Shown piece by piece: positions 1 through 64,000 of a DNA stretch of 64,000 bases. The notes under the pieces were generated by a model, which ran no database searches, was not told the DNA's origin, and saw nothing but the letters and a program-made list of their open reading frames with translations. The position numbers and the translations under genes are program-made. Origin of the DNA: Candidatus Poribacteria bacterium (lineage in GTDB: Bacteria > Poribacteria > WGA-4E > JAJDTR01); assembly GCA_965222225.1 (NCBI GenBank), contig CBDCTK010000002.1, positions 672,001 through 736,000 of the forward strand. Direction: 5' to 3'. The stretch's first letter is position 1, and each line of letters opens with the position of its first letter.

Positions 1-14
1 ATCTCATCGAACTC

Positions 15-1085
15 TTGATTTATCTTCTGCCCGTAGTCATTGTCTTGACGATTCCGATGGCAACACTCGTAGGCATCCTGCTCGCCCTTGGACGACTATC
101 GACCGATAACGAAGTCACTGCAATGAAAGCACACGGTGTCGGATTTCATCAAATCCTCTTGCCACTTGTGCTGACCGCCACCTTTCTCAGCATCTTCGAC
201 TTTGTGTTCATGGACTATTCTCTCCCACGTGGGAATGCTGCATACTTCGCAAGGAAACGCGATATCAGTATGAGAAATCCGGCTTTTGTACTTGAGGAAG
301 GGGTCGTCATGCGTGAGCTCGAACGCGAACAAAAACTCTGGATGTATGAGTCAATGGATCCGCACACGAAACGGCTACAGAATGTCAGAGTTTGGGATTC
401 AATATGGGGTGGAAAACCTCGATTCATCCATGCCAAGGAAGCAACTATCGGGATTGAAGAGGACGGTCAGGCATGGTTGGCGCTCTTTGATGGCATGACT
501 TATGAAACGGCTTCCGACAATCTTCAGGGTTTTCGCGTCACCGCTTTCGATAAACAGCGAGTCGCATTGGATTTTACCGAGGCATTGGAGCGAAATAAAT
601 ATAATGCCCAAAGACCGAAAGGTATGTCGATCGCCGGGCTCAAGGACTATATCAAGAAGAAACAGGAAGCAGCAGCAGACGCCAAAGAGGGATCTTTCGT
701 TATTGAGCAGTTTCGGGACGCACAAGCCGAGTACCACAAAAGATTCTCGATTCCGTTTGCATGTTTGGCGTTCGGTCTAATTGGCGTTCCGCTTGGGTTG
801 ATAGTCAAGCGGAGTGGCAAGATGGTCGGTTTTGGTATCGGATTGGGACTGATTCTCGTATATTATCTATTGCTCCAGTTTGGCCAAGGTTGGGTGGGAC
901 GAAACAGCGTTATTTCACCGTGGCTCGCCATGTGGCTTCCCAACATCGTGATTGGGGCGTTAGGAGTCGGCTTCAGTCTGCACGCAATACTGGGAGAAAG
1001 GCTACGAGCGAAGTTTTATCGCCAGGAAATCATAACTTCGGCACATCTTGGAGCAAACGCCAAGCGAGTAGGAGAATCGGATTGA
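15..1085 (+). CDS. lptF: LPS export ABC transporter permease LptF (probably 5'-truncated by the window edge)
   Basis: LptF/G motifs 'GRLSTDNEVTAMKAHG' and 'EYHKRFSIPFACLAFGLIGVPLG'; adjacent to a second LptF/G paralogue. Confidence 0.85.
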   Translation: MIYLLPVVIVLTIPMATLVGILLALGRLSTDNEVTAMKAHGVGFHQILLPLVLTATFLSIFDFVFMDYSLPRGNAAYFARKRDISMRNPAFVLEEGVVMRELEREQKLWMYESMDPHTKRLQNVRVWDSIWGGKPRFIHAKEATIGIEEDGQAWLALFDGMTYETASDNLQGFRVTAFDKQRVALDFTEALERNKYNAQRPKGMSIAGLKDYIKKKQEAAADAKEGSFVIEQFRDAQAEYHKRFSIPFACLAFGLIGVPLGLIVKRSGKMVGFGIGLGLILVYYLLLQFGQGWVGRNSVISPWLAMWLPNIVIGALGVGFSLHAILGERLRAKFYRQEIITSAHLGANAKRVGESD

Positions 1086-2143
1086 GGACGCTAGATCGCT
1101 ATATTTTGGCGGAATACTTAAGGGCTTTTTTTAGCGGACTGTTTTTTTTCATCGCGCTGGTGATTATCGTCCGTTTGCTGGATAAAGACATAAAGAAGTT
1201 CGACGACGATATTGCATACGTCACGGCTGTGCAAATTGTATTGTACCAAGCACCTAGACGAATAATGGAGGTCGTGCCGCTCGCCGGATTTATCGCTGCC
1301 TTCTTTGTCTTGGGCAGAATGGTACGCAATAACGAATTTTCGTCAATGAAGGCAGCGGGAATAAGCGTCTACCGCATCGTAGCCCCGATTTTTATTTCTA
1401 CGCTGCTGATTTGTTGCATTTTCGCTGTTTTTTATGACCGGATCGCGTCGCCAGCCTATCATCGAGCCAATGAGTTGAAGAAGCAGCCAAGATTCCGCGG
1501 AAACCGGAATATGCTGTTTAAGGGACAGGGAAATCGATTGTTTTATGTTCAGAATTTAGATCTGGAGCGTGAGAGTATTAGTCGAATGACGATTTATCAG
1601 CTTGATGCGGCGGATAATCTTGCCAAAATTACTTTTGCGGAATCAGCCACGTGGAAACCAGAGAAATGGCATCTCGTGAAAGGATTTGTGCGTCGGTTTA
1701 GTCCGGATGGAGAGACAGAGTTCGAGCCGTTCGTCCATAAACAGGTTGAACGGCTGGAAGACCCCAAACTCTTCGCGGAAAACAACAGAGATCCGCGTGC
1801 AATGACGATTAAGGAACTGCGAAACCAGATTGCCTATAAACAGATGGTAGGGCAAACCACCCGAATCGAACAGGTCAGGATGCACCACAAGATGGCGTAC
1901 CCTTTTGCTGCGTTAGTGGTTGTTCTAATCGGTGCGCCAATCGCTATCCGATTTGGCAAAGCGGGCTTTTTTGCCGGTCTGGTCATTGCGTTTTTTCTCA
2001 GTTTTTTGTATTGGGGACTATCTTTTGCAACCCTCGAAGGCTTGAGTGAAAGTGGAAAACTCCCACCCTTGGTGGCTTGCTGGGGAGCAAATTTTTTGTA
2101 TGCGGCTGTCGGCGGGATATTACTCTGGAAAACTCCGAAGTAA
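1082..2143 (+). CDS. lptG: LPS export ABC transporter permease LptG
   Basis: 'LRTLDRYILAEY' start, 'NNEFSSMKAAGIS', 'HHKMAYPFAALVVVLIGAP'. Likely TTG start at 1082 overlapping the lptF stop, with GGAG upstream; the ORF-track start at 761 overlaps lptF. Confidence 0.85.
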   Translation: MRTLDRYILAEYLRAFFSGLFFFIALVIIVRLLDKDIKKFDDDIAYVTAVQIVLYQAPRRIMEVVPLAGFIAAFFVLGRMVRNNEFSSMKAAGISVYRIVAPIFISTLLICCIFAVFYDRIASPAYHRANELKKQPRFRGNRNMLFKGQGNRLFYVQNLDLERESISRMTIYQLDAADNLAKITFAESATWKPEKWHLVKGFVRRFSPDGETEFEPFVHKQVERLEDPKLFAENNRDPRAMTIKELRNQIAYKQMVGQTTRIEQVRMHHKMAYPFAALVVVLIGAPIAIRFGKAGFFAGLVIAFFLSFLYWGLSFATLEGLSESGKLPPLVACWGANFLYAAVGGILLWKTPK

Positions 2144-2205
2144 GACGTCAGATTTCACAGCGATAAGTCGCATTCAAGATTATCTCGTTTCGCAGCACAT
2201 GATTA

Positions 2206-2793
2206 ATGCCAAACCGCCCGGACGCCTCAAGAATTGGTCACGTCTTCTTCCGGCTACGTAGTCTGACCCCCATTCCCTTTATTCTCATTCTGATTTTCTT
2301 TTCTCAACCTACGCCTTTACCAATTGTTCTCGGCAGCCTGCTGATTGTTCTTGGTGAGTGGCTTCGCATTTGGGCGGTAGGATATGCCGGCGGTTCAACG
2401 AGGACTCGGACATTAGGTGCCGCCCGCGATCTTGTGACGACGGGCCCCTATGCACATGTCCGCAATCCGCTATACCTCGGTAATCTCATTCTTAGTGTCG
2501 GTGTCTGCGTCGTTGCCAATGTCTACTGGATGATTGCCGTTCTTACCATCGGCTTCCTAATCCAATACACACCGATTATACGTTCCGAAGAAACCTACTT
2601 GTTGGACGTGTGTGGAGATCGTTACCGAGCCTATTGTGCTGCCGTGCCTCGTCTCATTCCACATCTTCGTCCGTATGCTGAACCTTCTGGTCACGATTTT
2701 TCACTGCGCCGTGCGCTAACGAGTGAAAATCGAACACTTACCGCGATTGGGTGTGTTGTCATCTTAATCGCCGCCAGATCATTCCTATGGTAA
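2206..2793 (+). CDS. Isoprenylcysteine carboxylmethyltransferase/PEMT family membrane methyltransferase
   Basis: 'LVTTGPYAHVRNPLYLGN' and 'EETYL...YRAYCAAVPRLIP' family motifs. Confidence 0.85.
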   Translation: MPNRPDASRIGHVFFRLRSLTPIPFILILIFFSQPTPLPIVLGSLLIVLGEWLRIWAVGYAGGSTRTRTLGAARDLVTTGPYAHVRNPLYLGNLILSVGVCVVANVYWMIAVLTIGFLIQYTPIIRSEETYLLDVCGDRYRAYCAAVPRLIPHLRPYAEPSGHDFSLRRALTSENRTLTAIGCVVILIAARSFLW

Positions 2794-3125
2794 ACGCGAG
2801 GCAAGCTTGCACGACACTGCCGTCTTATCTCAAGTTCTTCGACTACTCGTTCAGTACATAATCTAAATGAACGCAATTTCTAGGAGCTTGCTATTTGATT
2901 CAAGACTAACGGATTCTGGCTTATCCTCTCTGTGTTATCTCTTTGTCTTCTCACCAATGGGAGTTGTATCTGGAGTCCGTTGATTGCACTATGGCTTTTC
3001 GCTCCGAACCTAGTCCCTACGCTATGCCCAGCGAACAACACCCCTATTTAATCTTTGAAGATTGCACGCCGTTCAGGCGGATAGCTATGATTGTCCAATG
3101 CGATTATGGGACGGCACAGTGGAAA

Positions 3126-3160
3126 AATCTCTATCGCCCTCGTTGTTCACTCAGTTGATC
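3126..3160 (+). repeat. 35-nt GATC-bounded structured module, copy upstream of rex
   Basis: AATCTCTATCGCCCTCGTTGTTCACTCAGTTGATC matches the consensus GATCTCTATCGC-NN-TC-NN-TATYC-NN-TC-NN-TTGATC; followed by REP-like CCTAC. Confidence 0.8.
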
Positions 3161-3238
3161 CCTACAATCAGGTGTCCTTGGCTTCTCACTTGTTTTTCTT
3201 GCGGATTGTGTACGGATTCGTTATAATGTAATCCATTC

Positions 3239-3913
3239 TTGAGGTTTCTGCGGTACGTCCAGGTGCAAGCACTCCGGTTAACCAATAATCCCGATGCGGT
3301 CTCTGAAGGCACAGTCACCCGTCTCTCCTTATATTCACGACTCCTCACGGTATTGGAGGCAGAAGGTTTAACCGTTATCTCTTCAAAAGAGCTGTCGGAC
3401 CGAATGCAGTTTACCGCGACCCAAATTCGGAGAGACCTCGCTTGTTTCGGCCAATTCGGCAAACGTGGAATCGGTTATCAAATCTCCGACCTGAAACGTG
3501 CAATCAATAAGATTCTAGGTGTCCATCTTCGCCGGAAGGTTGTTCTCGTCGGGGTCGGAAATTTGGGCAGTGCATTACTCGGTTATCGTGTGTTGTGCGA
3601 CCACAATTTTGAAATCGTTGCGGCGTTTGATAACGACCCGCAGAAATGGGCTCAGGAAATTAATACTGTCCTGATTCAAAAGCCTGAACAACTTCCGGAA
3701 ACCGTGCGGTCACAACAGATAGAAATTGGAATCATCGCGGTTCCTGTCGAGGGTGCACACGAAGCATTGAATCTACTTGTTTCATCCGGTATTCGCGCCA
3801 TACTCAATTTCGCCCCTGCTCAACTTGCTACGCCTCGAAATGTGCAACTGCGAAACGTTGATTTGTCCATAGAGCTTGAGGGGCTTTCCTATTTTCTAGA
3901 ACAAGATAGCTAG
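3239..3913 (+). CDS. rex: Redox-sensing transcriptional repressor Rex (start uncertain)
   Basis: 'TVTRLSLYSRLL', 'QIRRDLACFGQFGKRGIGY', Rossmann 'VGVGNLG', 'ILNFAP'. Confidence 0.93.
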   Translation: MRFLRYVQVQALRLTNNPDAVSEGTVTRLSLYSRLLTVLEAEGLTVISSKELSDRMQFTATQIRRDLACFGQFGKRGIGYQISDLKRAINKILGVHLRRKVVLVGVGNLGSALLGYRVLCDHNFEIVAAFDNDPQKWAQEINTVLIQKPEQLPETVRSQQIEIGIIAVPVEGAHEALNLLVSSGIRAILNFAPAQLATPRNVQLRNVDLSIELEGLSYFLEQDS

Positions 3914-3998
3914 GCATATTGTGCGTGGGAAGCTATGTCCTTAGTTTCAGGACGACCGAGCTGCCGGGTATCGAGCGTTCGATGATGTAGGTTTCAAA

Positions 3999-4032
3999 CA
4001 GATAGTTAATCCGCGCAGATAGTTAATCCGCG
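3999..4032 (+). repeat. Perfect 17-bp tandem duplication just before the hemB RBS
   Basis: CAGATAGTTAATCCGCG x2, followed by CCTAGGAG and ATG at 4046. Confidence 0.9.
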
Positions 4033-4045
4033 CCTAGGAGTGGAC

Positions 4046-5029
4046 ATGAGTCATTTTCCCATTTCTCGCCCCAGACGGCTCCGCGCCGATGAAAACCTGC
4101 GCCGACTTACTCGGGAAACGGCGATTTCGACGGACGACTTGATTTATCCTATGTTCGTCGTTCACGGACACGATGTTGCCATCGAAATTTCATCCATGCC
4201 CGGGTGCTATCAATATTCGGTGGATCGCCTTGTTACCGCCGCCAAAGAGTTAGTGATGCTCGGCATACCGGGGACAATTCTATTTGGCATTCCCGATTTC
4301 AAAGACGCCCTCGGATCGGAAGCCTATGCGGACGATGGAATCATACAGCAGGCGATCAGGGCTCTCAAGAATGCAGTTCCGGAGTTGCTTGTTATTACCG
4401 ATGTATGTCTGTGCGAGTATACAGATCATGGACATTGCGGTGTCATTCAGGACAGGGACGTACTAAACGATCGAACATTGGAGTTGCTCGCCAAGGAAAG
4501 CCTATCTCATGCGCGTGCAGGCGCGGATGTCATTGCGCCTTCCGACATGATGGATGGTCGTGTCGGCACAATTCGAGCTGCCTTGGACGAAAACGGATAC
4601 GAAAGTATTCCCATCTTGGCATACTCTGCAAAATACGCCTCCGCTTTCTACGGACCGTTTCGGGAAGCAGCGGAATCGGCGCCGCAATTTGGTGACCGCC
4701 GCTCGTATCAGATGGATCCACCCAACGCCGAGGAAGCCTTGCGCGAAGTAGCGTTGGATATTGAGGAAGGAGCCGACATCGTTATGGTCAAACCGGCGCT
4801 CTCCTATCTAGACGTTATCTGCCGTGTGAAGGATAGGTTTAAGATGCCGGTTGCGGCGTACAATGTCAGCGGCGAATATGCGATGATTAAAGCGGCTGCC
4901 CAACAGGGATGGATTGACGAGAAACGCGTCGCGCTTGAAGTGCTCACGAGCATTAAGCGCGCAGGCGCGGATATGATTCTAACATACTTCGCCAAATCGG
5001 TTGCAGAATGGCTCAGGAATGATAATTAA
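4046..5029 (+). CDS. hemB: Porphobilinogen synthase (Zn-type ALA dehydratase)
   Basis: '[14 protein letters not shown]', '[10 protein letters not shown]', 'MVKPAL', '[14 protein letters not shown]'. Confidence 0.97.
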
Positions 5030-5071
5030 CCCGGTATTACGGAAACAGTTCCATAGTACCTACCAGATTAG

Positions 5072-6370
5072 TTGAGGGAAGATATTTTGAACAACGCCAA
5101 ATCCCTAGAAGCGTGGGATAAATCCCAGCACTTCATTCCCGGCGGAGTGAATAGCCCGGTACGCAACTTCAGCAAAGTTGGCGGCAACCCCCGTTTTATT
5201 CGGCGCGGGGCAGGCTCAAGGGTCTACGATATTGACGGGAATCAGTATATCGACTATGTGGCATCGTGGGGACCTCTTATCTTAGGCCATGCAGATCCAC
5301 GTGTGATAGAAGCCATCAAAGGAACGATGGTCAACGGTACCAGTTTCGGCGCTCCGACGACGCTAGAGACGGAACTGGCGGAAATCATTGTTAATGCCGT
5401 TCCGTCTATAGAGAAGGTGCGAATGGTCAGCTCCGGAACAGAGGCGACGATGAGCGCCATTCGATTGGCGCGGGGATATACGGGACGCGACAAGGTGATT
5501 AAAATCGAAGGATGTTATCATGGCCACGTTGATTCACTCCTCGCCGAAGCCGGATCGGGCGTCGCAACGTTTGGGCTACCCGAATGTGAGGGGATTCCAG
5601 CGGACTTCACAAGACATACCCTCGTTGTTCCATTTAATGATGCGAATGCAGTTCGCCGGACAATTGAAGCGCACCCGGATCAGATTGCGTGCCTTATTCT
5701 TGAACCCATAATGGGGAATATGGGAATTATTCCCCCGCAAGACGGGTATTTGAACGAATTGCGAGAGATAACATCTGAACACGGTGTAGTACTCATCTTC
5801 GACGAAGTGATTACCGGTTTCCGCGTCGCTTATGGTGGTGCACAATCACTATACGGTGTTATCCCTGATTTGACTTGTTTGGGAAAAATCATCGGAGGTG
5901 GAATGCCTGTCGGAGCATATGGCGGAAAAGAGGAAATCATGCGGCATATCGCGCCGGAAGGGGATGTCTATCAAGCGGGCACTTTATCCGGAAATCCGTT
6001 GGCAGTGTCTGCCGGAATTGCAGCTCTGAAAGCCCTTACCGAGCCGGGTGTGTATGAACAACTCGAAAGTAGGGCAAGTCAACTGGCAGACGGACTTCAA
6101 GATGCAACGGAACGCCACGCTATTGATGCTTTCCACAGTCGCGTCGGTTCAATGTTGATGCTGTTTTTTACTGACGCGGAGGTTACCAATGCCGATGGCG
6201 CGAGGACATCGGATACAGAACGCTATAGTCGATATTTTGGCGAGTTGCTGGAAAGAGGAGTTTACGTTGCCCCGTCTCAGTTTGAGGCTGGCTTTGTGTC
6301 GTTAACTCACTCCGAGACGGACATAGATGCAACCGTGCGTGCTGCGAATGAAGCGTTATCCACACTGTAG
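5072..6370 (+). CDS. hemL: Glutamate-1-semialdehyde 2,1-aminomutase
   Basis: 'IPGGVNSPVR', 'SSGTEATMSAIRLARGYTGR', 'FDEVITGFR', 'GKIIGGGMPVGAYGG'. Confidence 0.97.
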   Translation: MREDILNNAKSLEAWDKSQHFIPGGVNSPVRNFSKVGGNPRFIRRGAGSRVYDIDGNQYIDYVASWGPLILGHADPRVIEAIKGTMVNGTSFGAPTTLETELAEIIVNAVPSIEKVRMVSSGTEATMSAIRLARGYTGRDKVIKIEGCYHGHVDSLLAEAGSGVATFGLPECEGIPADFTRHTLVVPFNDANAVRRTIEAHPDQIACLILEPIMGNMGIIPPQDGYLNELREITSEHGVVLIFDEVITGFRVAYGGAQSLYGVIPDLTCLGKIIGGGMPVGAYGGKEEIMRHIAPEGDVYQAGTLSGNPLAVSAGIAALKALTEPGVYEQLESRASQLADGLQDATERHAIDAFHSRVGSMLMLFFTDAEVTNADGARTSDTERYSRYFGELLERGVYVAPSQFEAGFVSLTHSETDIDATVRAANEALSTL

Positions 6371-6800
6371 CTGAGAAGTCAAGCAAGTTTCAGTATTCAA
6401 GTTTATCTTCGGAAGCGACTAAGAAGAATAGGATTGGAAGGATGGAAAAATGGAAGATTCCCTCCACGCCACCTCCAATCCCCTGAGAAAATGATGGGTC
6501 TGTTGTTCTTCTAGAAACATGCTGCTCCGTTGGAGCAGAAGAACAAAACAATCGGTATTCTACAGACGTACAAGATCCCATCTTCGATTTGATGATCGAA
6601 GATCTCCTCTGGAGTGAAGGCGCGGAAGCTAAGTAGCTAGGTTAAAATCTGCAAGATTTGTCAATCCAGCTGAATCGGTTTGGACTTAGATCGAAATGTA
6701 AGTTCATTTTTTGAAAGTTGCTTAAGAATTTGAAAAAATTGAATTTCGAGTTTCCCCCGATACTGCCCCAGTCTTCTTTATCCGCAAGACAGGAAGGAAG

Positions 6801-7790
6801 TTGATGTCAACCCCTAGCCTTGATAGTATTTGTGAACCCATTTCCGTTGACCTCGCGGCTGTCGAGAAAAAACTGAGTGAAAAAACTGCGAGTGAATACG
6901 ATTTTGTGGATAGCGCTGTTCAACACGTTGTGCAAGGAGGCGGCAAACGGTTACGTCCAATCCTGCTTTTGCTTTCTGCCAAAGCCTGCGGGTACAAAGG
7001 TGAGGACGCTCACACACTTGCGGCGGTTGTTGAATTAATTCACGTTGCCTCCCTTGTCCATGATGATGTTCTAGATGAGGCGCCCCGCCGCCGTGGACGA
7101 GAAACGCTGCACTCAAAATGGGGAAACAAGGTCGCGGTACTTGTGGGAGATTACTTGCACGCTCGTGTCCTTTCAATGTTGGTTGATCGACATGCCGAGG
7201 ATCCCGCCATGGCAATTCTTGCGCGCACAACACAAGCCATGTGCGAAGGCGAAGTCATTCACGCCTATAAGAGCGGGGAATTTGACATTCCGGCGGATGA
7301 CTACTTCAAGATTATAAACTTGAAGACAGGAGAATTGATTACCGCGTCGTGCGCAATGGGAGCAATTATAGGAACTCGGAATGAGAAAATTATCCAAGAT
7401 GTGACAGAATACGGCCAAGCTGTCGGAGCGGCATTTCAGATTATTGACGACTTGCTCGACTTCGTAGCGGACGGAGAAAAATTGGGGAAGGAACCCTTTA
7501 ACGATCTCCGTGAGGGCAAATTGACGTTTCCCATGATCCACCTACGCGGGGTTTGTACAACTGAGGAGAGTAGAAAGTTAGAACAGATCTTTAACTCGGA
7601 AATCGACGAGGATGGGGCAATTGAATGGATTGAATCCTTGCTTCTTCGGTATGATATACAGGCTCACTGCCGTTGCATTGCGGAGGAATACGCGAATCGC
7701 GCGAAATCTGCGTTGATAGCATTGCCTGCGTCATCCGCCAAGGACGCACTACAGCAGCTTGCGGATTATGGGGCATCTAGGGAGTGGTGA
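6801..7790 (+). CDS. Polyprenyl diphosphate synthase (IspB/HepT-like)
   Basis: 'GGKRLRP', FARM 'LVHDDVLD..RRG', SARM 'FQIIDDLLD', 'DLREGKLT'. Confidence 0.93.
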   Translation: MMSTPSLDSICEPISVDLAAVEKKLSEKTASEYDFVDSAVQHVVQGGGKRLRPILLLLSAKACGYKGEDAHTLAAVVELIHVASLVHDDVLDEAPRRRGRETLHSKWGNKVAVLVGDYLHARVLSMLVDRHAEDPAMAILARTTQAMCEGEVIHAYKSGEFDIPADDYFKIINLKTGELITASCAMGAIIGTRNEKIIQDVTEYGQAVGAAFQIIDDLLDFVADGEKLGKEPFNDLREGKLTFPMIHLRGVCTTEESRKLEQIFNSEIDEDGAIEWIESLLLRYDIQAHCRCIAEEYANRAKSALIALPASSAKDALQQLADYGASREW

Positions 7791-7902
7791 AGCGCCAAGC
7801 CTAATTCGTAATAACAGAGACTGAAAACTTCTTGTTTCTTGTGTCGTTTTATTTTTGTTGAATTTTCTTACTCGTCGGACCTTACCTGCCGCGTGTCATG
7901 CC

Positions 7903-9111
7903 ATGTTCTACCCCGCTCATTTTAACCTTCACAATCGAAAATGCATTGTTGTTGGAGGCGGCACGGTTGCCGAGCGTAAGGTAGTTTCTCTTCTGCTAAG
8001 CGGAGGGGTTGTAACGCTAATAAGTCCTCAGGCGACGACGTTTCTTGAGTCCTTGGCGAAGGTTGGTCAAATTGTCTGGCATAGTCGTCAATTTCGAGCG
8101 GGTGACACGGACGGGATGTTTCTCGTATGCGCCGCGACAGATTTCCCCGAAATCAATTCGTCGGTGTTTGAGGATGCCTACAACAGGAACGGTATCCGTC
8201 TAGTAAACGTCGTAGATGTAATTCCCGAATGCACGTTTGCTGCCGCGTCCGTGGTTGTATGCGACGATGTGAGCATTAGTATTTCGACGAGTGGAAAAAG
8301 CCCCGCCATGTCGAGGCGGATTCGGGAGTACCTTGAATCAAGATTCGGCGCGTCGTCACTGTATACCGAGGAATCCGATAAGAAACGACCGGTTCCCATC
8401 GAATATCGACAACTGCCGTATCCGGTCTATCTACTATTGAAGGGGCGGGAGTGTGTTCTGGTTTGTGCCTCCACACAGGCGAGTCTGGAGATGAAGCGCC
8501 GTGTGTCACTGTTAGAGCGATCCGGTGCGTTTATCACGCAGTTGACGACATCGCAAGTCAGTCCACAGAGAATATCCGATGCTTTTCTCGTTTTGGATGA
8601 GTCAGGGTGTGAACCCACAGTTTTTCCAGAAGATGCGTCACAGCCTCGCGAATACCTCGGTGACCCGCAAGCCGGAGAGTTCGTTACGCCAGAATTGATA
8701 ATGGATGAGGGCTTAATTATCAGTGTTTCGACTCAAGACGAAAACCCGAAAGAACAAAACAGAGCCCGGAAAATCCATGCTGAACTTGCAGGTCAATTTG
8801 AAAACACAGGATACGGAGCGTTCGTCAAATTTTTAGGTTATCTACGACCAATCGCACTTGAAGCAATTCCAACGCAACGCGGGCGGCAAAGGTTTTTCGA
8901 CACGTTGATTGACTATGTTCCCCATCATGAATCAAGCACGATGCCGAGGGAACGGTTGAGGTGTTGTCTCGGATTCGCAAACCCCGATTGTTCGACGGAA
9001 TGTGTCTTCAACATGGTTCGCAATGGACGGATTGAATATGCTCAACAATTCGCACTTGAACGAATTGAAAGTGAGAGGCCGCATTCCTCAGTTGGAAACA
9101 GACTCACCTAG
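7903..9111 (+). CDS. Precorrin-2 dehydrogenase/sirohydrochlorin ferrochelatase-like (SirC/Met8p/CysG-N) with a degenerate second copy of the domain
   Basis: 'YPAHFNLHNRKCIVVGGGTVAERK', 'VNVVD..ECTF', 'ISISTSGKSPAMSRRIR'; second half repeats 'YPVYLLLKGRECVLV' and 'LIISVST'. ATG 7903 preferred over TTG 7855. Confidence 0.8.
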   Translation: MFYPAHFNLHNRKCIVVGGGTVAERKVVSLLLSGGVVTLISPQATTFLESLAKVGQIVWHSRQFRAGDTDGMFLVCAATDFPEINSSVFEDAYNRNGIRLVNVVDVIPECTFAAASVVVCDDVSISISTSGKSPAMSRRIREYLESRFGASSLYTEESDKKRPVPIEYRQLPYPVYLLLKGRECVLVCASTQASLEMKRRVSLLERSGAFITQLTTSQVSPQRISDAFLVLDESGCEPTVFPEDASQPREYLGDPQAGEFVTPELIMDEGLIISVSTQDENPKEQNRARKIHAELAGQFENTGYGAFVKFLGYLRPIALEAIPTQRGRQRFFDTLIDYVPHHESSTMPRERLRCCLGFANPDCSTECVFNMVRNGRIEYAQQFALERIESERPHSSVGNRLT

Positions 9112-9160
9112 AATAAACAGGTAAAAACTAAACGCATCATGAATTAGGCATCACCTCGCG

Positions 9161-9973
9161 ATGGACTTTCTATTTTTATTAACCCTTTTGATATATCTGG
9201 CGGCGAGCATACTGCACGTTCTGTTTCTCACCACGGGAATTAACAGAATCTCCCAAGCTGCCTTTTGGGCGACCACGACAGGATTTGCACTGCACACGAT
9301 GCTAATCGCTCTACGTTGGATTGGTCAGGAGCAGTTCCCTATGGCGCGCTGGCTTGACTCTATCTCCTTTCTGGCGTGGGCAATTATCCTTATCTATCTG
9401 GGTATCACCTATCTGGCACGCATGCGCGCACTGGGTGTTTTCGTTGTTCCAGTCGCATTCGCGTCTATCCTGATTGCGTATGCACTTCCGCAAGATGCAC
9501 CGGGCTTGCCGGCATATCTGCAGAATTACTGGCTGCTCGCCCATACCACGTTGATTTTTCTGTCCTATGCCGCGTTCATCGCTGCATTCGGTTTTGGCAT
9601 CATGTATCTGATTGAGGAGAAGAAGATTCGACAGAAAGCGCAGACGTTAATCTATGACCGCTTTCCTTCGCTCGGTTCATCGGACGAAATCGGGCACAGA
9701 TGTATGGTGGTGGGGGTCATATTACTGACAATGGGCATCATCATCGGCGCGATTTGGACGAAATACGCCCAGGAACTTACATGGAGATGGCTCGATTCGA
9801 AAATCCTATTCACGCTTGCCACATGGTCGATATATGTCATGCAAATAGGCATCCGTCAGGCTTTGGGTTGGCGCGGCCGTAAAGCCGCTTATTCGTCAAT
9901 TGTCGGTTTTGCTGCAATTTTGTGCACTTACGCCGGAGTCAATCTGTTTCTACCTAGTATACACGCTTTTTGA
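9161..9973 (+). CDS. ccsA: Cytochrome c assembly protein, CcsA/HemX family
   Basis: Multi-TM protein with 'WLLAHT', 'GAIW...WRWLDSK', 'GWRGRKAA'; directly upstream of hemA. Confidence 0.85.
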   Translation: MDFLFLLTLLIYLAASILHVLFLTTGINRISQAAFWATTTGFALHTMLIALRWIGQEQFPMARWLDSISFLAWAIILIYLGITYLARMRALGVFVVPVAFASILIAYALPQDAPGLPAYLQNYWLLAHTTLIFLSYAAFIAAFGFGIMYLIEEKKIRQKAQTLIYDRFPSLGSSDEIGHRCMVVGVILLTMGIIIGAIWTKYAQELTWRWLDSKILFTLATWSIYVMQIGIRQALGWRGRKAAYSSIVGFAAILCTYAGVNLFLPSIHAF

Positions 9974-9996
9974 GCAAATCTTGAACAATACGCCAA

Positions 9997-11292
9997 ATGA
10001 ACCATATTTACATTGTTGGCGCTAGTCATCATACGGCTCCGCTTGACTTCAGGGAAAAGCTTGCGTTCTCCGAGACCCAGATTTTGCAGGCATTCCCACC
10101 CTTGAGGGACCAATATCACTTCCAAGAGGCGGTGATTCTATCCACTTGCAATCGTGTCGAGATTTATGCGGCTACCCACACCACGGACGGATACGCCTCC
10201 CTTTCTAATTTTCTCTCCGCCTACCATCATATTGATTCACATACGCTCAAGAAGTTTATCTACACGCATCAAGATGCGAGCGCAGTTCGGCATTTATTCG
10301 ATGTTTCTACAAGTCTTGACTCAATGGTCGTTGGCGAACCCCAAATCCTCGGTCAGGTAAAGGAGGCATATGACTCAGCATTAGCTGCCGGAGCCAGTGG
10401 ACAAACTTTGAATCGCCTTTTTGCGAAAGCGATAAGCGTCGGCAAGCGTGTGCGCACTGAAACCAACATTGCTTCCGGGGCGGTTTCCATCGGTTACGCG
10501 GCGGTTGAGCTCGCGAAGAGAATCTTCCAATCTCTCGAGAATAAAACGGTTGCTATTGTCGGGGCTGGAGAAATGAGCGAGTTGACAGCTCAACACCTCG
10601 TGGAAAACGGGGCGTCCCAAGTGATTGTTGCGAATAGGACGTATGAGCGTGCCGTGAAAATCGCCGAAAATTTTGATGGTATTCCACTTGCTTACGATGC
10701 GAATTTGAATTTCCTCGTTGACGCCGACATTGTAATTAGTTCGACCGATGCGCCGCAATATCTCATCCAGCGTAAACCGCTTGCGGAAGTAATGAAAAAA
10801 CGGAAGCATCGCCACATGTTTCTAATTGATATCGCAGTACCGCGGGATATTGATCCCGAAGTCAGCAAGATAGAGAATGCCTTCCTGTATAACATTGACG
10901 ACCTTGACGCAGTCGTAGCGTCCAACATGAAGGATCGACAACGGGAGGCGGAGATTGCCGGACGTATAGTGGAGGAGGAAGCCAATGGATTTTACTCACA
11001 ATTGCAACTCCTCAAAGTTACACCGACCATCAAGGCACTAAACCAGCAGTTTCAGGGGGTTGTCGAAAGAGAACTGCAAGCTTGTTTCAAGAAGGCGGAG
11101 TTGTCACCAGAGCAACGGGCGCTTGTGCAATCTATGACCCAAGCAATTGTGAAGAAGTTGCTGCATCAACCGACCAAGAGTCTGCGTCAGAAGACCAACG
11201 ATGTTGATGGCGAGCACGTGCAGTATGTCCGGGCTTTGCAAGAGCTATTTGCATTGGAAGACATGGAAAATAGGACGAAGACGGAAGATTAA
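9997..11292 (+). CDS. hemA: Glutamyl-tRNA reductase
   Basis: 'ILSTCNRVEIY', 'SLDSMVVGEPQILGQVK', 'GAGEM', 'DIAVPRDIDP'. Confidence 0.97.
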   Translation: MNHIYIVGASHHTAPLDFREKLAFSETQILQAFPPLRDQYHFQEAVILSTCNRVEIYAATHTTDGYASLSNFLSAYHHIDSHTLKKFIYTHQDASAVRHLFDVSTSLDSMVVGEPQILGQVKEAYDSALAAGASGQTLNRLFAKAISVGKRVRTETNIASGAVSIGYAAVELAKRIFQSLENKTVAIVGAGEMSELTAQHLVENGASQVIVANRTYERAVKIAENFDGIPLAYDANLNFLVDADIVISSTDAPQYLIQRKPLAEVMKKRKHRHMFLIDIAVPRDIDPEVSKIENAFLYNIDDLDAVVASNMKDRQREAEIAGRIVEEEANGFYSQLQLLKVTPTIKALNQQFQGVVERELQACFKKAELSPEQRALVQSMTQAIVKKLLHQPTKSLRQKTNDVDGEHVQYVRALQELFALEDMENRTKTED

Positions 11293-11393
11293 GACAATAT
11301 GAAACGGACCGACGTGATTCCGCTGATTTTCGAAATCGCAAAATCAGAAATAGAAATGAAGTTTCACTCTGATGTCATATTTCCTACGAACGC

Positions 11394-12317
11394 ATGATGC
11401 AAACCATCACCATTGGGACGCGCGGAAGCCAACTTGCACTTTGGCAGGCGGAGTATGTCAAAAAGTGCTTGAACTCACACTTTCCCAACCTAGAAATTTC
11501 ACTTCAAATCATCAAAACCACGGGGGACAGGATCCAAAACCGTCCACTGGTTGGACTTGGTAAGGGGGTTTTCACGAGAGAAATTGAATTCGCACTGCTG
11601 GACGGGACAATAGATCTCGCTGTCCACAGTATGAAGGATCTGCCAACCAAACTCCCGGACGGCTTGTACATCGGTGCGATTCCGAGTCGTGAAGACCCAC
11701 GTGACGTGCTTGTCTCTGCATTAGGGTTGTCTCTTGAGGAATTGCCGGAGAAGGCGAAGATTGGAACGACCAGCCCGCGACGTCGTGCCCAGCTCATCTT
11801 TTTACGCCCCGATTTGACCGTTGTGGGAATCCGTGGAAATCTCGACACACGGCTTCGTAAACTTCGGGAGACGGATATTGACGGACTAATTCTCGCTGCC
11901 GCCGGGATAAAGAGGCTAATAGGCGAGGAGGCTATCACCGAATATTTTGAAGTCGACAAGATGGTTCCTGCGCCCGGACAGGGGGCGTTGGGGATTGAAA
12001 TCCGCGAAGATGATGACGGAATGCGCGAATTTTTAAACGCAATCAACAACGTTGACGCCGAACTTGCGGTAGCGACGGAGAGAGCCGTACTCGATAGATT
12101 GGGAAGTGGGTGCCAAGTTCCCATCGGTGTGCATGCGTCAATCAAGGATTGTGAGTTGGGCATTATTGGAATGGTTGCAGATTGCAATGGGAAACAGCGG
12201 GTTGTTGCAGAAGAGGTCGGATCTCCCAAACAAGCTTTTCGCATGGCCGAGAGTTTGGCAACAAGTCTACTGTCACAAGGAGCTCGCGAACTCCTGAGCG
12301 AAGACGATGATGAATGA
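11394..12317 (+). CDS. hemC: Hydroxymethylbilane synthase
   Basis: 'GTRGSQLALWQA', 'DLAVHSMKDLP', 'IRGNLDTRLRKL', 'GCQVPIG'. Confidence 0.97.
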   Translation: MMQTITIGTRGSQLALWQAEYVKKCLNSHFPNLEISLQIIKTTGDRIQNRPLVGLGKGVFTREIEFALLDGTIDLAVHSMKDLPTKLPDGLYIGAIPSREDPRDVLVSALGLSLEELPEKAKIGTTSPRRRAQLIFLRPDLTVVGIRGNLDTRLRKLRETDIDGLILAAAGIKRLIGEEAITEYFEVDKMVPAPGQGALGIEIREDDDGMREFLNAINNVDAELAVATERAVLDRLGSGCQVPIGVHASIKDCELGIIGMVADCNGKQRVVAEEVGSPKQAFRMAESLATSLLSQGARELLSEDDDE

Positions 12318-13842
12318 AAAGAGGGCCGGGAAGGTCTACCTTGTCGGCGGGGGACCCGGGGATCCCAAGTTAATAACGCTCAAAGGGGTCGAGTGCCTGA
12401 AGCGCGCCGATGTCGTCATCTATGACTCGCTCATCAATGATGCTCTGTTGGAGCACTGTCCTCCGCACAGTGAAAGAATTTATGGAGGAAAACGCCCGGG
12501 AGAACAGCGGAAACGTCAAGATGAGATTAACCATCTCATGCTCCAAAAAGCCGAGGAGGGCAAAACAGTTGTTCGGCTAAAAGGCGGCGACCCGTTCATT
12601 TTTGGGCGCGGCGGCGAGGAGGTGCTCGTACTCGCCGAGGCAGGGATTGACTTTGAGATTGTGCCCGGCATTACCTCGGCAATCGCCGCACCGGCATATG
12701 CGGGAATCCCGCTTACCCATCGGGATTATGCTTCGTCTGTCGCATTTGTTACCGGACATTCGGCATCATTCGCACCTGATTCACCGATTGGATGGGAGCG
12801 ACTTGCAACGGCTGTGGATACACTCGTGGTATACATGGGCATCGGGCATCTTCGACAAATCGCTGCGCAGTTGACGAAGTATGGACGCTCCCCCGAAACT
12901 CCCGTTACGCTCGTCCATTGGGGGACGACCCCGCAACAGAAAACGCTCGAAGGGACGCTCGCCGACATACCCGAAAAGGCGGAGGCTGCCAACTTTCGAA
13001 ATCCGGCAGTTGTGGTCGTCGGCGCGGTGAATCGGCTGCGCGAACAGTTGCGCTGGTATGATTCGAAACCGCTCTTTGGGAAGTGCATCGTTGTCACTCG
13101 AGCACGTGCTCAAGCTAGCGATTTTGCGGAACTTCTCGAATCTTACGGCGCCGATACCGTTCAGTTTCCCACCATCGAAATCCGGCCGATTTTGGATAAT
13201 CCTGTTCTAGACAAGGCTATTGCACGCCTGGGCGATTACGATTGGGCAATCTTTACTAGCGTCAATGCTGTCGAGATATTTTACTCCCGATTGCGAACAT
13301 GTGGTACGGACGTCCGCTCTTTCGGACGGGGCCGAATTTGTGCGGTGGGGCCCAAGACCGTTGACGCGTTGGATAAGATTGGTATTTGCGCTGATTTTGT
13401 CCCAACCCAATCGCGAGGGTTAGCAATCGCGGATGAGATGGAGAACTTGGAAGGAAAACACGTTCTGCTGCCATGTGCCAAAATTGCACCCAACGATCTC
13501 CCCAACGATTTACGCGAAAAGGGGGCAGTTGTCCACACCATTCCGATTTACGATACTGTCAAGTCTGAAGGAAAGGGACGTGAGGCGCTTGAGAAGGGAA
13601 TCATTAGCGGTGAGATTGCCATGGTTACGTTCACAAGCTCATCAACAGTTACAAACTTCGTCGGGATGTTTGATTCAGGTCCCACGGATGTTTTGTTAAG
13701 CAAGGTGACAATCGCGGTCATTGGACCTTCAACTGCCGAGACTGTGAAACAGTATGGGTTGGCGGTTGATGTGATGCCAAGCGAGGCGTCAATAGAAGCG
13801 CTTGCCCAAGAGATTGTCCGATTTTATGACAAAAGTTCGTAG
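12307..13842 (+). CDS. cobA: Fused uroporphyrinogen-III C-methyltransferase / uroporphyrinogen-III synthase (CobA-HemD)
   Basis: 'VGGGPGDPKLIT', 'RLKGGDPFIFGRGGEE', then HemD part 'VVTRARAQA', 'FTSVNAV', 'FTSSSTV'. Confidence 0.95.
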   Translation: MMNEKRAGKVYLVGGGPGDPKLITLKGVECLKRADVVIYDSLINDALLEHCPPHSERIYGGKRPGEQRKRQDEINHLMLQKAEEGKTVVRLKGGDPFIFGRGGEEVLVLAEAGIDFEIVPGITSAIAAPAYAGIPLTHRDYASSVAFVTGHSASFAPDSPIGWERLATAVDTLVVYMGIGHLRQIAAQLTKYGRSPETPVTLVHWGTTPQQKTLEGTLADIPEKAEAANFRNPAVVVVGAVNRLREQLRWYDSKPLFGKCIVVTRARAQASDFAELLESYGADTVQFPTIEIRPILDNPVLDKAIARLGDYDWAIFTSVNAVEIFYSRLRTCGTDVRSFGRGRICAVGPKTVDALDKIGICADFVPTQSRGLAIADEMENLEGKHVLLPCAKIAPNDLPNDLREKGAVVHTIPIYDTVKSEGKGREALEKGIISGEIAMVTFTSSSTVTNFVGMFDSGPTDVLLSKVTIAVIGPSTAETVKQYGLAVDVMPSEASIEALAQEIVRFYDKSS

Positions 13843-13866
13843 AGCCCGATCCGCTTGGCACGAATG

Positions 13867-16368
13867 TCAGTTGAAGTTTGCGTGATGGGTAATCCAACAA
13901 CGACGCCCGTCTGTTATTAGTTGTATGGCGCCGAGTTCATCAGTCCTTAACACTTTACATCCAAAATTTCGGTAGCGCCTAAGAATCTGTCTGGGCGGGA
14001 ACTTGTAGGGATTGCGCGCACTGAGTGAGAAAATGCCAAATTTTGGACGGACCAAGGACAAAAATTCGGGACTGCTAGAGGTCTTGCTCCCGTGATGCGG
14101 CACCTTGAGAATTTCTGCCCCCAAATCCGCGCCTGATTCAACCAACCTCTTCTCCGCACGTCGCTCAATGTCACCAGTGAACAGAATATCCACCTCGCCG
14201 TAAGAAAGTTTAAGAACGAGGGAATCGTCGTTTATGTCACGGTCCCTTAGAGTTGTCGACCCCTCATCAAACGGGTGTAACAATTCGAGTGTCGCAGTTG
14301 AGGTAAGTTCAATTTCTCCCGCATAGCCAAGTTCATGCGGAATTCCTTTCTCGTCAATGAGTTGATGCAGCACCCTGTGGGTTACCGGCGGCAGATCTAA
14401 GTGCGGTACCCCAAGCACGCGCTTCACGCCATATTCGTGCAATATGTAGTAAAGTCCTCCGCCGTGATCGTTGTCGGGATGACTCAGGAGCAAGAGATCT
14501 AATTTGCCAATCCCCTTGTAGCTCAAAAATGGCGAGAGGATTCGTTCGCCGGTGTCGAAACCGAGAAACTTCAATTCTTTGTCATCTTTGGGTTCGATTT
14601 CGTAGTTCCCTTGGTAAGCGAATTGTAGATTACGTCCTCCATCAATTAGCATGGTTTTCCCATCGGGAAATCTGACGAATGCCGCGTCGCCCTGCCTGAC
14701 ATCAAGGAATGTAACCTCTAACAGGCGTCCGTCTTCCCGCCAGGCGGCATTCCACACCCATATCGCCACGACCGCCATCCCAATTAACACAGCCTTTTTT
14801 CGCTCTAGCCACACCCACCGCCAGTAAACAATTGCCATACAGCCGGCGAAGAAGACAATAACCCATCCGAAAGTAGGCGGCGCGGTTTTGACGACACTCC
14901 ATTGTTGGCTCCCGAAAAACTCTATGATATTGAGGAGTACGAGAATGATGAGGTGGTTGGCGTAAACAAGCGGTATTGCGAGTGGAAGCCAGACTGCGCC
15001 GAGAATCACAGAGATGAGCGCCAGGCTGACGATAGGAGTTGCGAGTCCCACAACAAACGGCCCCGCAATTAACCCCAAAGGATAGAGTCGATAAAAGGCC
15101 CCTGCAATGAAAAGGATGGTACCAAGCTGTGCGGCTAGTGTAACCCCGAATCCCAGAAGCAACCACCGGATTCCCTTCCCTACGGCGTAACGGAAGCGGG
15201 AGACATTTTCCCGTTCCCTGGGTTGGTCAATCCAATTCGGCAGAATATCTCTGATGAAGCTTTCCCATTTGGGCATGAAGTAAAGGATTGATGCCACTGC
15301 GGCAAATGAGAGTTGGGAACCGATATCCCACAGTTGCGCCGGGTTAATCAGCAATAAAATGAGTGCGGCGACTGCAAGGAGGTTAAACCGGTCGACATCT
15401 CGGTCGATGATTGAACCGAACAGAAAAAGAATCACCATGGTTGAAGCCCGAAATACCGATGGACGGAATCCGACGATACTGGCGTAGAGAATAACAGCGA
15501 GGAGGGTCAGGGCACAGGTTGTTTTTGCAGGGAGGCGCGAGAAGCAGAGAAAGAATACGCCGGCAATCAGCCCGACGTGCAACCCTGATACGGCCAGGAT
15601 GTGCAGTGATCCACTGTTGCGGAAAGCGGCGATGGTAGACTCCTCGATTCCGCCTCGTTTCCCAAGCAGCATCCCCTTGAGGATTTCGACGTGTTCCGGG
15701 TGTTTTTTATATGCGGAGTCAATTACCTCTTCTACCCGCCTCCGCAGGCTTTCCGTCCAGCACAAGGGCAGGAAACCGGATTGACCACTTGCAGCAATCT
15801 CAAGTTTCCGCTCCGGATATAGGATGCCAAAAACTTTGCGCCGTGCAAGGTAGGAGCGATAGTCGAATCCGCCCGGATTCCGCTCACCGTTGGGACGACG
15901 AAGAGCGCCTCTAAGTTCTAAGTGGTCCCCGTAATGCAGAGGCACCGGTTCGCGAAAATAGACCAGGAGATTTGCACTCACAACATGGCCGGGAGATTCC
16001 AACAGGCGGATCTCCCCCTCAACGAAGCAGGCGTCCCATGATTCACCTCGTTCTGGCTGATACAGCGTCTTCCCCGAGAAACTGACGCCCTGATTATAGA
16101 AATCATGGGGGATTGGAGAAGTTAGCCGAATCTCTGAATACAGTGCACCACAGGCAAAAATTGCTAACTGCAGCAGGATATATCGGTAGGTGATAGGTGG
16201 AAGCGGCCGGATTGAGAAATTATGTTTCGTTACGTTTCTCAGAGCGAGGCTGCCGACAAGGCAGGAGAGAGCAGTAAGCCAAATCCAAAAAATGGGGGTG
16301 GAGGAAAACCCGCCAACTAGAATACCGAGCGAATAAGGTATAAGAGCGTGGAGGGCTGGACGAGACAT
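13867..16368 (-). CDS. comEC: DNA internalization competence protein ComEC/Rec2
   Basis: 'RNPGGFDY', 'HILAVSGLHVG', MBL domain 'DVRQGDA', 'SHPDNDHGGG', 'KVPHHGSKTSS'. Confidence 0.95.
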   Translation of the reverse strand: MSRPALHALIPYSLGILVGGFSSTPIFWIWLTALSCLVGSLALRNVTKHNFSIRPLPPITYRYILLQLAIFACGALYSEIRLTSPIPHDFYNQGVSFSGKTLYQPERGESWDACFVEGEIRLLESPGHVVSANLLVYFREPVPLHYGDHLELRGALRRPNGERNPGGFDYRSYLARRKVFGILYPERKLEIAASGQSGFLPLCWTESLRRRVEEVIDSAYKKHPEHVEILKGMLLGKRGGIEESTIAAFRNSGSLHILAVSGLHVGLIAGVFFLCFSRLPAKTTCALTLLAVILYASIVGFRPSVFRASTMVILFLFGSIIDRDVDRFNLLAVAALILLLINPAQLWDIGSQLSFAAVASILYFMPKWESFIRDILPNWIDQPRERENVSRFRYAVGKGIRWLLLGFGVTLAAQLGTILFIAGAFYRLYPLGLIAGPFVVGLATPIVSLALISVILGAVWLPLAIPLVYANHLIILVLLNIIEFFGSQQWSVVKTAPPTFGWVIVFFAGCMAIVYWRWVWLERKKAVLIGMAVVAIWVWNAAWREDGRLLEVTFLDVRQGDAAFVRFPDGKTMLIDGGRNLQFAYQGNYEIEPKDDKELKFLGFDTGERILSPFLSYKGIGKLDLLLLSHPDNDHGGGLYYILHEYGVKRVLGVPHLDLPPVTHRVLHQLIDEKGIPHELGYAGEIELTSTATLELLHPFDEGSTTLRDRDINDDSLVLKLSYGEVDILFTGDIERRAEKRLVESGADLGAEILKVPHHGSKTSSSPEFLSLVRPKFGIFSLSARNPYKFPPRQILRRYRNFGCKVLRTDELGAIQLITDGRRCWITHHANFN

Positions 16369-16393
16369 AGGAGTGGATTAGGTGTGCATTGGT

Positions 16394-17545
16394 TCAACTC
16401 AAGATTTCACTAACTGTGTCAACGACGGTGTGAATGTCCTCTACCGTTAAGTCAAGATGAAGTGGCAAGCTCACAACGCGCTCAAAGGCTGCTTCGGCGC
16501 GAGGAAACTCGCCTTCACGGTAACCGTATCGTTTCTGGTAATACGGAAAGAGATGGAGAGGGATATAGTGGACGCTGCATTCGATATTGGCACTGCGCAT
16601 GGCTTCAACGAATTCATCACGAGTGATTTTGAGCAGATCCGTCCGAAGCTGGATGATATACAGATGCCACGAGTGGCAATGGATAGTTTCTCCCGGAGGC
16701 GTTACGATTCCCGGAATGGTCGCCAGCCTTTCCTGATAAATCTGAACATACTTTCGACGAATTTCAATCTGCTTGTTCAATTTCATCAGTTGACACAACC
16801 CCATTGCCGCTTGGATGTCGGTCATGTTGTACTTGTATCCTTGAGAATCGACCTGATAGTACCAGACGCTCCGATTGGACTGGCGTGCCCACGCATCTTT
16901 GTTTAGTCCGTGCAGACGCATCGGTTTAATCGTCTCGGCGTAATCGTCGCTGTTGGTCGTAATCATGCCGCCCTCAGCGGTTGTCAGGGTTTTGTTCGCA
17001 TAGAAACTGAAAACCGATAAATCACCGAGCGATCCGATCCGATGCCCCTTGTAGTCCGTCGGAATCGCATGTGCGGCATCGTCAATGAGAACGAGATTTC
17101 GAGTTTTGCAGATTTCGAGGAGGGCGTCCATGTCACAGGGGATGCCCGCAATATGCACCGGGAGGATTGCTTTCGTACGCGGCGTGAGTTTCTCGGAGAT
17201 TTTGTCCACGTCAATGTTGAGCGTCGTCGGATCGATGTCAACAAAAACCGGCTTTGCACCGGTATAACCGATGGCTTCCGAGGTCGCCGTGAACGTATAC
17301 GGGGTGGTAATCACTTCGTCGCCTTCACCAATGCCGGCAGCAACCAGCGAGAGATGCAATGCGGCTGTACAGGAACTTACGGCTAGAGCATGTTTTACAC
17401 CGATGTATTCGGCGAATCGCCGCTCGAACTCCGCCGCTTTTGGGCCTGTACTAATCCACTTGGAAGCCAACACTTCACTAACTGCTTCTATCTCGTCATC
17501 GCCAATCCACGGACGCGCAAACGGTATGAAGTGATTCTGTGCCAT
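16394..17545 (-). CDS. DegT/DnrJ/EryC1/StrS family PLP-dependent sugar aminotransferase
   Basis: 'VSSCTAALHL', 'DAAHA', 'FSFYANKTLTTAEGGM', 'GYKYNMTDIQAA'. Confidence 0.95.
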   Translation of the reverse strand: MAQNHFIPFARPWIGDDEIEAVSEVLASKWISTGPKAAEFERRFAEYIGVKHALAVSSCTAALHLSLVAAGIGEGDEVITTPYTFTATSEAIGYTGAKPVFVDIDPTTLNIDVDKISEKLTPRTKAILPVHIAGIPCDMDALLEICKTRNLVLIDDAAHAIPTDYKGHRIGSLGDLSVFSFYANKTLTTAEGGMITTNSDDYAETIKPMRLHGLNKDAWARQSNRSVWYYQVDSQGYKYNMTDIQAAMGLCQLMKLNKQIEIRRKYVQIYQERLATIPGIVTPPGETIHCHSWHLYIIQLRTDLLKITRDEFVEAMRSANIECSVHYIPLHLFPYYQKRYGYREGEFPRAEAAFERVVSLPLHLDLTVEDIHTVVDTVSEILS

Positions 17546-17649
17546 GTATCTGTCCTTTGTTGATGAAAACAGGGCTTACGCACGTTGTCCCGATCATAGC
17601 ACACGATATGGGTGTAAAGTAATACGTAAGTAAGTCGTTTACGCACCAC

Positions 17650-17684
17650 CATCAAACGACCGAATAGCGAGTGTGATGGAGATT
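17650..17684 (-). repeat. 35-nt structured module, reverse orientation
   Basis: Reverse complement reads AATCTCCATCACACTCGCTATTCGGTCGTTTGATG. Confidence 0.7.
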
Positions 17685-17997
17685 CCATTATGCATTACGC
17701 ATAATAAATCGCCGCTATGAGGTACTGAGGCGTTCAACTGTGTAAATCTAAAAAACTAGAAACTACATGCCCAAACCCCTTTAATACTGCTTTAAGCAAG
17801 TTTCGGCACGAGAGTTTATCTCCCGTATGGACTAAGGAGGAATAGCAACTGCGTCCGTTCTATACATCTTGAAGATTATATCTTCGATTTGGCGGTCCAG
17901 CAGGGGCAATCCGGGCTTTTCTCGACATCACTTAGATATCTGAAGTTTATTTTTGGAACTTGCCTAAATATGTGAAAAACGCTCACATTTTCGTCAA

Positions 17998-18465
17998 TTA
18001 CTTAGTTGTGCTCTCTTTCAACCTTTGAACCATTGCTGCGAGGGCGAGATCATAACTGAAGGCGCCGAATCCACTGATTACACCGATGGCGACAGGGGAC
18101 ACGTAAGAGTGGTGCCGGAAAGTGTCGCGCGCATAGATATTGGACAAATGAATCTCAATCACGGGGAGATTGACCGCGGATAAGGCGTCCTGAATCGCAA
18201 TGCTGGTGTGTGTGTAGGCGCCGGGGTTGATTAAAATTCCATCCGCCCAATTTATGTTATCTCCTATTTCGGAGACAATCGCGCCTTCGTAGTTGGACTG
18301 GAAGGTTTTAAGTTCAACGCCTTTTCCCAAAGCGATTTCGCGCAGGTGGGAATTGATATCCTCCAGTGTCCGACGACCGTAAATCTCGGGCTGTCGCTTC
18401 CCCAAGAGTTGAAGATTAGGTCCGTGGATGAGGAGAATTTTGATGAGGGTTTCGGGTTTTGTCAT
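17998..18465 (-). CDS. aroQ: Type II 3-dehydroquinate dehydratase
   Basis: 'HGPNLQLLGKRQPEIYG', 'INPGAYTHTSIAIQDA', 'EIHLSNIYARDTFRHHS'. Confidence 0.96.
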   Translation of the reverse strand: MTKPETLIKILLIHGPNLQLLGKRQPEIYGRRTLEDINSHLREIALGKGVELKTFQSNYEGAIVSEIGDNINWADGILINPGAYTHTSIAIQDALSAVNLPVIEIHLSNIYARDTFRHHSYVSPVAIGVISGFGAFSYDLALAAMVQRLKESTTK

Positions 18466-18574
18466 CTAGGCAATTTTCGTGTCATACGCCCACAGTATAC
18501 ACCGGCTGTAAAGGTTTGTAAAGAGTCTTTCGAGTTGCGAGGTCGCGGTGTTATCATCGTGGTTACGGCTGGCA

Positions 18575-19333
18575 TCATTGCTTCGTTTCTTCTGGCGTGT
18601 TTTGTTCGTAGTATTCGCGCGTTTTATCGTTGAGCACCCCGTAGAAAGTCCGGACTGGGGCGTCCGAATGATCCCGCCAAAAACTCGCGGGTATCAGAGA
18701 ATCGTTGCTCAGGAATTCCCGATGCGGGTGTCCGTAGTAGGTTTGCACCGATTTTCTTTCCGCCTGCGTCTTACGCACGGTTGCCGTATGCAGCACGGAG
18801 ATATTGAATAGGATTGCTGTGCCTGCTTCGCCGTATAGGTCGTGGATGCCGCCCCGCTCAAGCTGGACTGCGGTTTCCAGGATTTCCTGATTCATCGATT
18901 CTGGCGAGATTGAAAAACAGTGTGTCGTTTCGTCGACGTCTGTCAGATACACAACCGCTTGGACGTAAGCGATTCTTAAGCGATGCTCCCCCCAGTGAGG
19001 TCGATCTCGGTGCCAGGATCGTTGTAGTTCGGGCGACTCGTAGGCTGCCATGTGCCGAATGCATATCTCCGAGAAGCAAATCTCTTCACCCATCAGAGTG
19101 TGCAACGGCTTGATTATCTTTGGGTGGCGGATGATACCATCAAGCTCCGGGGAGCTAACGAGGGCATCGCAGTTTATCATTTGGTGATTGCCCGCCGGAT
19201 ACCAGCAGTCTCGTTCTTCTGCCAAATCACGGTCAAAGATTGCCGTGTAATGCGCTATCTCCTCAGTCGTCAAGATTTTGCCGAGCGGCAGGTAGCCGTG
19301 CTCTTGAAAGAATCTGTAATCTTCTTGTTTCAT
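18575..19333 (-). CDS. Phytanoyl-CoA dioxygenase (PhyH) family protein
   Basis: 'FFQEHGYL', HxD motif 'WHRD', 'VYLTDV', distal 'LHTA'. Confidence 0.8.
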   Translation of the reverse strand: MKQEDYRFFQEHGYLPLGKILTTEEIAHYTAIFDRDLAEERDCWYPAGNHQMINCDALVSSPELDGIIRHPKIIKPLHTLMGEEICFSEICIRHMAAYESPELQRSWHRDRPHWGEHRLRIAYVQAVVYLTDVDETTHCFSISPESMNQEILETAVQLERGGIHDLYGEAGTAILFNISVLHTATVRKTQAERKSVQTYYGHPHREFLSNDSLIPASFWRDHSDAPVRTFYGVLNDKTREYYEQNTPEETKQ

Positions 19334-19354
19334 ACTATCTAACCTTGAAAAATT

Positions 19355-19572
19355 CTAAGACCTGTATGAATAATAGGAGTGAAGGGAATTCGCGGTCATT
19401 TGAGTTCCTATACACCTGTGGGAGTTCTATCGTGCTCCTTATTCACTCGTTTAATCCTCACTGGGGCTTGTGATTTTCGTGCAAAGAGAAGAAGGCAAAT
19501 CGGGGATTTAACGGTCGAAAACCGGTTTCAAGGTAAAATAGTGTTACTTAAAATGGATTTTCAAACAAGCGC
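19355..19572. mobile_element. Degenerate MITE (CCTGTTTGAA...TTCAAACAGG family) containing a 35-nt module at 19422-19456
   Basis: Left end CTAAGACCTGTATGAATAA, right end TTTTCAAACAAGC; internal similarity to the copy at 20269-20549. Confidence 0.6.
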
Positions 19573-19582
19573 GAAAGTGAGT

Positions 19583-20236
19583 TCAAAAGAGCCGTGGCTT
19601 GCTCATTTCTAAAGAGCAGTCTATCGGCTGAGCGCCTAGTTGGAGAAGCGATCTGTTTGCTTTTGTGTCAAAGGTGAATAGGGGTTTACCCCATTCAGCA
19701 ACCGTCTTTGCAAATTCCAGCGTTCGACTCCCTTCCGCGGCGTGGGCAACAAGGATTTTGTCCGCAAGCGCGGCGACAAATTTATTGCGTTGGCGCGCCA
19801 ATTCTACGGTCGATCTCCGGAACTTACAAGCAAAAATGGATAGGATTAGGAGACGATTCTCGGACAAGGCTCGTTTCCACTCCGGTTTTAGCCGCATATT
19901 TTCAACACTCCGTGCGGGACAGATTATAATCGGCTGTTCGCCGCGCAGCAAAACGCGAAGACATTCCTTCTCTACCGGGGAATGAAAACCCCCTATGGTC
20001 GATTTGCCCAGCCTTCTGAATCGCTGGGCTAGGTCGTGTGTTTTCAAAATAATCTCGCCGGGACATTTGCTAGAGCAAAAAAGCGCCCAAAGTTCTCTCT
20101 CTTGGCTGATGTTCCGACTTGTCAGCAGGTTAACCTCCCCCCATCTCCAAATGGTTTCCGGGGCTTCGCTCTTCAGGTAGCGTTTCAGTTGCTCCGGGTA
20201 ATTCGGGTCTGTCTGCGTGATGTGTTCAATTGGCAC
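19583..20236 (-). CDS. Short DprA/Smf-like SLOG-family protein
   Basis: 'ALFCSSKCPGEIILKTHDLA', 'GGFHSPVEKECL', 'ARQRNKFVAALADKILVAHA..GSRT'; lacks the SAM and C-terminal domains of canonical DprA. Confidence 0.75.
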   Translation of the reverse strand: MPIEHITQTDPNYPEQLKRYLKSEAPETIWRWGEVNLLTSRNISQERELWALFCSSKCPGEIILKTHDLAQRFRRLGKSTIGGFHSPVEKECLRVLLRGEQPIIICPARSVENMRLKPEWKRALSENRLLILSIFACKFRRSTVELARQRNKFVAALADKILVAHAAEGSRTLEFAKTVAEWGKPLFTFDTKANRSLLQLGAQPIDCSLEMSKPRLF

Positions 20237-20268
20237 TTGTCATTGGGTACGGTTTAGATGAGGATTTT

Positions 20269-20549
20269 GAACGTCTGTTTGAAAAAGATGGAAAAGCCTT
20301 TCTTGAAATGTACCTGTGGGATCTCTATCGCCTTGGCTATCCACTCAGTTGATCCCGCGCTGGGGCTTAGGTATGGAGGATTTCGGCGGTTCTATACACC
20401 ATCATGGATCTCTATCGCAGTCGCTATTCGCTCCTTTGATCCCACTCCGGGGCTTGCAAAGGCGATCGAAGGGATTTTATATTGATTTGATGGCCAAAAT
20501 CGGTTTCAAGGCAATAATTTTACTCGATATGAGTTTTCAAACAGGTTCT
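20269..20549. mobile_element. MITE copy carrying two 35-nt modules (20320-20354, 20407-20441)
   Basis: Ends GAACGTCTGTTTGAAAA and TTTTCAAACAGGTTC. Confidence 0.7.
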
Positions 20550-20769
20550 GAATCGTCAATTGTTACTTTCAGAAAATTAGACAGTTGAATGAGATGAATT
20601 TGCTATTGGCACAAGGATTCTCTCCCCGATCAAAAGTGTGATTCGGGAATGGTACTATAAAAACGGTTGTGTTTCAAGTGGGTCGAGCGTTCGGAGTTCA
20701 GAAGAAATAGAGCGTCGCTAGGTGATTTGTGTTGATCGAGAGCAGTTTTCCACTCAGTTGAGGAGGTTT

Positions 20770-20923
20770 TGTTCACATTTTTGGTTAAATTTGGGGCGCG
20801 AAAATAGGAACAAAGATGTGAACAGTCCGTTGATTTTGACCGGGTGTTCACATTTTCCGAGAGGGCACTTTCCTTTGACAGCGCGGGTTCGCAGGCGCCC
20901 GAATGTGAACAAGATGTTAACAG
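20770..20923. repeat. Cluster of ATGTGAACA motifs in alternating orientation
   Basis: TGTTCACAT at 20770 and 20845, ATGTGAACA at 20816 and 20903, variant ATGTTAACA at 20914. Confidence 0.7.
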
Positions 20924-20939
20924 AAAAAAAATCCGCACA

Positions 20940-21872
20940 TTAATACCTCCGGTGCTGCCAAAACTGCTCCCCCTGTGTCCAAAGGATTTCAGCAAAATCC
21001 TCATCTTCTTGGGTTCGGTTTTTGGCCATAGCCTGGTGCGCCAAGGTCATGAGACGTTCAGTTTCTTGGAGTTGCCGAACGGTTAGGGGCTGCCAGCCGA
21101 TATGCCTGCCGGCGTGGCCCCATTTTTTCAATGTGTTCTTTATCCCCTCCAGCGACAAATGGGGATATTCGTTAAGACGTATGTTTTGCGCGATGTAATC
21201 TTGAATTATCGCCGATCTGTCACGGTCAAACTCCAGGTCATGATTGGGCTGTGAGAGTCTCTCCGCCTCTTCACGTTTCAGGTTGATTTGGTCGGGGGAT
21301 AGGGCATCGTGCGAGACATGCGATTTTGCTTGGACAACGAATTCGTCGCCACACATTTTTTGTAGCCATCTGTCGTTCAAACTAATCCCCATATAATCGT
21401 CCAGAATTCGATGGTTTTTTTCTTTCCACTCACGAAATTCTAAGTTCGCCAACGCACTATCATAAACACCGGCAAACTGCGCGTCGAAAATCGCGATTTC
21501 CAATAGGAACGTGCGCGCCAGACCGCTGGTTTTTTCACAGAGGTAATTGGATTCGTTAAGGATTGTGAACCAACATCCAAGTAATTTGAGCGACAAGGCA
21601 TAGCGCTCGGAGATTGCATGCAGATTATGGTAGAATATTCGCTTCGTTTTTTCCTGCACTTGGCGCGCGTCGTAAAAGGATTTAAACAGCGGAGATTCGA
21701 GAGCAGTTTTGTTCTCGGCGAACCATCGCAAGAATGCTTCCTTGCCGCCGTGATTCCTTCGTTGATCGACTTCCGCATAAAGGCGTTTAACACAGGTGCG
21801 GGAGAAACGTGGAATTTTTCTAAGATTCGGGGTGTAGCGCAGTTTGTGGAACTCAATTGTTTTCCTTTTCAT
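20940..21872 (-). CDS. Hypothetical protein (310 aa)
   Basis: Long ORF overlapping the stop of the upstream terminase-like gene; no motif recognised. Confidence 0.6.
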   Translation of the reverse strand: MKRKTIEFHKLRYTPNLRKIPRFSRTCVKRLYAEVDQRRNHGGKEAFLRWFAENKTALESPLFKSFYDARQVQEKTKRIFYHNLHAISERYALSLKLLGCWFTILNESNYLCEKTSGLARTFLLEIAIFDAQFAGVYDSALANLEFREWKEKNHRILDDYMGISLNDRWLQKMCGDEFVVQAKSHVSHDALSPDQINLKREEAERLSQPNHDLEFDRDRSAIIQDYIAQNIRLNEYPHLSLEGIKNTLKKWGHAGRHIGWQPLTVRQLQETERLMTLAHQAMAKNRTQEDEDFAEILWTQGEQFWQHRRY

Positions 21873-22347
21873 CGTGATTCTGTCCTTCTATGATGCCAGT
21901 CAGTTCCATGATCCATTGGCGTGATTCTCTATAGGCGAGGGCAAGTTGGCGGAGGTCTTTGCAGTCAGCTTCCTCGCCGTCGGCGGCTAATTTCTTGAGT
22001 CGTATTATGCAGAGGTTCTGTAGTTCCAGCGCGATTGACATGTCGTTGGCGATGAACGCGGTTATTTCTTCGCGACGCTGTTCGGTCAAACTTTGAAATG
22101 CGGCTTGAGCGTTCTCGGCTTCAAACGCGTAGACGCGTGCTTGCCAATGAAACCGGCTTGACCATCTGCCAATTTGCGCGAGGGATCGCTTTTTGCCTTG
22201 TACTTCGCAATTTGAGAGGTCGCGCAGGTTTCGCGCGTCCCCAGCGTCGCGGTAGATTTCGAAGTAGGCGAAGGCGAGGGCGGATTCTCCCGGGAGGCGA
22301 GACTCAAAGTTGTACTCGTGTAATAGATTTGGTTCTTCGTGTGTCAT
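21853..22347 (-). CDS. Phage terminase small subunit-like HTH protein
   Basis: 'GESALAFAYFEIYRDAGDARNL...IGRWSSRFHWQARVYAFE' resembles the N-terminus of a TerS-like family (recognised by eye). Confidence 0.55.
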   Translation of the reverse strand: MTHEEPNLLHEYNFESRLPGESALAFAYFEIYRDAGDARNLRDLSNCEVQGKKRSLAQIGRWSSRFHWQARVYAFEAENAQAAFQSLTEQRREEITAFIANDMSIALELQNLCIIRLKKLAADGEEADCKDLRQLALAYRESRQWIMELTGIIEGQNHDEKENN

Positions 22348-22434
22348 GTCTGATCATCCGACTGATAGCAATAATGCTGTGGTTTTTTTACGATCGCATG
22401 GCGCAAGTCGTGTCAACGTGATTTTGTACGGGTC

Positions 22435-22495
22435 AAAAAAAAAGCCCACCAGCGGTGTCGTATTGAGCTAGGTCAATAGACAGCCACCAATGGGC
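22435..22495 (-). terminator. Long hairpin with a T9 tail (intrinsic terminator or attenuator)
   Basis: Minus strand GCCCATTGGTGG-CTGTC-TATTGA...TCAATA-CGACA-CCGCTGGTGGGC followed by 9 T. Confidence 0.65.
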
Positions 22496-23021
22496 CGAGT
22501 TCATACTAAATTCAATTCGTGGTCGGCGAGGATGGATTCTCAATCAGCAAGAACTCGTGATTCGCATTTGTTGTCGATTGCAATCAAAAAACGTCGACTA
22601 TCGGGCTTGCCTTTTTCCGCATTCTACTGACCCGATTTTGTCCAATATGCCTATATACACCGTCATCCTGATATAGTTTCGTTAACGGGTGTATTTTCTT
22701 GGGGTTTACGTCTAAAGCCCGATTTTTCTACGCCATTTGGTTTTGCGAATATTGAGCCACACAGCCACCAAACTGAATGCTTTCGCAGTACGATCAAGCA
22801 ATCGGCACTAACAAGACATCGAAACAAATCAGGCATCCAACCGGAGGTAGAAATGTTTTCGGTGGGATATAAGATGATAGAGTACGCGTGTAAGACAACT
22901 CGGCCTGTGCAGGCGGGGAAACTTAATAGAGTTTACGGAGATTAAACTCGTCATCTAACGCCAACTTTCCGTTCTCACTTTTCCTTACGTTAAGTGATAT
23001 TCTTATTAATAAAGGGTTGTG

Positions 23022-23265
23022 TTATTTCCGGCGTTTAGCAGGTTGTACAACCTTTCCTCTGCTATTCATCACACCGATACTAGAATCCTTGTAACGCTCT
23101 TTGGCAGCGTCAGTTGCCTGCTTATCCTTGTCTGCCACATGAGCCAACCCTTTATGACCTGAAAGTTGACGTCCTGCCTCGTTAACACTTTCTTTAGACT
23201 CTATTTCGATAGTTCTTCCACGAGCCTTGATGTCAGGGCATTTGCCTCTTGTGGTAATTCGAGAG
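23022..23265 (-). pseudogene. Degraded small PD-(D/E)xK-like ORF
   Basis: Start-less frame 'GKCPDIKARGRTIEIESKESVNEAGRQLSGHKG...SIGVMNSRGKVVQPAKRRK*' with an in-frame stop upstream. Confidence 0.35.
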
Positions 23266-23460
23266 TCCGCTCAAACTTCGCAAGCACTTCGCATTGGCCG
23301 CTCACATTTGCTCGCGATGCCTGCGCGGTGTTGCTTCGTGTTCGCGCTGTGCCATCGTCCGAGTCCGTGATAACAAGAAAAAAGCGGTTTCTAACAAACT
23401 AACGAATGGCACATGCAAATCTATATGAGCTTGCCCCAACCCTCCCGTGCGCGCGCCTTG

Positions 23461-25682
23461 CTAAATCGACTTCAGACACTCGAAAAATTCCTTGAGAATT
23501 GATTCTTGATCTCCAGTGGAGTTCGCTGTTGTGCCATCGTGCAGTTCGATGTTCAAATCGTCGCATAAACGGACGAATTGTTTCGACTTCGTAGGATCAT
23601 CAAATCCGCCGATGCCGATTTTCATTAGTTCTTCCGTAAACGTTCTAACACTCTTTCTTTGCGAAATTGCAGTCTTCAGTTCGAGTTTGTATTTGCACTT
23701 GAAAATATGCTCTAGGACTACTCGACAGTCCAGTTCTAAACTGTCAGCAAAGGTGCGTGTATCGAGCATTCCTTTCAATTTTTCGACTAGGTTAGGGATT
23801 TCATCATCCGGGAAATCCTGGGCAAAATCTGCATGAGCAATTTTACTGCGCTTCCGTTTTGTATCAACATATTCTTTGATTTTCAGAGTGCGGGCGCAAG
23901 GCATCAGGTGTTCTAATTGTTTTGCGAATCGTTCTTCATGCGTAAGAATTATCTTTTGTTTGCACGCAATATCCGCAATCAAATGCAAAGTCTTACGACG
24001 ACGCTCAATATCGAAACTGGACATTGGATCATCGAAACCACGATTTTTTTTTCTAATTCTCGATCATGTGAGAGAAGAGAAATGAAAAATGCAAATGCAA
24101 GTAGTCGTTTATCACTTTCGCTTAGAGTATTCCTAAAGTTCGGAGTTTTGTCATTCTCATTATCGATACTTACTTTATGGCTACCAAAAATCTTAAGCGC
24201 AAAAATTCGCTCATCTTTACCAACTATCTTTTTGAGGGGTTTGAAATCTTCCACCTCAAAATCGGCGCCCATATCTTTGCAAAAGCGATTTATCGTTCCC
24301 ATGTGAGTGTCAAAAGTCTCTGAAGAATACTCTTCAAGTTCTTTCCGTTTTTCGTCACGAGCAGTCCTTATCTCTTCCGCTTCAACTTCAATTGTTTCCA
24401 AATTCCTACAAAACTTGACCCACTCAGGTTCGTAACGCTTTTTTGTAATGTCTAGTGTACGCTTTTCGCTCTCAAGAGCTGAACCTGTTTTCGGTGAAGG
24501 CATGTTTAGTTTATTCTGCTCCAACTTCTCTAGATCAGACTTTATTTTCTCAATCCCTACCTTTAGACGATCGAAAGTGTCGAAATCTATCACATAATTC
24601 AAATCTCGTTTCTTATCCAGTTCTTTCTCAAATTGCCTTTGCAAGTCAGCAAGCTCAGAAATTTTGCTATTAGCCAAACCGATATCCAGTTCCTTAGCCC
24701 TCAAATCCGCCGAAATCTTTTCAAGTGTTGCTTCAAAGTTTATTCCCTTGAAATACTCTATCGCCTTGTTCATTTCATTTTGTAATTCCTCGTACCCACC
24801 CTTAAAATACGCGGAATAATGAGAAACGAGAGATTCAGCGTTTGCGCCGAGTTCTTGCCCACAAAAGACGCAAGTTCTCGGTGTACCATCCGACGGTTTC
24901 GCTTTGAGAAGATCTAACCCTTCGCTAAGAAAGTTCCAAGCATTTTTATGAGTGGCGAACTGCGAATTGATGTGTGCTTCTATCTCCTCTTGCTTAACAT
25001 CAAGCGTTTTCTTCAGTGTTTCCCGAATTGAAAAATGATAACTAGATAAACTTTGGATATGATTTCTTGTTGCTTTCTTGATATCCTCCTTCTCCCGTTC
25101 AAATTTAATTTCTTTTTCCTTATCCTTTATCTTGTTAGCAATACCAGTATCTTCTGGTAGGGCTTTGAATTCTTCGAGATCGGAGTTAGGAAAGTGGCGA
25201 GTAAATTCGCGTGTTTTTTCTCCTTTCTGATTAGTGTATTCCTCACTTTTCTTTTGCAGAGCAACTATCTCATTATTCAGATCCTGGCCTTTCTTGTCGA
25301 TGATAACAGCATTGAGATTCTTCTGCTGATTAAAAGTAACTTTTTCTCCCTCAAACACATTGTCAGCAATAAACTTTGAGTCGAAAATCAGGATGTCGGG
25401 ATTTGCTTTATTCCATGCACGATTTTGGAAAACATATCTGTCATTGTCATCTCCATCTTCAAAATCAATCTCTATGCTCATACCTGCGGTAGCACCAAAA
25501 GTCTTCCGCCCGATGAGAATGTCATTGTTTCCGGTTTGGATGGAACGAATAATTGCAGTGAGCGTGCTCTTTCCTTGCGCGTTAAAACCAAAAACAATCG
25601 TCTCTTTTGCAAATTCACAACCGGCGGCTTTGCAGTCGGCAAATCTTCCAATATTCTGAATTTTTCTTATTCTTTTCAACAT
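23461..25682 (-). pseudogene. RloC-like (AAA_13) zinc-hook ABC ATPase with putative C-terminal HEPN domain, frameshifted near 24036
   Basis: Walker A 'GFNAQGKST', hook 'CVFCGQ', signature 'TLSESDKRLLAFAFF'; adding one T restores Walker B 'IVVFDDPMSSFD' and joins ORFs 23979-25682 and 23461-24024. Confidence 0.8.
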
Positions 25683-25729
25683 TTTTACTTCATTCGCTCT
25701 TCGGTAATATTTGCGTACTTTTTATCCTA

Positions 25730-26773
25730 TAGGAGTTACGCAGTTGAGTGAAAATAGGTTATAATTTGAGTATGAATCCCCCTAAATATACTGACACTGA
25801 CTATATTGATTTCTTGGTAGCCGCTCAGAAAAGTTACAGTTGTCTTGAATCGGAAAAAGTTCAACCCCAAGCTGATAATCCTCCGGCTCACGATTCGATA
25901 ACACGGCTCTTGCATCGAGAGGAACCCGATACTGGCAAACTGTGGCAAGAATCGAGAAATCAGGTGAAATTAGAATCCGGAATTTTAGTTATAGATGACT
26001 CGACTCTGGATAAACCTTATTCACAAAAGATTGAACTCGTGACAAAACACTGGTCAGGGAAACACCACCGAGTTGTGAATGGGATTAACTTGGTCACTTT
26101 GCTCTGGACGGATGGCGATAGACATATTCCGTGTGATTATCGAATCTATGATAAAGCCAAAGACGGCTTGACGAAGAATGAGCATTTCCGCGCCATGCTT
26201 GAAGAAGCGAAAACACGCGGTTTTGCTCCTGAATGTGTGTGTTTTGATAGTTGGTATGCCAGTCTAAAGAATCTAAAAGCGGTGCGAGGTCATGGTTGGA
26301 AGTGGCTTACTCGTCTAGCTGCCAACCGACTTGTCAGTAAAGATTATTCCGGTAACCGTCCGGTGAGTACGCTTCCGAGTGAATCAACAGGTACAATTGT
26401 CCATCTCAAAGGCTATGGATTGATTCGAGTATTTAAGGTTGACACTCCAGAAGGTGACATTGAATATTGGGCAACGAATGATTTACAGATGGACGAATTG
26501 ACGCGTCTCAAATATGCCGAATGGTCTTGGACAATAGAAGAATATCATCGCGGGATTAAGCAATTTGTTGGCATTGAACGCGCACAAGTGCGCTCTGCTC
26601 GCACTCAAAGAAATCATATCGGTTTAGCGCTGAGAGCCTTTCTGAGAATTGAGCACTATTGCTATCATACCGGTATCAGTTGGTTTGATGCAAAACTCTC
26701 TATTGTCAGAGATGCGGTACGGGCTTATTTGGCACAACCTCTTTATACGCTTCAGCCAACTGCGTAACTCCTA
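25730..26773 (+). mobile_element. Complete IS701-family insertion sequence (1044 bp)
   Basis: Perfect 17-bp terminal IRs TAGGAGTTACGCAGTTG / CAACTGCGTAACTCCTA; 5-bp target duplication TCCTA at 25725-25729 and 26774-26778. Confidence 0.92.
25772..26767 (+). CDS. IS701-family DDE transposase
   Basis: 'ILVIDDSTLDKPY', 'CFDSWYAS', 'WTIEEYHRGIKQ'; the stop codon lies within the right IR. Confidence 0.9.
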   Translation: MNPPKYTDTDYIDFLVAAQKSYSCLESEKVQPQADNPPAHDSITRLLHREEPDTGKLWQESRNQVKLESGILVIDDSTLDKPYSQKIELVTKHWSGKHHRVVNGINLVTLLWTDGDRHIPCDYRIYDKAKDGLTKNEHFRAMLEEAKTRGFAPECVCFDSWYASLKNLKAVRGHGWKWLTRLAANRLVSKDYSGNRPVSTLPSESTGTIVHLKGYGLIRVFKVDTPEGDIEYWATNDLQMDELTRLKYAEWSWTIEEYHRGIKQFVGIERAQVRSARTQRNHIGLALRAFLRIEHYCYHTGISWFDAKLSIVRDAVRAYLAQPLYTLQPTA

Positions 26774-26980
26774 TCCTATTCAATTTCGACAATGTTTTTC
26801 GCAACATAGGGAGTTTTGCCACACCCCAAAGAAGGATTGAGACCTGTATCGCACTCGCTCGAACTCGCATTAAATTACCGCAATCCATTAGACAGCAAAT
26901 GACAAGATTGAAGTAATGAATCCCCACGAAACGTGGGCAGATTGAAGCACCTGAAGTAATTGGAAATACACCTCGTATGG

Positions 26981-27043
26981 GGCTCTCTATGGGTCTCGAT
27001 CGCGCCCACTATCCAGTCGCTTTATCTATTCGCTCAGTTGATC
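26981..27043 (+). repeat. Stack of 5'-partial, full and 3'-partial 35-nt modules
   Basis: GGCTCTCTAT, then GGTCTCGATCGCGCCCACTATCCAGTCGCTTTATC (26992-27026), then TATTCGCTCAGTTGATC. Confidence 0.7.
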
Positions 27044-27175
27044 ATTTGCGATTCGGTTGCTTGATGCATTGAAACCGAATTCACTGGCAATCCTACTGAT
27101 AGTTTGATGATTCTTGATAGCATCAAGTGCCATTTGTGTATTGAATCGGCCATCACGCTGTTTTCTACGGGACAT
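27044..27175 (-). pseudogene. IS3-family OrfA (HTH) remnant
   Basis: 'MSRRKQRDGRFNTQMALDAIKNHQTISRIASEFG' resembles an IS3 OrfA N-terminus; the frame runs into the module stack. Confidence 0.5.
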
Positions 27176-27464
27176 GGTGGAGAAACGTCCTTCTTTTTCT
27201 CGGCCTTTCCGATTCCCATTTTCGCTCAGACGATGACCATTTTTCTAGTCGAAATGATCTCCTATTCAACTGTCTAGTCTTTGGGGTAATCTCGAATAGA
27301 TTTCCGCCTGTCACCGTATATTAAATTGCAATGCCAATTATAACACATCGAAACAACTTGGGCAAAATTGAAGTTTAATCATTCGGCTGTGTAGCATCTA
27401 CCTCAGCTCGTGGTGCAAGTTCTGTCGATGGTTGATGATAATCCGCCTCTACGTAAGTCAACAT

Positions 27465-30400
27465 TCAATCACTGCCCAAGCCCAAGCCCATGCGGTATTT
27501 GATGTCGTAATTGATGATGAAATCTAATTCTTCGTCGGTGAATCCGTAGTGATTGGCGAGCACACGGTCAATTTGATCGAGGGTTGATTTGGAGTGCGAA
27601 TTCTGGTACGTGAAGGTATACGATGAACCCCTTGTTTTACTCTCGATTCGGTACTGAATAGCGTTTCCCAATAATTCCGTCTGAAGGCGCTCCGCTAAAT
27701 AAATCAAATCTCTCTCTAGAGGTTTGTTTTCCGGATAGTTGAACTGAAAGGAAAAAATCATGTAATCTTTCAAATTGAACAAATCGTAGCTGGTAAGATA
27801 ATACCACCAAAAGAGACTTGAATTTAATGTTGCCATGAACACTCTAGCATCATAGGGATTGGCAAAGTACGCTATCTTGTTGCTTAATGACTCTGTTTGG
27901 AATTTAGAATTAAGAAAAGTCCACCAATAGCCACCTCCGGCTGTTCGATAAGCAACAAAGTTATTATTGGCCTGACTTATTGGCAACAGATGCATCCCTA
28001 TTTCCTTATGATCCCTGTATTTTTCCAGAATAGAGTTTTCGATGTTATTTCCAACTTTGAAAATACGTTGCTTAAATTGTGGGGTTAAATGATATTTCAG
28101 ATTATTGAAGAGTATCTCTCGCGCCTCTGTGTACCACCTTATGACGGAGGTAGTATGAATGTTTGCTTTCTGGATCTTACTGTTATTGATGTGAAAAATG
28201 GATAATCTTTGTAAAACTCCGTGAAATAATTGCGCAGGACGTTGGTGAAAATTCGATATATGCAACGTGGGGTATTTTTTCAAATGTTCTTGGAATTCCC
28301 GCATACTTCGATTGGAAAAGGCACTAATGGGAACAATCATGCTACACATACCTGCCGATTTAAGCAATTTCAAGCTTCTTTCAGCGATGAGTGTATATAA
28401 ATTGCCACAACTTTCTGTTTCATAACTAGTGATTCTGTATTCTTTTCGTACCTTGCTGTATTTCACATACGGCGGATTACCAATAATCACGTCAAAGCCG
28501 CCGTTTTTGAGAATGGCGTAAAATTCAGTGAACCAATGGAAAGGCTTGTGTGAAGATAGCCACTCCTGATAGTCGCCTTCTTTTTTGGGGTGTACCTTGT
28601 ATTCTTCAGCAAGGTAGCGGTTGAGTTCCTCTGCTAATGCCGTGAGTTTTTCCTGTAAATTCTGTTTGTCCGTAGGTGTTACGCGACCGCCGTGTTTAGT
28701 CTGTTGTTCCTGAAATTCCTTGTATAATATCTCTACATCCTCGGCCTTTTCTTCGATTTCGTTCATTACGTTATCGAAGTCTATTTTGTTTTCGGTCACG
28801 GCCCTATTCACATCGTCATAGGTTGCATATCCGACGAGTGTGTTTCCCGCTTGGATGTTAAAGTCGATGTCAGGGAGCGGTTCAATATTGTGGACGTCAT
28901 CGACTTGTGCGACCATTTTGAGGAAGAGGCGCAGCTTGCAGATTTCGATTGCCTCCTCCATGATGTCCACACCGTAGAGATTGTTGATGATGATAGACTT
29001 GAGGATAAAGTATTTGCGGTTTGGGTGTTGCTCGACGCGATGAAGGATTTCGCGGAATTCAGCAAATTTCTTGGGATGTGGTTTTTTTTCCGAAAACTGT
29101 AATTCGTCAACGAAGGCACCCATGCGGTCGAGGCAAGCTTCGTAGAGGGGTTCAAGGATGTTGAGGGCGGCGAACAGGAAGGCGCCGGAGCCACAGGTCG
29201 GATCGAGAATTGTCACGTTTGTGATGGCTTTCCAGAAGGCACGCAGCAGGTCTGGACCTTCACAGTTTTCTATGATGTCTTGGGCAAACTGGCGAAGGTT
29301 CAAGTTATATGTGATGAGGTCATTCACCTCGTGAATTTCGCCTTTGGACAGTTTCCGGTGTATTTCATGGTATCGCTCTCGGCGCGCCACTACCTCGCGC
29401 CATATCTCCGTCGGCAGGGCATATTCGGAAGGGGCAAGGGTGTTCCATTGAGTGCGTTTCGACACGTTTTTAACTCCGGCGTCGATTTCTGGCGGCAGTT
29501 CGAGTTCCGTTCCGTGTTTGACGGCGTCGTAGATGTAGCGGTCGGGATCCTCAACGAGTAGTTGCCATACGGTGGGGGAGGTATCGCGAGCGGGAAGGGA
29601 GTCTCTATCGCCCTCGTTATCCGCTCGGTTGATCGCTCCTACGGGAGGAACGAAGGCGATTCTGCAGTTCATTCGCGCGGACTCCAGAAGGAACGGAATT
29701 ATGGTGTTTTTGCCGATGTATTCGGTGATGTCCTCTTTGGTGTAGTAGGCGCCCATCTGCTTTTGGTTGATGTATTTTTCAAAGATGAAGCCGAGGACAT
29801 CGGGGTTGATTTCGTTATCGTTGCGCAGGGGACGGTCGTCGAGGTGCCATTGGAAGCGCTCAAAGAACGTGAAAAGCCGTTCAAAGGCGGCGTCGGGAAT
29901 CTGAATCGATTCCCCGGATGCGCCTCTATCTGGTGTTTTTGGAAGATGCCGCCGTTGAGGTAGGGTACGTCCCCAAGCAGACGAGACATTTTTCTTGAGC
30001 GTTCGTTCTTTAGTTTGGCAAATCCTTCAAAGAAGAGCGGGCAGAGGAAGGCTTTGTAGTATTGGTCTATACCATTTTGTTGACTGCGCTGTAGGTTGTT
30101 GCGCAGGTAATACGGGTCGTTATTCAGGAAGCGTTTCTTCTGGATGAAGTAGATGAACATCAGGCGGTTGAGAATTACGGACACGTACCAGCGTTGCAAC
30201 CCTTCATCGGGAATCCCGTTCAGAAACCTGAGAAATTCGTCGTGTTCCGTTTTGAAATAGTCGTAAAAGCGCCTGGTTACCCTTTCAACGTCAAAGGCGG
30301 CGCGGACGCGGCTTGTAACATCTACTAGCGTTATTTCCTCTTCTTCCGCAAGGCTGAATGCAATGGACAGTAGTATTTGGATTAATGCCTCACCTGTCTG

Positions 30401-30766
30401 ATGAGTTAGGTCATAAATCTGTTCATGGCGTTGAGCAGGTTTACCCGGCTCGCGTTTGACCCATTGCCATATTTGTGTGGTTTTCTCGTGGTCGGTGTGG
30501 ATGATAAGGTGTTCGTGCACAGACTTGGCAACCTCGCGCTCTATCTTGCTTCGTGTCGCGTAATCTGGAATCTCGTTTTCAGGTGGCGACGAATAGTAAA
30601 AGACAACCATGCCTCGTTTTTCGGCACATCCAGTCAAGACGTATTCAACTTCGCCCACTCGTATTGGGAGGGTTTGCGAATAGAGATCCCAACCGAGCTG
30701 ATTGAATAGGGGCGGTAGGTCGAAATTTCTTAATTGTTCGCGAGCGCTCTCGCTGTCAATGTTCAT
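27465..30766 (-). pseudogene. Large Eco57I-like N6-adenine DNA methyltransferase with TRD, frameshifted near 29913
   Basis: 'VPYLNGGIF', 'GAYYT', motif I 'ILDPTCGSGAFL', 'LYGVDI', motif IV 'FDVIIGNPPY'. One extra G in the G4 run (CCCC 29912-29915) restores 'ESIQIPDAAFERLF...INPDVLGFIFEKYINQKQMGAYYT'. Confidence 0.85.
29600..29634 (+). repeat. 35-nt module within a REP-like element, in frame inside the methyltransferase gene
   Basis: AGTCTCTATCGCCCTCGTTATCCGCTCGGTTGATC flanked by TCGCGAGCGGGA and GCTCCTAC, as in the intergenic copy at 38453-38510. Confidence 0.85.
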
Positions 30767-33700
30767 TGCTGTTCTCCGCTCCAGTCACGGCGAGTCCCAT
30801 GGAACAGATGATTTGGGGTTCTCGCGTTTCCCTTTCGCCTTCAACGATACAGAGGCGATCTTCGTCTCGCAGCGTAATCACAAGTTCGGCGAGCATTCGG
30901 TCGTCAATTCCGCTACGGAGTTGGCGATTGAGGGCATCGACCGCGGCTTGGCGCAACGGAAATCGATAGATTTGGTCAATCGATCGCCTCAGTTCAGGGA
31001 TGTCGAATAACGTGTCTCTCACCTCATCGGCATAAGCCTTCAGTCGTTCATAGGTGCGAAAGCGCGCACCGGATGGTCTGCCCAGTGCACCGCCGACGGA
31101 TGACGCCTCGGCTATCATCATCTCGGCTCCACGTTGTACGAGCTGGTGGTGCTCCGGGAGGGGTGAAAGTGCTTCGGTATTTGGTCCGCAGGCGGCGCCG
31201 CGGAGAATTGCCAACTGGGATTCGGTCACGCTAGTTCTGTCTCGGTCCATCCATGCCAAGGCATCGATTCCGTCGCCAGTGCGCATATAGATTAGCACGC
31301 CTTCGGGCGCCGCAACCGTTGGGAGATGCGGTTTGGTAGAGTAAACGACGTCCGGAAGTTTTTCAATCTCGCCCTTAAGGCTCGGATCTTGGGTAATTGC
31401 GTTCTTCCAGATTTGGTAGGCATAGGAAGCAAGATCGACGTCGTCGTCCAGAGGGTCGTCGAGCAAGCCGGAGCGTTCGTTGTAGAGGTCGACGATAACG
31501 GATTCGTCATCATCTTCGAAGAATGCCTCGTCGGTGCCGACGACTTCGGCGTTTTGAAGAAGACGCGCGTGGACGCGGGAACGCAGGAAAATAAGGTGTT
31601 CGACGCCTTCTGCGGGCAGGAAGGAGTAGCAGAGGATTTGCTCGGCTTCTTGACCGATGCGGTCAACCCGTCCGGCGCGTTGCACGAGGCGAATAATTGC
31701 CCAGGGCAGGTCGTAGTTCACGACGACGGCGCAGTCTTGCAGATTCTGGCCTTCGCTCAGGATATCGGTGCTGACGAGAACGCGCAGCTCATCGCTTGAG
31801 GCTATCCGGGCGCGCCTATTGTTACTGACAGGACTGAATCTGTGCACCAGCGCGGTGGGGTTTGGCGAGTCGCCGGTCACCTGCTCAATACGGGACACGC
31901 CCCGCGCCGATAGTTCCGCATTAAGATAGCGGACGGTATCGGCGAATTGAGTGAAAACGAGGACTTTTTCGTCCGAATGGGTTTGGGTCAATAGATTTTC
32001 AAGGGCGTTCAGTTTTTCATCGGCGGCGGCATCCCAGTCGCCGTAGGACTGTAATACTTCGATGAGGCGGTCTGCGTCGGAGGCGAGATCGTCAGAGAGG
32101 GCATCTGCAAAGAGATTCGTTCGTATCCATTTGAACTTAGCGTGGTATCGCATAGTGTAAAGGTAATAGACTTCAGCGGCTCGCGCTCTGAAGTCATCCG
32201 GTGACCTTAGACTAAGTTGCGCCGCCGCAGCTTCTGTTGCCGTGTCGTCGGCATCAAAGGGATTGGCGATGAAGTTAGGGGCATCGACATCTTCGTCGTG
32301 GAGGCGGGCATCGAGCATCTCGGCGTCTTGCGGTCCGATGGGCAGGGGTTCGTCGTTTTCCAGGGCGTAGAGGAAGACATGGTTTCGCAACACGTGGCGT
32401 TCGACGGATTGAATGAACGCCGCCCCGCTGCTTTCCAGGCGCTTGAAGAGATTGGATCGGCAGAAGCCGATGAGGCGCTTCCCAGCGCGGGAGAGGTCTT
32501 CCAACTGCTTAGTCTCGGCACTGGTGGGCGGTTTTGGCGGCGACTCGCTGATGTAGTTCGCCAATCCGTATCGGGGCAGTTTCAGGTTATCAATAATGTC
32601 AACGACAGGTTCAGAATATAGTTGAGCGTATTGGTCATTCGGGTTTTGATCGTCGATTGTAAACTTCACGGTTTTCGGAGTGCGTACCGGAAAATAGGAA
32701 CGGCTGCCGTCCGGGAAGGTAAGGAATCTGCGTCCTGATTCGGGATCTGTTTCGGCGTAGTTATCGGAGATGAAGCTACGGGTGCGGCGGACAAGGAAGA
32801 GGCGCATCAGCTCGCGCCAATCGTCAATGTATTCACTTTGTTCAAAGGCTGGGAGGGTTCGGGGACCGCTTTGGTGTTTGCGAATAAACTCGGTTTCGCC
32901 GCCCAAAGATTTGAAATACCGGTCAGGTCGAATTCCGAGGTCTCTATCCTCCTCTACAAACAGGCGCAACTGGTTGGAGAGATCGACGTAGTTCTTGTTG
33001 TACGGAGTGGCGGAGAGGAGAATGACCTTGCTTTCATTCTGTTGAATGTATTCCTGAATGGCGCGATAGCGTTGACCCTCGCGGTTTCTGAGGTTGTGAC
33101 TTTCATCAATCATCACAAGGCGATAGCGGCGAAGGTCTGGCAACTTATCGGTTACCCGGCTCAATGAAAGGACGATGCCGCGCAAGCCGTAGTCTTGGCG
33201 ATACTCCTCCCACATTTCGACCAGATTCTTGGGGCAGATGATAAGGGTTTCCAAGCCGTAATCGTCCTCAAGGATTCGAGCTAGCGCGGTTCCCATCAGG
33301 GTTTTGCCCAAGCCGACAACGTCGCCGATCATGACTCCGCCACGTTTATTGACGTGGTGGGCGGCGATTTTGACAGCGGCGGTTTGGAATTCGAACAGTT
33401 TTCCCTCAAAAATGCGTGGAATCCGAAACTCATTCAGTCCGGCGCGGGCTTCGCGCGACAGGTGATACGCCATCTTGATGTAGATATGATATGGGGGGAT
33501 ACGTTCTTCACGCGCCCAACTCTCCTCAATTATCTGGGCTAGTTCTTTAGAGATATCTATACACCAGCGTTCGGTCCATCGATCCTCAAACCAGGCTTCC
33601 AACTTTTGGCAGGCGTCTTCGTCTAGGACATCTATGTTGAGTTCTCCTTGCTTGGACAGTCCTGCCAAGGTCAGGTTGCTGCTGCCAAGGTAGCCTACAA

Positions 33701-34160
33701 TGGGATTGATTGCGTCGGAACGGTAAATCAGGTAGAGTTTTGCGTGGAGCGGATGGCTCAGGAAAAGTTTGACTCTAACCTTTTCGTCTCGAAGCTGATG
33801 GGCGAGTTGGCGCAAGCCATCTTCGTCTTCCCGCGTGGGGTAGCCGATGGTTAGCTGTTCGCGAAACTTCTCGGCTAAGTCCCGTTTGAGACGCAACGCG
33901 GTCTGGTTGTCGATGCCATCGTCGTGTTTGCCGATGCGCATGGCTAGACGCAGTTCTTCTTCGGGCAACCGGTGCATTCCGACTAGCAGGCGGCAGCATT
34001 CGGCTTCGCCGCCGCGCCAAGCTTCGATCTGGGGAGCGATTGCCTTCCAGCCACGGAGATTGAGATACCCGACGCAGAAGTCGGCGCGATCGGCGAGTTT
34101 GAGGGTTTCCTTTAGCGCGGGAAGAAGTTGCTGATCTATGTTGTCGAATATTCGAGGCAT
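30756..34160 (-). CDS. PLD-nuclease (NgoFVII-like) / SNF2-type helicase fusion
   Basis: PLD 'LHAKLY...GSSNLT', Walker A 'DVVGLGKT', 'IDESHNLRN', 'LSATP', 'SEGQNLQ', 'QRAGRVDRIGQ'; stop overlaps the MTase start. Confidence 0.9.
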   Translation of the reverse strand: MPRIFDNIDQQLLPALKETLKLADRADFCVGYLNLRGWKAIAPQIEAWRGGEAECCRLLVGMHRLPEEELRLAMRIGKHDDGIDNQTALRLKRDLAEKFREQLTIGYPTREDEDGLRQLAHQLRDEKVRVKLFLSHPLHAKLYLIYRSDAINPIVGYLGSSNLTLAGLSKQGELNIDVLDEDACQKLEAWFEDRWTERWCIDISKELAQIIEESWAREERIPPYHIYIKMAYHLSREARAGLNEFRIPRIFEGKLFEFQTAAVKIAAHHVNKRGGVMIGDVVGLGKTLMGTALARILEDDYGLETLIICPKNLVEMWEEYRQDYGLRGIVLSLSRVTDKLPDLRRYRLVMIDESHNLRNREGQRYRAIQEYIQQNESKVILLSATPYNKNYVDLSNQLRLFVEEDRDLGIRPDRYFKSLGGETEFIRKHQSGPRTLPAFEQSEYIDDWRELMRLFLVRRTRSFISDNYAETDPESGRRFLTFPDGSRSYFPVRTPKTVKFTIDDQNPNDQYAQLYSEPVVDIIDNLKLPRYGLANYISESPPKPPTSAETKQLEDLSRAGKRLIGFCRSNLFKRLESSGAAFIQSVERHVLRNHVFLYALENDEPLPIGPQDAEMLDARLHDEDVDAPNFIANPFDADDTATEAAAAQLSLRSPDDFRARAAEVYYLYTMRYHAKFKWIRTNLFADALSDDLASDADRLIEVLQSYGDWDAAADEKLNALENLLTQTHSDEKVLVFTQFADTVRYLNAELSARGVSRIEQVTGDSPNPTALVHRFSPVSNNRRARIASSDELRVLVSTDILSEGQNLQDCAVVVNYDLPWAIIRLVQRAGRVDRIGQEAEQILCYSFLPAEGVEHLIFLRSRVHARLLQNAEVVGTDEAFFEDDDESVIVDLYNERSGLLDDPLDDDVDLASYAYQIWKNAITQDPSLKGEIEKLPDVVYSTKPHLPTVAAPEGVLIYMRTGDGIDALAWMDRDRTSVTESQLAILRGAACGPNTEALSPLPEHHQLVQRGAEMMIAEASSVGGALGRPSGARFRTYERLKAYADEVRDTLFDIPELRRSIDQIYRFPLRQAAVDALNRQLRSGIDDRMLAELVITLRDEDRLCIVEGERETREPQIICSMGLAVTGAENSNEH

Positions 34161-34345
34161 AGGGCGGTGGGCAGTGGTTAGTGGATGTTAAGTGCGGCAC
34201 TCCGAGTACTGAATCTCGCCCTGGAGTATGCAATGCACCGCGATTGACGGGTTTGATAAAGAGTTCTAGATGCGTCACTCCAGCGGAACAGTTCGTGTCC
34301 GCGTGTGGGATTATTCTGAAGATTGCCTAACGATGGGGCGGTGTA

Positions 34346-35764
34346 TCAGGGCAAGGTTCCCTCATCGTCAATTGACTGAAGTTCAGAATTGCCGTTGGTA
34401 AGACCGAGCCGCACGGAGGCTTCGTCAGGCGACAGTTCCTCGACTGTTTGTAATTGGCGTTCCATTGCCCGCGTGCGAGTTCGTGTCTGATCAATGGTGT
34501 TGGAGGCTGTATTGAGTTGCTGTTTCAGTTTCGCCATAACGTCGCCAAACTTGCCGAACTCTGTCTTTACAGCGGCGAGGATTTCCCAGACCTCGCTTGA
34601 GCGCTTCTGAATTGCGAGGGTTCTGAATCCGATTCGGAGGCCGCTCAAAATAGCGGCAAGCGTTGTAGGTCCGGCAACGACAATTCGGTGCTGATGAAGC
34701 AGATGCGCGGAACTTCCCGGCGCTCGCAGCACCTCGGCGTAGAGTCCTTCAGTGGGGAGGAACATGATAGCAAAATCTGTGGTGTTGGGTGGCGCAATGT
34801 ACTTATCGCAGATATTCTTGGCTTGTCGCTCTACGGCAGCGAGAAAGGTTGCGACCACTCTATCCACTTCGTCTTTGTCAGCCGCCTCCGCGGCCTCAAT
34901 CAACTTTTCGTAATCCTCAAGGGGAAACGAGGAATCGATTGGCAGCCAGACGCAGGAATTGGGCTCATTGTCATTTCCAGGCAGCCTTACGGCATACTCG
35001 ACAAGGTGGTGCGAGCCAGGATCAGGCTGTACGTTGGCGCTGTATTGGTCTGGCGCAAGGATTTCTTCAAGGAGCGCGCCGAGCTGAACTTCGCCCCATG
35101 TGCCTCTAGACTTTACATTAGTGAGGACGCGTTTGAGATCGCCTACCCCGGTAGCGAGTTGCTGCATTTCTCCGAGGCCGCGATGGACTTCTTCGAGACG
35201 CTTGCTTACCTGATTGAACGATTCGCCCAGTCGTTTTTCGAGGGTTGATTGGAGTTTTTCGTCAACGGTTTCACGCATCTGGTCAAGCTTGTCCTCGTTG
35301 CTTGTTTGTATAGCTTGCAGACGCATATCGACGGCACTCCTGACATGTTCCATGCTTGTTTCGTTGGAGTGCATCAAGTCGGTAATTGCTTTGGCACCGC
35401 TGCTAAGCTGGTTAGCGACAGCATCACGTATCTTGTCGAGCCTAGCCTCCGTACTTTGCTGAAGGTCTTGGAATCTCATCCCCACGGCTGATCTCATTCC
35501 TTCAGATTGGGTGGTGAGAAGTTTGCCAAATTCCCCTATGTTTGCTGTCATGGTATTGGTGGTTGACTGATGCGCATTCTGTATATCTTCTCGAATCTCG
35601 CGTTGAGAATTGGATAGTTCCTTGCTGAACGAATGCAAGCCATCTTGACCCGCCGTGCCCTCTAATTTGTTGCGGGAAAACACGATTTGCTTCAACACTA
35701 GGAGCATTAACACAAAATTCAGCGCCAACAGGGCTGCGACACACCATAGTACTATTTCAATCAT
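34346..35764 (-). CDS. rmuC: RmuC-family protein, paralogue 1 (DSKFP motif reads DSSFP)
   Basis: N-terminal TM plus coiled coil, 'LTNVKSRGTWGEVQL', 'TTDFAIMFLPTEGLYAE', 'GPTTLAAIL'. Confidence 0.92.
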   Translation of the reverse strand: MIEIVLWCVAALLALNFVLMLLVLKQIVFSRNKLEGTAGQDGLHSFSKELSNSQREIREDIQNAHQSTTNTMTANIGEFGKLLTTQSEGMRSAVGMRFQDLQQSTEARLDKIRDAVANQLSSGAKAITDLMHSNETSMEHVRSAVDMRLQAIQTSNEDKLDQMRETVDEKLQSTLEKRLGESFNQVSKRLEEVHRGLGEMQQLATGVGDLKRVLTNVKSRGTWGEVQLGALLEEILAPDQYSANVQPDPGSHHLVEYAVRLPGNDNEPNSCVWLPIDSSFPLEDYEKLIEAAEAADKDEVDRVVATFLAAVERQAKNICDKYIAPPNTTDFAIMFLPTEGLYAEVLRAPGSSAHLLHQHRIVVAGPTTLAAILSGLRIGFRTLAIQKRSSEVWEILAAVKTEFGKFGDVMAKLKQQLNTASNTIDQTRTRTRAMERQLQTVEELSPDEASVRLGLTNGNSELQSIDDEGTLP

Positions 35765-35809
35765 TTCTCATTGTCTCCGATCATGGTTTAAGAGTTTGTA
35801 TGAGTAATA

Positions 35810-35826
35810 TAGGACTCACGCAGTTG
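35810..35826 (+). repeat. Solo IS701-like terminal IR relic upstream of rmuC paralogue 1
   Basis: TAGGACTCACGCAGTTG, 15/17 identical to the IR of the IS at 25730; no partner end found. Confidence 0.5.
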
Positions 35827-36302
35827 CCCCTGAAAGCCTTATATTTCAGCGGTTTATCGCCGGGACGCAGATTCCTAGCAGGAGGGGAAATCGGCGATTT
35901 GATGATCGTCGATCTCGATAAATCGGACAACTACAAGCTGGGTAGCGTCACAATTTAGTGTAATCGGCGCCAAATGTACAAAATTACGGGCGAAATCGAC
36001 GGCACATCGAAAAATGTCATGCTCCTGTCATGCACTGAAAACTCGGTGGTAAACTGGCATTGCTCCGATACACCCCATAAAGTTGTATGATAGGATTTTC
36101 CTTGAGTGGCGGGTGATTTCGCCACTCCACACTTCAGTGCAGACCTACCACCGGCTGAGGTTCGTAAGAACTAATGGTTAACGATTCCTTCATGGTCATT
36201 TAAGTGAGGAACGAAACAACAATGGTGGTCCCCTATTAAAGAAAGAGTCGTCGTGGGCTAGTGTAAATCTGTGAGAATCTTCGCTATAGTCTGATGGTTG
36301 AA

Positions 36303-36390
36303 TGGGATTTCTATGAGAATTCTATCGCGCGGGATTTGCTGCCGCACTCGCTATAAGGGATCTCGATCGCACTCACAATAGGATTTACAA
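36303..36390 (+). repeat. Stack of 5'-partial 35-nt modules
   Basis: GGGATTTCTAT / GAATTCTATCGCGC / GGGATTTGCTGCCGCACTCGCTAT / GGGATCTCGATCGCACTCACAAT. Confidence 0.55.
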
Positions 36391-36425
36391 TCACCCTTAC
36401 TGTCCGTTCATGACTGTCTAAACAA

Positions 36426-36455
36426 TGGGGGTAAGTTCACTGGGGGTAAGTTCAC
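36426..36455 (+). repeat. Perfect 15-bp tandem duplication
   Basis: TGGGGGTAAGTTCAC x2. Confidence 0.85.
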
Positions 36456-36684
36456 TTAATCCCATTTGATCGGCTTCAAGGCATAGGAAAGAACGCAATT
36501 ACGAAGGGTATCGTTACAGAAACGAGACGACCATGATGGGTTCGTCTCGCGCATCCTGTAGCAGGGGTTACATCATCAGATTGCGCTGATGATCGGAACT
36601 TCCCGACGCTCGCAGCACGTCGGCGTGGGTGCTTCAGTAGACATCTTTGGCTCTTCAGAGTTAAGTGTGGAAAATGAAATTAGC

Positions 36685-37010
36685 TTAGGGCCTGTTTGAA
36701 TAATCGGTAGCAAAGCCATTTTGGTCAAATGAAGGAAGTTTTCTCATGTTTTTATTCTTGCCCGCTACGTACCTGTAGGATCTCTATCGCAGTCGCTTTT
36801 CGCTCCCTAGATCCCAATTCACTCACTTGATCTCCGCTGGAGTGCAGGACAAACTAACCCTATTTTTGGATCGGTACAGAGGGCAAGTGTGCAACGGTCA
36901 TTGGTCTCGCTTGGCGGTATTTCGTTGAGTGGAACGGTTTGAATAATGAAAGGCAGTCCATTTTTGGTGAGTTGAGTTTGGAGGTGGTGGGCAGTGCCCA
37001 CCCTACAAAT
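36685..37010. mobile_element. MITE copy lacking its right end; module at 36779-36813 plus a 3'-partial copy; ends in a REP-like hairpin
   Basis: TTA-GGGCCTGTTTGAATAATCGGTAGCAAAGCCATTTT matches the 44975 copy; GGTGGGCAGTGCCCACCCTAC near 36986-37006. Confidence 0.65.
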
Positions 37011-37013
37011 GCT

Positions 37014-38324
37014 TTAGTCATCTTCTTGATTTAGCTCAATCGCGGAGATGCCGTCGGTAAGTCCGAGCCGCGCGGTTGCTTCGTCAGGCGGTAGCTGCTC
37101 CACGGTTTGCAATTGACGCTCCATTGCCCGTGTGCGGGTTTGGGTTTGATCAATTGTGTTGGAGGCTGTATTGAGTTGCTTTTTCAATTTCGCCATAACG
37201 TCACCAAATTTGCCGAACTCTGTCTTTACGGCGGCTAGAACTTCCCAGACTTCACTTGACCGCTTCTCGATTGCAAGCGTTCGGAATCCCATGCGAAGGC
37301 TACTCAAAATAGCTGCGAGGGTGGTCGGTCCGGCGACTACAATTCGGTAGAGATGCATGAGATGAACCACTTCGCCCGGCGATCGCAATACTTCTGCGTA
37401 AAGCCCTTCCGTTGGGAGGAACATAACCGCGAAATCTGTCGTTTTTGGGGGAGCGATGTACTTTTCGCTTATGGTCTTGGCTTCATTGTGCACGGTCGCC
37501 AAGAAGGTCCCGGTCGCTTTTTCTATTTCGTCTTTGTCTGCCGCCTCGGCTGCCTGCACGAGCCTTTCGTAATCTGCAAGCGGGAACTTGGAATCGATTG
37601 GCAGCCATACGCAGGAGTTGGGGTCATCGTTATTTCCGGGAAGGCGGATGGCATACTCGACTTCCTCACGAGAATCCTCGTTTACCTGTACATTCAAGCT
37701 GTACTGGTCCGGCGTGAGAATCTCCTCAAGGAGCGCGCCAAGCTGGACTTCTCCCCATGTGCCCCGCGTTTTGACGTTGGTCAATACTCGTTTGAGATCG
37801 CCGACGCCGATTGCAAGTTCCTGCATTTCGCCAAGACCGCGTTGCACCTCTTCAAGACGCTTGCTTACCTGATTGAAGGATTCGCCAAGTCGTTTTTCGA
37901 GTGTTGATTGGAGTTTTTCATCAACCGTTTTGCGCATTTGGTCAAGTTTGTCCTCATTGCTGACCTGCATGGCTTGAAGTCGCTCATCGACCGTGATTCT
38001 GACTTTTTCCATGCGCATCTCGTTGGCTTGGGTCAGGGCGTCTATTGCCTCTGTTCCACTCTTAATTTGGCGCGCCTGCGTTTCTCCGAGTTCTCCGATA
38101 GTCTTTACTAGTGTGTTCGCCGTGGTTACTTGACTGGCTCTAATCTCATTCCTGATTTCTCGGTCCGACCTAACTACGTCGTCACGAAGGGAGCGTAATT
38201 CGTCTTGTACCGCCTGGTCCGCTTTTTCCTTTCGGAGGTCCGTCATTTGTTTGAGCGCTAGAATGATGAGCGCAAGGTTCAACAGCGACAATGCTCCCAC
38301 GCACCATATTCCTATTTGAATCAT
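37014..38324 (-). CDS. rmuC: RmuC-family protein, paralogue 2 (intact PIDSKFP)
   Basis: 'LTNVKTRGTWGEVQL', 'WLPIDSKFP', 'TTDFAVMFLPTEGLYAE'. Confidence 0.93.
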   Translation of the reverse strand: MIQIGIWCVGALSLLNLALIILALKQMTDLRKEKADQAVQDELRSLRDDVVRSDREIRNEIRASQVTTANTLVKTIGELGETQARQIKSGTEAIDALTQANEMRMEKVRITVDERLQAMQVSNEDKLDQMRKTVDEKLQSTLEKRLGESFNQVSKRLEEVQRGLGEMQELAIGVGDLKRVLTNVKTRGTWGEVQLGALLEEILTPDQYSLNVQVNEDSREEVEYAIRLPGNNDDPNSCVWLPIDSKFPLADYERLVQAAEAADKDEIEKATGTFLATVHNEAKTISEKYIAPPKTTDFAVMFLPTEGLYAEVLRSPGEVVHLMHLYRIVVAGPTTLAAILSSLRMGFRTLAIEKRSSEVWEVLAAVKTEFGKFGDVMAKLKKQLNTASNTIDQTQTRTRAMERQLQTVEQLPPDEATARLGLTDGISAIELNQEDD

Positions 38325-38467
38325 TTCTGTTTACCTCCGATTATGATTTGGCGAAAATAGGACTAACATAGTTTGGTTAGTAATCGTGCAATTCACTGCG
38401 CTTGTTTTGTAGCAGCGAACTTTGCTCGTAATTCTAAAACTTTGCCAAGAGGTCGCGATCGGGAGAA

Positions 38468-38502
38468 GATCTCTATCGCACTCGTTATTCACTCGCTTGA
38501 TC
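38468..38502 (+). repeat. 35-nt module within a REP-like element
   Basis: GATCTCTATCGCACTCGTTATTCACTCGCTTGATC between TCGCGATCGGGAGAA and TCCTACAG. Confidence 0.85.
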
Positions 38503-38665
38503 TCCTACAGTAGGACTGTCGTAACGCACTTCGCGTCGGATGGTTGTTCACCTGTCTCTACGTCGCATGTCATGTTGTTACACGCAGAAACGGGCAATAA
38601 ACTGCCCTACCACATGCGAGCAGGTGAGCGCGGCGGGTCCCCTCAAGCGGCCTGCAAGTGGCAAC

Positions 38666-39427
38666 TTACATCATCAGGTCTCCGCCGTTAATATCAATTG
38701 AGGCACCAGTGATGTATTGCGAATCGGTGACGAGAAATAAGACCAGTTGCGCAACTTCCTCCGGGGTTCCAAGCCTAGAGATTGGGAAACTCTCTTCGTA
38801 GCCCTTGATTCGCTCAGGGGTACACTCGGCGCGTACCATCTCCGTGTCAATCAGTCCCGGGCAGACGGCGTTAACCGTAATTCCGAATGGAGCCACCTCC
38901 TTCGCCATCGCCCTCGTAATACCAAGCACTCCGGCTTTCGCGGCGGTGTAGTGTATACCGCCGAGCGTGCTTACACTTCTTCCTGCGGATGAGGACATAT
39001 TGACAATTCTGCCGTATCCTTTCGCTTTCATGGTTTGAAGAACCGCCTTCGAGCAGAGGAATGTGCCATTCAGGTTAACGTCAAGCACTTGATCCCACTC
39101 CGCCTTGGTGACATAATCGATCCGAGTTGGGTATAGGATTCCGGCGTTGTTGACAAGTATGCTCACGGTACCGTAGTTGTCAATCGCATGCTCCACCATA
39201 GAGGCGACTTCATATTCCTTGGTAACGTCGGTTTTTACGGTCATCGCTCTGCCCCCGGAGCTGTTGATTTCCTCGGCGATGCGAGCTGCCTTACCCTCGA
39301 TGATGTCGCTAACGATAACCACGGCGCCTTCATGAGCAAGGCGATTCGCGGTTGCGGCGCCCATTCCTTGGCCTGCTCCGGTTACAATGGCTACTTGATT
39401 GGAAAGTTTTCCTTCCGAGTGTTCCAT
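38666..39427 (-). CDS. SDR family oxidoreductase (FabG-like)
   Basis: 'TGAGQGMG', 'NNAG', 'YTAAK', 'NAVCPG'. Confidence 0.93.
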   Translation of the reverse strand: MEHSEGKLSNQVAIVTGAGQGMGAATANRLAHEGAVVIVSDIIEGKAARIAEEINSSGGRAMTVKTDVTKEYEVASMVEHAIDNYGTVSILVNNAGILYPTRIDYVTKAEWDQVLDVNLNGTFLCSKAVLQTMKAKGYGRIVNMSSSAGRSVSTLGGIHYTAAKAGVLGITRAMAKEVAPFGITVNAVCPGLIDTEMVRAECTPERIKGYEESFPISRLGTPEEVAQLVLFLVTDSQYITGASIDINGGDLMM

Positions 39428-39577
39428 ATTCTAGACTCCTGAATGATTACAGTGTTGCTAGGGAATATTGACATTTGACAATCTGAACCCATCTCCTCTC
39501 CGAGAGTCTTCGCCCTGATGCACGTCGAGGCGATTTGGTATAATCGCAAATAACCGGCGTGTTACGAGACCCTATAT

Positions 39578-39694
39578 CCTACGGGCGAGGATCAATTGAG
39601 CGAACAGCGAATGCGATAGGGATCTTACCTCGCCCTATGGGTTGGGGGGATCCCTATCGCCTTCCTTATCCAGTCAGTTGATTCCAACCCCTAC
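39578..39694. repeat. Two REP-like hairpins, each with a 35-nt module in the loop (39590-39624 minus, 39649-39683 plus)
   Basis: GGGCGAG[module rc]..CTCGCCC and GGGTTGG..[module]CCAACCCCTAC. Confidence 0.8.
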
Positions 39695-39900
39695 GATATA
39701 CAATGCGTCCTCAATCGCGGCAGGGACGGAATTTCCTCGCCCGTACTCCGATGAAATGTCAACAGAGCCTAGAGACTGGTAATTCATTTTAGCAAAAATC
39801 GGGCAGGCATTCAATGTGAAAACAGGAGTCTTTTTTGTGATGATCCTGAGCGAATCGTGCTATAATAGACCGAATTTTTCGGAAGGGAGGAGGACTGGCA

Positions 39901-41457
39901 GTGAAATACGACACAATCATCGTTGGCTCCGGCTCGGCGGGGGGTATACTCGCGGCGCGGCTAACCGAGGATGCGCACCGATCAGTGCTGTTGTTAGAGG
40001 CAGGTCCTGATTTTCCCACGCTCGAACAGCTTCCCGATGAAATTCGGTTTGCATACGGTCATGACCCCAATCTCTGGGCGCGTGCGTTTGGACATGAAAC
40101 CAAATTCGGTTGGGGTTACACCGCAAAAGCCACTGCCCAGCACCCCAATATGCTCGTTCCACGAGGTAAAATAATTGGCGGATCGAGTGCGGTGAATGCG
40201 CAGATCTTTCTTCGGGGAGTTCCCGAAGATTATGATAGCTGGGCTGAAATGGGCAACGATAAGTGGAGTTACCGGGAGTTGATTCCTTACTTTCGCAAAA
40301 ACGAAGCAGATCCCGATTTTCATGATGATTTCCACGGCGCCGATGGCCCTATCCGTGTTCGTCGGTTTCGAGAAGGGGGATTTCTGCCTGAACAGCGGGC
40401 ATTCTACGACGCCTGTCGTGCTTTGGGCTACCCGGATTGTCCCGATAACAACGCTCCCGACTCAACGGGAGTTGGCGCGGTGGCGCTAAATAATGTTGAC
40501 GGCATCCGTTGGAGCACGGCAATAGGATATCTCAATCCGGCGCGCCATCGGGTGAACCTGACGATAAAAGGTAATTGCACCGTGCACCGCGTGCTTTTTG
40601 AAGGGCATCGAGCAGGCGGAGTGTCCGTCGAGAGCGGCGGGGAGATGTTCCGCGTCTATGGCGACGAGATTATCGTGTGTGCGGGAGCAATCGGCTCACC
40701 GCACCTTCTTATGCTCTCGGGGGTTGGGCCCGCCGATCACCTCCGGGAGATGCGTATACCCGTGGTGCACGACTTGCCGGGGGTCGGACAGAACCTTAGA
40801 GACCATCCACAAGTTACCATCGCGCTGAAAGCGAAAGAGGCGTATCTCACCAATGGGACCGAGCCTCGCCTGCAGATGGGGCTTCGTTACACCGCGCGCG
40901 GATCCGCCCTCCGCAACGATATGTTTATTCTGCCCGGCTCGTACGCTACCGAAGAGGGCTATTACCGCATATCAAGGTCGAAGCCGTTTGGATTTTATAT
41001 TACCGCATGCATCTATTTGGCAGTAGGCGCAGGGGAAATCACGCTCGCCTCTTCCGACCCTCACGAACAACCTGTTCTTGATTATAACTATCTGGCGGAA
41101 TCCTTTGACCGTGATCGGCTACGAGAAGCGGTTCGCATGATGGTCGAATTCGCGGAGCATGAAGCATACGAGGAGATTGTCGCCGAATGTGTAGCGCCAA
41201 CGGACGACTCTCTGATGACCGACGCCGCGCTTGACGAATGGATGATGCGTGAAGTGTGCACCAGCCATCACAGTTCGTCAACCTGCAAGATGGGGCAAGA
41301 ATTAGATCCGATGGCGGTTGTCGATCAGTACGGAAAAGTTCACGGGATTGAGGGGTTGCGAGTCGCTGACGCTTCCATCATGCCCGATTGTATTCGTGCC
41401 AACACCAATGTGACAACCATGGTCATTGGGGAACGGGTGGCTGATTTCATTCGGTAG
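39901..41457 (+). CDS. GMC family oxidoreductase (choline dehydrogenase/MftG-like)
   Basis: 'IVGSGSAG', 'PRGKIIGGSSAVN', 'GVGQNLRDHP', 'LRVADASIMP...NTN'. Confidence 0.92.
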   Translation: MKYDTIIVGSGSAGGILAARLTEDAHRSVLLLEAGPDFPTLEQLPDEIRFAYGHDPNLWARAFGHETKFGWGYTAKATAQHPNMLVPRGKIIGGSSAVNAQIFLRGVPEDYDSWAEMGNDKWSYRELIPYFRKNEADPDFHDDFHGADGPIRVRRFREGGFLPEQRAFYDACRALGYPDCPDNNAPDSTGVGAVALNNVDGIRWSTAIGYLNPARHRVNLTIKGNCTVHRVLFEGHRAGGVSVESGGEMFRVYGDEIIVCAGAIGSPHLLMLSGVGPADHLREMRIPVVHDLPGVGQNLRDHPQVTIALKAKEAYLTNGTEPRLQMGLRYTARGSALRNDMFILPGSYATEEGYYRISRSKPFGFYITACIYLAVGAGEITLASSDPHEQPVLDYNYLAESFDRDRLREAVRMMVEFAEHEAYEEIVAECVAPTDDSLMTDAALDEWMMREVCTSHHSSSTCKMGQELDPMAVVDQYGKVHGIEGLRVADASIMPDCIRANTNVTTMVIGERVADFIR

Positions 41458-41574
41458 ACGGTGCTGAATTTCTACACAAGCGGGGATTGACGTATCGGTT
41501 GAAGGTAATACCATTTCCCCATATATCCAGTGAGTTAATAGGGTCAATCAAATCTTACCAATGCGGGGCAAGGG

Positions 41575-41645
41575 AATTTCTACCGTACTCGCTATCCGCT
41601 CGCTTGAGGGGATTTCTATCGCACTCGCTATCCGCTCGCTTGATC
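41575..41645 (+). repeat. Two tandem 35-nt modules
   Basis: AATTTCTACCGTACTCGCTATCCGCTCGCTTGAGG and GATTTCTATCGCACTCGCTATCCGCTCGCTTGATC. Confidence 0.85.
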
Positions 41646-41754
41646 CCCGCCTGCCGGGTTTGGTTGGAGAGAAATGGTCGGTATCGGTTTGTTCATTATA
41701 GTATGATTGAAAAACATTGTACGCAATATTATCGGAACGAAACGGTATAAGTTA

Positions 41755-41985
41755 GAGCCTGTTTGAATAGTCGGCAGCCAAGCTATTTTTAGCCATTTGC
41801 AGACAAGTTTTTTCATGTTTGTGTAACTGCCCGTTAAATACCTGTCAGGATTTCTATCGCACTCACTATTCGCTCGCTTGATCCCACTCTGGGGCTTTTA
41901 GAGGCTGGTGCGCAGGGGATCTCTATCGCAGTCATTATTCATTCCTTTGATCGCACCCTACGAACTGTACTTTTCAAACAGGCTC
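41755..41985. mobile_element. Complete MITE with TTA target duplication and two modules (41849-41883, 41918-41952)
   Basis: TTA|GAGCCTGTTTGAA ... TTCAAACAGGCTC|TTA. Confidence 0.85.
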
Positions 41986-42147
41986 TTAGTATAAGTTAAT
42001 GGAAAACAAATGGCCGTTTGAATTTGCGGTAACTTACGGTAAAATGGGCATGTCGAGGCTGGACTTCGCGCGTGGGCCGGCATTGTGGGTGACGGGTTGA
42101 GATTCCTTTCATAGTCGAAAAAACTGTCCATTGGGGAGGAAATGTAG

Positions 42148-42870
42148 ATGCGTTTGACAGAGCAACAGCGGAACAGATACAAAGAATCGGGCTATCTTCT
42201 CGTAACGGGACTGTTCGATATCAAGACCGCAAAACAGATGATTGACCACTATATGGAAATGCGTGCCGAGGGACCAAAACCCGGGGATTCCGGGGGAACG
42301 CCGGATAAACCCGATGATCCGACTCACAAATATCCTCGAATGATAAGCATGCATGAATGGGATGGGGTTACCGGAAACTGGGCACAACAGGCGGATATGT
42401 TAGCTATCGTGAGCCAACTGATTGACGACACCCCGGTCTTGCGGCAGACGATGCTTTATTTCAAACCCCCAGGAGGGCGAGGTCAGGGGCTTCATCAAGA
42501 CCAACAATACATTCCGACGGAGCCGCTTATTGGTGTGTGGATAGCCCTTGATGAATCAGACGAGGCAGTAGGACAGATGATTGTTGTTCCCGGCTCGCAC
42601 AAATTCGGACATCTGCCGGTGCAAGCGGCTGACACGTCTGTTTCGTTTACGCCCGTTCAATCGATGATACCGGCGGAGGCGACGGAGGTGGGTGTCAACA
42701 TGAAACCGGGGGATGCACTATTTTTTGATGGTAAAACGCTCCACGGTTCGTACCTCAACACGACCAAAGAACGCTGGCGTCGCAGTTTTATCTGTCATTA
42801 TATCGGCGAACACGCGGAGAATTTTGAGCCGGAGCAGGGGACACTTGTGTCGCATTTGCGCTCTTCGTAG
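42148..42870 (+). CDS. Phytanoyl-CoA dioxygenase (PhyH) family protein
   Basis: 'YFKPPGGRGQGLHQD', 'WIALD', 'VPGSHK', 'LHGSYLN...RRS'. Confidence 0.9.
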   Translation: MRLTEQQRNRYKESGYLLVTGLFDIKTAKQMIDHYMEMRAEGPKPGDSGGTPDKPDDPTHKYPRMISMHEWDGVTGNWAQQADMLAIVSQLIDDTPVLRQTMLYFKPPGGRGQGLHQDQQYIPTEPLIGVWIALDESDEAVGQMIVVPGSHKFGHLPVQAADTSVSFTPVQSMIPAEATEVGVNMKPGDALFFDGKTLHGSYLNTTKERWRRSFICHYIGEHAENFEPEQGTLVSHLRSS

Positions 42871-43049
42871 ATGCTCTTGAATTGTGACGTGCCTTTTGTC
42901 TCTATGATGTCTTCAAACCATGGCAAATTTGCGTGGGGAGCCTTCTATTTTGTAACGGATATCACCGTAGTTGGTCTTGTGAGCAGTAAACGCCATTTGA
43001 TTGGGATAGCCGTGATTGATTCCTGATGTCATGGTATGGCACGGGGAGG

Positions 43050-43167
43050 GATTTCTATCGTGCTGGGATCGCATTCGCTATTCGCTCATTCGATCTATTC
43101 GGTCGCTTGATCGCACGAGAGTCACTATCAAGACTTGCTATCGCCCTCCTTATTCAGTCGGTTGATC
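43050..43167 (+). repeat. Nested stack of partial and full 35-nt modules
   Basis: GATTTCTATCGTGC / GATCGCATTCGCTATTCGCTCATTCGATC / TATTCGGTCGCTTGATC / ACTTGCTATCGCCCTCCTTATTCAGTCGGTTGATC (43133-43167). Confidence 0.75.
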
Positions 43168-43272
43168 CTGAGCCATAAACGCTTGCTTTTCGGTTAACCA
43201 TCAGCTATACTTGAGCCATTGACTGGAAATAGCACTGTTAGACCTTATTGAGGTTCGGTAAGGGGAGTTTCT

Positions 43273-44223
43273 ATGCGTGCAATCGTTACCAGACTGAAGC
43301 CTGATGGAACTCGCGAGAAGGTGTTAGTGGACGATTGGCCAAATCCCGGGGCTCCCGCTGAAAACGAAGTCAAGACTCGTACACTGTATTCGGGAATCAC
43401 TAACGGAACGGAACGCAACGATCTCCTGAGCGGCAATTACGCCAGTCCAGATGATGAATTGCCCGCACGTGGTGGTTACCAAAATGTGGGCGAAGTGATC
43501 GAGGTGGGTTCCGGTGTGCAGGGCTTGGAGACTAGCGACGTACTCTACATGAGTCGAAGCCATCTTGAGTTCTGTCTCGAACCTGAAGATCGATTGCACA
43601 TCAAGCTGCCCACCGGGATCAAGCCGAAAGAGGCTGCACTCTTCGGTGTCGCCGGTGTCGCCATGCGATGCTGTCGAAACGCTGATCTGCGCATAGGCAC
43701 TCGGATGCTAGTGGTTGGTGCAGGAATCGTAGGTCAATTGGTCGCCCAGATTGCGGCGTCTACCGGTGCGTGCGTGACACTGTGTGATGTTGATGAGCAT
43801 CGTCTAAAGATTGCCGAGACGATCGGTGCTGCTGACGAGATCATCAATGTTGGCGGTGACGGTTGGGACAAATACATCCCTGATTTTGGATTCGATATTG
43901 TACTTGATGCGGCAGGTGTTTTGGGCATGGAGGACAAGCTGATTACCGCCGCAAAGAAACATGGGACCATTATGTTCATCGCAGGACGATTTAGAGTAGA
44001 ATACATCTTTAACCGGGGGCAAGGACGCGAAATCACGATTAAGCAGAACAGCCACTTTGACAACTCTGACCTTTATCACATGTGCCGCTTTGTGTCGAAG
44101 GGCATGATTCAGATTGCACCCTTAATCCAAGATGTGGCGCCGGTTGCCGAAGCGAAAAGGATTTATGACACGCTCCGGGATGAGCCACAGAAGTTGCTTG
44201 GGACCGTTTTTGATTGGAGGTAA
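43273..44223 (+). CDS. MDR (zinc-binding dehydrogenase-like) oxidoreductase
   Basis: 'YSGITNGTE', 'GYQNVGEVIEVG', Rossmann 'VVGAGIVG'. Confidence 0.85.
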   Translation: MRAIVTRLKPDGTREKVLVDDWPNPGAPAENEVKTRTLYSGITNGTERNDLLSGNYASPDDELPARGGYQNVGEVIEVGSGVQGLETSDVLYMSRSHLEFCLEPEDRLHIKLPTGIKPKEAALFGVAGVAMRCCRNADLRIGTRMLVVGAGIVGQLVAQIAASTGACVTLCDVDEHRLKIAETIGAADEIINVGGDGWDKYIPDFGFDIVLDAAGVLGMEDKLITAAKKHGTIMFIAGRFRVEYIFNRGQGREITIKQNSHFDNSDLYHMCRFVSKGMIQIAPLIQDVAPVAEAKRIYDTLRDEPQKLLGTVFDWR

Positions 44224-44228
44224 ATAGG

Positions 44229-44888
44229 ATGAGAACTGCACCGGTAACTATCGCTGTTGTCACTGGAGGGCATAGCTATGATGTCATCAATTTTCGGCGG
44301 CTTTTCAGCGGCTTAGACGGCATTGACTCTCATGTCCAGCACATGGATGATTTTGCGACCTCTTCAGAGAAGGTTCGGGATTCATACGACGTTGTTGTCT
44401 TCTATCACATGTTGATGGACGGTCCACGCGACGAGGGCTTACCGGGCTACGCCGGGAAACCCAAAGCGGTTTTGGAACATCTCGGCGAAACACAGCAAGG
44501 CGTCTTCGTTCTCCATCATGCACTCCTGGCGTATCCGCGATGGCACGTCTGGGACGAAATAGTGGGGATGGACGACCGCTCTTTTGGCGCCCATGCCGGC
44601 AAATCTCTTCATGTAGAGATTGCCGATGCAAGTCATCCGATTACTCGTGATCTGTCGGACTGGGACATGCTTGATGAGACTTATACGATGGCTGAACCCG
44701 CAGCAGACAACAACGTTCTCCTCACAGTCAAGCACTCGCAAAGCATGGAGGCGATTGCTTGGAATCGGGAGCACAAGAATAGTCGGGTATTCTGTTTTCA
44801 GTCTGGTCATGATAACCAGACCTGGGCAGATGCAGGATTTCAGGAAGTTCTGCGTCGCGGCATTTTGTGGTGTGGAAGAAAGCTTTAG
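44229..44888 (+). CDS. ThuA-like domain protein
   Basis: 'VVTGGHSYD', 'HPITRDLSDWDMLDETY', 'RVFCFQSGHD', 'RGILW'. Confidence 0.8.
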   Translation: MRTAPVTIAVVTGGHSYDVINFRRLFSGLDGIDSHVQHMDDFATSSEKVRDSYDVVVFYHMLMDGPRDEGLPGYAGKPKAVLEHLGETQQGVFVLHHALLAYPRWHVWDEIVGMDDRSFGAHAGKSLHVEIADASHPITRDLSDWDMLDETYTMAEPAADNNVLLTVKHSQSMEAIAWNREHKNSRVFCFQSGHDNQTWADAGFQEVLRRGILWCGRKL

Positions 44889-44974
44889 GTGCTGTCGGTT
44901 GGGCATTCATTAGCGAAGCGCTTACGCACCTAAATCTGAAAAAGAGCAATTCGTTTGGCGTTCATACTCCATCG

Positions 44975-45142
44975 CTAAGAACCTGTTTGAATAATCGGTG
45001 GCAAAGCCATTTTTGGTCATTTGTAGAAAGTTTTTTCATGTTTTCATTGTTGGCTGTTACATACCTGTAGGATCTCTATCGCAGTCGCTATTCGCTCCCT
45101 TGATCGCACCCTACAAACTGTACTTTTCAAACAGGTTCTTAG
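44975..45142. mobile_element. Complete 168-bp MITE with one module (45071-45105)
   Basis: Perfect 17-bp IR CTAAGAACCTGTTTGAA / TTCAAACAGGTTCTTAG. Confidence 0.85.
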
Positions 45143-45442
45143 TGATGACTTTAACCCTGTCCATAATTCACTAATTCATTTAACGTAGGGATTTTTGAGT
45201 ACCGGTGTTCAACGCCGCTGGTGATTGGTCGTCGCAAATCCCTTTAGTCAAAGGTATTCGTCATCTTCAGATAACTTACATTGCGAAATTTTGGACGAGA
45301 TTGTAATTTTTCGGCTTAACAAACAACCCTTTATTCTAAAGTCTATCAAGCATCTGGACAAGAAGAGACTTCCAACCTACAAGGGAAGAAAGTTGCCTAT
45401 TTGTCTTGGTCCTTAAACAATCGGCAAAGGAGAAATAGTAAA

Positions 45443-45847
45443 GTGAATAGGAGAAAACCAAGCACCTCGCGCTCGCGCGGACAGCAATTCGGGACGGGAG
45501 CAAAGCCGTCAAGAGCGGGTGCCCGAAGGAAGAAAAAGAAAGCCAAAGAGAAACTGGTAAAGCAGAGTATCGATAATCGAGAAGGTGTTGAGTCTAATGA
45601 CACAGAAGGCGATCACGTTGAATTGAAGGATGACAAAATCGTGGTTGAAGGAACGGTTACTGAGACGCTTCCTAACGCTATGTTCCGCGTGGATTTAGAT
45701 GAGGCTAGCGTCGAACATCAAATTCTTGCCCATATCTCTGGGAGAATGAGGAAGTTCTTTATCAAAATCTTGCCGGGTGACAAAGTAACGGTCGAACTTT
45801 CACCGTATGACTTGACACGCGGGCGCATCACCTACCGGAAGAAATAG
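45443..45847 (+). CDS. infA: Translation initiation factor IF-1 with an N-terminal extension
   Basis: '[18 protein letters not shown]', 'LAHISGRMR', '[24 protein letters not shown]'; AAGGAG precedes an in-frame GTG at 45443. Confidence 0.88.
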
Positions 45848-45996
45848 TCGCCTACCACCAATCGGCAAGTTGAGCGAAGATAGGAGATTTTCACGCCGAT
45901 CTGTGAATATAGTTGTTTCGTGCTGTTCGGCGATGGGCAATTAAACTGCTATTGATTGACAGAGGAAACACGTTGCCGGTTTTGCGTTAGCTGTAT

Positions 45997-47250
45997 ATGA
46001 ACCCCTACCTGACAATCATTCTCACTGCGATGATTGGGGAGTTTTTGCTCCGCAGCATAGCCCGACTTCTCAATCTCAAAGCCCTCTCTCCAAATCTGCC
46101 AGCCGAATTCGTCGGATTTTACGACGAAGCGAAGTATCGACAGTCACAGGAATACACAAAAATAAACGCCAAATTTGCCTATGTCTCGACATTGATTGAT
46201 TTGGTCGTTCTGGTTGGCTTTATTCTGATAGGCGGGTTCAATTATGTAGACGATTTGGCTCGTAGTTGGACTTCAATACCGATTCTTAGAGGCCTATTGT
46301 TCTTTGGGCTACTTTATGTAATTAGAGACATTTTATCCACGCCGTTCGCGCTGTATGAAACTTTCGTGATTGAGGAGAAGTTTGGGTTCAATAAGACAAC
46401 GGTGAAGACCTTCTTACTGGATAAGGTCAAGAGTTACGTTTTGCTTACAGCTCTAGGTGCGGTTTTGCTCGGCGGGATTCTGTATCTCTTCGAGGAGATT
46501 GGTGATTGGGGTTGGCTTTACGCATGGGGACTGGTGTCCCTTTTCATCATCGTCGCACCGTCACTATTTATAACAGTCATCGCGCCACTGTTCAACAAAT
46601 TTACCCTCCTGCACGATGGTGCCCTCAAAGATGCGATTGAAAGGTACAGTGAAAGCGTAAAATTCCCGCTGACGGAAATATCAGTGATGGATGGGTCAAA
46701 GCGTTCAGGGCATTCCAATGCCTACTTTAGCGGGTTCGGCAAGAAAAAGCGGATTGTGCTTTTCGATACGCTAATCGAGAAGCATTCGGTCAAGGAACTT
46801 GTCGCCATTCTTGCGCATGAAGTTGGGCACTACAAGCAAAAGCATATATTGAAAGGGGTGCTTGTCTCAATCGTGCACGCTGGAATCTTGTTTTTCCTTC
46901 TCTCGCTATTCATTGAGAATCAAGGGCTCTTTGATGCGTTTCGGATGGAACAAACATCGGTCTATGCAGGATTGGTATTTTTCAGTATCTTGTATGCTCC
47001 GATTGAATTGGTGCTTTCGATTGCTATGAATGTCGTATCACGGAAGCATGAATATGAAGCAGACGCCTTCGCCGCAGACACAATCGGTTCAGCAGAACCG
47101 TTAGTCAACGGGCTGAAAATCTTGTCTGTTTCTAATCTCGGAAATCTGACCCCGGATAACTTGACGGTTATCTTGAATTACAGCCATCCACCAATTCTTC
47201 AGCGGATTGCGGCACTCCGTGGGCTGGACGCAGCTGGCCAGCGGGCGTGA
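45997..47250 (+). CDS. M48 family (Ste24-like) membrane metalloprotease
   Basis: 'DGSKRSGHSNAYFSG', 'AHEVGH', 'EYEADAFA', 'YSHPP'. Confidence 0.93.
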   Translation: MNPYLTIILTAMIGEFLLRSIARLLNLKALSPNLPAEFVGFYDEAKYRQSQEYTKINAKFAYVSTLIDLVVLVGFILIGGFNYVDDLARSWTSIPILRGLLFFGLLYVIRDILSTPFALYETFVIEEKFGFNKTTVKTFLLDKVKSYVLLTALGAVLLGGILYLFEEIGDWGWLYAWGLVSLFIIVAPSLFITVIAPLFNKFTLLHDGALKDAIERYSESVKFPLTEISVMDGSKRSGHSNAYFSGFGKKKRIVLFDTLIEKHSVKELVAILAHEVGHYKQKHILKGVLVSIVHAGILFFLLSLFIENQGLFDAFRMEQTSVYAGLVFFSILYAPIELVLSIAMNVVSRKHEYEADAFAADTIGSAEPLVNGLKILSVSNLGNLTPDNLTVILNYSHPPILQRIAALRGLDAAGQRA

Positions 47251-47407
47251 TGCAGCGAGTTATTCCATCAAGGACATGTCGAGTCCTGAAATTCACGCGG
47301 TGCTAATTTCCTGTGGCGGGCGGTGCCCCTGCAACTAGAGCAGCTTATGCAAAGGTAGGATGATTGGGTAGGAGGTCTCTACTGCAAGATGTGCGACTTT
47401 CAAACTC

Positions 47408-50400
47408 TTATCCGCTAAACCGTGCCGAAACGACTTTTGATACCCCTGCTTGTTCCATCGTTACACCGTACATCACATCGGCGATTTCCATTGTTCGCTT
47501 GTTATGCGTAATAATGACAAATTGCGTGTGCTGGGCATAGTTGTGAATGAGCTTGGTGAATCGAAGAACGTTGGCTTCATCAAGCGCAGCATCGACTTCA
47601 TCCAGAATACAGAACGGACTAGGTTTGAGTTTGAAAATTGCGAATAGTAACGCAATGGCAACCAGTGACCGTTCGCCTCCCGAAAGCTGCGTGATGCTCT
47701 GTGGACGTTTCCCCGGCGGACACGCGATGATGTCAATCCCCGATTCCAAAATGTCTGATTCATCAGTCAAGGCGAGTTCAGATTCCCCACCCTCAAAGAG
47801 TTCTGTAAAGACTTCTCGAAAATTTGCACGAATCTGCTCAAAAGCTTTCTGAAATGCCTCGCGCGAAGTTTGATTAATTTTCTGAATTGCTTTGTAGGTG
47901 GATTCAATAGACTTTTCCAAATCCTCGCGCTGAAGGACAAGGAACTCCTCCCGCTTTTTGTGCGCCTCATACTCTTCAATGGCTTTCATGTTGACGGTAC
48001 CAACGTCTGCGATCTGTGCCTTAAGTGATTCGACTTGGTCGAGCAATTCGATTTCGTTTACCGTCTGTTCCGTTGCCTGAACCTGCTCGATTGACACCTG
48101 GTATTTTTCGGTGATTCCGGCGGAAATAGCCTTTATCTGCATTTCTAGCTGGGTGACGGTAACTTCCATTTGGTGCCGCATCCGGTTGTGCTTGTCACCC
48201 TGTCTTCTCCCTGTACGCATCAATTTCTGTAATTCAGCATCGCGTTGTCTTAGCGCTTCACGTTCCTCTGTTAAAAGGTTTACCCTTTCCTCCGCTTCGG
48301 CTTTTTCCTGTTCTATCCGGAGAAACTGCTGCTGGGCTTCATCAATCAGTTTTGAGAGGTTCTGCCGCGTTTCGTCATCGGAGTCAATTACTTTCTGATA
48401 TTCACCCATGTTCTCGCGGACTCGCGCTTGATTTTTCTCAGACGTATCAAGTCTTGCTTTGATTCCGGATAATTGCTCACGCTTGCTTGCTAGAGAGACT
48501 TCAAGGGCTTGGCAGGAAGCCACTACCTCATCGTGCTTGTTGCTTTCGCTCTGAACTTGCTCAGAGAGGCGTTTTATGCGGTTTTGTAGCTTGTTGCGCG
48601 TTTTCTGGATCTCGTCCAGTTCGGTTTGACTGTTTTCGGAGTTTGCTCTCGATTTGTCGGCTTCCTCCTGAAAACGGGAACTCTCCGTTTGTACCTCTTC
48701 TAATTCCCGCTTGTGTTGTACAATGTCTCGCTTGTGTTGTTCTAAGTCTTTCACATGACCGGCATACTCAATCTCACTATGCTGTTGTTGACTGGCAAGT
48801 GATTCGTGCCTTTGCACAAGTTGAGCCAATTTTCCGACATGCTCTTTTTGGTTCAAATTTTTCCCGTTAATGGTGGAAGTCAGATTATCGATCTTTGTTT
48901 GTAAATCTTCCAATTCTCGTGGTCGACTCAGAAACCCGGTCGTCTGATTGGCACTGGAACCACCGGTAACCGCTCCAAAAGTACTGATAATCTCGCCCTC
49001 GACAGTTACGAGACGGGAATTTGGGCGAAATTTTTGTGCGAGTTTAATAGCAGTATCAAGATCTTTAATGACAACTGTATTTCCTAGCAACTGTCGAATT
49101 GCGATGTCATATTTCGGCGCATACTCCACGAGATCCGAAGCCAAACCGATTACGCCCGTCTGATTGAGAAGCGCCTCATCACGAAATGACCTGGCACGCA
49201 GCATATCCAACGGCAAGAATGTCACTCGTCCGGCGCGCGTTCGCTTGAGGAATGTAATTCCCTTCTTTGCGTCTTCGGCAGTTTCTGTTACGACGTTTTG
49301 GATCGCGCTGCCCAACGCTACCTCAACAGCTAACTCGTAGTCGGAATCCGTGCGGATGAGTTCCGCAACGACGCCGCAAACTCCTCCAAACTGTTCCGGA
49401 TCATTTTCTTTTGCCATCATGACGGCTCGAACGCCGGTGTAAAAACCCTCGTACGTCGACTGTAATTCTTTCAGCGATTTCAATCGAGAGACGCTCATAC
49501 CGAGGGAGTCCTGTAATCCCCGAATCTCCGATTCAAGCTTCCGGAGTAAATCCCTTCGTTTCTGGCGTTCTTCCTCAATCTGTCGCTTCTCGGTGTCCAA
49601 CTGCACCAGCGTCGCTTTCAGTTGTTGTTCGCGTTTCTGTGCTTCAGCCTGAGCGGCTTCAACGGATTCGAGTTTTCCTTGAACTACCTCGGTATCTCCG
49701 AGGACTCGATTGAGGTTATGCGTAGCGAATTCCAGCCTATTGTTGAGCGATACGACCTCGGATTCCAGTCGGGATTCCTGATTCGCTTGTTCGGACAATT
49801 CAGTTTCGCTCTGGTTGATTGTCTGCCTAGTTTCGGCTATCCGCGTTGCGAAATCATTCAATACACGCCTTCGTGCAGTTAGACGGCTTTCCTCCAACTT
49901 AAGAGTTGCATTGAGTTGGGTTCGCTTTTGTTCGAGTCCGCGTTTCTCGGTATCCAACTCGGCAAGTTCTTTTTCGAACGATTGGATCGCGAGCTTTGCT
50001 CGTTGGCGTTGTTCATGGAGGTTCAACTGTCGTTCCTTGTGGAGGGCAATTTGGCGCTCGATTTGCTCAATCCGACTTGAGAATTGCCTTGTGAGATTGT
50101 TGCCTTCCTCAATTGCCTTATCAAGCGTTGCTCTTCGTTCAATTAGTTCTTCGCTCTCCTGTTCCGCCGACTGAATGGTATTGTTCACCTCATCGATTGC
50201 TGCCAGAAGGTTATCCAAACTCCCCTGTGTTTCGGTTAAATCTTCAAGAAATCGTTCGTACTCTCGGCGCTTCTGATTTAACTCAAGATTCTTGAGTTGC
50301 TCGTGCAACTCTTGGTGACGGCGTGCCTGCGCCGCTTGACGTTTTAGTTTTTCGGTTTCCCGCTGTGCTTCGTTAATTACATCGTCGATGCGAACAAGAT

Positions 50401-50959
50401 TCTGTTCTGTATCTTCAAGCTTTTTGAGAGTAGTCTTCTTACGATGTTTATATTTAGTGATCCCGGCAACTTCGTCAAAAAGGTATCGGCGCTCTTCCGC
50501 CCGCGTATTCAGAATGAGATCAATCTTGCTCTGCTCCATAATGGAGTATGCGGATACACCAATTCCGGTGTCCATAAAGAGTTCAGTAATATCGCGGAGC
50601 AGACAAGGACTGTTGTTAATCAGGTAGCGACTTTCACCTTCTCGTGTCAACTGGCGGGTGATTTCAATCTCGGGTGATTCCAGCGCTAGCCGACCATCGG
50701 TGTTAGCGAATTGGAGGGATACTTTTGATCTTTGGGCGGGTTTGAAATCTGCGCCGCCGTTGAAGAGTAGATCCTGCATGTTGCCACAACGTAGTGCGCG
50801 TGCACTCTGCTCGCCCAGGACCCAACGAATTGCATCCGACACATTGCTCTTGCCACAACCGTTTGGCCCGACGACCGCAGTGATCCCGCGTTCCATTATC
50901 AGATCGATATCATCTGCAAAACTCTTAAAACCGTTAATTTTGATATGATTGAGGTGCAA
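47408..50959 (-). CDS. smc: Chromosome segregation protein SMC
   Basis: 'GFKSFA', 'GPNGCGKSN', hinge 'GRVTFLPL', 'LSGGE', 'LDEVDAALD'. Confidence 0.97.
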   Translation of the reverse strand: MHLNHIKINGFKSFADDIDLIMERGITAVVGPNGCGKSNVSDAIRWVLGEQSARALRCGNMQDLLFNGGADFKPAQRSKVSLQFANTDGRLALESPEIEITRQLTREGESRYLINNSPCLLRDITELFMDTGIGVSAYSIMEQSKIDLILNTRAEERRYLFDEVAGITKYKHRKKTTLKKLEDTEQNLVRIDDVINEAQRETEKLKRQAAQARRHQELHEQLKNLELNQKRREYERFLEDLTETQGSLDNLLAAIDEVNNTIQSAEQESEELIERRATLDKAIEEGNNLTRQFSSRIEQIERQIALHKERQLNLHEQRQRAKLAIQSFEKELAELDTEKRGLEQKRTQLNATLKLEESRLTARRRVLNDFATRIAETRQTINQSETELSEQANQESRLESEVVSLNNRLEFATHNLNRVLGDTEVVQGKLESVEAAQAEAQKREQQLKATLVQLDTEKRQIEEERQKRRDLLRKLESEIRGLQDSLGMSVSRLKSLKELQSTYEGFYTGVRAVMMAKENDPEQFGGVCGVVAELIRTDSDYELAVEVALGSAIQNVVTETAEDAKKGITFLKRTRAGRVTFLPLDMLRARSFRDEALLNQTGVIGLASDLVEYAPKYDIAIRQLLGNTVVIKDLDTAIKLAQKFRPNSRLVTVEGEIISTFGAVTGGSSANQTTGFLSRPRELEDLQTKIDNLTSTINGKNLNQKEHVGKLAQLVQRHESLASQQQHSEIEYAGHVKDLEQHKRDIVQHKRELEEVQTESSRFQEEADKSRANSENSQTELDEIQKTRNKLQNRIKRLSEQVQSESNKHDEVVASCQALEVSLASKREQLSGIKARLDTSEKNQARVRENMGEYQKVIDSDDETRQNLSKLIDEAQQQFLRIEQEKAEAEERVNLLTEEREALRQRDAELQKLMRTGRRQGDKHNRMRHQMEVTVTQLEMQIKAISAGITEKYQVSIEQVQATEQTVNEIELLDQVESLKAQIADVGTVNMKAIEEYEAHKKREEFLVLQREDLEKSIESTYKAIQKINQTSREAFQKAFEQIRANFREVFTELFEGGESELALTDESDILESGIDIIACPPGKRPQSITQLSGGERSLVAIALLFAIFKLKPSPFCILDEVDAALDEANVLRFTKLIHNYAQHTQFVIITHNKRTMEIADVMYGVTMEQAGVSKVVSARFSG

Positions 50960-51446
50960 GGCAGATCCCCCTTACCGTAAGAAATTTGCGATTCCACGCC
51001 AACTAACGTCAGTTTACCGAGATTCGTTTCGAGATATTGCCAGCAAGTGCGTCGTGCAGATCAAACCGGGTTTGGCAATTCAAACCGAGCGACAAGCAAT
51101 CATGAGCGTCTCATATCTGCCGGGGCATTACAGAAATTTCATACTTTTCATAACAAATGAGGGTTTTCAATTGCGGCAAAAAGATGGGAAAACTTTGCTA
51201 TGACTGGCGTTGGTGAAGTTTTGACGTTAGAGTCATAAGAGGGATGGTATGAAAATCGTAGTTATCAGTCGAAACCATTCTAAATCTCAGCAGGTGCTAT
51301 TTTGCTACTAGAAGATGGCTTTGCAAACAAGATTGTACATTCTAGATGTGATGAGTAGTTGGGCATTTGTGAAAATCGTCCATGTCATGATTGCGATTTG
51401 ACGAGAAATCTTCAGGTGAAGGACGAGGTTTGAGGGTAGCCGTTAT

Positions 51447-51872
51447 CTAGGATATTTCATCAATAGGATTTGATTTTCGTATGTGTTTGATTTTGCCCCG
51501 ATGGCGTTTCGATTTCAAGCGGCGCTCGTTAGATGCGTGAGTGGGGAGAGTTGGCTTGCGAACTTTAGGCGGGACCGTGGCTCGGCGAATCAGTGCCGCG
51601 AGTCTATCAAATGCGTCTTGGCGATTCCGACCTTGCGTACGGAATCGACTTGCGGTGATGAGGAGTTCTCCCTGCTCCGTCATTTTCTTGCCTGCTAGAC
51701 TTATGAGACGATTACGCAAGCTCTCGGGTAGTGTGGCATTTTTTAAATCAAATCGAAGCTGGGCGGCAGTTGACACTTTGTTAACGTTTTGCCCACCTGG
51801 TCCGGTGGAACGGACGAATTTTACCTGGATGTCGCTTTCGCTAATGGCAATGTCCTCAGTTATCTGAATCAT
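51447..51872 (-). CDS. arfB: Alternative ribosome rescue peptidyl-tRNA hydrolase ArfB
   Basis: 'VRSTGPGGQNVNKVST', 'RTQGRNR', basic C-terminal tail. Confidence 0.92.
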   Translation of the reverse strand: MIQITEDIAISESDIQVKFVRSTGPGGQNVNKVSTAAQLRFDLKNATLPESLRNRLISLAGKKMTEQGELLITASRFRTQGRNRQDAFDRLAALIRRATVPPKVRKPTLPTHASNERRLKSKRHRGKIKHIRKSNPIDEIS

Positions 51873-52047
51873 GGTACAGATTCCTTGAGATTCTGTCAAT
51901 CTCAAACATCAGAGAGTTCCGGGAGTTTTAAGTTGCAATCTGTTGTCAATCGTAGGATTTGCCCACAAAAGTGGTCAACTATCCCTAACATTTGACCATG
52001 TCGTTGGGTGATATTTTTACTGGAGTAACAATCGGCTTTTCGTTATA

Positions 52048-53811
52048 ATGTCCGTAGGAAAGTATAAGAGTCGTGTGTCACTGACGCAACTAAATCTCAA
52101 CTTTCAGGCAGAAATAATGAAATCGGACGATTCGACAGGCATCATGAGGGGATTGACGAATTACGGCGATCCGGAGTTTAGCGTCTATATCCGCAGAGCA
52201 TTCGCCAAAGCGATGGGTTACGCGAACCATGAGCTTGAACGACCCATCATCGGTATCATCGACACATCAAGTGGCTTCAACAGTTGTCATCACAACTTTC
52301 CGGATTTGATTGAAGCTGTGAAAAGGGGAGTTTTATCCCAAGGTGGGCTTCCGATGGTATTCCCGACAATATCGCTCGGAGAGATGTTCACCGCACCGAC
52401 AACCATGATGTTCCGAAACCTGATGGCAATGGACACCGAGGAGATGATTCGTGCCCAACCGATGGATGGCGTCGTGTTGCTGGGAGGATGCGACAAAACA
52501 GTTCCCGCACAGTTAATGGGCGCCGTGAGCGCTGATCTCCCCGCTATCTCATTAGTGGCTGGTCCAATGATAACAGGCGACTATCAGGGCAAACGACTCG
52601 GTGCCTGTACAGATTGCCGTCGTTTTTGGCGCGACTACCGTGCAGGTGCGCTGGATTCTCAGGAAATTAGCGCTGTCGAAGACCGGCTCTGCGCAACAAC
52701 CGGCACATGCATGGTGATGGGAACCGCAAGCACCATGGCGGCGTTGGCAGAGGCTCTTGGCATGATGCTGCCGGGCGGCGCGTCGCCTCCAGCAGTGATG
52801 GCGGATCGCCGTCGTCAAGCGGAAGCGACAGGACGAACGATTGTGTCAATGATTCGGAAGAATCTTCGTCCCTCACGAATTTTAACACCCAACGCCTTTG
52901 AAAATGCAATCCGCGTCCTCATGGCGATAGGTGGTTCGACCAATGCGGTTATTCATCTAACGGCGATAGCGAAGCGTCTGGGAATCTCACTCGGACTGAA
53001 GCACTTCAACAAATTCAGCGATGAGACACCACTGCTAGTAAACGTCAAACCGAATGGTCGATACTACATGGAGGACCTTTGGAAGGCTGGTGGCATTCCG
53101 GTCGTCATGAAGGAGTTGGAAGATTTGCTCCACGGTAACGCGCTGACCGCTTTGGGTACTACCGTCTCAGAAAATCTGGCGAGCACACCGCATCCCCCGG
53201 AATGGCAGGATGTGATTAAAACCCGCGAGCACCCGCTGGTAGAAATTGGCGGACTCGCCTGTTTGTTCGGAAACCTTGCTCCGGCTGGCGCGGTAATCAA
53301 ACGGTCTGCCGCTTCACCTCATTTGCTCAAGCACCGCGGAAGAGCTGTCGTTTTCAGATCTCTTGACGATCTGCATAACCGCATTGATGCGCCAAATCTA
53401 CAGGTCACCGAAGAAAGTGTGATTGTCCTTCAGAACGCGGGACCAATCGGTGGGCCAGGGATGCCTGAAGCGGGATACCTCCCTATTCCCAAGAAACTAC
53501 TGCGATCGGGGGTGAAGGATATCGTCCGAGTTTCCGATGCTCGAATGAGCGGAACAGCATTTGGCACCGTTGTGCTGCATATCACCCCGGAAGCCGCAGT
53601 CGGAGGACCATTGGCGTTAGTTCGGGATGGTGACATGATCGAACTTGACGTACCCCGTAACCGGCTTGAGTTGTTGGTGGCGGAAGAGATGCTTGCCAAG
53701 CGTCAAGCGGATCTAGTTCTTCCGGAGCCGCATTTCAAAAGGGGATATGGTAAACTTTACATAGATCATGTGCAACAGGCGGACCTCGGGTGTGACTTTG
53801 ACTTTCTGTAA
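52048..53811 (+). CDS. IlvD/Edd family dehydratase (start may be 52117)
   Basis: 'GCDKTVPA', 'GTCMVMGTASTM', 'GGSTNA', 'SDARMSGT', 'LHITPEAA'. Confidence 0.92.
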   Translation: MSVGKYKSRVSLTQLNLNFQAEIMKSDDSTGIMRGLTNYGDPEFSVYIRRAFAKAMGYANHELERPIIGIIDTSSGFNSCHHNFPDLIEAVKRGVLSQGGLPMVFPTISLGEMFTAPTTMMFRNLMAMDTEEMIRAQPMDGVVLLGGCDKTVPAQLMGAVSADLPAISLVAGPMITGDYQGKRLGACTDCRRFWRDYRAGALDSQEISAVEDRLCATTGTCMVMGTASTMAALAEALGMMLPGGASPPAVMADRRRQAEATGRTIVSMIRKNLRPSRILTPNAFENAIRVLMAIGGSTNAVIHLTAIAKRLGISLGLKHFNKFSDETPLLVNVKPNGRYYMEDLWKAGGIPVVMKELEDLLHGNALTALGTTVSENLASTPHPPEWQDVIKTREHPLVEIGGLACLFGNLAPAGAVIKRSAASPHLLKHRGRAVVFRSLDDLHNRIDAPNLQVTEESVIVLQNAGPIGGPGMPEAGYLPIPKKLLRSGVKDIVRVSDARMSGTAFGTVVLHITPEAAVGGPLALVRDGDMIELDVPRNRLELLVAEEMLAKRQADLVLPEPHFKRGYGKLYIDHVQQADLGCDFDFL

Positions 53812-54264
53812 GCAACAATTGGACATGATTAATGCTAGATGATTCCCTGCTTGACAGAACACCATGCGACAGACATTACGCGAGGAGCGTCGGAAAGCCG
53901 CTGGGACAAAGCCGACCTCGGATGGGAGGCAGATCGTGTCTTCATTGCCCACAAATCGTGGGGTTTAAAGATTGAATAAAATCTCGTCTTTCGGTGCCAT
54001 CGTCTGGGACATCATCGAAGGCATTCCAAACATTGGTGGTGCGCCGTTCAATCCTGCCCCACATACCGAAAATGCGGTTTGTCTTCCTATATGCCCGCCT
54101 GTCTTGGCCGTGACGAACTCGGAAAGTGAAGTCTGGCTGAAATAGAACGGCTTGGGTTAAGCGTACGTATGTGCAGTTTGACCCGGAGTATCCAACCCCC
54201 ACCGTGGTAATCACCTTAGGGTGTTTTATATACCTGTCCTAGATTCCAGTTGATAGTCCAGCGT

Positions 54265-55350
54265 CTAGCTCACAAATAGTACCTGCACATACTCAGCCGG
54301 TTTCTTGTCGATAAACTCGTCCCACGCCTGCACCAAATCGTTGAGCGGGAAGCGATGGCTAATCAGTTGCTTCGCCTTCAGCTTGTCCTGCACCATCAGA
54401 TTCATCAGGTACATATGATCCTCGCTTAAGGGGGCGTTCAGTTTAGGAGGCATGCCCCGTCGTCTACCATCCCCTCTCATGCCCCTCGTCTGCAGTCGGC
54501 GGCGTCCAACTCGCCAGTCGCCGATCTGTCCCGAATGACACACAACCATCTCAAGTCCCTTGGGCGTGAAGGCGTCTGACATATTAAACTGGCAAGCATC
54601 CAGAATCCAACCGATGACGACAATCTTGCCTCCGCCTGCGGCTGCGTCGCAGCTTTGGAGAAACGCTTTCGGCGAACCGGAGGACTCGACCACCACATCG
54701 GCGCCCCTGCCATCGGTAAATTCCTCAATGCGTCCGAGCACATCGTCCGTGCGGGGATTCAGCATCAGATCAGCCCCCATCTGTTGGGCGATCTCCAGCC
54801 TCATATCATAGATGTCGGTGACGATGACCTGATAAGCGCCGGCGAGTTTACACAGTTGTGCGGCAAAACTTCCAATAGGACCTTGCCCGGTGACAAATAC
54901 TGTATCTCCAAGGATGATTTCCGCTCCCCGTGCGCCCTTAAGTCCAACCTCGGCTTGCAGGAGCATTGTCGCAGATTCTGCGTCTAATCCTTCGGGGAGC
55001 GGAATCAGATCTGATGGTGTCAAGACCGAGAGCTCCGCCGTGAGTTTCTGGCTGTACACCAGTCGGCCAACCTCGACTTCCTGTACGTTTGCTCCGGCCT
55101 CTTCAATCCGGCCGACGCCGTAGGCAAAGCCCTGTAGCCAAGGATAGGGGAAAGGACCTCCGCTCTCGTTGCGACTGAAGGGTGCCACTCCAATCTCCTC
55201 TCCTCGATACCGATGGATAGCTGTACCTTGGCTGGGAGCGGTACACACGTGTCTGACCAGAACAGTCTCGGGGGTCAGGTGGATCTCCTGTTCACGATAC
55301 TCAATTGTGCGAGGTGCGACTAACCATGGACGTATGACTTTCATAGTCAC
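54265..55350 (-). CDS. MDR (zinc-binding dehydrogenase-like) oxidoreductase
   Basis: 'VTGQGPIG', 'TDGRGADVVVESSG', 'LISHRFPL'. Confidence 0.85.
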   Translation of the reverse strand: MTMKVIRPWLVAPRTIEYREQEIHLTPETVLVRHVCTAPSQGTAIHRYRGEEIGVAPFSRNESGGPFPYPWLQGFAYGVGRIEEAGANVQEVEVGRLVYSQKLTAELSVLTPSDLIPLPEGLDAESATMLLQAEVGLKGARGAEIILGDTVFVTGQGPIGSFAAQLCKLAGAYQVIVTDIYDMRLEIAQQMGADLMLNPRTDDVLGRIEEFTDGRGADVVVESSGSPKAFLQSCDAAAGGGKIVVIGWILDACQFNMSDAFTPKGLEMVVCHSGQIGDWRVGRRRLQTRGMRGDGRRRGMPPKLNAPLSEDHMYLMNLMVQDKLKAKQLISHRFPLNDLVQAWDEFIDKKPAEYVQVLFVS

Positions 55351-55561
55351 GATTCCTCCTCAATATGTGCTCATGTCATGGGCTTATTTGCCTGCGTTGC
55401 GCCGTAGCCAGCGAAACCGTTCAGGTGAGTCGTACAAACCGGCAATTTGCGTTACAAGTTTGCGGCGTGATTTACCAATCCACGCCGATTATGTGCGGAA
55501 CGGAGTTGTGAACGACTGAATATAGGTACATTTTTGGTCACCTTTCACAATTAGCCTTATA

Positions 55562-57196
55562 TTACTCAACGGCCACATCCAGAAATATAATCTCACACAA
55601 CTCGCCTTTGACTAACGTGATTTCAATCGTGTTGATTCCGTCTTTCAGAAGGCCCACAGGCACAATCCAAGCGCGAAGTTCTTCAGGCTTTCCTAACATC
55701 GGCGGATATGGATTCGGATAAGGTTCTGAAACATCACCCGTCGCGTTCAAATCAACGCCATTGAAGCGGGCCCGCCATCGGCTGTCTCCAAGAGACTGCC
55801 GGCCCTGGATGCGAAGCCTTGCGTCCATCTTCCAGCTATCTGCGGGTGACGCCATATCTATGGTAAATGAGACGGTTTCGCCGGGTTCAAACTGCTTTGG
55901 CAAATGGCTATTGACGTAGCCACGGCTGCTAAGAAAATAATGCTGCGGCTGACGGGCAAGCCATTGGGCATCACCAATTTGCCTGAAAATGTGAAATGGC
56001 GGCTCGTTGAATGGCCCCCGGCCAGGTATCCCGTGCTCACGGTAGTAAACGAAATTAAAGGCGCTGACGCCATCGGCGCCCCGCGCATAAGCCAAGTGCG
56101 CAGCCGTATAGAACTGCTCAATGGTGCTCCGACGAAACAGGTAGTTGTCGCCTCCACTTTTCGTCAGACGAGTCCCGGTCATCGTAGCGTGCGTCATTTC
56201 AAGGTAAATCGCAGCATTCGGAGCCAGCTTTCGGATGGCGGCCAGATCAGTCTGCTGCTCGGTGAAGTAGGAGATCGACAGATTCAGCATGTCCACGCCA
56301 GCGTCAACGAACGAAGGCAGATTGATGCCGAGGGCATCATATTCCGACAGATAGGCGGGTATTCGGGCGCATAACCAGCGATGTTGTCCCGGCTGAGCTG
56401 TTCGATTGAGTAATTTCCGCACTTGTCTTACGAATCCGGTTATGATTTGGACACGCTCTTCGCTCGTCGTCTCGTCGAGGTTGAAGAACTGTGGGTGACG
56501 CATGAAGTCCAGCTCAAACCCATCAATGTCGTAATTCTGGCAAATCTCGGAGATGAGCGAGAACTTATAACCCCGCACTTGGGGAATTGCCCAGTTCTGC
56601 ACGCTGCGACCCCCATCCCTAGGTTCAAGTCGGTATTGGGGATATTCGGCATAAAAACGGCAGATCGCGTGAATGCCCCGCGTGTTCTTCGGCGCGTTGA
56701 CGTGATTCAAGTGATGGGCATCGTTAAGTCGGAGCGAGATAAATGGCGCCAATCCTCGCTCTCGGCAGCGTTTAACGAAGACGCTCAGCACATCCCCGCC
56801 CTTGAGCAGGTAGTTGTGGACACTCAGATGTGGCGCTACACCGTAATGTTCCCGCCACCATTTGTGGTGTTCTTCGATGGAATATACTTCGCTCTGCCAC
56901 CACGGCACCCATCCATGTGCCGGCTGCAACATGTGCACTTCAATACCGATTCCCGTGGTTTCATCCACTGTGGCCTTGAGGTCCTCTTCCCGGAACGGTT
57001 CCCCTTTTTTGTGATAGGGACTGACACATGTCAAGATGTTTGTTGTATCGTTGCTGAACAGCACATGAAAGGGGGCTTTTGCTCTCTTCAATTTCTCCTC
57101 CTTTGTTGGCTCATCTGCGTATCCGATAACGGGCAACAGAATCAGTGCCATAAAGATTAGCCATGTAATCATCATGAATGAGAGTCTGTCATGCAT
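55562..57196 (-). CDS. Secreted glycoside-hydrolase-like TIM-barrel protein (GHL10-like)
   Basis: Signal peptide; 'SLRLNDAH', 'NYDIDGFELDFMRH', 'GADGVSAFNF', C-terminal 'LKDGINTIEI'. Confidence 0.6.
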   Translation of the reverse strand: MHDRLSFMMITWLIFMALILLPVIGYADEPTKEEKLKRAKAPFHVLFSNDTTNILTCVSPYHKKGEPFREEDLKATVDETTGIGIEVHMLQPAHGWVPWWQSEVYSIEEHHKWWREHYGVAPHLSVHNYLLKGGDVLSVFVKRCRERGLAPFISLRLNDAHHLNHVNAPKNTRGIHAICRFYAEYPQYRLEPRDGGRSVQNWAIPQVRGYKFSLISEICQNYDIDGFELDFMRHPQFFNLDETTSEERVQIITGFVRQVRKLLNRTAQPGQHRWLCARIPAYLSEYDALGINLPSFVDAGVDMLNLSISYFTEQQTDLAAIRKLAPNAAIYLEMTHATMTGTRLTKSGGDNYLFRRSTIEQFYTAAHLAYARGADGVSAFNFVYYREHGIPGRGPFNEPPFHIFRQIGDAQWLARQPQHYFLSSRGYVNSHLPKQFEPGETVSFTIDMASPADSWKMDARLRIQGRQSLGDSRWRARFNGVDLNATGDVSEPYPNPYPPMLGKPEELRAWIVPVGLLKDGINTIEITLVKGELCEIIFLDVAVE

Positions 57197-57481
57197 TCCA
57201 ACTGTTGGAAGCCGGGTTATAGACCTTTATAGAAAATTGCGGCGAAGAGCGATGTGCAAGTGGATTCTGAGTTCATCCGAATCAACCACTTTACGCCTAC
57301 ATTTCGCAAAGTTCCGCCCGACGCACATCGGCAACGAACCTGGACGGAGCCGATTCATTTATGGTCTCAAGATTGACAGTGGCGAATAAAAAACGGGGAA
57401 CATCCCATCCCGCTGGATATTCCCCGTTGTGATTACTGAATCTAACGTAAAACCGGATTGAACCCTTCGGCAACTCAACGG

Positions 57482-58252
57482 CTACTTTCCGCCGGTTTTC
57501 AGGCCTCCCCATGTGATTGCCAACTTGCCTTGTGCCTCAACGGATGTCAGCGCGCCGAACTCGTTGGCAACATCTGCTGCTGTCAAGGCTTCATCATAGA
57601 GCTTTACGTCATCAATCGATCCCGGGAACATGTGCCCAATCCGGAATACGCCTTTCCGCTCTGCGATTGCGCCAGTCGCATCTACTCTGCCGGTTTCGAC
57701 GCCATCCTCATACAGGGCAAACTCACTTTCATCATAGGTACATGCCAGATGATACCACTCGCCCTCATTCCATATATCTCGCTTCGTAAAAAGGGAGCCT
57801 TTGGGGATGTCACCGAGTGTATCGATCCAGACTCGGATTGAATTCGGCGGCCCCAGAGGCTCATCCGCTACAGGCGTTTTGTTGAAAGCAAACATCGGTC
57901 CCACGCCATAGTAAACAATATTTGCTCTCGGATCGCCAAGACCGAGTTCTTTTGACGGTCTCATCCAGAACATACAACTCATCGGCGAAGGCGCCAAACC
58001 CGGAGCGTTTCCGGCATCAACCCAGCCGGTCGCGCCATCAAATTCAAGCGCTTCACCGGAGATGCCTTCAACCCATTGAGCCTCGCCGTTGAGGATTCCG
58101 TCGTTACCGTTTCCCGTCGCGTCATCCGTATCCCCATCAAGGGGCCAATGCGCCACCAGACCTGCTTCAGCGGGATTGATAACGCTGAATGAAAAGATCA
58201 GTGAAACGGACAATAAAACCACCAAAAGCACTATCCAATTGCTGCGACACAT
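57482..58252 (-). CDS. Secreted LamG-like jellyroll protein with conserved C-terminal tail
   Basis: 'GLVAHWPLDG', 'WYHLACTYD', 'GSIDDVKLYDEAL', tail 'VEAQGKLAITWGGLK'. Confidence 0.85.
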   Translation of the reverse strand: MCRSNWIVLLVVLLSVSLIFSFSVINPAEAGLVAHWPLDGDTDDATGNGNDGILNGEAQWVEGISGEALEFDGATGWVDAGNAPGLAPSPMSCMFWMRPSKELGLGDPRANIVYYGVGPMFAFNKTPVADEPLGPPNSIRVWIDTLGDIPKGSLFTKRDIWNEGEWYHLACTYDESEFALYEDGVETGRVDATGAIAERKGVFRIGHMFPGSIDDVKLYDEALTAADVANEFGALTSVEAQGKLAITWGGLKTGGK

Positions 58253-58546
58253 GATTGGAACTCCTTGTAATGTTGACAGTGATGGACACGTCCTTTATTT
58301 GGACGCGCCCCGTTGGTTAGAAATGACAACACTGTCCAATGAGTGTTGCCGGGTTGATGGCAGAAGGTTGCTCTTTCGACAGTCCACTTCAGTGGCACAT
58401 AACCTTTCAGCCACCACAGAAACTCTTGGTTTGTCGCCTTCCGTAAAGGTGTAATAGCCATGCCCTGATCCGCGATGGGCAATTTGGGTTCAAACCTCAT
58501 CCTACGACACAGCGATTTCCCCTGAACGATTGCAGTTGACGAAATA

Positions 58547-59296
58547 CTAATTTTGTCCGGTTTTAATCAATCCCCACGCGGTTGTGAATTTTCCATGCGG
58601 TTCAACGGCTAACCCGCCCAAAGCAAGAATTTCCTTGTCGCTCAACGCGCGGTCATAGAGCTTTACCTCATCAATCGAACCGGCGAAGGGTTTGGCGATC
58701 CGAAATTCGCTTGTTCGTGCTCCGATGGCGCCAGTTGCTTTGACCCGGCCGGTTTCCTTCCCGTCCTCATACAGCACCAGCTCTTTCTCATCATAGGTAC
58801 ATGCCAGATGATACCATACGCCCGCTTTCCATTCATCTCGCTTCGTAAAAAGGGTGCCTTTGGGAAAATTGCCGACCGTATCGACCCAACATCGAATCGT
58901 GTTTTTTGGCCCTGTCGGCTCATTGGCCACGGGCTGCTTGTTGAAAGCAAACATCGGCCCCTTCGCCTGGTAGACTATGTTGAATCTCGGATCTCTGGGT
59001 CCCAGATTGTGTGAAGGACTCATCCAGAACATACAACTCATCGGTGAAACCTCGAGGCTAGGTTTTCGCCCACCGTTCATCCATTCGGCTCCGCCATCAA
59101 ACTCCGCCGCTTGTCCGACGACACCGTCAACGAACTTGGCGCCCTGAATGATACCATCGTGACCATTGCCGGAAGCATCTTTGGCATTCCCGTCCATAGA
59201 CCAGTAGGCGACCAGACCTTTCTCCGCCGCATCCGCGAGATCCAGGTATAAAAACGAAATGGATAAGCAAAAGCATAAAAAAATTTGCCGACCCAT
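58547..59296 (-). CDS. Secreted LamG-like jellyroll protein, paralogue of 57482-58252
   Basis: 'GLVAYWSMDG', 'WYHLACTYD', 'GSIDEVKLYDRAL', tail 'VEPHGKFTTAWGLIK'; GGAGGT before ATG 59296. Confidence 0.85.
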   Translation of the reverse strand: MGRQIFLCFCLSISFLYLDLADAAEKGLVAYWSMDGNAKDASGNGHDGIIQGAKFVDGVVGQAAEFDGGAEWMNGGRKPSLEVSPMSCMFWMSPSHNLGPRDPRFNIVYQAKGPMFAFNKQPVANEPTGPKNTIRCWVDTVGNFPKGTLFTKRDEWKAGVWYHLACTYDEKELVLYEDGKETGRVKATGAIGARTSEFRIAKPFAGSIDEVKLYDRALSDKEILALGGLAVEPHGKFTTAWGLIKTGQN

Positions 59297-59531
59297 GATT
59301 ATACCTCCAATCTTCCCGTTAATGTGAATGATTCGGATCAGTAAAATTGCTCTGCGTCCACTCAATTCCGACATGTGGATATGACATCCTATTTCACATT
59401 TCCCCTCTTGTCAAGGCAAAAACACCGAAAATCATGGGGACGACTCATAATTATCGAGCGGCGAGTCGTGGCGTAGGTTTCTAACCTGCGTTGCCGATAA
59501 TTACAGATTTGGAAAACCGGGTTGAATATCG

Positions 59532-61460
59532 CTACCACAAAAACTTGTACATCGGCTTTCCAAGGGCTATGCCGAAAAGACTCCAGAAACTCCCGGCGAC
59601 GAATTCACCGAGTATGATTCCCAGAAAGAAAGGGATGGATTTTCGATGCGTTTTCAATCCACCGGATTTGAGAATGATTGACTTTGCCAACCAACTGATA
59701 AAGATTGAAAACCAAAACCCCCGCACGGAGTAACTGGCTGCGACCGCATAACCAGCAGGGTGCAAGGGCCAAAAGAGAAAGCGCATTCTCATCATCATCA
59801 AAAAAAGTGAGAACAAGAAACCGGCGCCCATAGCAACGGTCGCCGCGTAGTCTGGTTGCGAAGGATAATAAAGCCAACTTCTCAGGCGATTGAAAGCATG
59901 AATCCCCCGCCCTCTTGTATTCAACCCAACAAACTGATACTGGGCGTCCAGATACGACCAAAAGAACGCCAATGCGCCAATCACAGTCGCTAACACCATA
60001 GCGAGGAATAACCCGGAGTTGCTGATTCTTGATCGCTCTGCGATTTTGAATCCCTCAAGCTGATGCGGCATCGGATGGGGTCTATACGCCCTGTTGAAAA
60101 ACCGAAAAAAAGAAAACATCGTCAGGTTATGAGGACCAAAACGGCGCGTGCCTATCGCCCCTGTTATCATTTCAGCCAGACCGGAATCATGAAAATCGTG
60201 TACGGGAGAACCCAGTTCGGCTCTCATCCGGGTAATGGCGATGGACATGGCGAAATATAACGTGAAGAAGACAAAAATCGCCCCAATCGACATCCCTGCC
60301 CTTAAACAAAAGAACGTTATGAAACTCATCCCCAAAGCTATTCCTGAAAAGGCAGATTTGTATCTTATGGCCTCAGTCGAGTCATCAAGCGGAGATCGGC
60401 TTGAGAATACGGTTAGAATTACCTTCTTTAGGTGGCTTCTGCTCACCCAAAGGGCAATGGCGCACAGTCCGATCAGTCCGCCGAACGCCTGTTCGCCGAA
60501 ATAGGGAAACCGGGGGAGGTCTCCGAGTCCGAGGTAACTTGCGAAAACAGACTGTAACTTCCAAAAGAGAAAGAAGAACCAGAAGGAAAATGACAGATCT
60601 AGGGGGATAAAAAAAACAAGCCCGACGATAGAAGGTATAACCATCACCGGCATCGAACCGATCGCGCTCCACGGTTTTTCGGTGAAGAATCTTCCCAGGT
60701 CTAATCCACGTCCTGTCTTCTCATAGAGTTCACCGCCTAAGCTGGGCACGAGGGGAAAGAGATGGTGCAATCCATTAACGATATTCACTAGAAATGCAAT
60801 CCCAAAGCCCAACCACATAAGTCGATTAACAAAAAAACCCGATTGCTCGCGCGTCATCTCAAACGGCAATTGAATAATCGGATAGGTGAGCTTTTCCGCT
60901 TCGACCCATTGTTTCCTGACCACGACATTGATGCAAAGCATGATGAACAGAAGCGCGAAAAGAAAAGCGGACCACGCGAGTGCTGGAAACACCCAAGCTC
61001 TGACATGTCTAGCGGTGTATAGCGTTGATTCTCCATTGTAAAGGTTATCCAGAACGCTATTCTCTTCCACGGCAAGCCATCTCGGAATAAATCGCCAAAA
61101 TAGATTCCCCCACTCATTTTCTGGCGTTGCGAACGCAAATGGTGTGCTCATAATGCCGACCAAGCTCTGTATGATATCGAGACCGGCCAAAGAAGAAGCG
61201 ATAGATAACATGACGTAGACAACGAGGAGTTCGCCCTGACTGAGCGCAGAGGCCGGTAGGAATTTCTTGAGCGGAACATTGAACAGCGTCAAAAGGAACA
61301 GGCTGAAGACAACATTGTAGTAGAGCGAGATATTGGTCGTATATGACTGATCTGTCGCGCGTCCCATGCCGATCCAATAGCAGTTGGCGACGATGAGCAC
61401 GACGCCAATTGTTAGCGCACGTAGTAGAGATGGGAAAGTCTGTTTTCGGGTCTGTTTCAT
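59532..61460 (-). CDS. Multi-pass membrane protein (DUF6785/DUF6784-like, putative transporter)
   Basis: Many TM segments; 'RKQWVEAEKLTYPIIQLP', 'TRMRAELG', 'WPLHPAGYA', 'PFFLGIILGE'. Confidence 0.7.
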   Translation of the reverse strand: MKQTRKQTFPSLLRALTIGVVLIVANCYWIGMGRATDQSYTTNISLYYNVVFSLFLLTLFNVPLKKFLPASALSQGELLVVYVMLSIASSLAGLDIIQSLVGIMSTPFAFATPENEWGNLFWRFIPRWLAVEENSVLDNLYNGESTLYTARHVRAWVFPALAWSAFLFALLFIMLCINVVVRKQWVEAEKLTYPIIQLPFEMTREQSGFFVNRLMWLGFGIAFLVNIVNGLHHLFPLVPSLGGELYEKTGRGLDLGRFFTEKPWSAIGSMPVMVIPSIVGLVFFIPLDLSFSFWFFFLFWKLQSVFASYLGLGDLPRFPYFGEQAFGGLIGLCAIALWVSRSHLKKVILTVFSSRSPLDDSTEAIRYKSAFSGIALGMSFITFFCLRAGMSIGAIFVFFTLYFAMSIAITRMRAELGSPVHDFHDSGLAEMITGAIGTRRFGPHNLTMFSFFRFFNRAYRPHPMPHQLEGFKIAERSRISNSGLFLAMVLATVIGALAFFWSYLDAQYQFVGLNTRGRGIHAFNRLRSWLYYPSQPDYAATVAMGAGFLFSLFLMMMRMRFLFWPLHPAGYAVAASYSVRGFWFSIFISWLAKSIILKSGGLKTHRKSIPFFLGIILGEFVAGSFWSLFGIALGKPMYKFLW

Positions 61461-61542
61461 ACCGTCTGCCCCGACAAAAAGCACCGCATTTAGCGCGACA
61501 CTGTCCACCAGATTAGGAAAATTTATGATTTCAGATGCGCAC

Positions 61543-62400
61543 TTAAATTCGCGCTTCTTTCCGGCCGGTGCTCAAAGTCTGCCATGAGAACTCCGCAGCA
61601 AGCCAGGGGTCGTAGTTCGGCTTTCTGAAGATCATGCCGCTGATCTCAACTGTTATGCATCCACACCAATCCGCTTTGGCCATTGCCTGAAAATATGCCG
61701 CGTAGTCGAAGTCTCCCTCGCCTGGCAAGAGCCACTGTACTTTGCCAGCCACCATGCATCCATCTTTCACATGGGTGTGGATCGCCAGGGGAGCCAGTTT
61801 TGCGACGGTATCGGCCAAGGGATAGCCTGCCACAGCAAAGTGACTGATGTCGAAATTGAGTCGCACTGAAGGTGAGTTGATTCGCTGGATCAGCCAGACA
61901 GCGCGGTGCGGATGCTCCAGAATACTACCTACATGAGGCTCCACGGCAAAGCGAGTTCCCGCTTTTGCTATTAATTCGCCCACTTCTGCGATGCGGTCGG
62001 CAAGAGCTTCTCGATCCTTCTTCCAGGCCATAGCCCCGCCGCCCAGCGTGGTTGTCAACACGGGGATCTTATCGCTCACAGCCAGGTCGTTAGCCAGTTC
62101 AGCAGCCGCGCGGAATGCCTCAAGCTGCTGCTGATACTCCCGGGGATCAGCGGTCAACACCCGGCTCAAAAGCATTATAGAAGGAATCTCTAGATTAAGA
62201 TCGGAAATCATGGCGCGCAATTCAGCACGCCTTTCCCTCGAGAGTTTTTGGGGGGCAGTCGGGTAAGCTTCTCCCACACAGATTTCTAGCCCCTCATAGC
62301 CCATCTTTGACAGACGTGGCATCGCTGCCGTCAAATCTTCTTTGGGCATCCCGTAAGTTCCATAAGCGATCTTGAAACGTCTTTTCTGGTTTACGTTCAT
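61543..62400 (-). CDS. Sugar phosphate isomerase/epimerase (AP endonuclease 2 TIM barrel)
   Basis: 'GYEGLEI', 'AVEPH', 'NFDISH', 'HTHVKD', 'PGEGDFDY', 'ITVE'. Confidence 0.88.
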   Translation of the reverse strand: MNVNQKRRFKIAYGTYGMPKEDLTAAMPRLSKMGYEGLEICVGEAYPTAPQKLSRERRAELRAMISDLNLEIPSIMLLSRVLTADPREYQQQLEAFRAAAELANDLAVSDKIPVLTTTLGGGAMAWKKDREALADRIAEVGELIAKAGTRFAVEPHVGSILEHPHRAVWLIQRINSPSVRLNFDISHFAVAGYPLADTVAKLAPLAIHTHVKDGCMVAGKVQWLLPGEGDFDYAAYFQAMAKADWCGCITVEISGMIFRKPNYDPWLAAEFSWQTLSTGRKEARI

Positions 62401-62588
62401 TATTAACCTCCGCTGTTATGCCACCTCCGTTTGACCTTGGCTACCCACCACTTGCAGAGTTCTCTCCGCCAATATCGTCAATTATTACCGATCGAGCAGT
62501 TGATGACGATGAGGACCGATCGAACATAATGTCTCTCGATTGTCATTGCCATTGATCTCTATCCATTTTCTTTTGCCAACGATGAAAC

Positions 62589-62625
62589 AAAAAAGCACCG
62601 ACATGAATCATGATCTGTGCTTTTT
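62589..62625. terminator. Possible bidirectional intrinsic terminator
   Basis: AAAAAAGCAC...GTGCTTTTT downstream of the 62657-63433 gene. Confidence 0.4.
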
Positions 62626-62656
62626 GGATTGGAGGTGTTCCTTTTTAGTGATAAGG

Positions 62657-63433
62657 TTACAGGGCTTTAAGTTTGCCCCATGTGAGACTCAACTTGCCGG
62701 CGGGTCCGACGTCCTTGGGATGTTTGCTTTGACCATTCGCGTCCCAGATCTCCACCTCATCATACACGGGAGTTGCCCCGCCCCGCCCCCAGGCTTCCAT
62801 GGCTTTCCCGACCAACCCGACAGGTCCCGCGGGCCGATTCGGCTTGACAACAGTTCCGTCTTTTTTGCGCCATTCTTTGACGTTACCGGTCGGTTTAATT
62901 GGCTCTTCGTCTCCATCAAGCCAAGCCTTGGCAATCAACTCGTGTTTGTCCGTGACGGTCAACTGAACCCAGATCCACTGATCGAGTTGGGGACGCACGG
63001 GTTTGTTCAGATTGACCCACTGCACCCCTTCATTTAACAGTTTGACATCACTGGGGCCATTTTCTGTTGTCGTCAAGCAGTATCCAAGATGTCCTGTCGG
63101 TTTGCCATCCTGCGCTTCGGCGTTGTTGAGTCTTGGCGTCAATCGAACCGCGATGCCCATTCGGGTCCAGGGAGCGCCGATGATTTTCCCTTTGGCCTGG
63201 ATGGTAATCTGTTTGGAATGGAATTCAGCCGGTATTTTGGGAACCGCATAGTTAAATTTCACATTCGATTCGACACAAGCCAGATACCCATCCGTTTCAT
63301 CCCAAATACCGGTGAGGTCCCATTTCTTATCGATGACACCATCTTCAAAGTCATCGAAAAATAGTGTTTTTGCCATTACCCCGCCGCACCAGAGCAGCAG
63401 AATAACTCCGAGCACCGGAAAAATGATTCTCAT
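62657..63433 (-). CDS. Secreted beta-sandwich protein with conserved C-terminal tail
   Basis: Signal peptide, 'LFFDDFEDG', 'AKAWLDGDEEP', tail 'VGPAGKLSLTWGKLK'. Confidence 0.75.
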   Translation of the reverse strand: MRIIFPVLGVILLLWCGGVMAKTLFFDDFEDGVIDKKWDLTGIWDETDGYLACVESNVKFNYAVPKIPAEFHSKQITIQAKGKIIGAPWTRMGIAVRLTPRLNNAEAQDGKPTGHLGYCLTTTENGPSDVKLLNEGVQWVNLNKPVRPQLDQWIWVQLTVTDKHELIAKAWLDGDEEPIKPTGNVKEWRKKDGTVVKPNRPAGPVGLVGKAMEAWGRGGATPVYDEVEIWDANGQSKHPKDVGPAGKLSLTWGKLKAL

Positions 63434-64000
63434 TTTTTTTCTCCTTCAGTTTGTCTACGAATGTTCTTGACACTGAAATGACCAAACTCAAACCGATTAA
63501 TCGACGCTACGTGGGGATGGTTCATCTTCTGCAGGAGTTTGGTTGACACTTTGTTGTGACACAAGAATCTTAAGCGAGGGAAGGAAACTTATCCTTGTTT
63601 TCCTTCCTTTCTTACTTCACTTTCCATGTGGCCGCAATTGAATCTGGCCCAAAACTACGGTTTGAAAGTGTCGATCTAACTCTGAACCGTGCCTGATTCG
63701 ATAAACCGGGCTACGGCACATGGCGTGTGCCTGCTACTTTAACGTTAGCTTCTTACCTCGAACTCACGTTAATGAATTGGAAGTGACCCACCCGAAGATT
63801 GTGATTGGCGGGGCGGGGTGATGAACATCCGTCCTTATGTCCAGTACGGTGATTTCTTTGTGTTTGGTTGTGGTGAAAGGTCGATCGTCGATATATTTGA
63901 GCACCTTTTCAACAAGAAGTTGACCTGGAGACGTGCGTCTAATTAGGTGAAGGCACTGTTGACGTTAGACGGGATGGAGAAGTATTATCGCCAGTACCGT

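Follow-up and report, generated by a model that had tools for sequence, protein, structure and literature searches.

The window, that is, the whole stretch of 64,000 nt analyzed here, carries dispersed copies of a short module whose variable positions were proposed to covary as base pairs, which raises the question of whether the module is a mobile element, a structured RNA motif, a DNA motif serving the host, or an artefact. The module has the consensus GGRATYT-CTATCGC-NN-TC-NN-TATYC-NN-TC-NN-TTGATC and a length of 35–37 nt. The original prediction had listed 17 full copies, no two identical; direct reading of the 17 coordinates confirmed 17/17 as copies with 0–6 departures from the consensus, all of them distinct and 15/17 in + orientation. 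A pattern search of the window allowing ≤3 mismatches yielded 12 matches vs. 0 in shuffled sequence (100 shuffles, largest 0), and a looser pattern added an 18th copy. The copies, found by pattern search (P), direct reading (D), or the looser pattern (L), are as follows.

3126–3160, +, module copy with the TCTATCGC form on the + strand and the folded GA strand as its complement (P, D)
17650–17684, −, degenerate copy, 4 departures (D)
19422–19456, +, degenerate copy, 4 departures (D)
20320–20354, +, module copy (P, D)
20407–20441, +, module copy, exact consensus (P, D)
26992–27026, +, degenerate copy with 4 departures and, after it, the 3′ half of a further copy (D)
29600–29634, +, module copy (P, D)
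36779–36813, +, module copy (P, D)
38468–38502, +, module copy, exact consensus (P, D)
39590–39624, −, inverted copy, head-to-head with the one at 39649 (P, D)
39649–39683, +, module copy (P, D)
41575–41609, +, unit 1 of a tandem pair of period 36, its end ..TTGA abutting GGGGAT of unit 2 (D)
41611–41645, +, unit 2 of the tandem pair (P, D)
41849–41883, +, copy within a composite repeat of ~235 nt (P, D)
41918–41952, +, copy in the same composite (41754–41989), in a GTAG-type REP (P, D)
43061–43095, +, 18th copy, degenerate, absent from the first list (L)
43133–43167, +, copy with 4 departures at the 5′-end (D)
45071–45105, +, module copy, exact consensus (P, D)

The composite at 41754–41989 recurs in the genome at 83–88% identity, and the copy at 41918–41952 is the commonest exact 35-mer of the genome (24 copies). 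Genome-wide, 1,099 copies were collected with a regular expression (≤4 substitutions, N positions free; − strand, 603; + strand, 496) and 1,072 with nhmmer at E ≤ 1e-3; ~1,100 copies of 37 nt make up ~0.7% of this 5.7-Mb sponge-symbiont genome. The 1,099 copies comprise 922 distinct 35-mers and 277 stem haplotypes. It is the single-stranded arms that are conserved (93–99%), while the stem, 2+2 bp around an invariant tandem G.A, is hypervariable. By a crude ORF call, 975 copies (89%) are intergenic.

The covariation of the NN positions was then quantified. Hand counts had put the pair 14:28 at 16/17 and 18:24 at 14/17 Watson-Crick in the window copies, and direct recount returned exactly these values, with 9/17 for 13:29 and 13/17 for 17:25. 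In the pairs 13:29, 14:28, 17:25, and 18:24, A:C mismatches numbered 6, 1, 1, and 2, and G:T mismatches 1, 0, 0, and 1, respectively. The genome-wide mutual information of the same pairs was 0.75, 0.93, 1.13, and 0.40 bits, and no other inter-arm pair between positions −8 and +40 ranked above them. In a cross-species set drawn from 10 species of the genus (80 copies, of which 75 are distinct), 93.0% of cells were paired vs. 65.0 ± 1.8% in shuffles, with 0/500 shuffles as high, and 106 cells were changed on both sides vs. 20.5 in shuffles; shifting the partner by 1–3 columns left just 20–58% of cells paired. These results bear out the original prediction of a tiny element in which base pairing is maintained at the variable positions.

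As for the folded strand, mismatches on the TCTATCGC strand were A:C in 11–12% vs. G:T in 2%, which places the fold on the reverse-complement GA strand. The same percentages were obtained in all four classes of copies (CT on the G-rich or the C-rich strand, GA-sense or CT-sense relative to flanking genes), and the asymmetry recurred in a second species (329 copies). All four pairs were standard or wobble in 896 of the 1,099 copies on the GA strand vs. 578 on the other strand. With RNA parameters, the GA-strand hairpin had a mean energy of −1.8 kcal/mol and the CT-strand hairpin one of +2.0 kcal/mol, with the GA strand being the lower-folding one in 985/1,099 copies; with DNA parameters, the hairpin was predicted not to be stable alone (+1.2 kcal/mol). 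The A:C excess and the lower GA-strand energies agree with the earlier proposal of a GA-strand fold with tandem GA/GA. The GA strand is modeled as GATCAA-[NN GA NN - GRATA - NN GA NN]-GCGATAGARATCC, in which two 2-bp helices would enclose the tandem G.A/A.G, a purine-rich pentaloop would form the cap, and the two conserved single-stranded arms would flank the hairpin.

Among 176 genomes of the phylum searched, high copy numbers were found in two genera only, which belong to different families, and 154 genomes had zero module matches. Nine other genomes of the same genus each carry 730–1,495 copies, while the second element-rich genus has a copy set of low diversity. One syntenic block compared across 10 species contained 0–11 copies in differing places, and the copy sets differed between species.

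Insertion of the module was evaluated by comparing filled with empty sites, the latter being paralogues and not true ancestral sites. At such sites, 86 copies matched 19–20 of 20 junction bases, 28 of them perfectly; many filled sites lie in composites that have themselves been amplified, so that the insertion events are not independent. Outside tandem arrays, the net insert was 34–38 nt with an overlap of 0–2 nt, and 19 perfect junctions, again judged against paralogues, showed a 0–2 nt overlap without target-site duplication. In 12 rows the insert ran GGG..TTGA and was followed by TC, and in 7 rows it ran G(G)AT..TTGAT and lay between G and C; with these two end registers, insertion is less precise than known HUH transposition. 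Left flanks at the junctions were variable, and even copies with unique flanks retained a GG(R) ahead of the AT at their 5′-end. Insertions often lay within other repeats or other module copies, nested and tandem copies being seen directly, and orientation was fixed inside host repeats (37:0, 20:0, 19:0, and 20:0). The filled and empty paralogous sites, like the nested and tandem copies, identify the module itself as an insertion unit, gained as a net 34–36 nt without target-site duplication and preferring hairpin-repeat surroundings that include its own copies.

The enzyme was sought among the HUH genes, as the module had been suggested to be a substrate of an HUH/REP-associated transposase encoded elsewhere. 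The genome has five Y1_Tnp matches, one of them a RAYT at 133.6 bits and another an IS200-type gene at 65.8 bits, and at the five loci no Y1/RAYT gene was flanked by the module as its own REP. Their flanking repeats belong to other families, either GTAG plus a palindrome or AAGCCCCAGCGGGGCGACAGGTGTATAG, and the module copies beside the Y1 gene P0001 are nested in that gene's own REP. The RAYT-owned GTAG-REPs count 76–166 copies, about ten times fewer than the module. ORFs with copies on both sides were common (108) and showed no preferred arrangement (25 vs. 21). Across genome groups, the element is present in g1 (9/9) and g4 (4/4) only, and none of four Y1 proteins tested was both present throughout the element-rich genomes and absent from the element-free ones. 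In detail, the P0001 type occurred in g1 9/9, g4 2/4, g6 7/7, and g3 5/10; the L002 type in g1 3/9 and g4 0/4; the L004 type in g1 7/9, g4 1/4, and g6 3/7; and the L003 RAYT type in g1 8/9, g4 3/4, and g6 6/7. The suggested HUH/REP link was therefore not upheld, since each RAYT/IS200-like gene examined has its own, different REP and 0/4 Y1 proteins share the distribution of the element; a cognate enzyme for the module was not found among these genes.

On balance, we lean toward regarding the module as a REP-like, non-autonomous miniature mobile element of 35–37 nt, possibly mobilized by an HUH Y1 enzyme. The covariation would then be kept by selection at propagation and not by a local function of each copy, as only copies able to form the GA-strand hairpin would seed new ones; pairing quality was equal in every genomic context. 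It would be as single-stranded nucleic acid that a trans-acting enzyme recognizes the hairpin. The best candidate, by analogy, would be an HUH Y1 (IS200/RAYT-type) transposase, several of which are encoded per genome, and the module may be a hyper-abundant parasite of such a Y1 system.

A more far-reaching interpretation, which appears possible though doubtful, takes the 35–37-nt module as the whole mobile unit, with a mechanism other than ordinary RAYT/REPIN or IS200/IS605 transposition, as a hyperparasite of resident REP systems, and as having moved between two sponge-symbiont genera. It would spread via the GA-strand hairpin, the tandem sheared G.A serving as an identity mark. An end register that is flexible, the lack of target duplication, a folded strand apparently opposite to the expected one, and the preference for feet and loops of other hairpin repeats would all point to a mechanism unlike these two systems.

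That the module is instead a structured RNA motif within transcripts, such as a protein-binding or stabilizing UTR hairpin with the GA strand as RNA, is unlikely. A fold on one strand, favorable with RNA but not DNA parameters, is what such a motif would show, and the GRAUA loop would match a GNR(N)A-like pentaloop; tandem G.A is a common RNA motif. Of 192 sister-species copies lying between co-directional genes, 123 (vs. 69) have the GA strand as sense, and orientation there correlated negatively with gene-strand balance (rho −0.54, p 4e-4); contigs from an RNA library, a kind of library in which DNA can be present, also extend into copies. However, no sense bias was found between co-directional genes of this genome (351 vs. 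310), GA-sense and CT-sense copies pair equally well, and convergent spacers (140 copies over 151 kb), divergent ones (174 over 223 kb), and co-directional ones (661 over 732 kb) are similarly dense in copies. Copies nested in one another and in tandem also argue against an RNA motif, as does the lack of a matching Rfam family: Rfam 15 gave 0 matches at the gathering score in the 64-kb window, and for 39400–42100 (8 copies) at E ≤ 10 the only row was a chance snoRNA match adjoining a copy. The RNA motif envisaged in the original prediction is weakly supported, the sense bias being present in the sister species and absent from this genome.

Distinctly unlikely is a DNA motif serving the host, i.e., a polar chromosomal sequence or protein site for replication or chromosome organization that spreads by recombination and not by transposition. 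Orientation does track strand composition in this genome: it agreed with the skew over ±50 kb in 68% of copies (odds ratio 4.4, p 2.5e-32) and correlated with gene-corrected skew at rho 0.64 over 116 windows, and long local runs of one orientation occurred in both genomes. In these 68% of copies, the CT strand lies on the G-rich strand and the folded GA strand thus on the other one; the non-folding CT strand is taken to be on the presumed leading strand, i.e., the lagging-strand template, the reverse of the IS200/IS605 prediction. Nevertheless, the orientation bias is far from complete, and in the second species its link with skew is weak, at rho +0.27 (p 0.10) or, when smoothed, +0.32 (p 0.046). 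Moreover, the positions of copies are unconserved between species, the module is absent from most of the phylum genomes searched, and the nested insertions and tandem units resemble selfish spread.

Very improbable is the copying of an RNA intermediate by a reverse transcriptase with integration by template switching. It would account for an end register that varies and a 5′-end rich in G, since insert ends differ by 1–2 nt, share 0–2 nt with the target, and retain GG(R) even in copies with unique flanks. However, the single RT match in this genome (27.5 bits), to which the RT search was confined, belongs to an AbiA-type defence RT (254.8 bits to PDLC03741), and the earlier suggestion of an RT substrate is unlikely on that account. 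An adaptor, library, or assembly artefact is refuted by 13 further genomes that each hold from hundreds of copies up to 1,495, by contigs with the module in four independent public runs from four studies, where depth peaks at copy-bearing bins, and by the diversity and mostly intergenic location of the copies.

The module offers >10,000 natural variants across one genus, all reporting on one 2+2-bp stem around tandem G.A, and this variant set is an unusually clean natural experiment on the needs of a hairpin-recognizing enzyme. Were it a complete mobile unit, it would set a lower size limit for mobile DNA, rank among the smallest self-contained mobile DNAs known, and be a repeat that colonizes other repeats. 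The module is also a major reason why contigs break when these uncultured symbionts are assembled from short reads, and its patchy distribution could mark lineage and exchange between symbionts of one sponge.

Comparison with known systems places the module as follows. A structured Poribacteria-1 RNA motif has reportedly been described from the same phylum (Weinberg et al. 2017); the module had no Rfam match, and Poribacteria-1 is presumably included in that library. The main text of PMC5737381 makes no mention of Poribacteria-1. Two further candidates were rejected: a MITE of a DDE transposon, as the ends are GGGATC/GATCCC-like in part but the junctions lack target-site duplication, and a kink-turn or C/D-box RNA, as the tandem GA sits in a symmetric 2x2 arrangement between Watson-Crick dinucleotides with no bulge. 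The small dispersed repeats (SDR) of Nostoc and other cyanobacteria, reportedly 21–27 nt long, nested in other repeats, and argued to be mobile (Elhai et al. 2008, Genome Res 18:1484, a paper cited in PMC3116915), differ in phylum and sequence.

With IS200/IS605 elements, the module shares the lack of target duplication, the dependence on a one-strand hairpin, a fixed orientation relative to the target, and a strand bias along the chromosome. It differs in having one hairpin in 35–37 nt in place of left-end and right-end hairpins, in the apparent absence of a single conserved target tetranucleotide, with two junction registers instead, and in a folded strand that appears to lie opposite to the one expected on the lagging-strand template.

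Compared with REPs, REPINs, and their RAYTs (background in part from PMC3116915), the module lacks a GTAG 5′ of the palindrome and has CTATCGC or GATCAA there, depending on the strand, while GTAG-REPs are present separately in the genome. Unlike them, it does not flank a cognate single-copy RAYT gene in inverted orientation, does not co-occur with one RAYT lineage across genomes (four Y1 types), and forms no inverted doublet, neighbors <400 nt apart being mostly direct (282 vs. 90 inverted). Even so, like REPs and REPINs, it is short, extragenic, hairpin-forming, present in hundreds to thousands of copies, lineage-specific, and clustered in mosaics with other repeats, in a genome that encodes RAYT and IS200-like genes.

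When the positions were read directly, all 17 coordinates listed in the original prediction were copies of the 35-nt module, each distinct (17/17) and 15/17 in the same orientation, and its pair counts were exact, with Watson-Crick pairs in 16/17 copies at 14:28 and in 14/17 at 18:24. The remaining pairs, 13:29 and 17:25, were Watson-Crick in 9/17 and 13/17, and the mismatches over the 17 window copies totaled 10 A:C and 2 G:T. The predicted consensus matched the window 12 times at ≤3 mismatches, vs. none in 100 shuffles, and a looser pattern added one copy:
Window 43061: 18th copy of the module, degenerate.
The 35-nt module is thus a real finding. In the genome holding the window (5.70 Mb, two contigs), copy number was based on two counts, 1,099 by a regular expression with the eight variable positions left free and 1,072 by nhmmer. 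Information content falls steeply beyond GGRATYT-CTATCGC...TTGATC; the arms are 93–99% conserved, while each of the eight N positions carries two or three bases at similar frequencies, and the 1,099 copies comprise 277 stem haplotypes and 922 distinct 35-mers. The 5′ GG(R) was retained in 129 copies with both flanks unique, so it is part of the module. In the variable stem dinucleotides, T is avoided at base 1 and A at base 2, and CG is nearly missing; consequently, most tandem GA pairs on the folded strand are flanked by a 5′ pyrimidine and a 3′ purine.

Covariation was then quantified over the genome copies. For the pairs 13:29, 14:28, 17:25, and 18:24, mutual information was 0.75, 0.93, 1.13, and 0.40 bits, and the Watson-Crick share was 69, 89, 92, and 82%, respectively. 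The remainder was almost entirely A:C on the TCTATCGC-bearing (CT) strand (24, 4, 3, and 14%), which is a G:U or G:T wobble on its reverse complement, the GA strand, while G:T on the CT strand accounted for just 1.5–2.5%. All four pairs were acceptable on the GA strand in 896/1,099 copies vs. 578/1,099 on the CT strand. By pair counting over 80 copies from ten species, 93.0% of positions were paired, vs. 65.0% after shuffling (reached in 0/500) and 20–58% with slid partners. The invariant TC/TC that separates the two dinucleotide helices reads, on the folded strand, as GA facing GA. The wobble asymmetry was equal in four classes of copies, namely those with the CT strand on the G-rich or on the C-rich strand and those lying GA-sense or CT-sense relative to flanking genes, indicating that it belongs to the module itself and reflects neither mutation bias nor use at the local level; it also recurs in a sister species. 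Mean hairpin energies of the GA and CT strands were −1.8 and +2.0 kcal/mol with RNA parameters, and +1.2 and +2.5 with DNA parameters. Because these predicted energies are marginal for the hairpin alone, it probably needs a partner. These results indicated that the hairpin repeat is genuine, that it covaries strongly, and that it is strand-specific.

A crude ORF call placed 975/1,099 copies between genes, and their density is similar in convergent, divergent, and co-directional spacers. Neighboring copies less than 400 nt apart were direct in 282 cases and inverted in 90. Both flanks were unique in only 209 copies and both repeated in 460, so that repeat mosaics are mostly the habitat of the module. 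One such composite, of ~235 nt at window 41754–41989, consists of two 35-nt modules, a CCCACTCTGGGGC hairpin, and a GTAG-type REP, and recurs at several genome sites with 83–88% identity, resembling a BIME mosaic. The window also carries, at 25730–26790, an insertion sequence of ~1.05 kb with inverted ends ATAGGAGTTACGCAG... that encodes a 339-aa DDE transposase (DDE_5 + DDE_Tnp_1). Its 3′ 773 nt occur in at least 25 near-identical copies elsewhere in the genome, sister-species copies are at 87–99% identity, and it adjoins a 567-aa AAA_13 ORF whose C-terminus is apparently disrupted.

To find empty sites, the two flanks of every copy were joined, and the genome was searched with the joined sequence. 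For 86 copies, sites lacking the module matched at 19–20/20 junction bases, 28 of them perfectly, these sites being paralogues and not ancestral ones. The 28 perfect junctions fell into three groups:
Register 1, 12/28: GGG...TTGA inserted directly before TC.
Register 2, 7/28: G(G)AT...TTGAT inserted between G and C.
Slippage inside tandem arrays, 9/28.
Targets of register 1 include GA^TC in a GTAG-REP, and the loop TAT^TC and stem AC^TC of other module copies; those of register 2 include CTATCG^C of another module copy. Each insertion gained a net 34–36 nt, and no target duplication was seen at the perfect junctions. Within four host repeat families, the insert orientation was fixed (37:0, 20:0, 19:0, and 20:0), though these counts are not independent events because the composites were themselves amplified. 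The 35-nt module behaves as a miniature mobile element, and selection at propagation is the best explanation for its covariation.

The orientation of the copies is clearly non-random and locally coherent. In this genome, it tracks strand composition and not gene direction: with the elements masked, 68% of copies have their CT strand on whichever strand is G-rich locally (odds ratio 4.4, p = 2.5e-32), the bias reverses at every skew switch, and orientation correlates with gene-corrected skew (rho = 0.64, 116 windows), while between co-directional genes 351 copies are GA sense and 310 opposite. The GC skew of the 5.6-Mb contig switches sign about ten times, not twice, which suggests many inversions or assembly joins in the wrong orientation. 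In the sister species (60 windows of 20 kb, 329 copies), the bias was not reproduced with raw skew (43% agreement, in the opposite direction); with gene-corrected skew the sign was the same, with a weak correlation (rho = +0.27, p = 0.10; smoothed, +0.32, p = 0.046), and gene direction counted (rho = −0.54; GA sense 123 vs. 69). A general replication bias is therefore not claimed.

Across the syntenic block around the window, ten species carry 0 to 11 copies in differing places; this comparison is one of copy counts and positions, since the spacers are too diverged for orthologous empty sites to be read. Among 176 phylum genomes, 100 or more copies were found only in the genus of the window (10/10 genomes, 730–1,495 copies) and in a single genus belonging to a different family (4/4, 228–260), with 1–21 copies in eight more genomes and zero in 154. 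A single haplotype dominates the copies listed for the second genus, which suggests a recent burst there. One genome of an otherwise element-free genus (G066) has 21 copies, all on contigs C72, C83, C91, and C116 and 11/21 inside ~6 kb of one contig; this may reflect transfer of an island or mis-binning of the contigs. Exact module matches in 2.9 million IMG/VR viral contigs were zero. The idea that the repeat is an adaptor was ruled out by its presence in four independent public runs. Over window 28001–46000, contigs from one RNA run and three DNA-type runs end at module copies, which left no strain allele cleanly readable as filled or empty, and RNA-library cover there gave no demonstration of transcription.

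A transposase or reverse transcriptase encoded elsewhere had been proposed to act on the module. The sole reverse transcriptase match in the genome (G000; C2 is its large contig) was of the AbiA defense type, so it was rejected as the mobilizer:
Locus L268 514–2526 (G000:C2:4499560–4501572): AbiA-type defense reverse transcriptase, 670 aa.
Five Y1-transposase matches were found:
P0001: IS200-type gene.
Locus L003 1372–1914 (G000:C2:3088808–3089350): RAYT gene with one in-frame TAG (NF047646, 133.6 bits).
Two partial RAYT-like genes.
One remnant.
Several species of the order likewise have Y1-transposase genes with in-frame TAG stops, which could reflect decay or programmed read-through. At 23 phylum loci, relatives of P0001 have a REP of their own on either side, AAGCCCCAGCGGGGCGACAGGTGTATAG upstream and its complement downstream, and P0001 was accordingly rejected as the cognate enzyme. 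The module sits within the P0001-type REP in this species and two others, which explains the module copies beside P0001. A separate GTAG-plus-palindrome REP likewise accompanies each RAYT clade. Three other repeat families of the genome are of canonical REP type, P0001-type (76 copies), CTGTAGGAGCGATCTCCAGGTCGCGA (88), and GTGCGCAGTGCGCACCCTACA (166), and each often hosts 35-nt insertions. None of four Y1 proteins checked across phylum genomes shares the distribution of the module, and they have their own, different REPs; the co-occurring RAYT/IS200-like gene that had been envisaged was thus not found among them. By analogy, the module may still be linked to an HUH enzyme.

As to known families, Rfam gave none at gathering score over the window and none at E ≤ 10 over eight copies. 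The literature search returned no description of the module, its motif strings matching primers only, while the supplements of PMC5737381 may hold a Poribacteria motif. Although the module departs from REP/RAYT systems in the features that define them, namely GTAG, a flanked RAYT, inverted doublets, and co-distribution, its working is similar to that of a REP or an IS200/IS605-type hairpin element.
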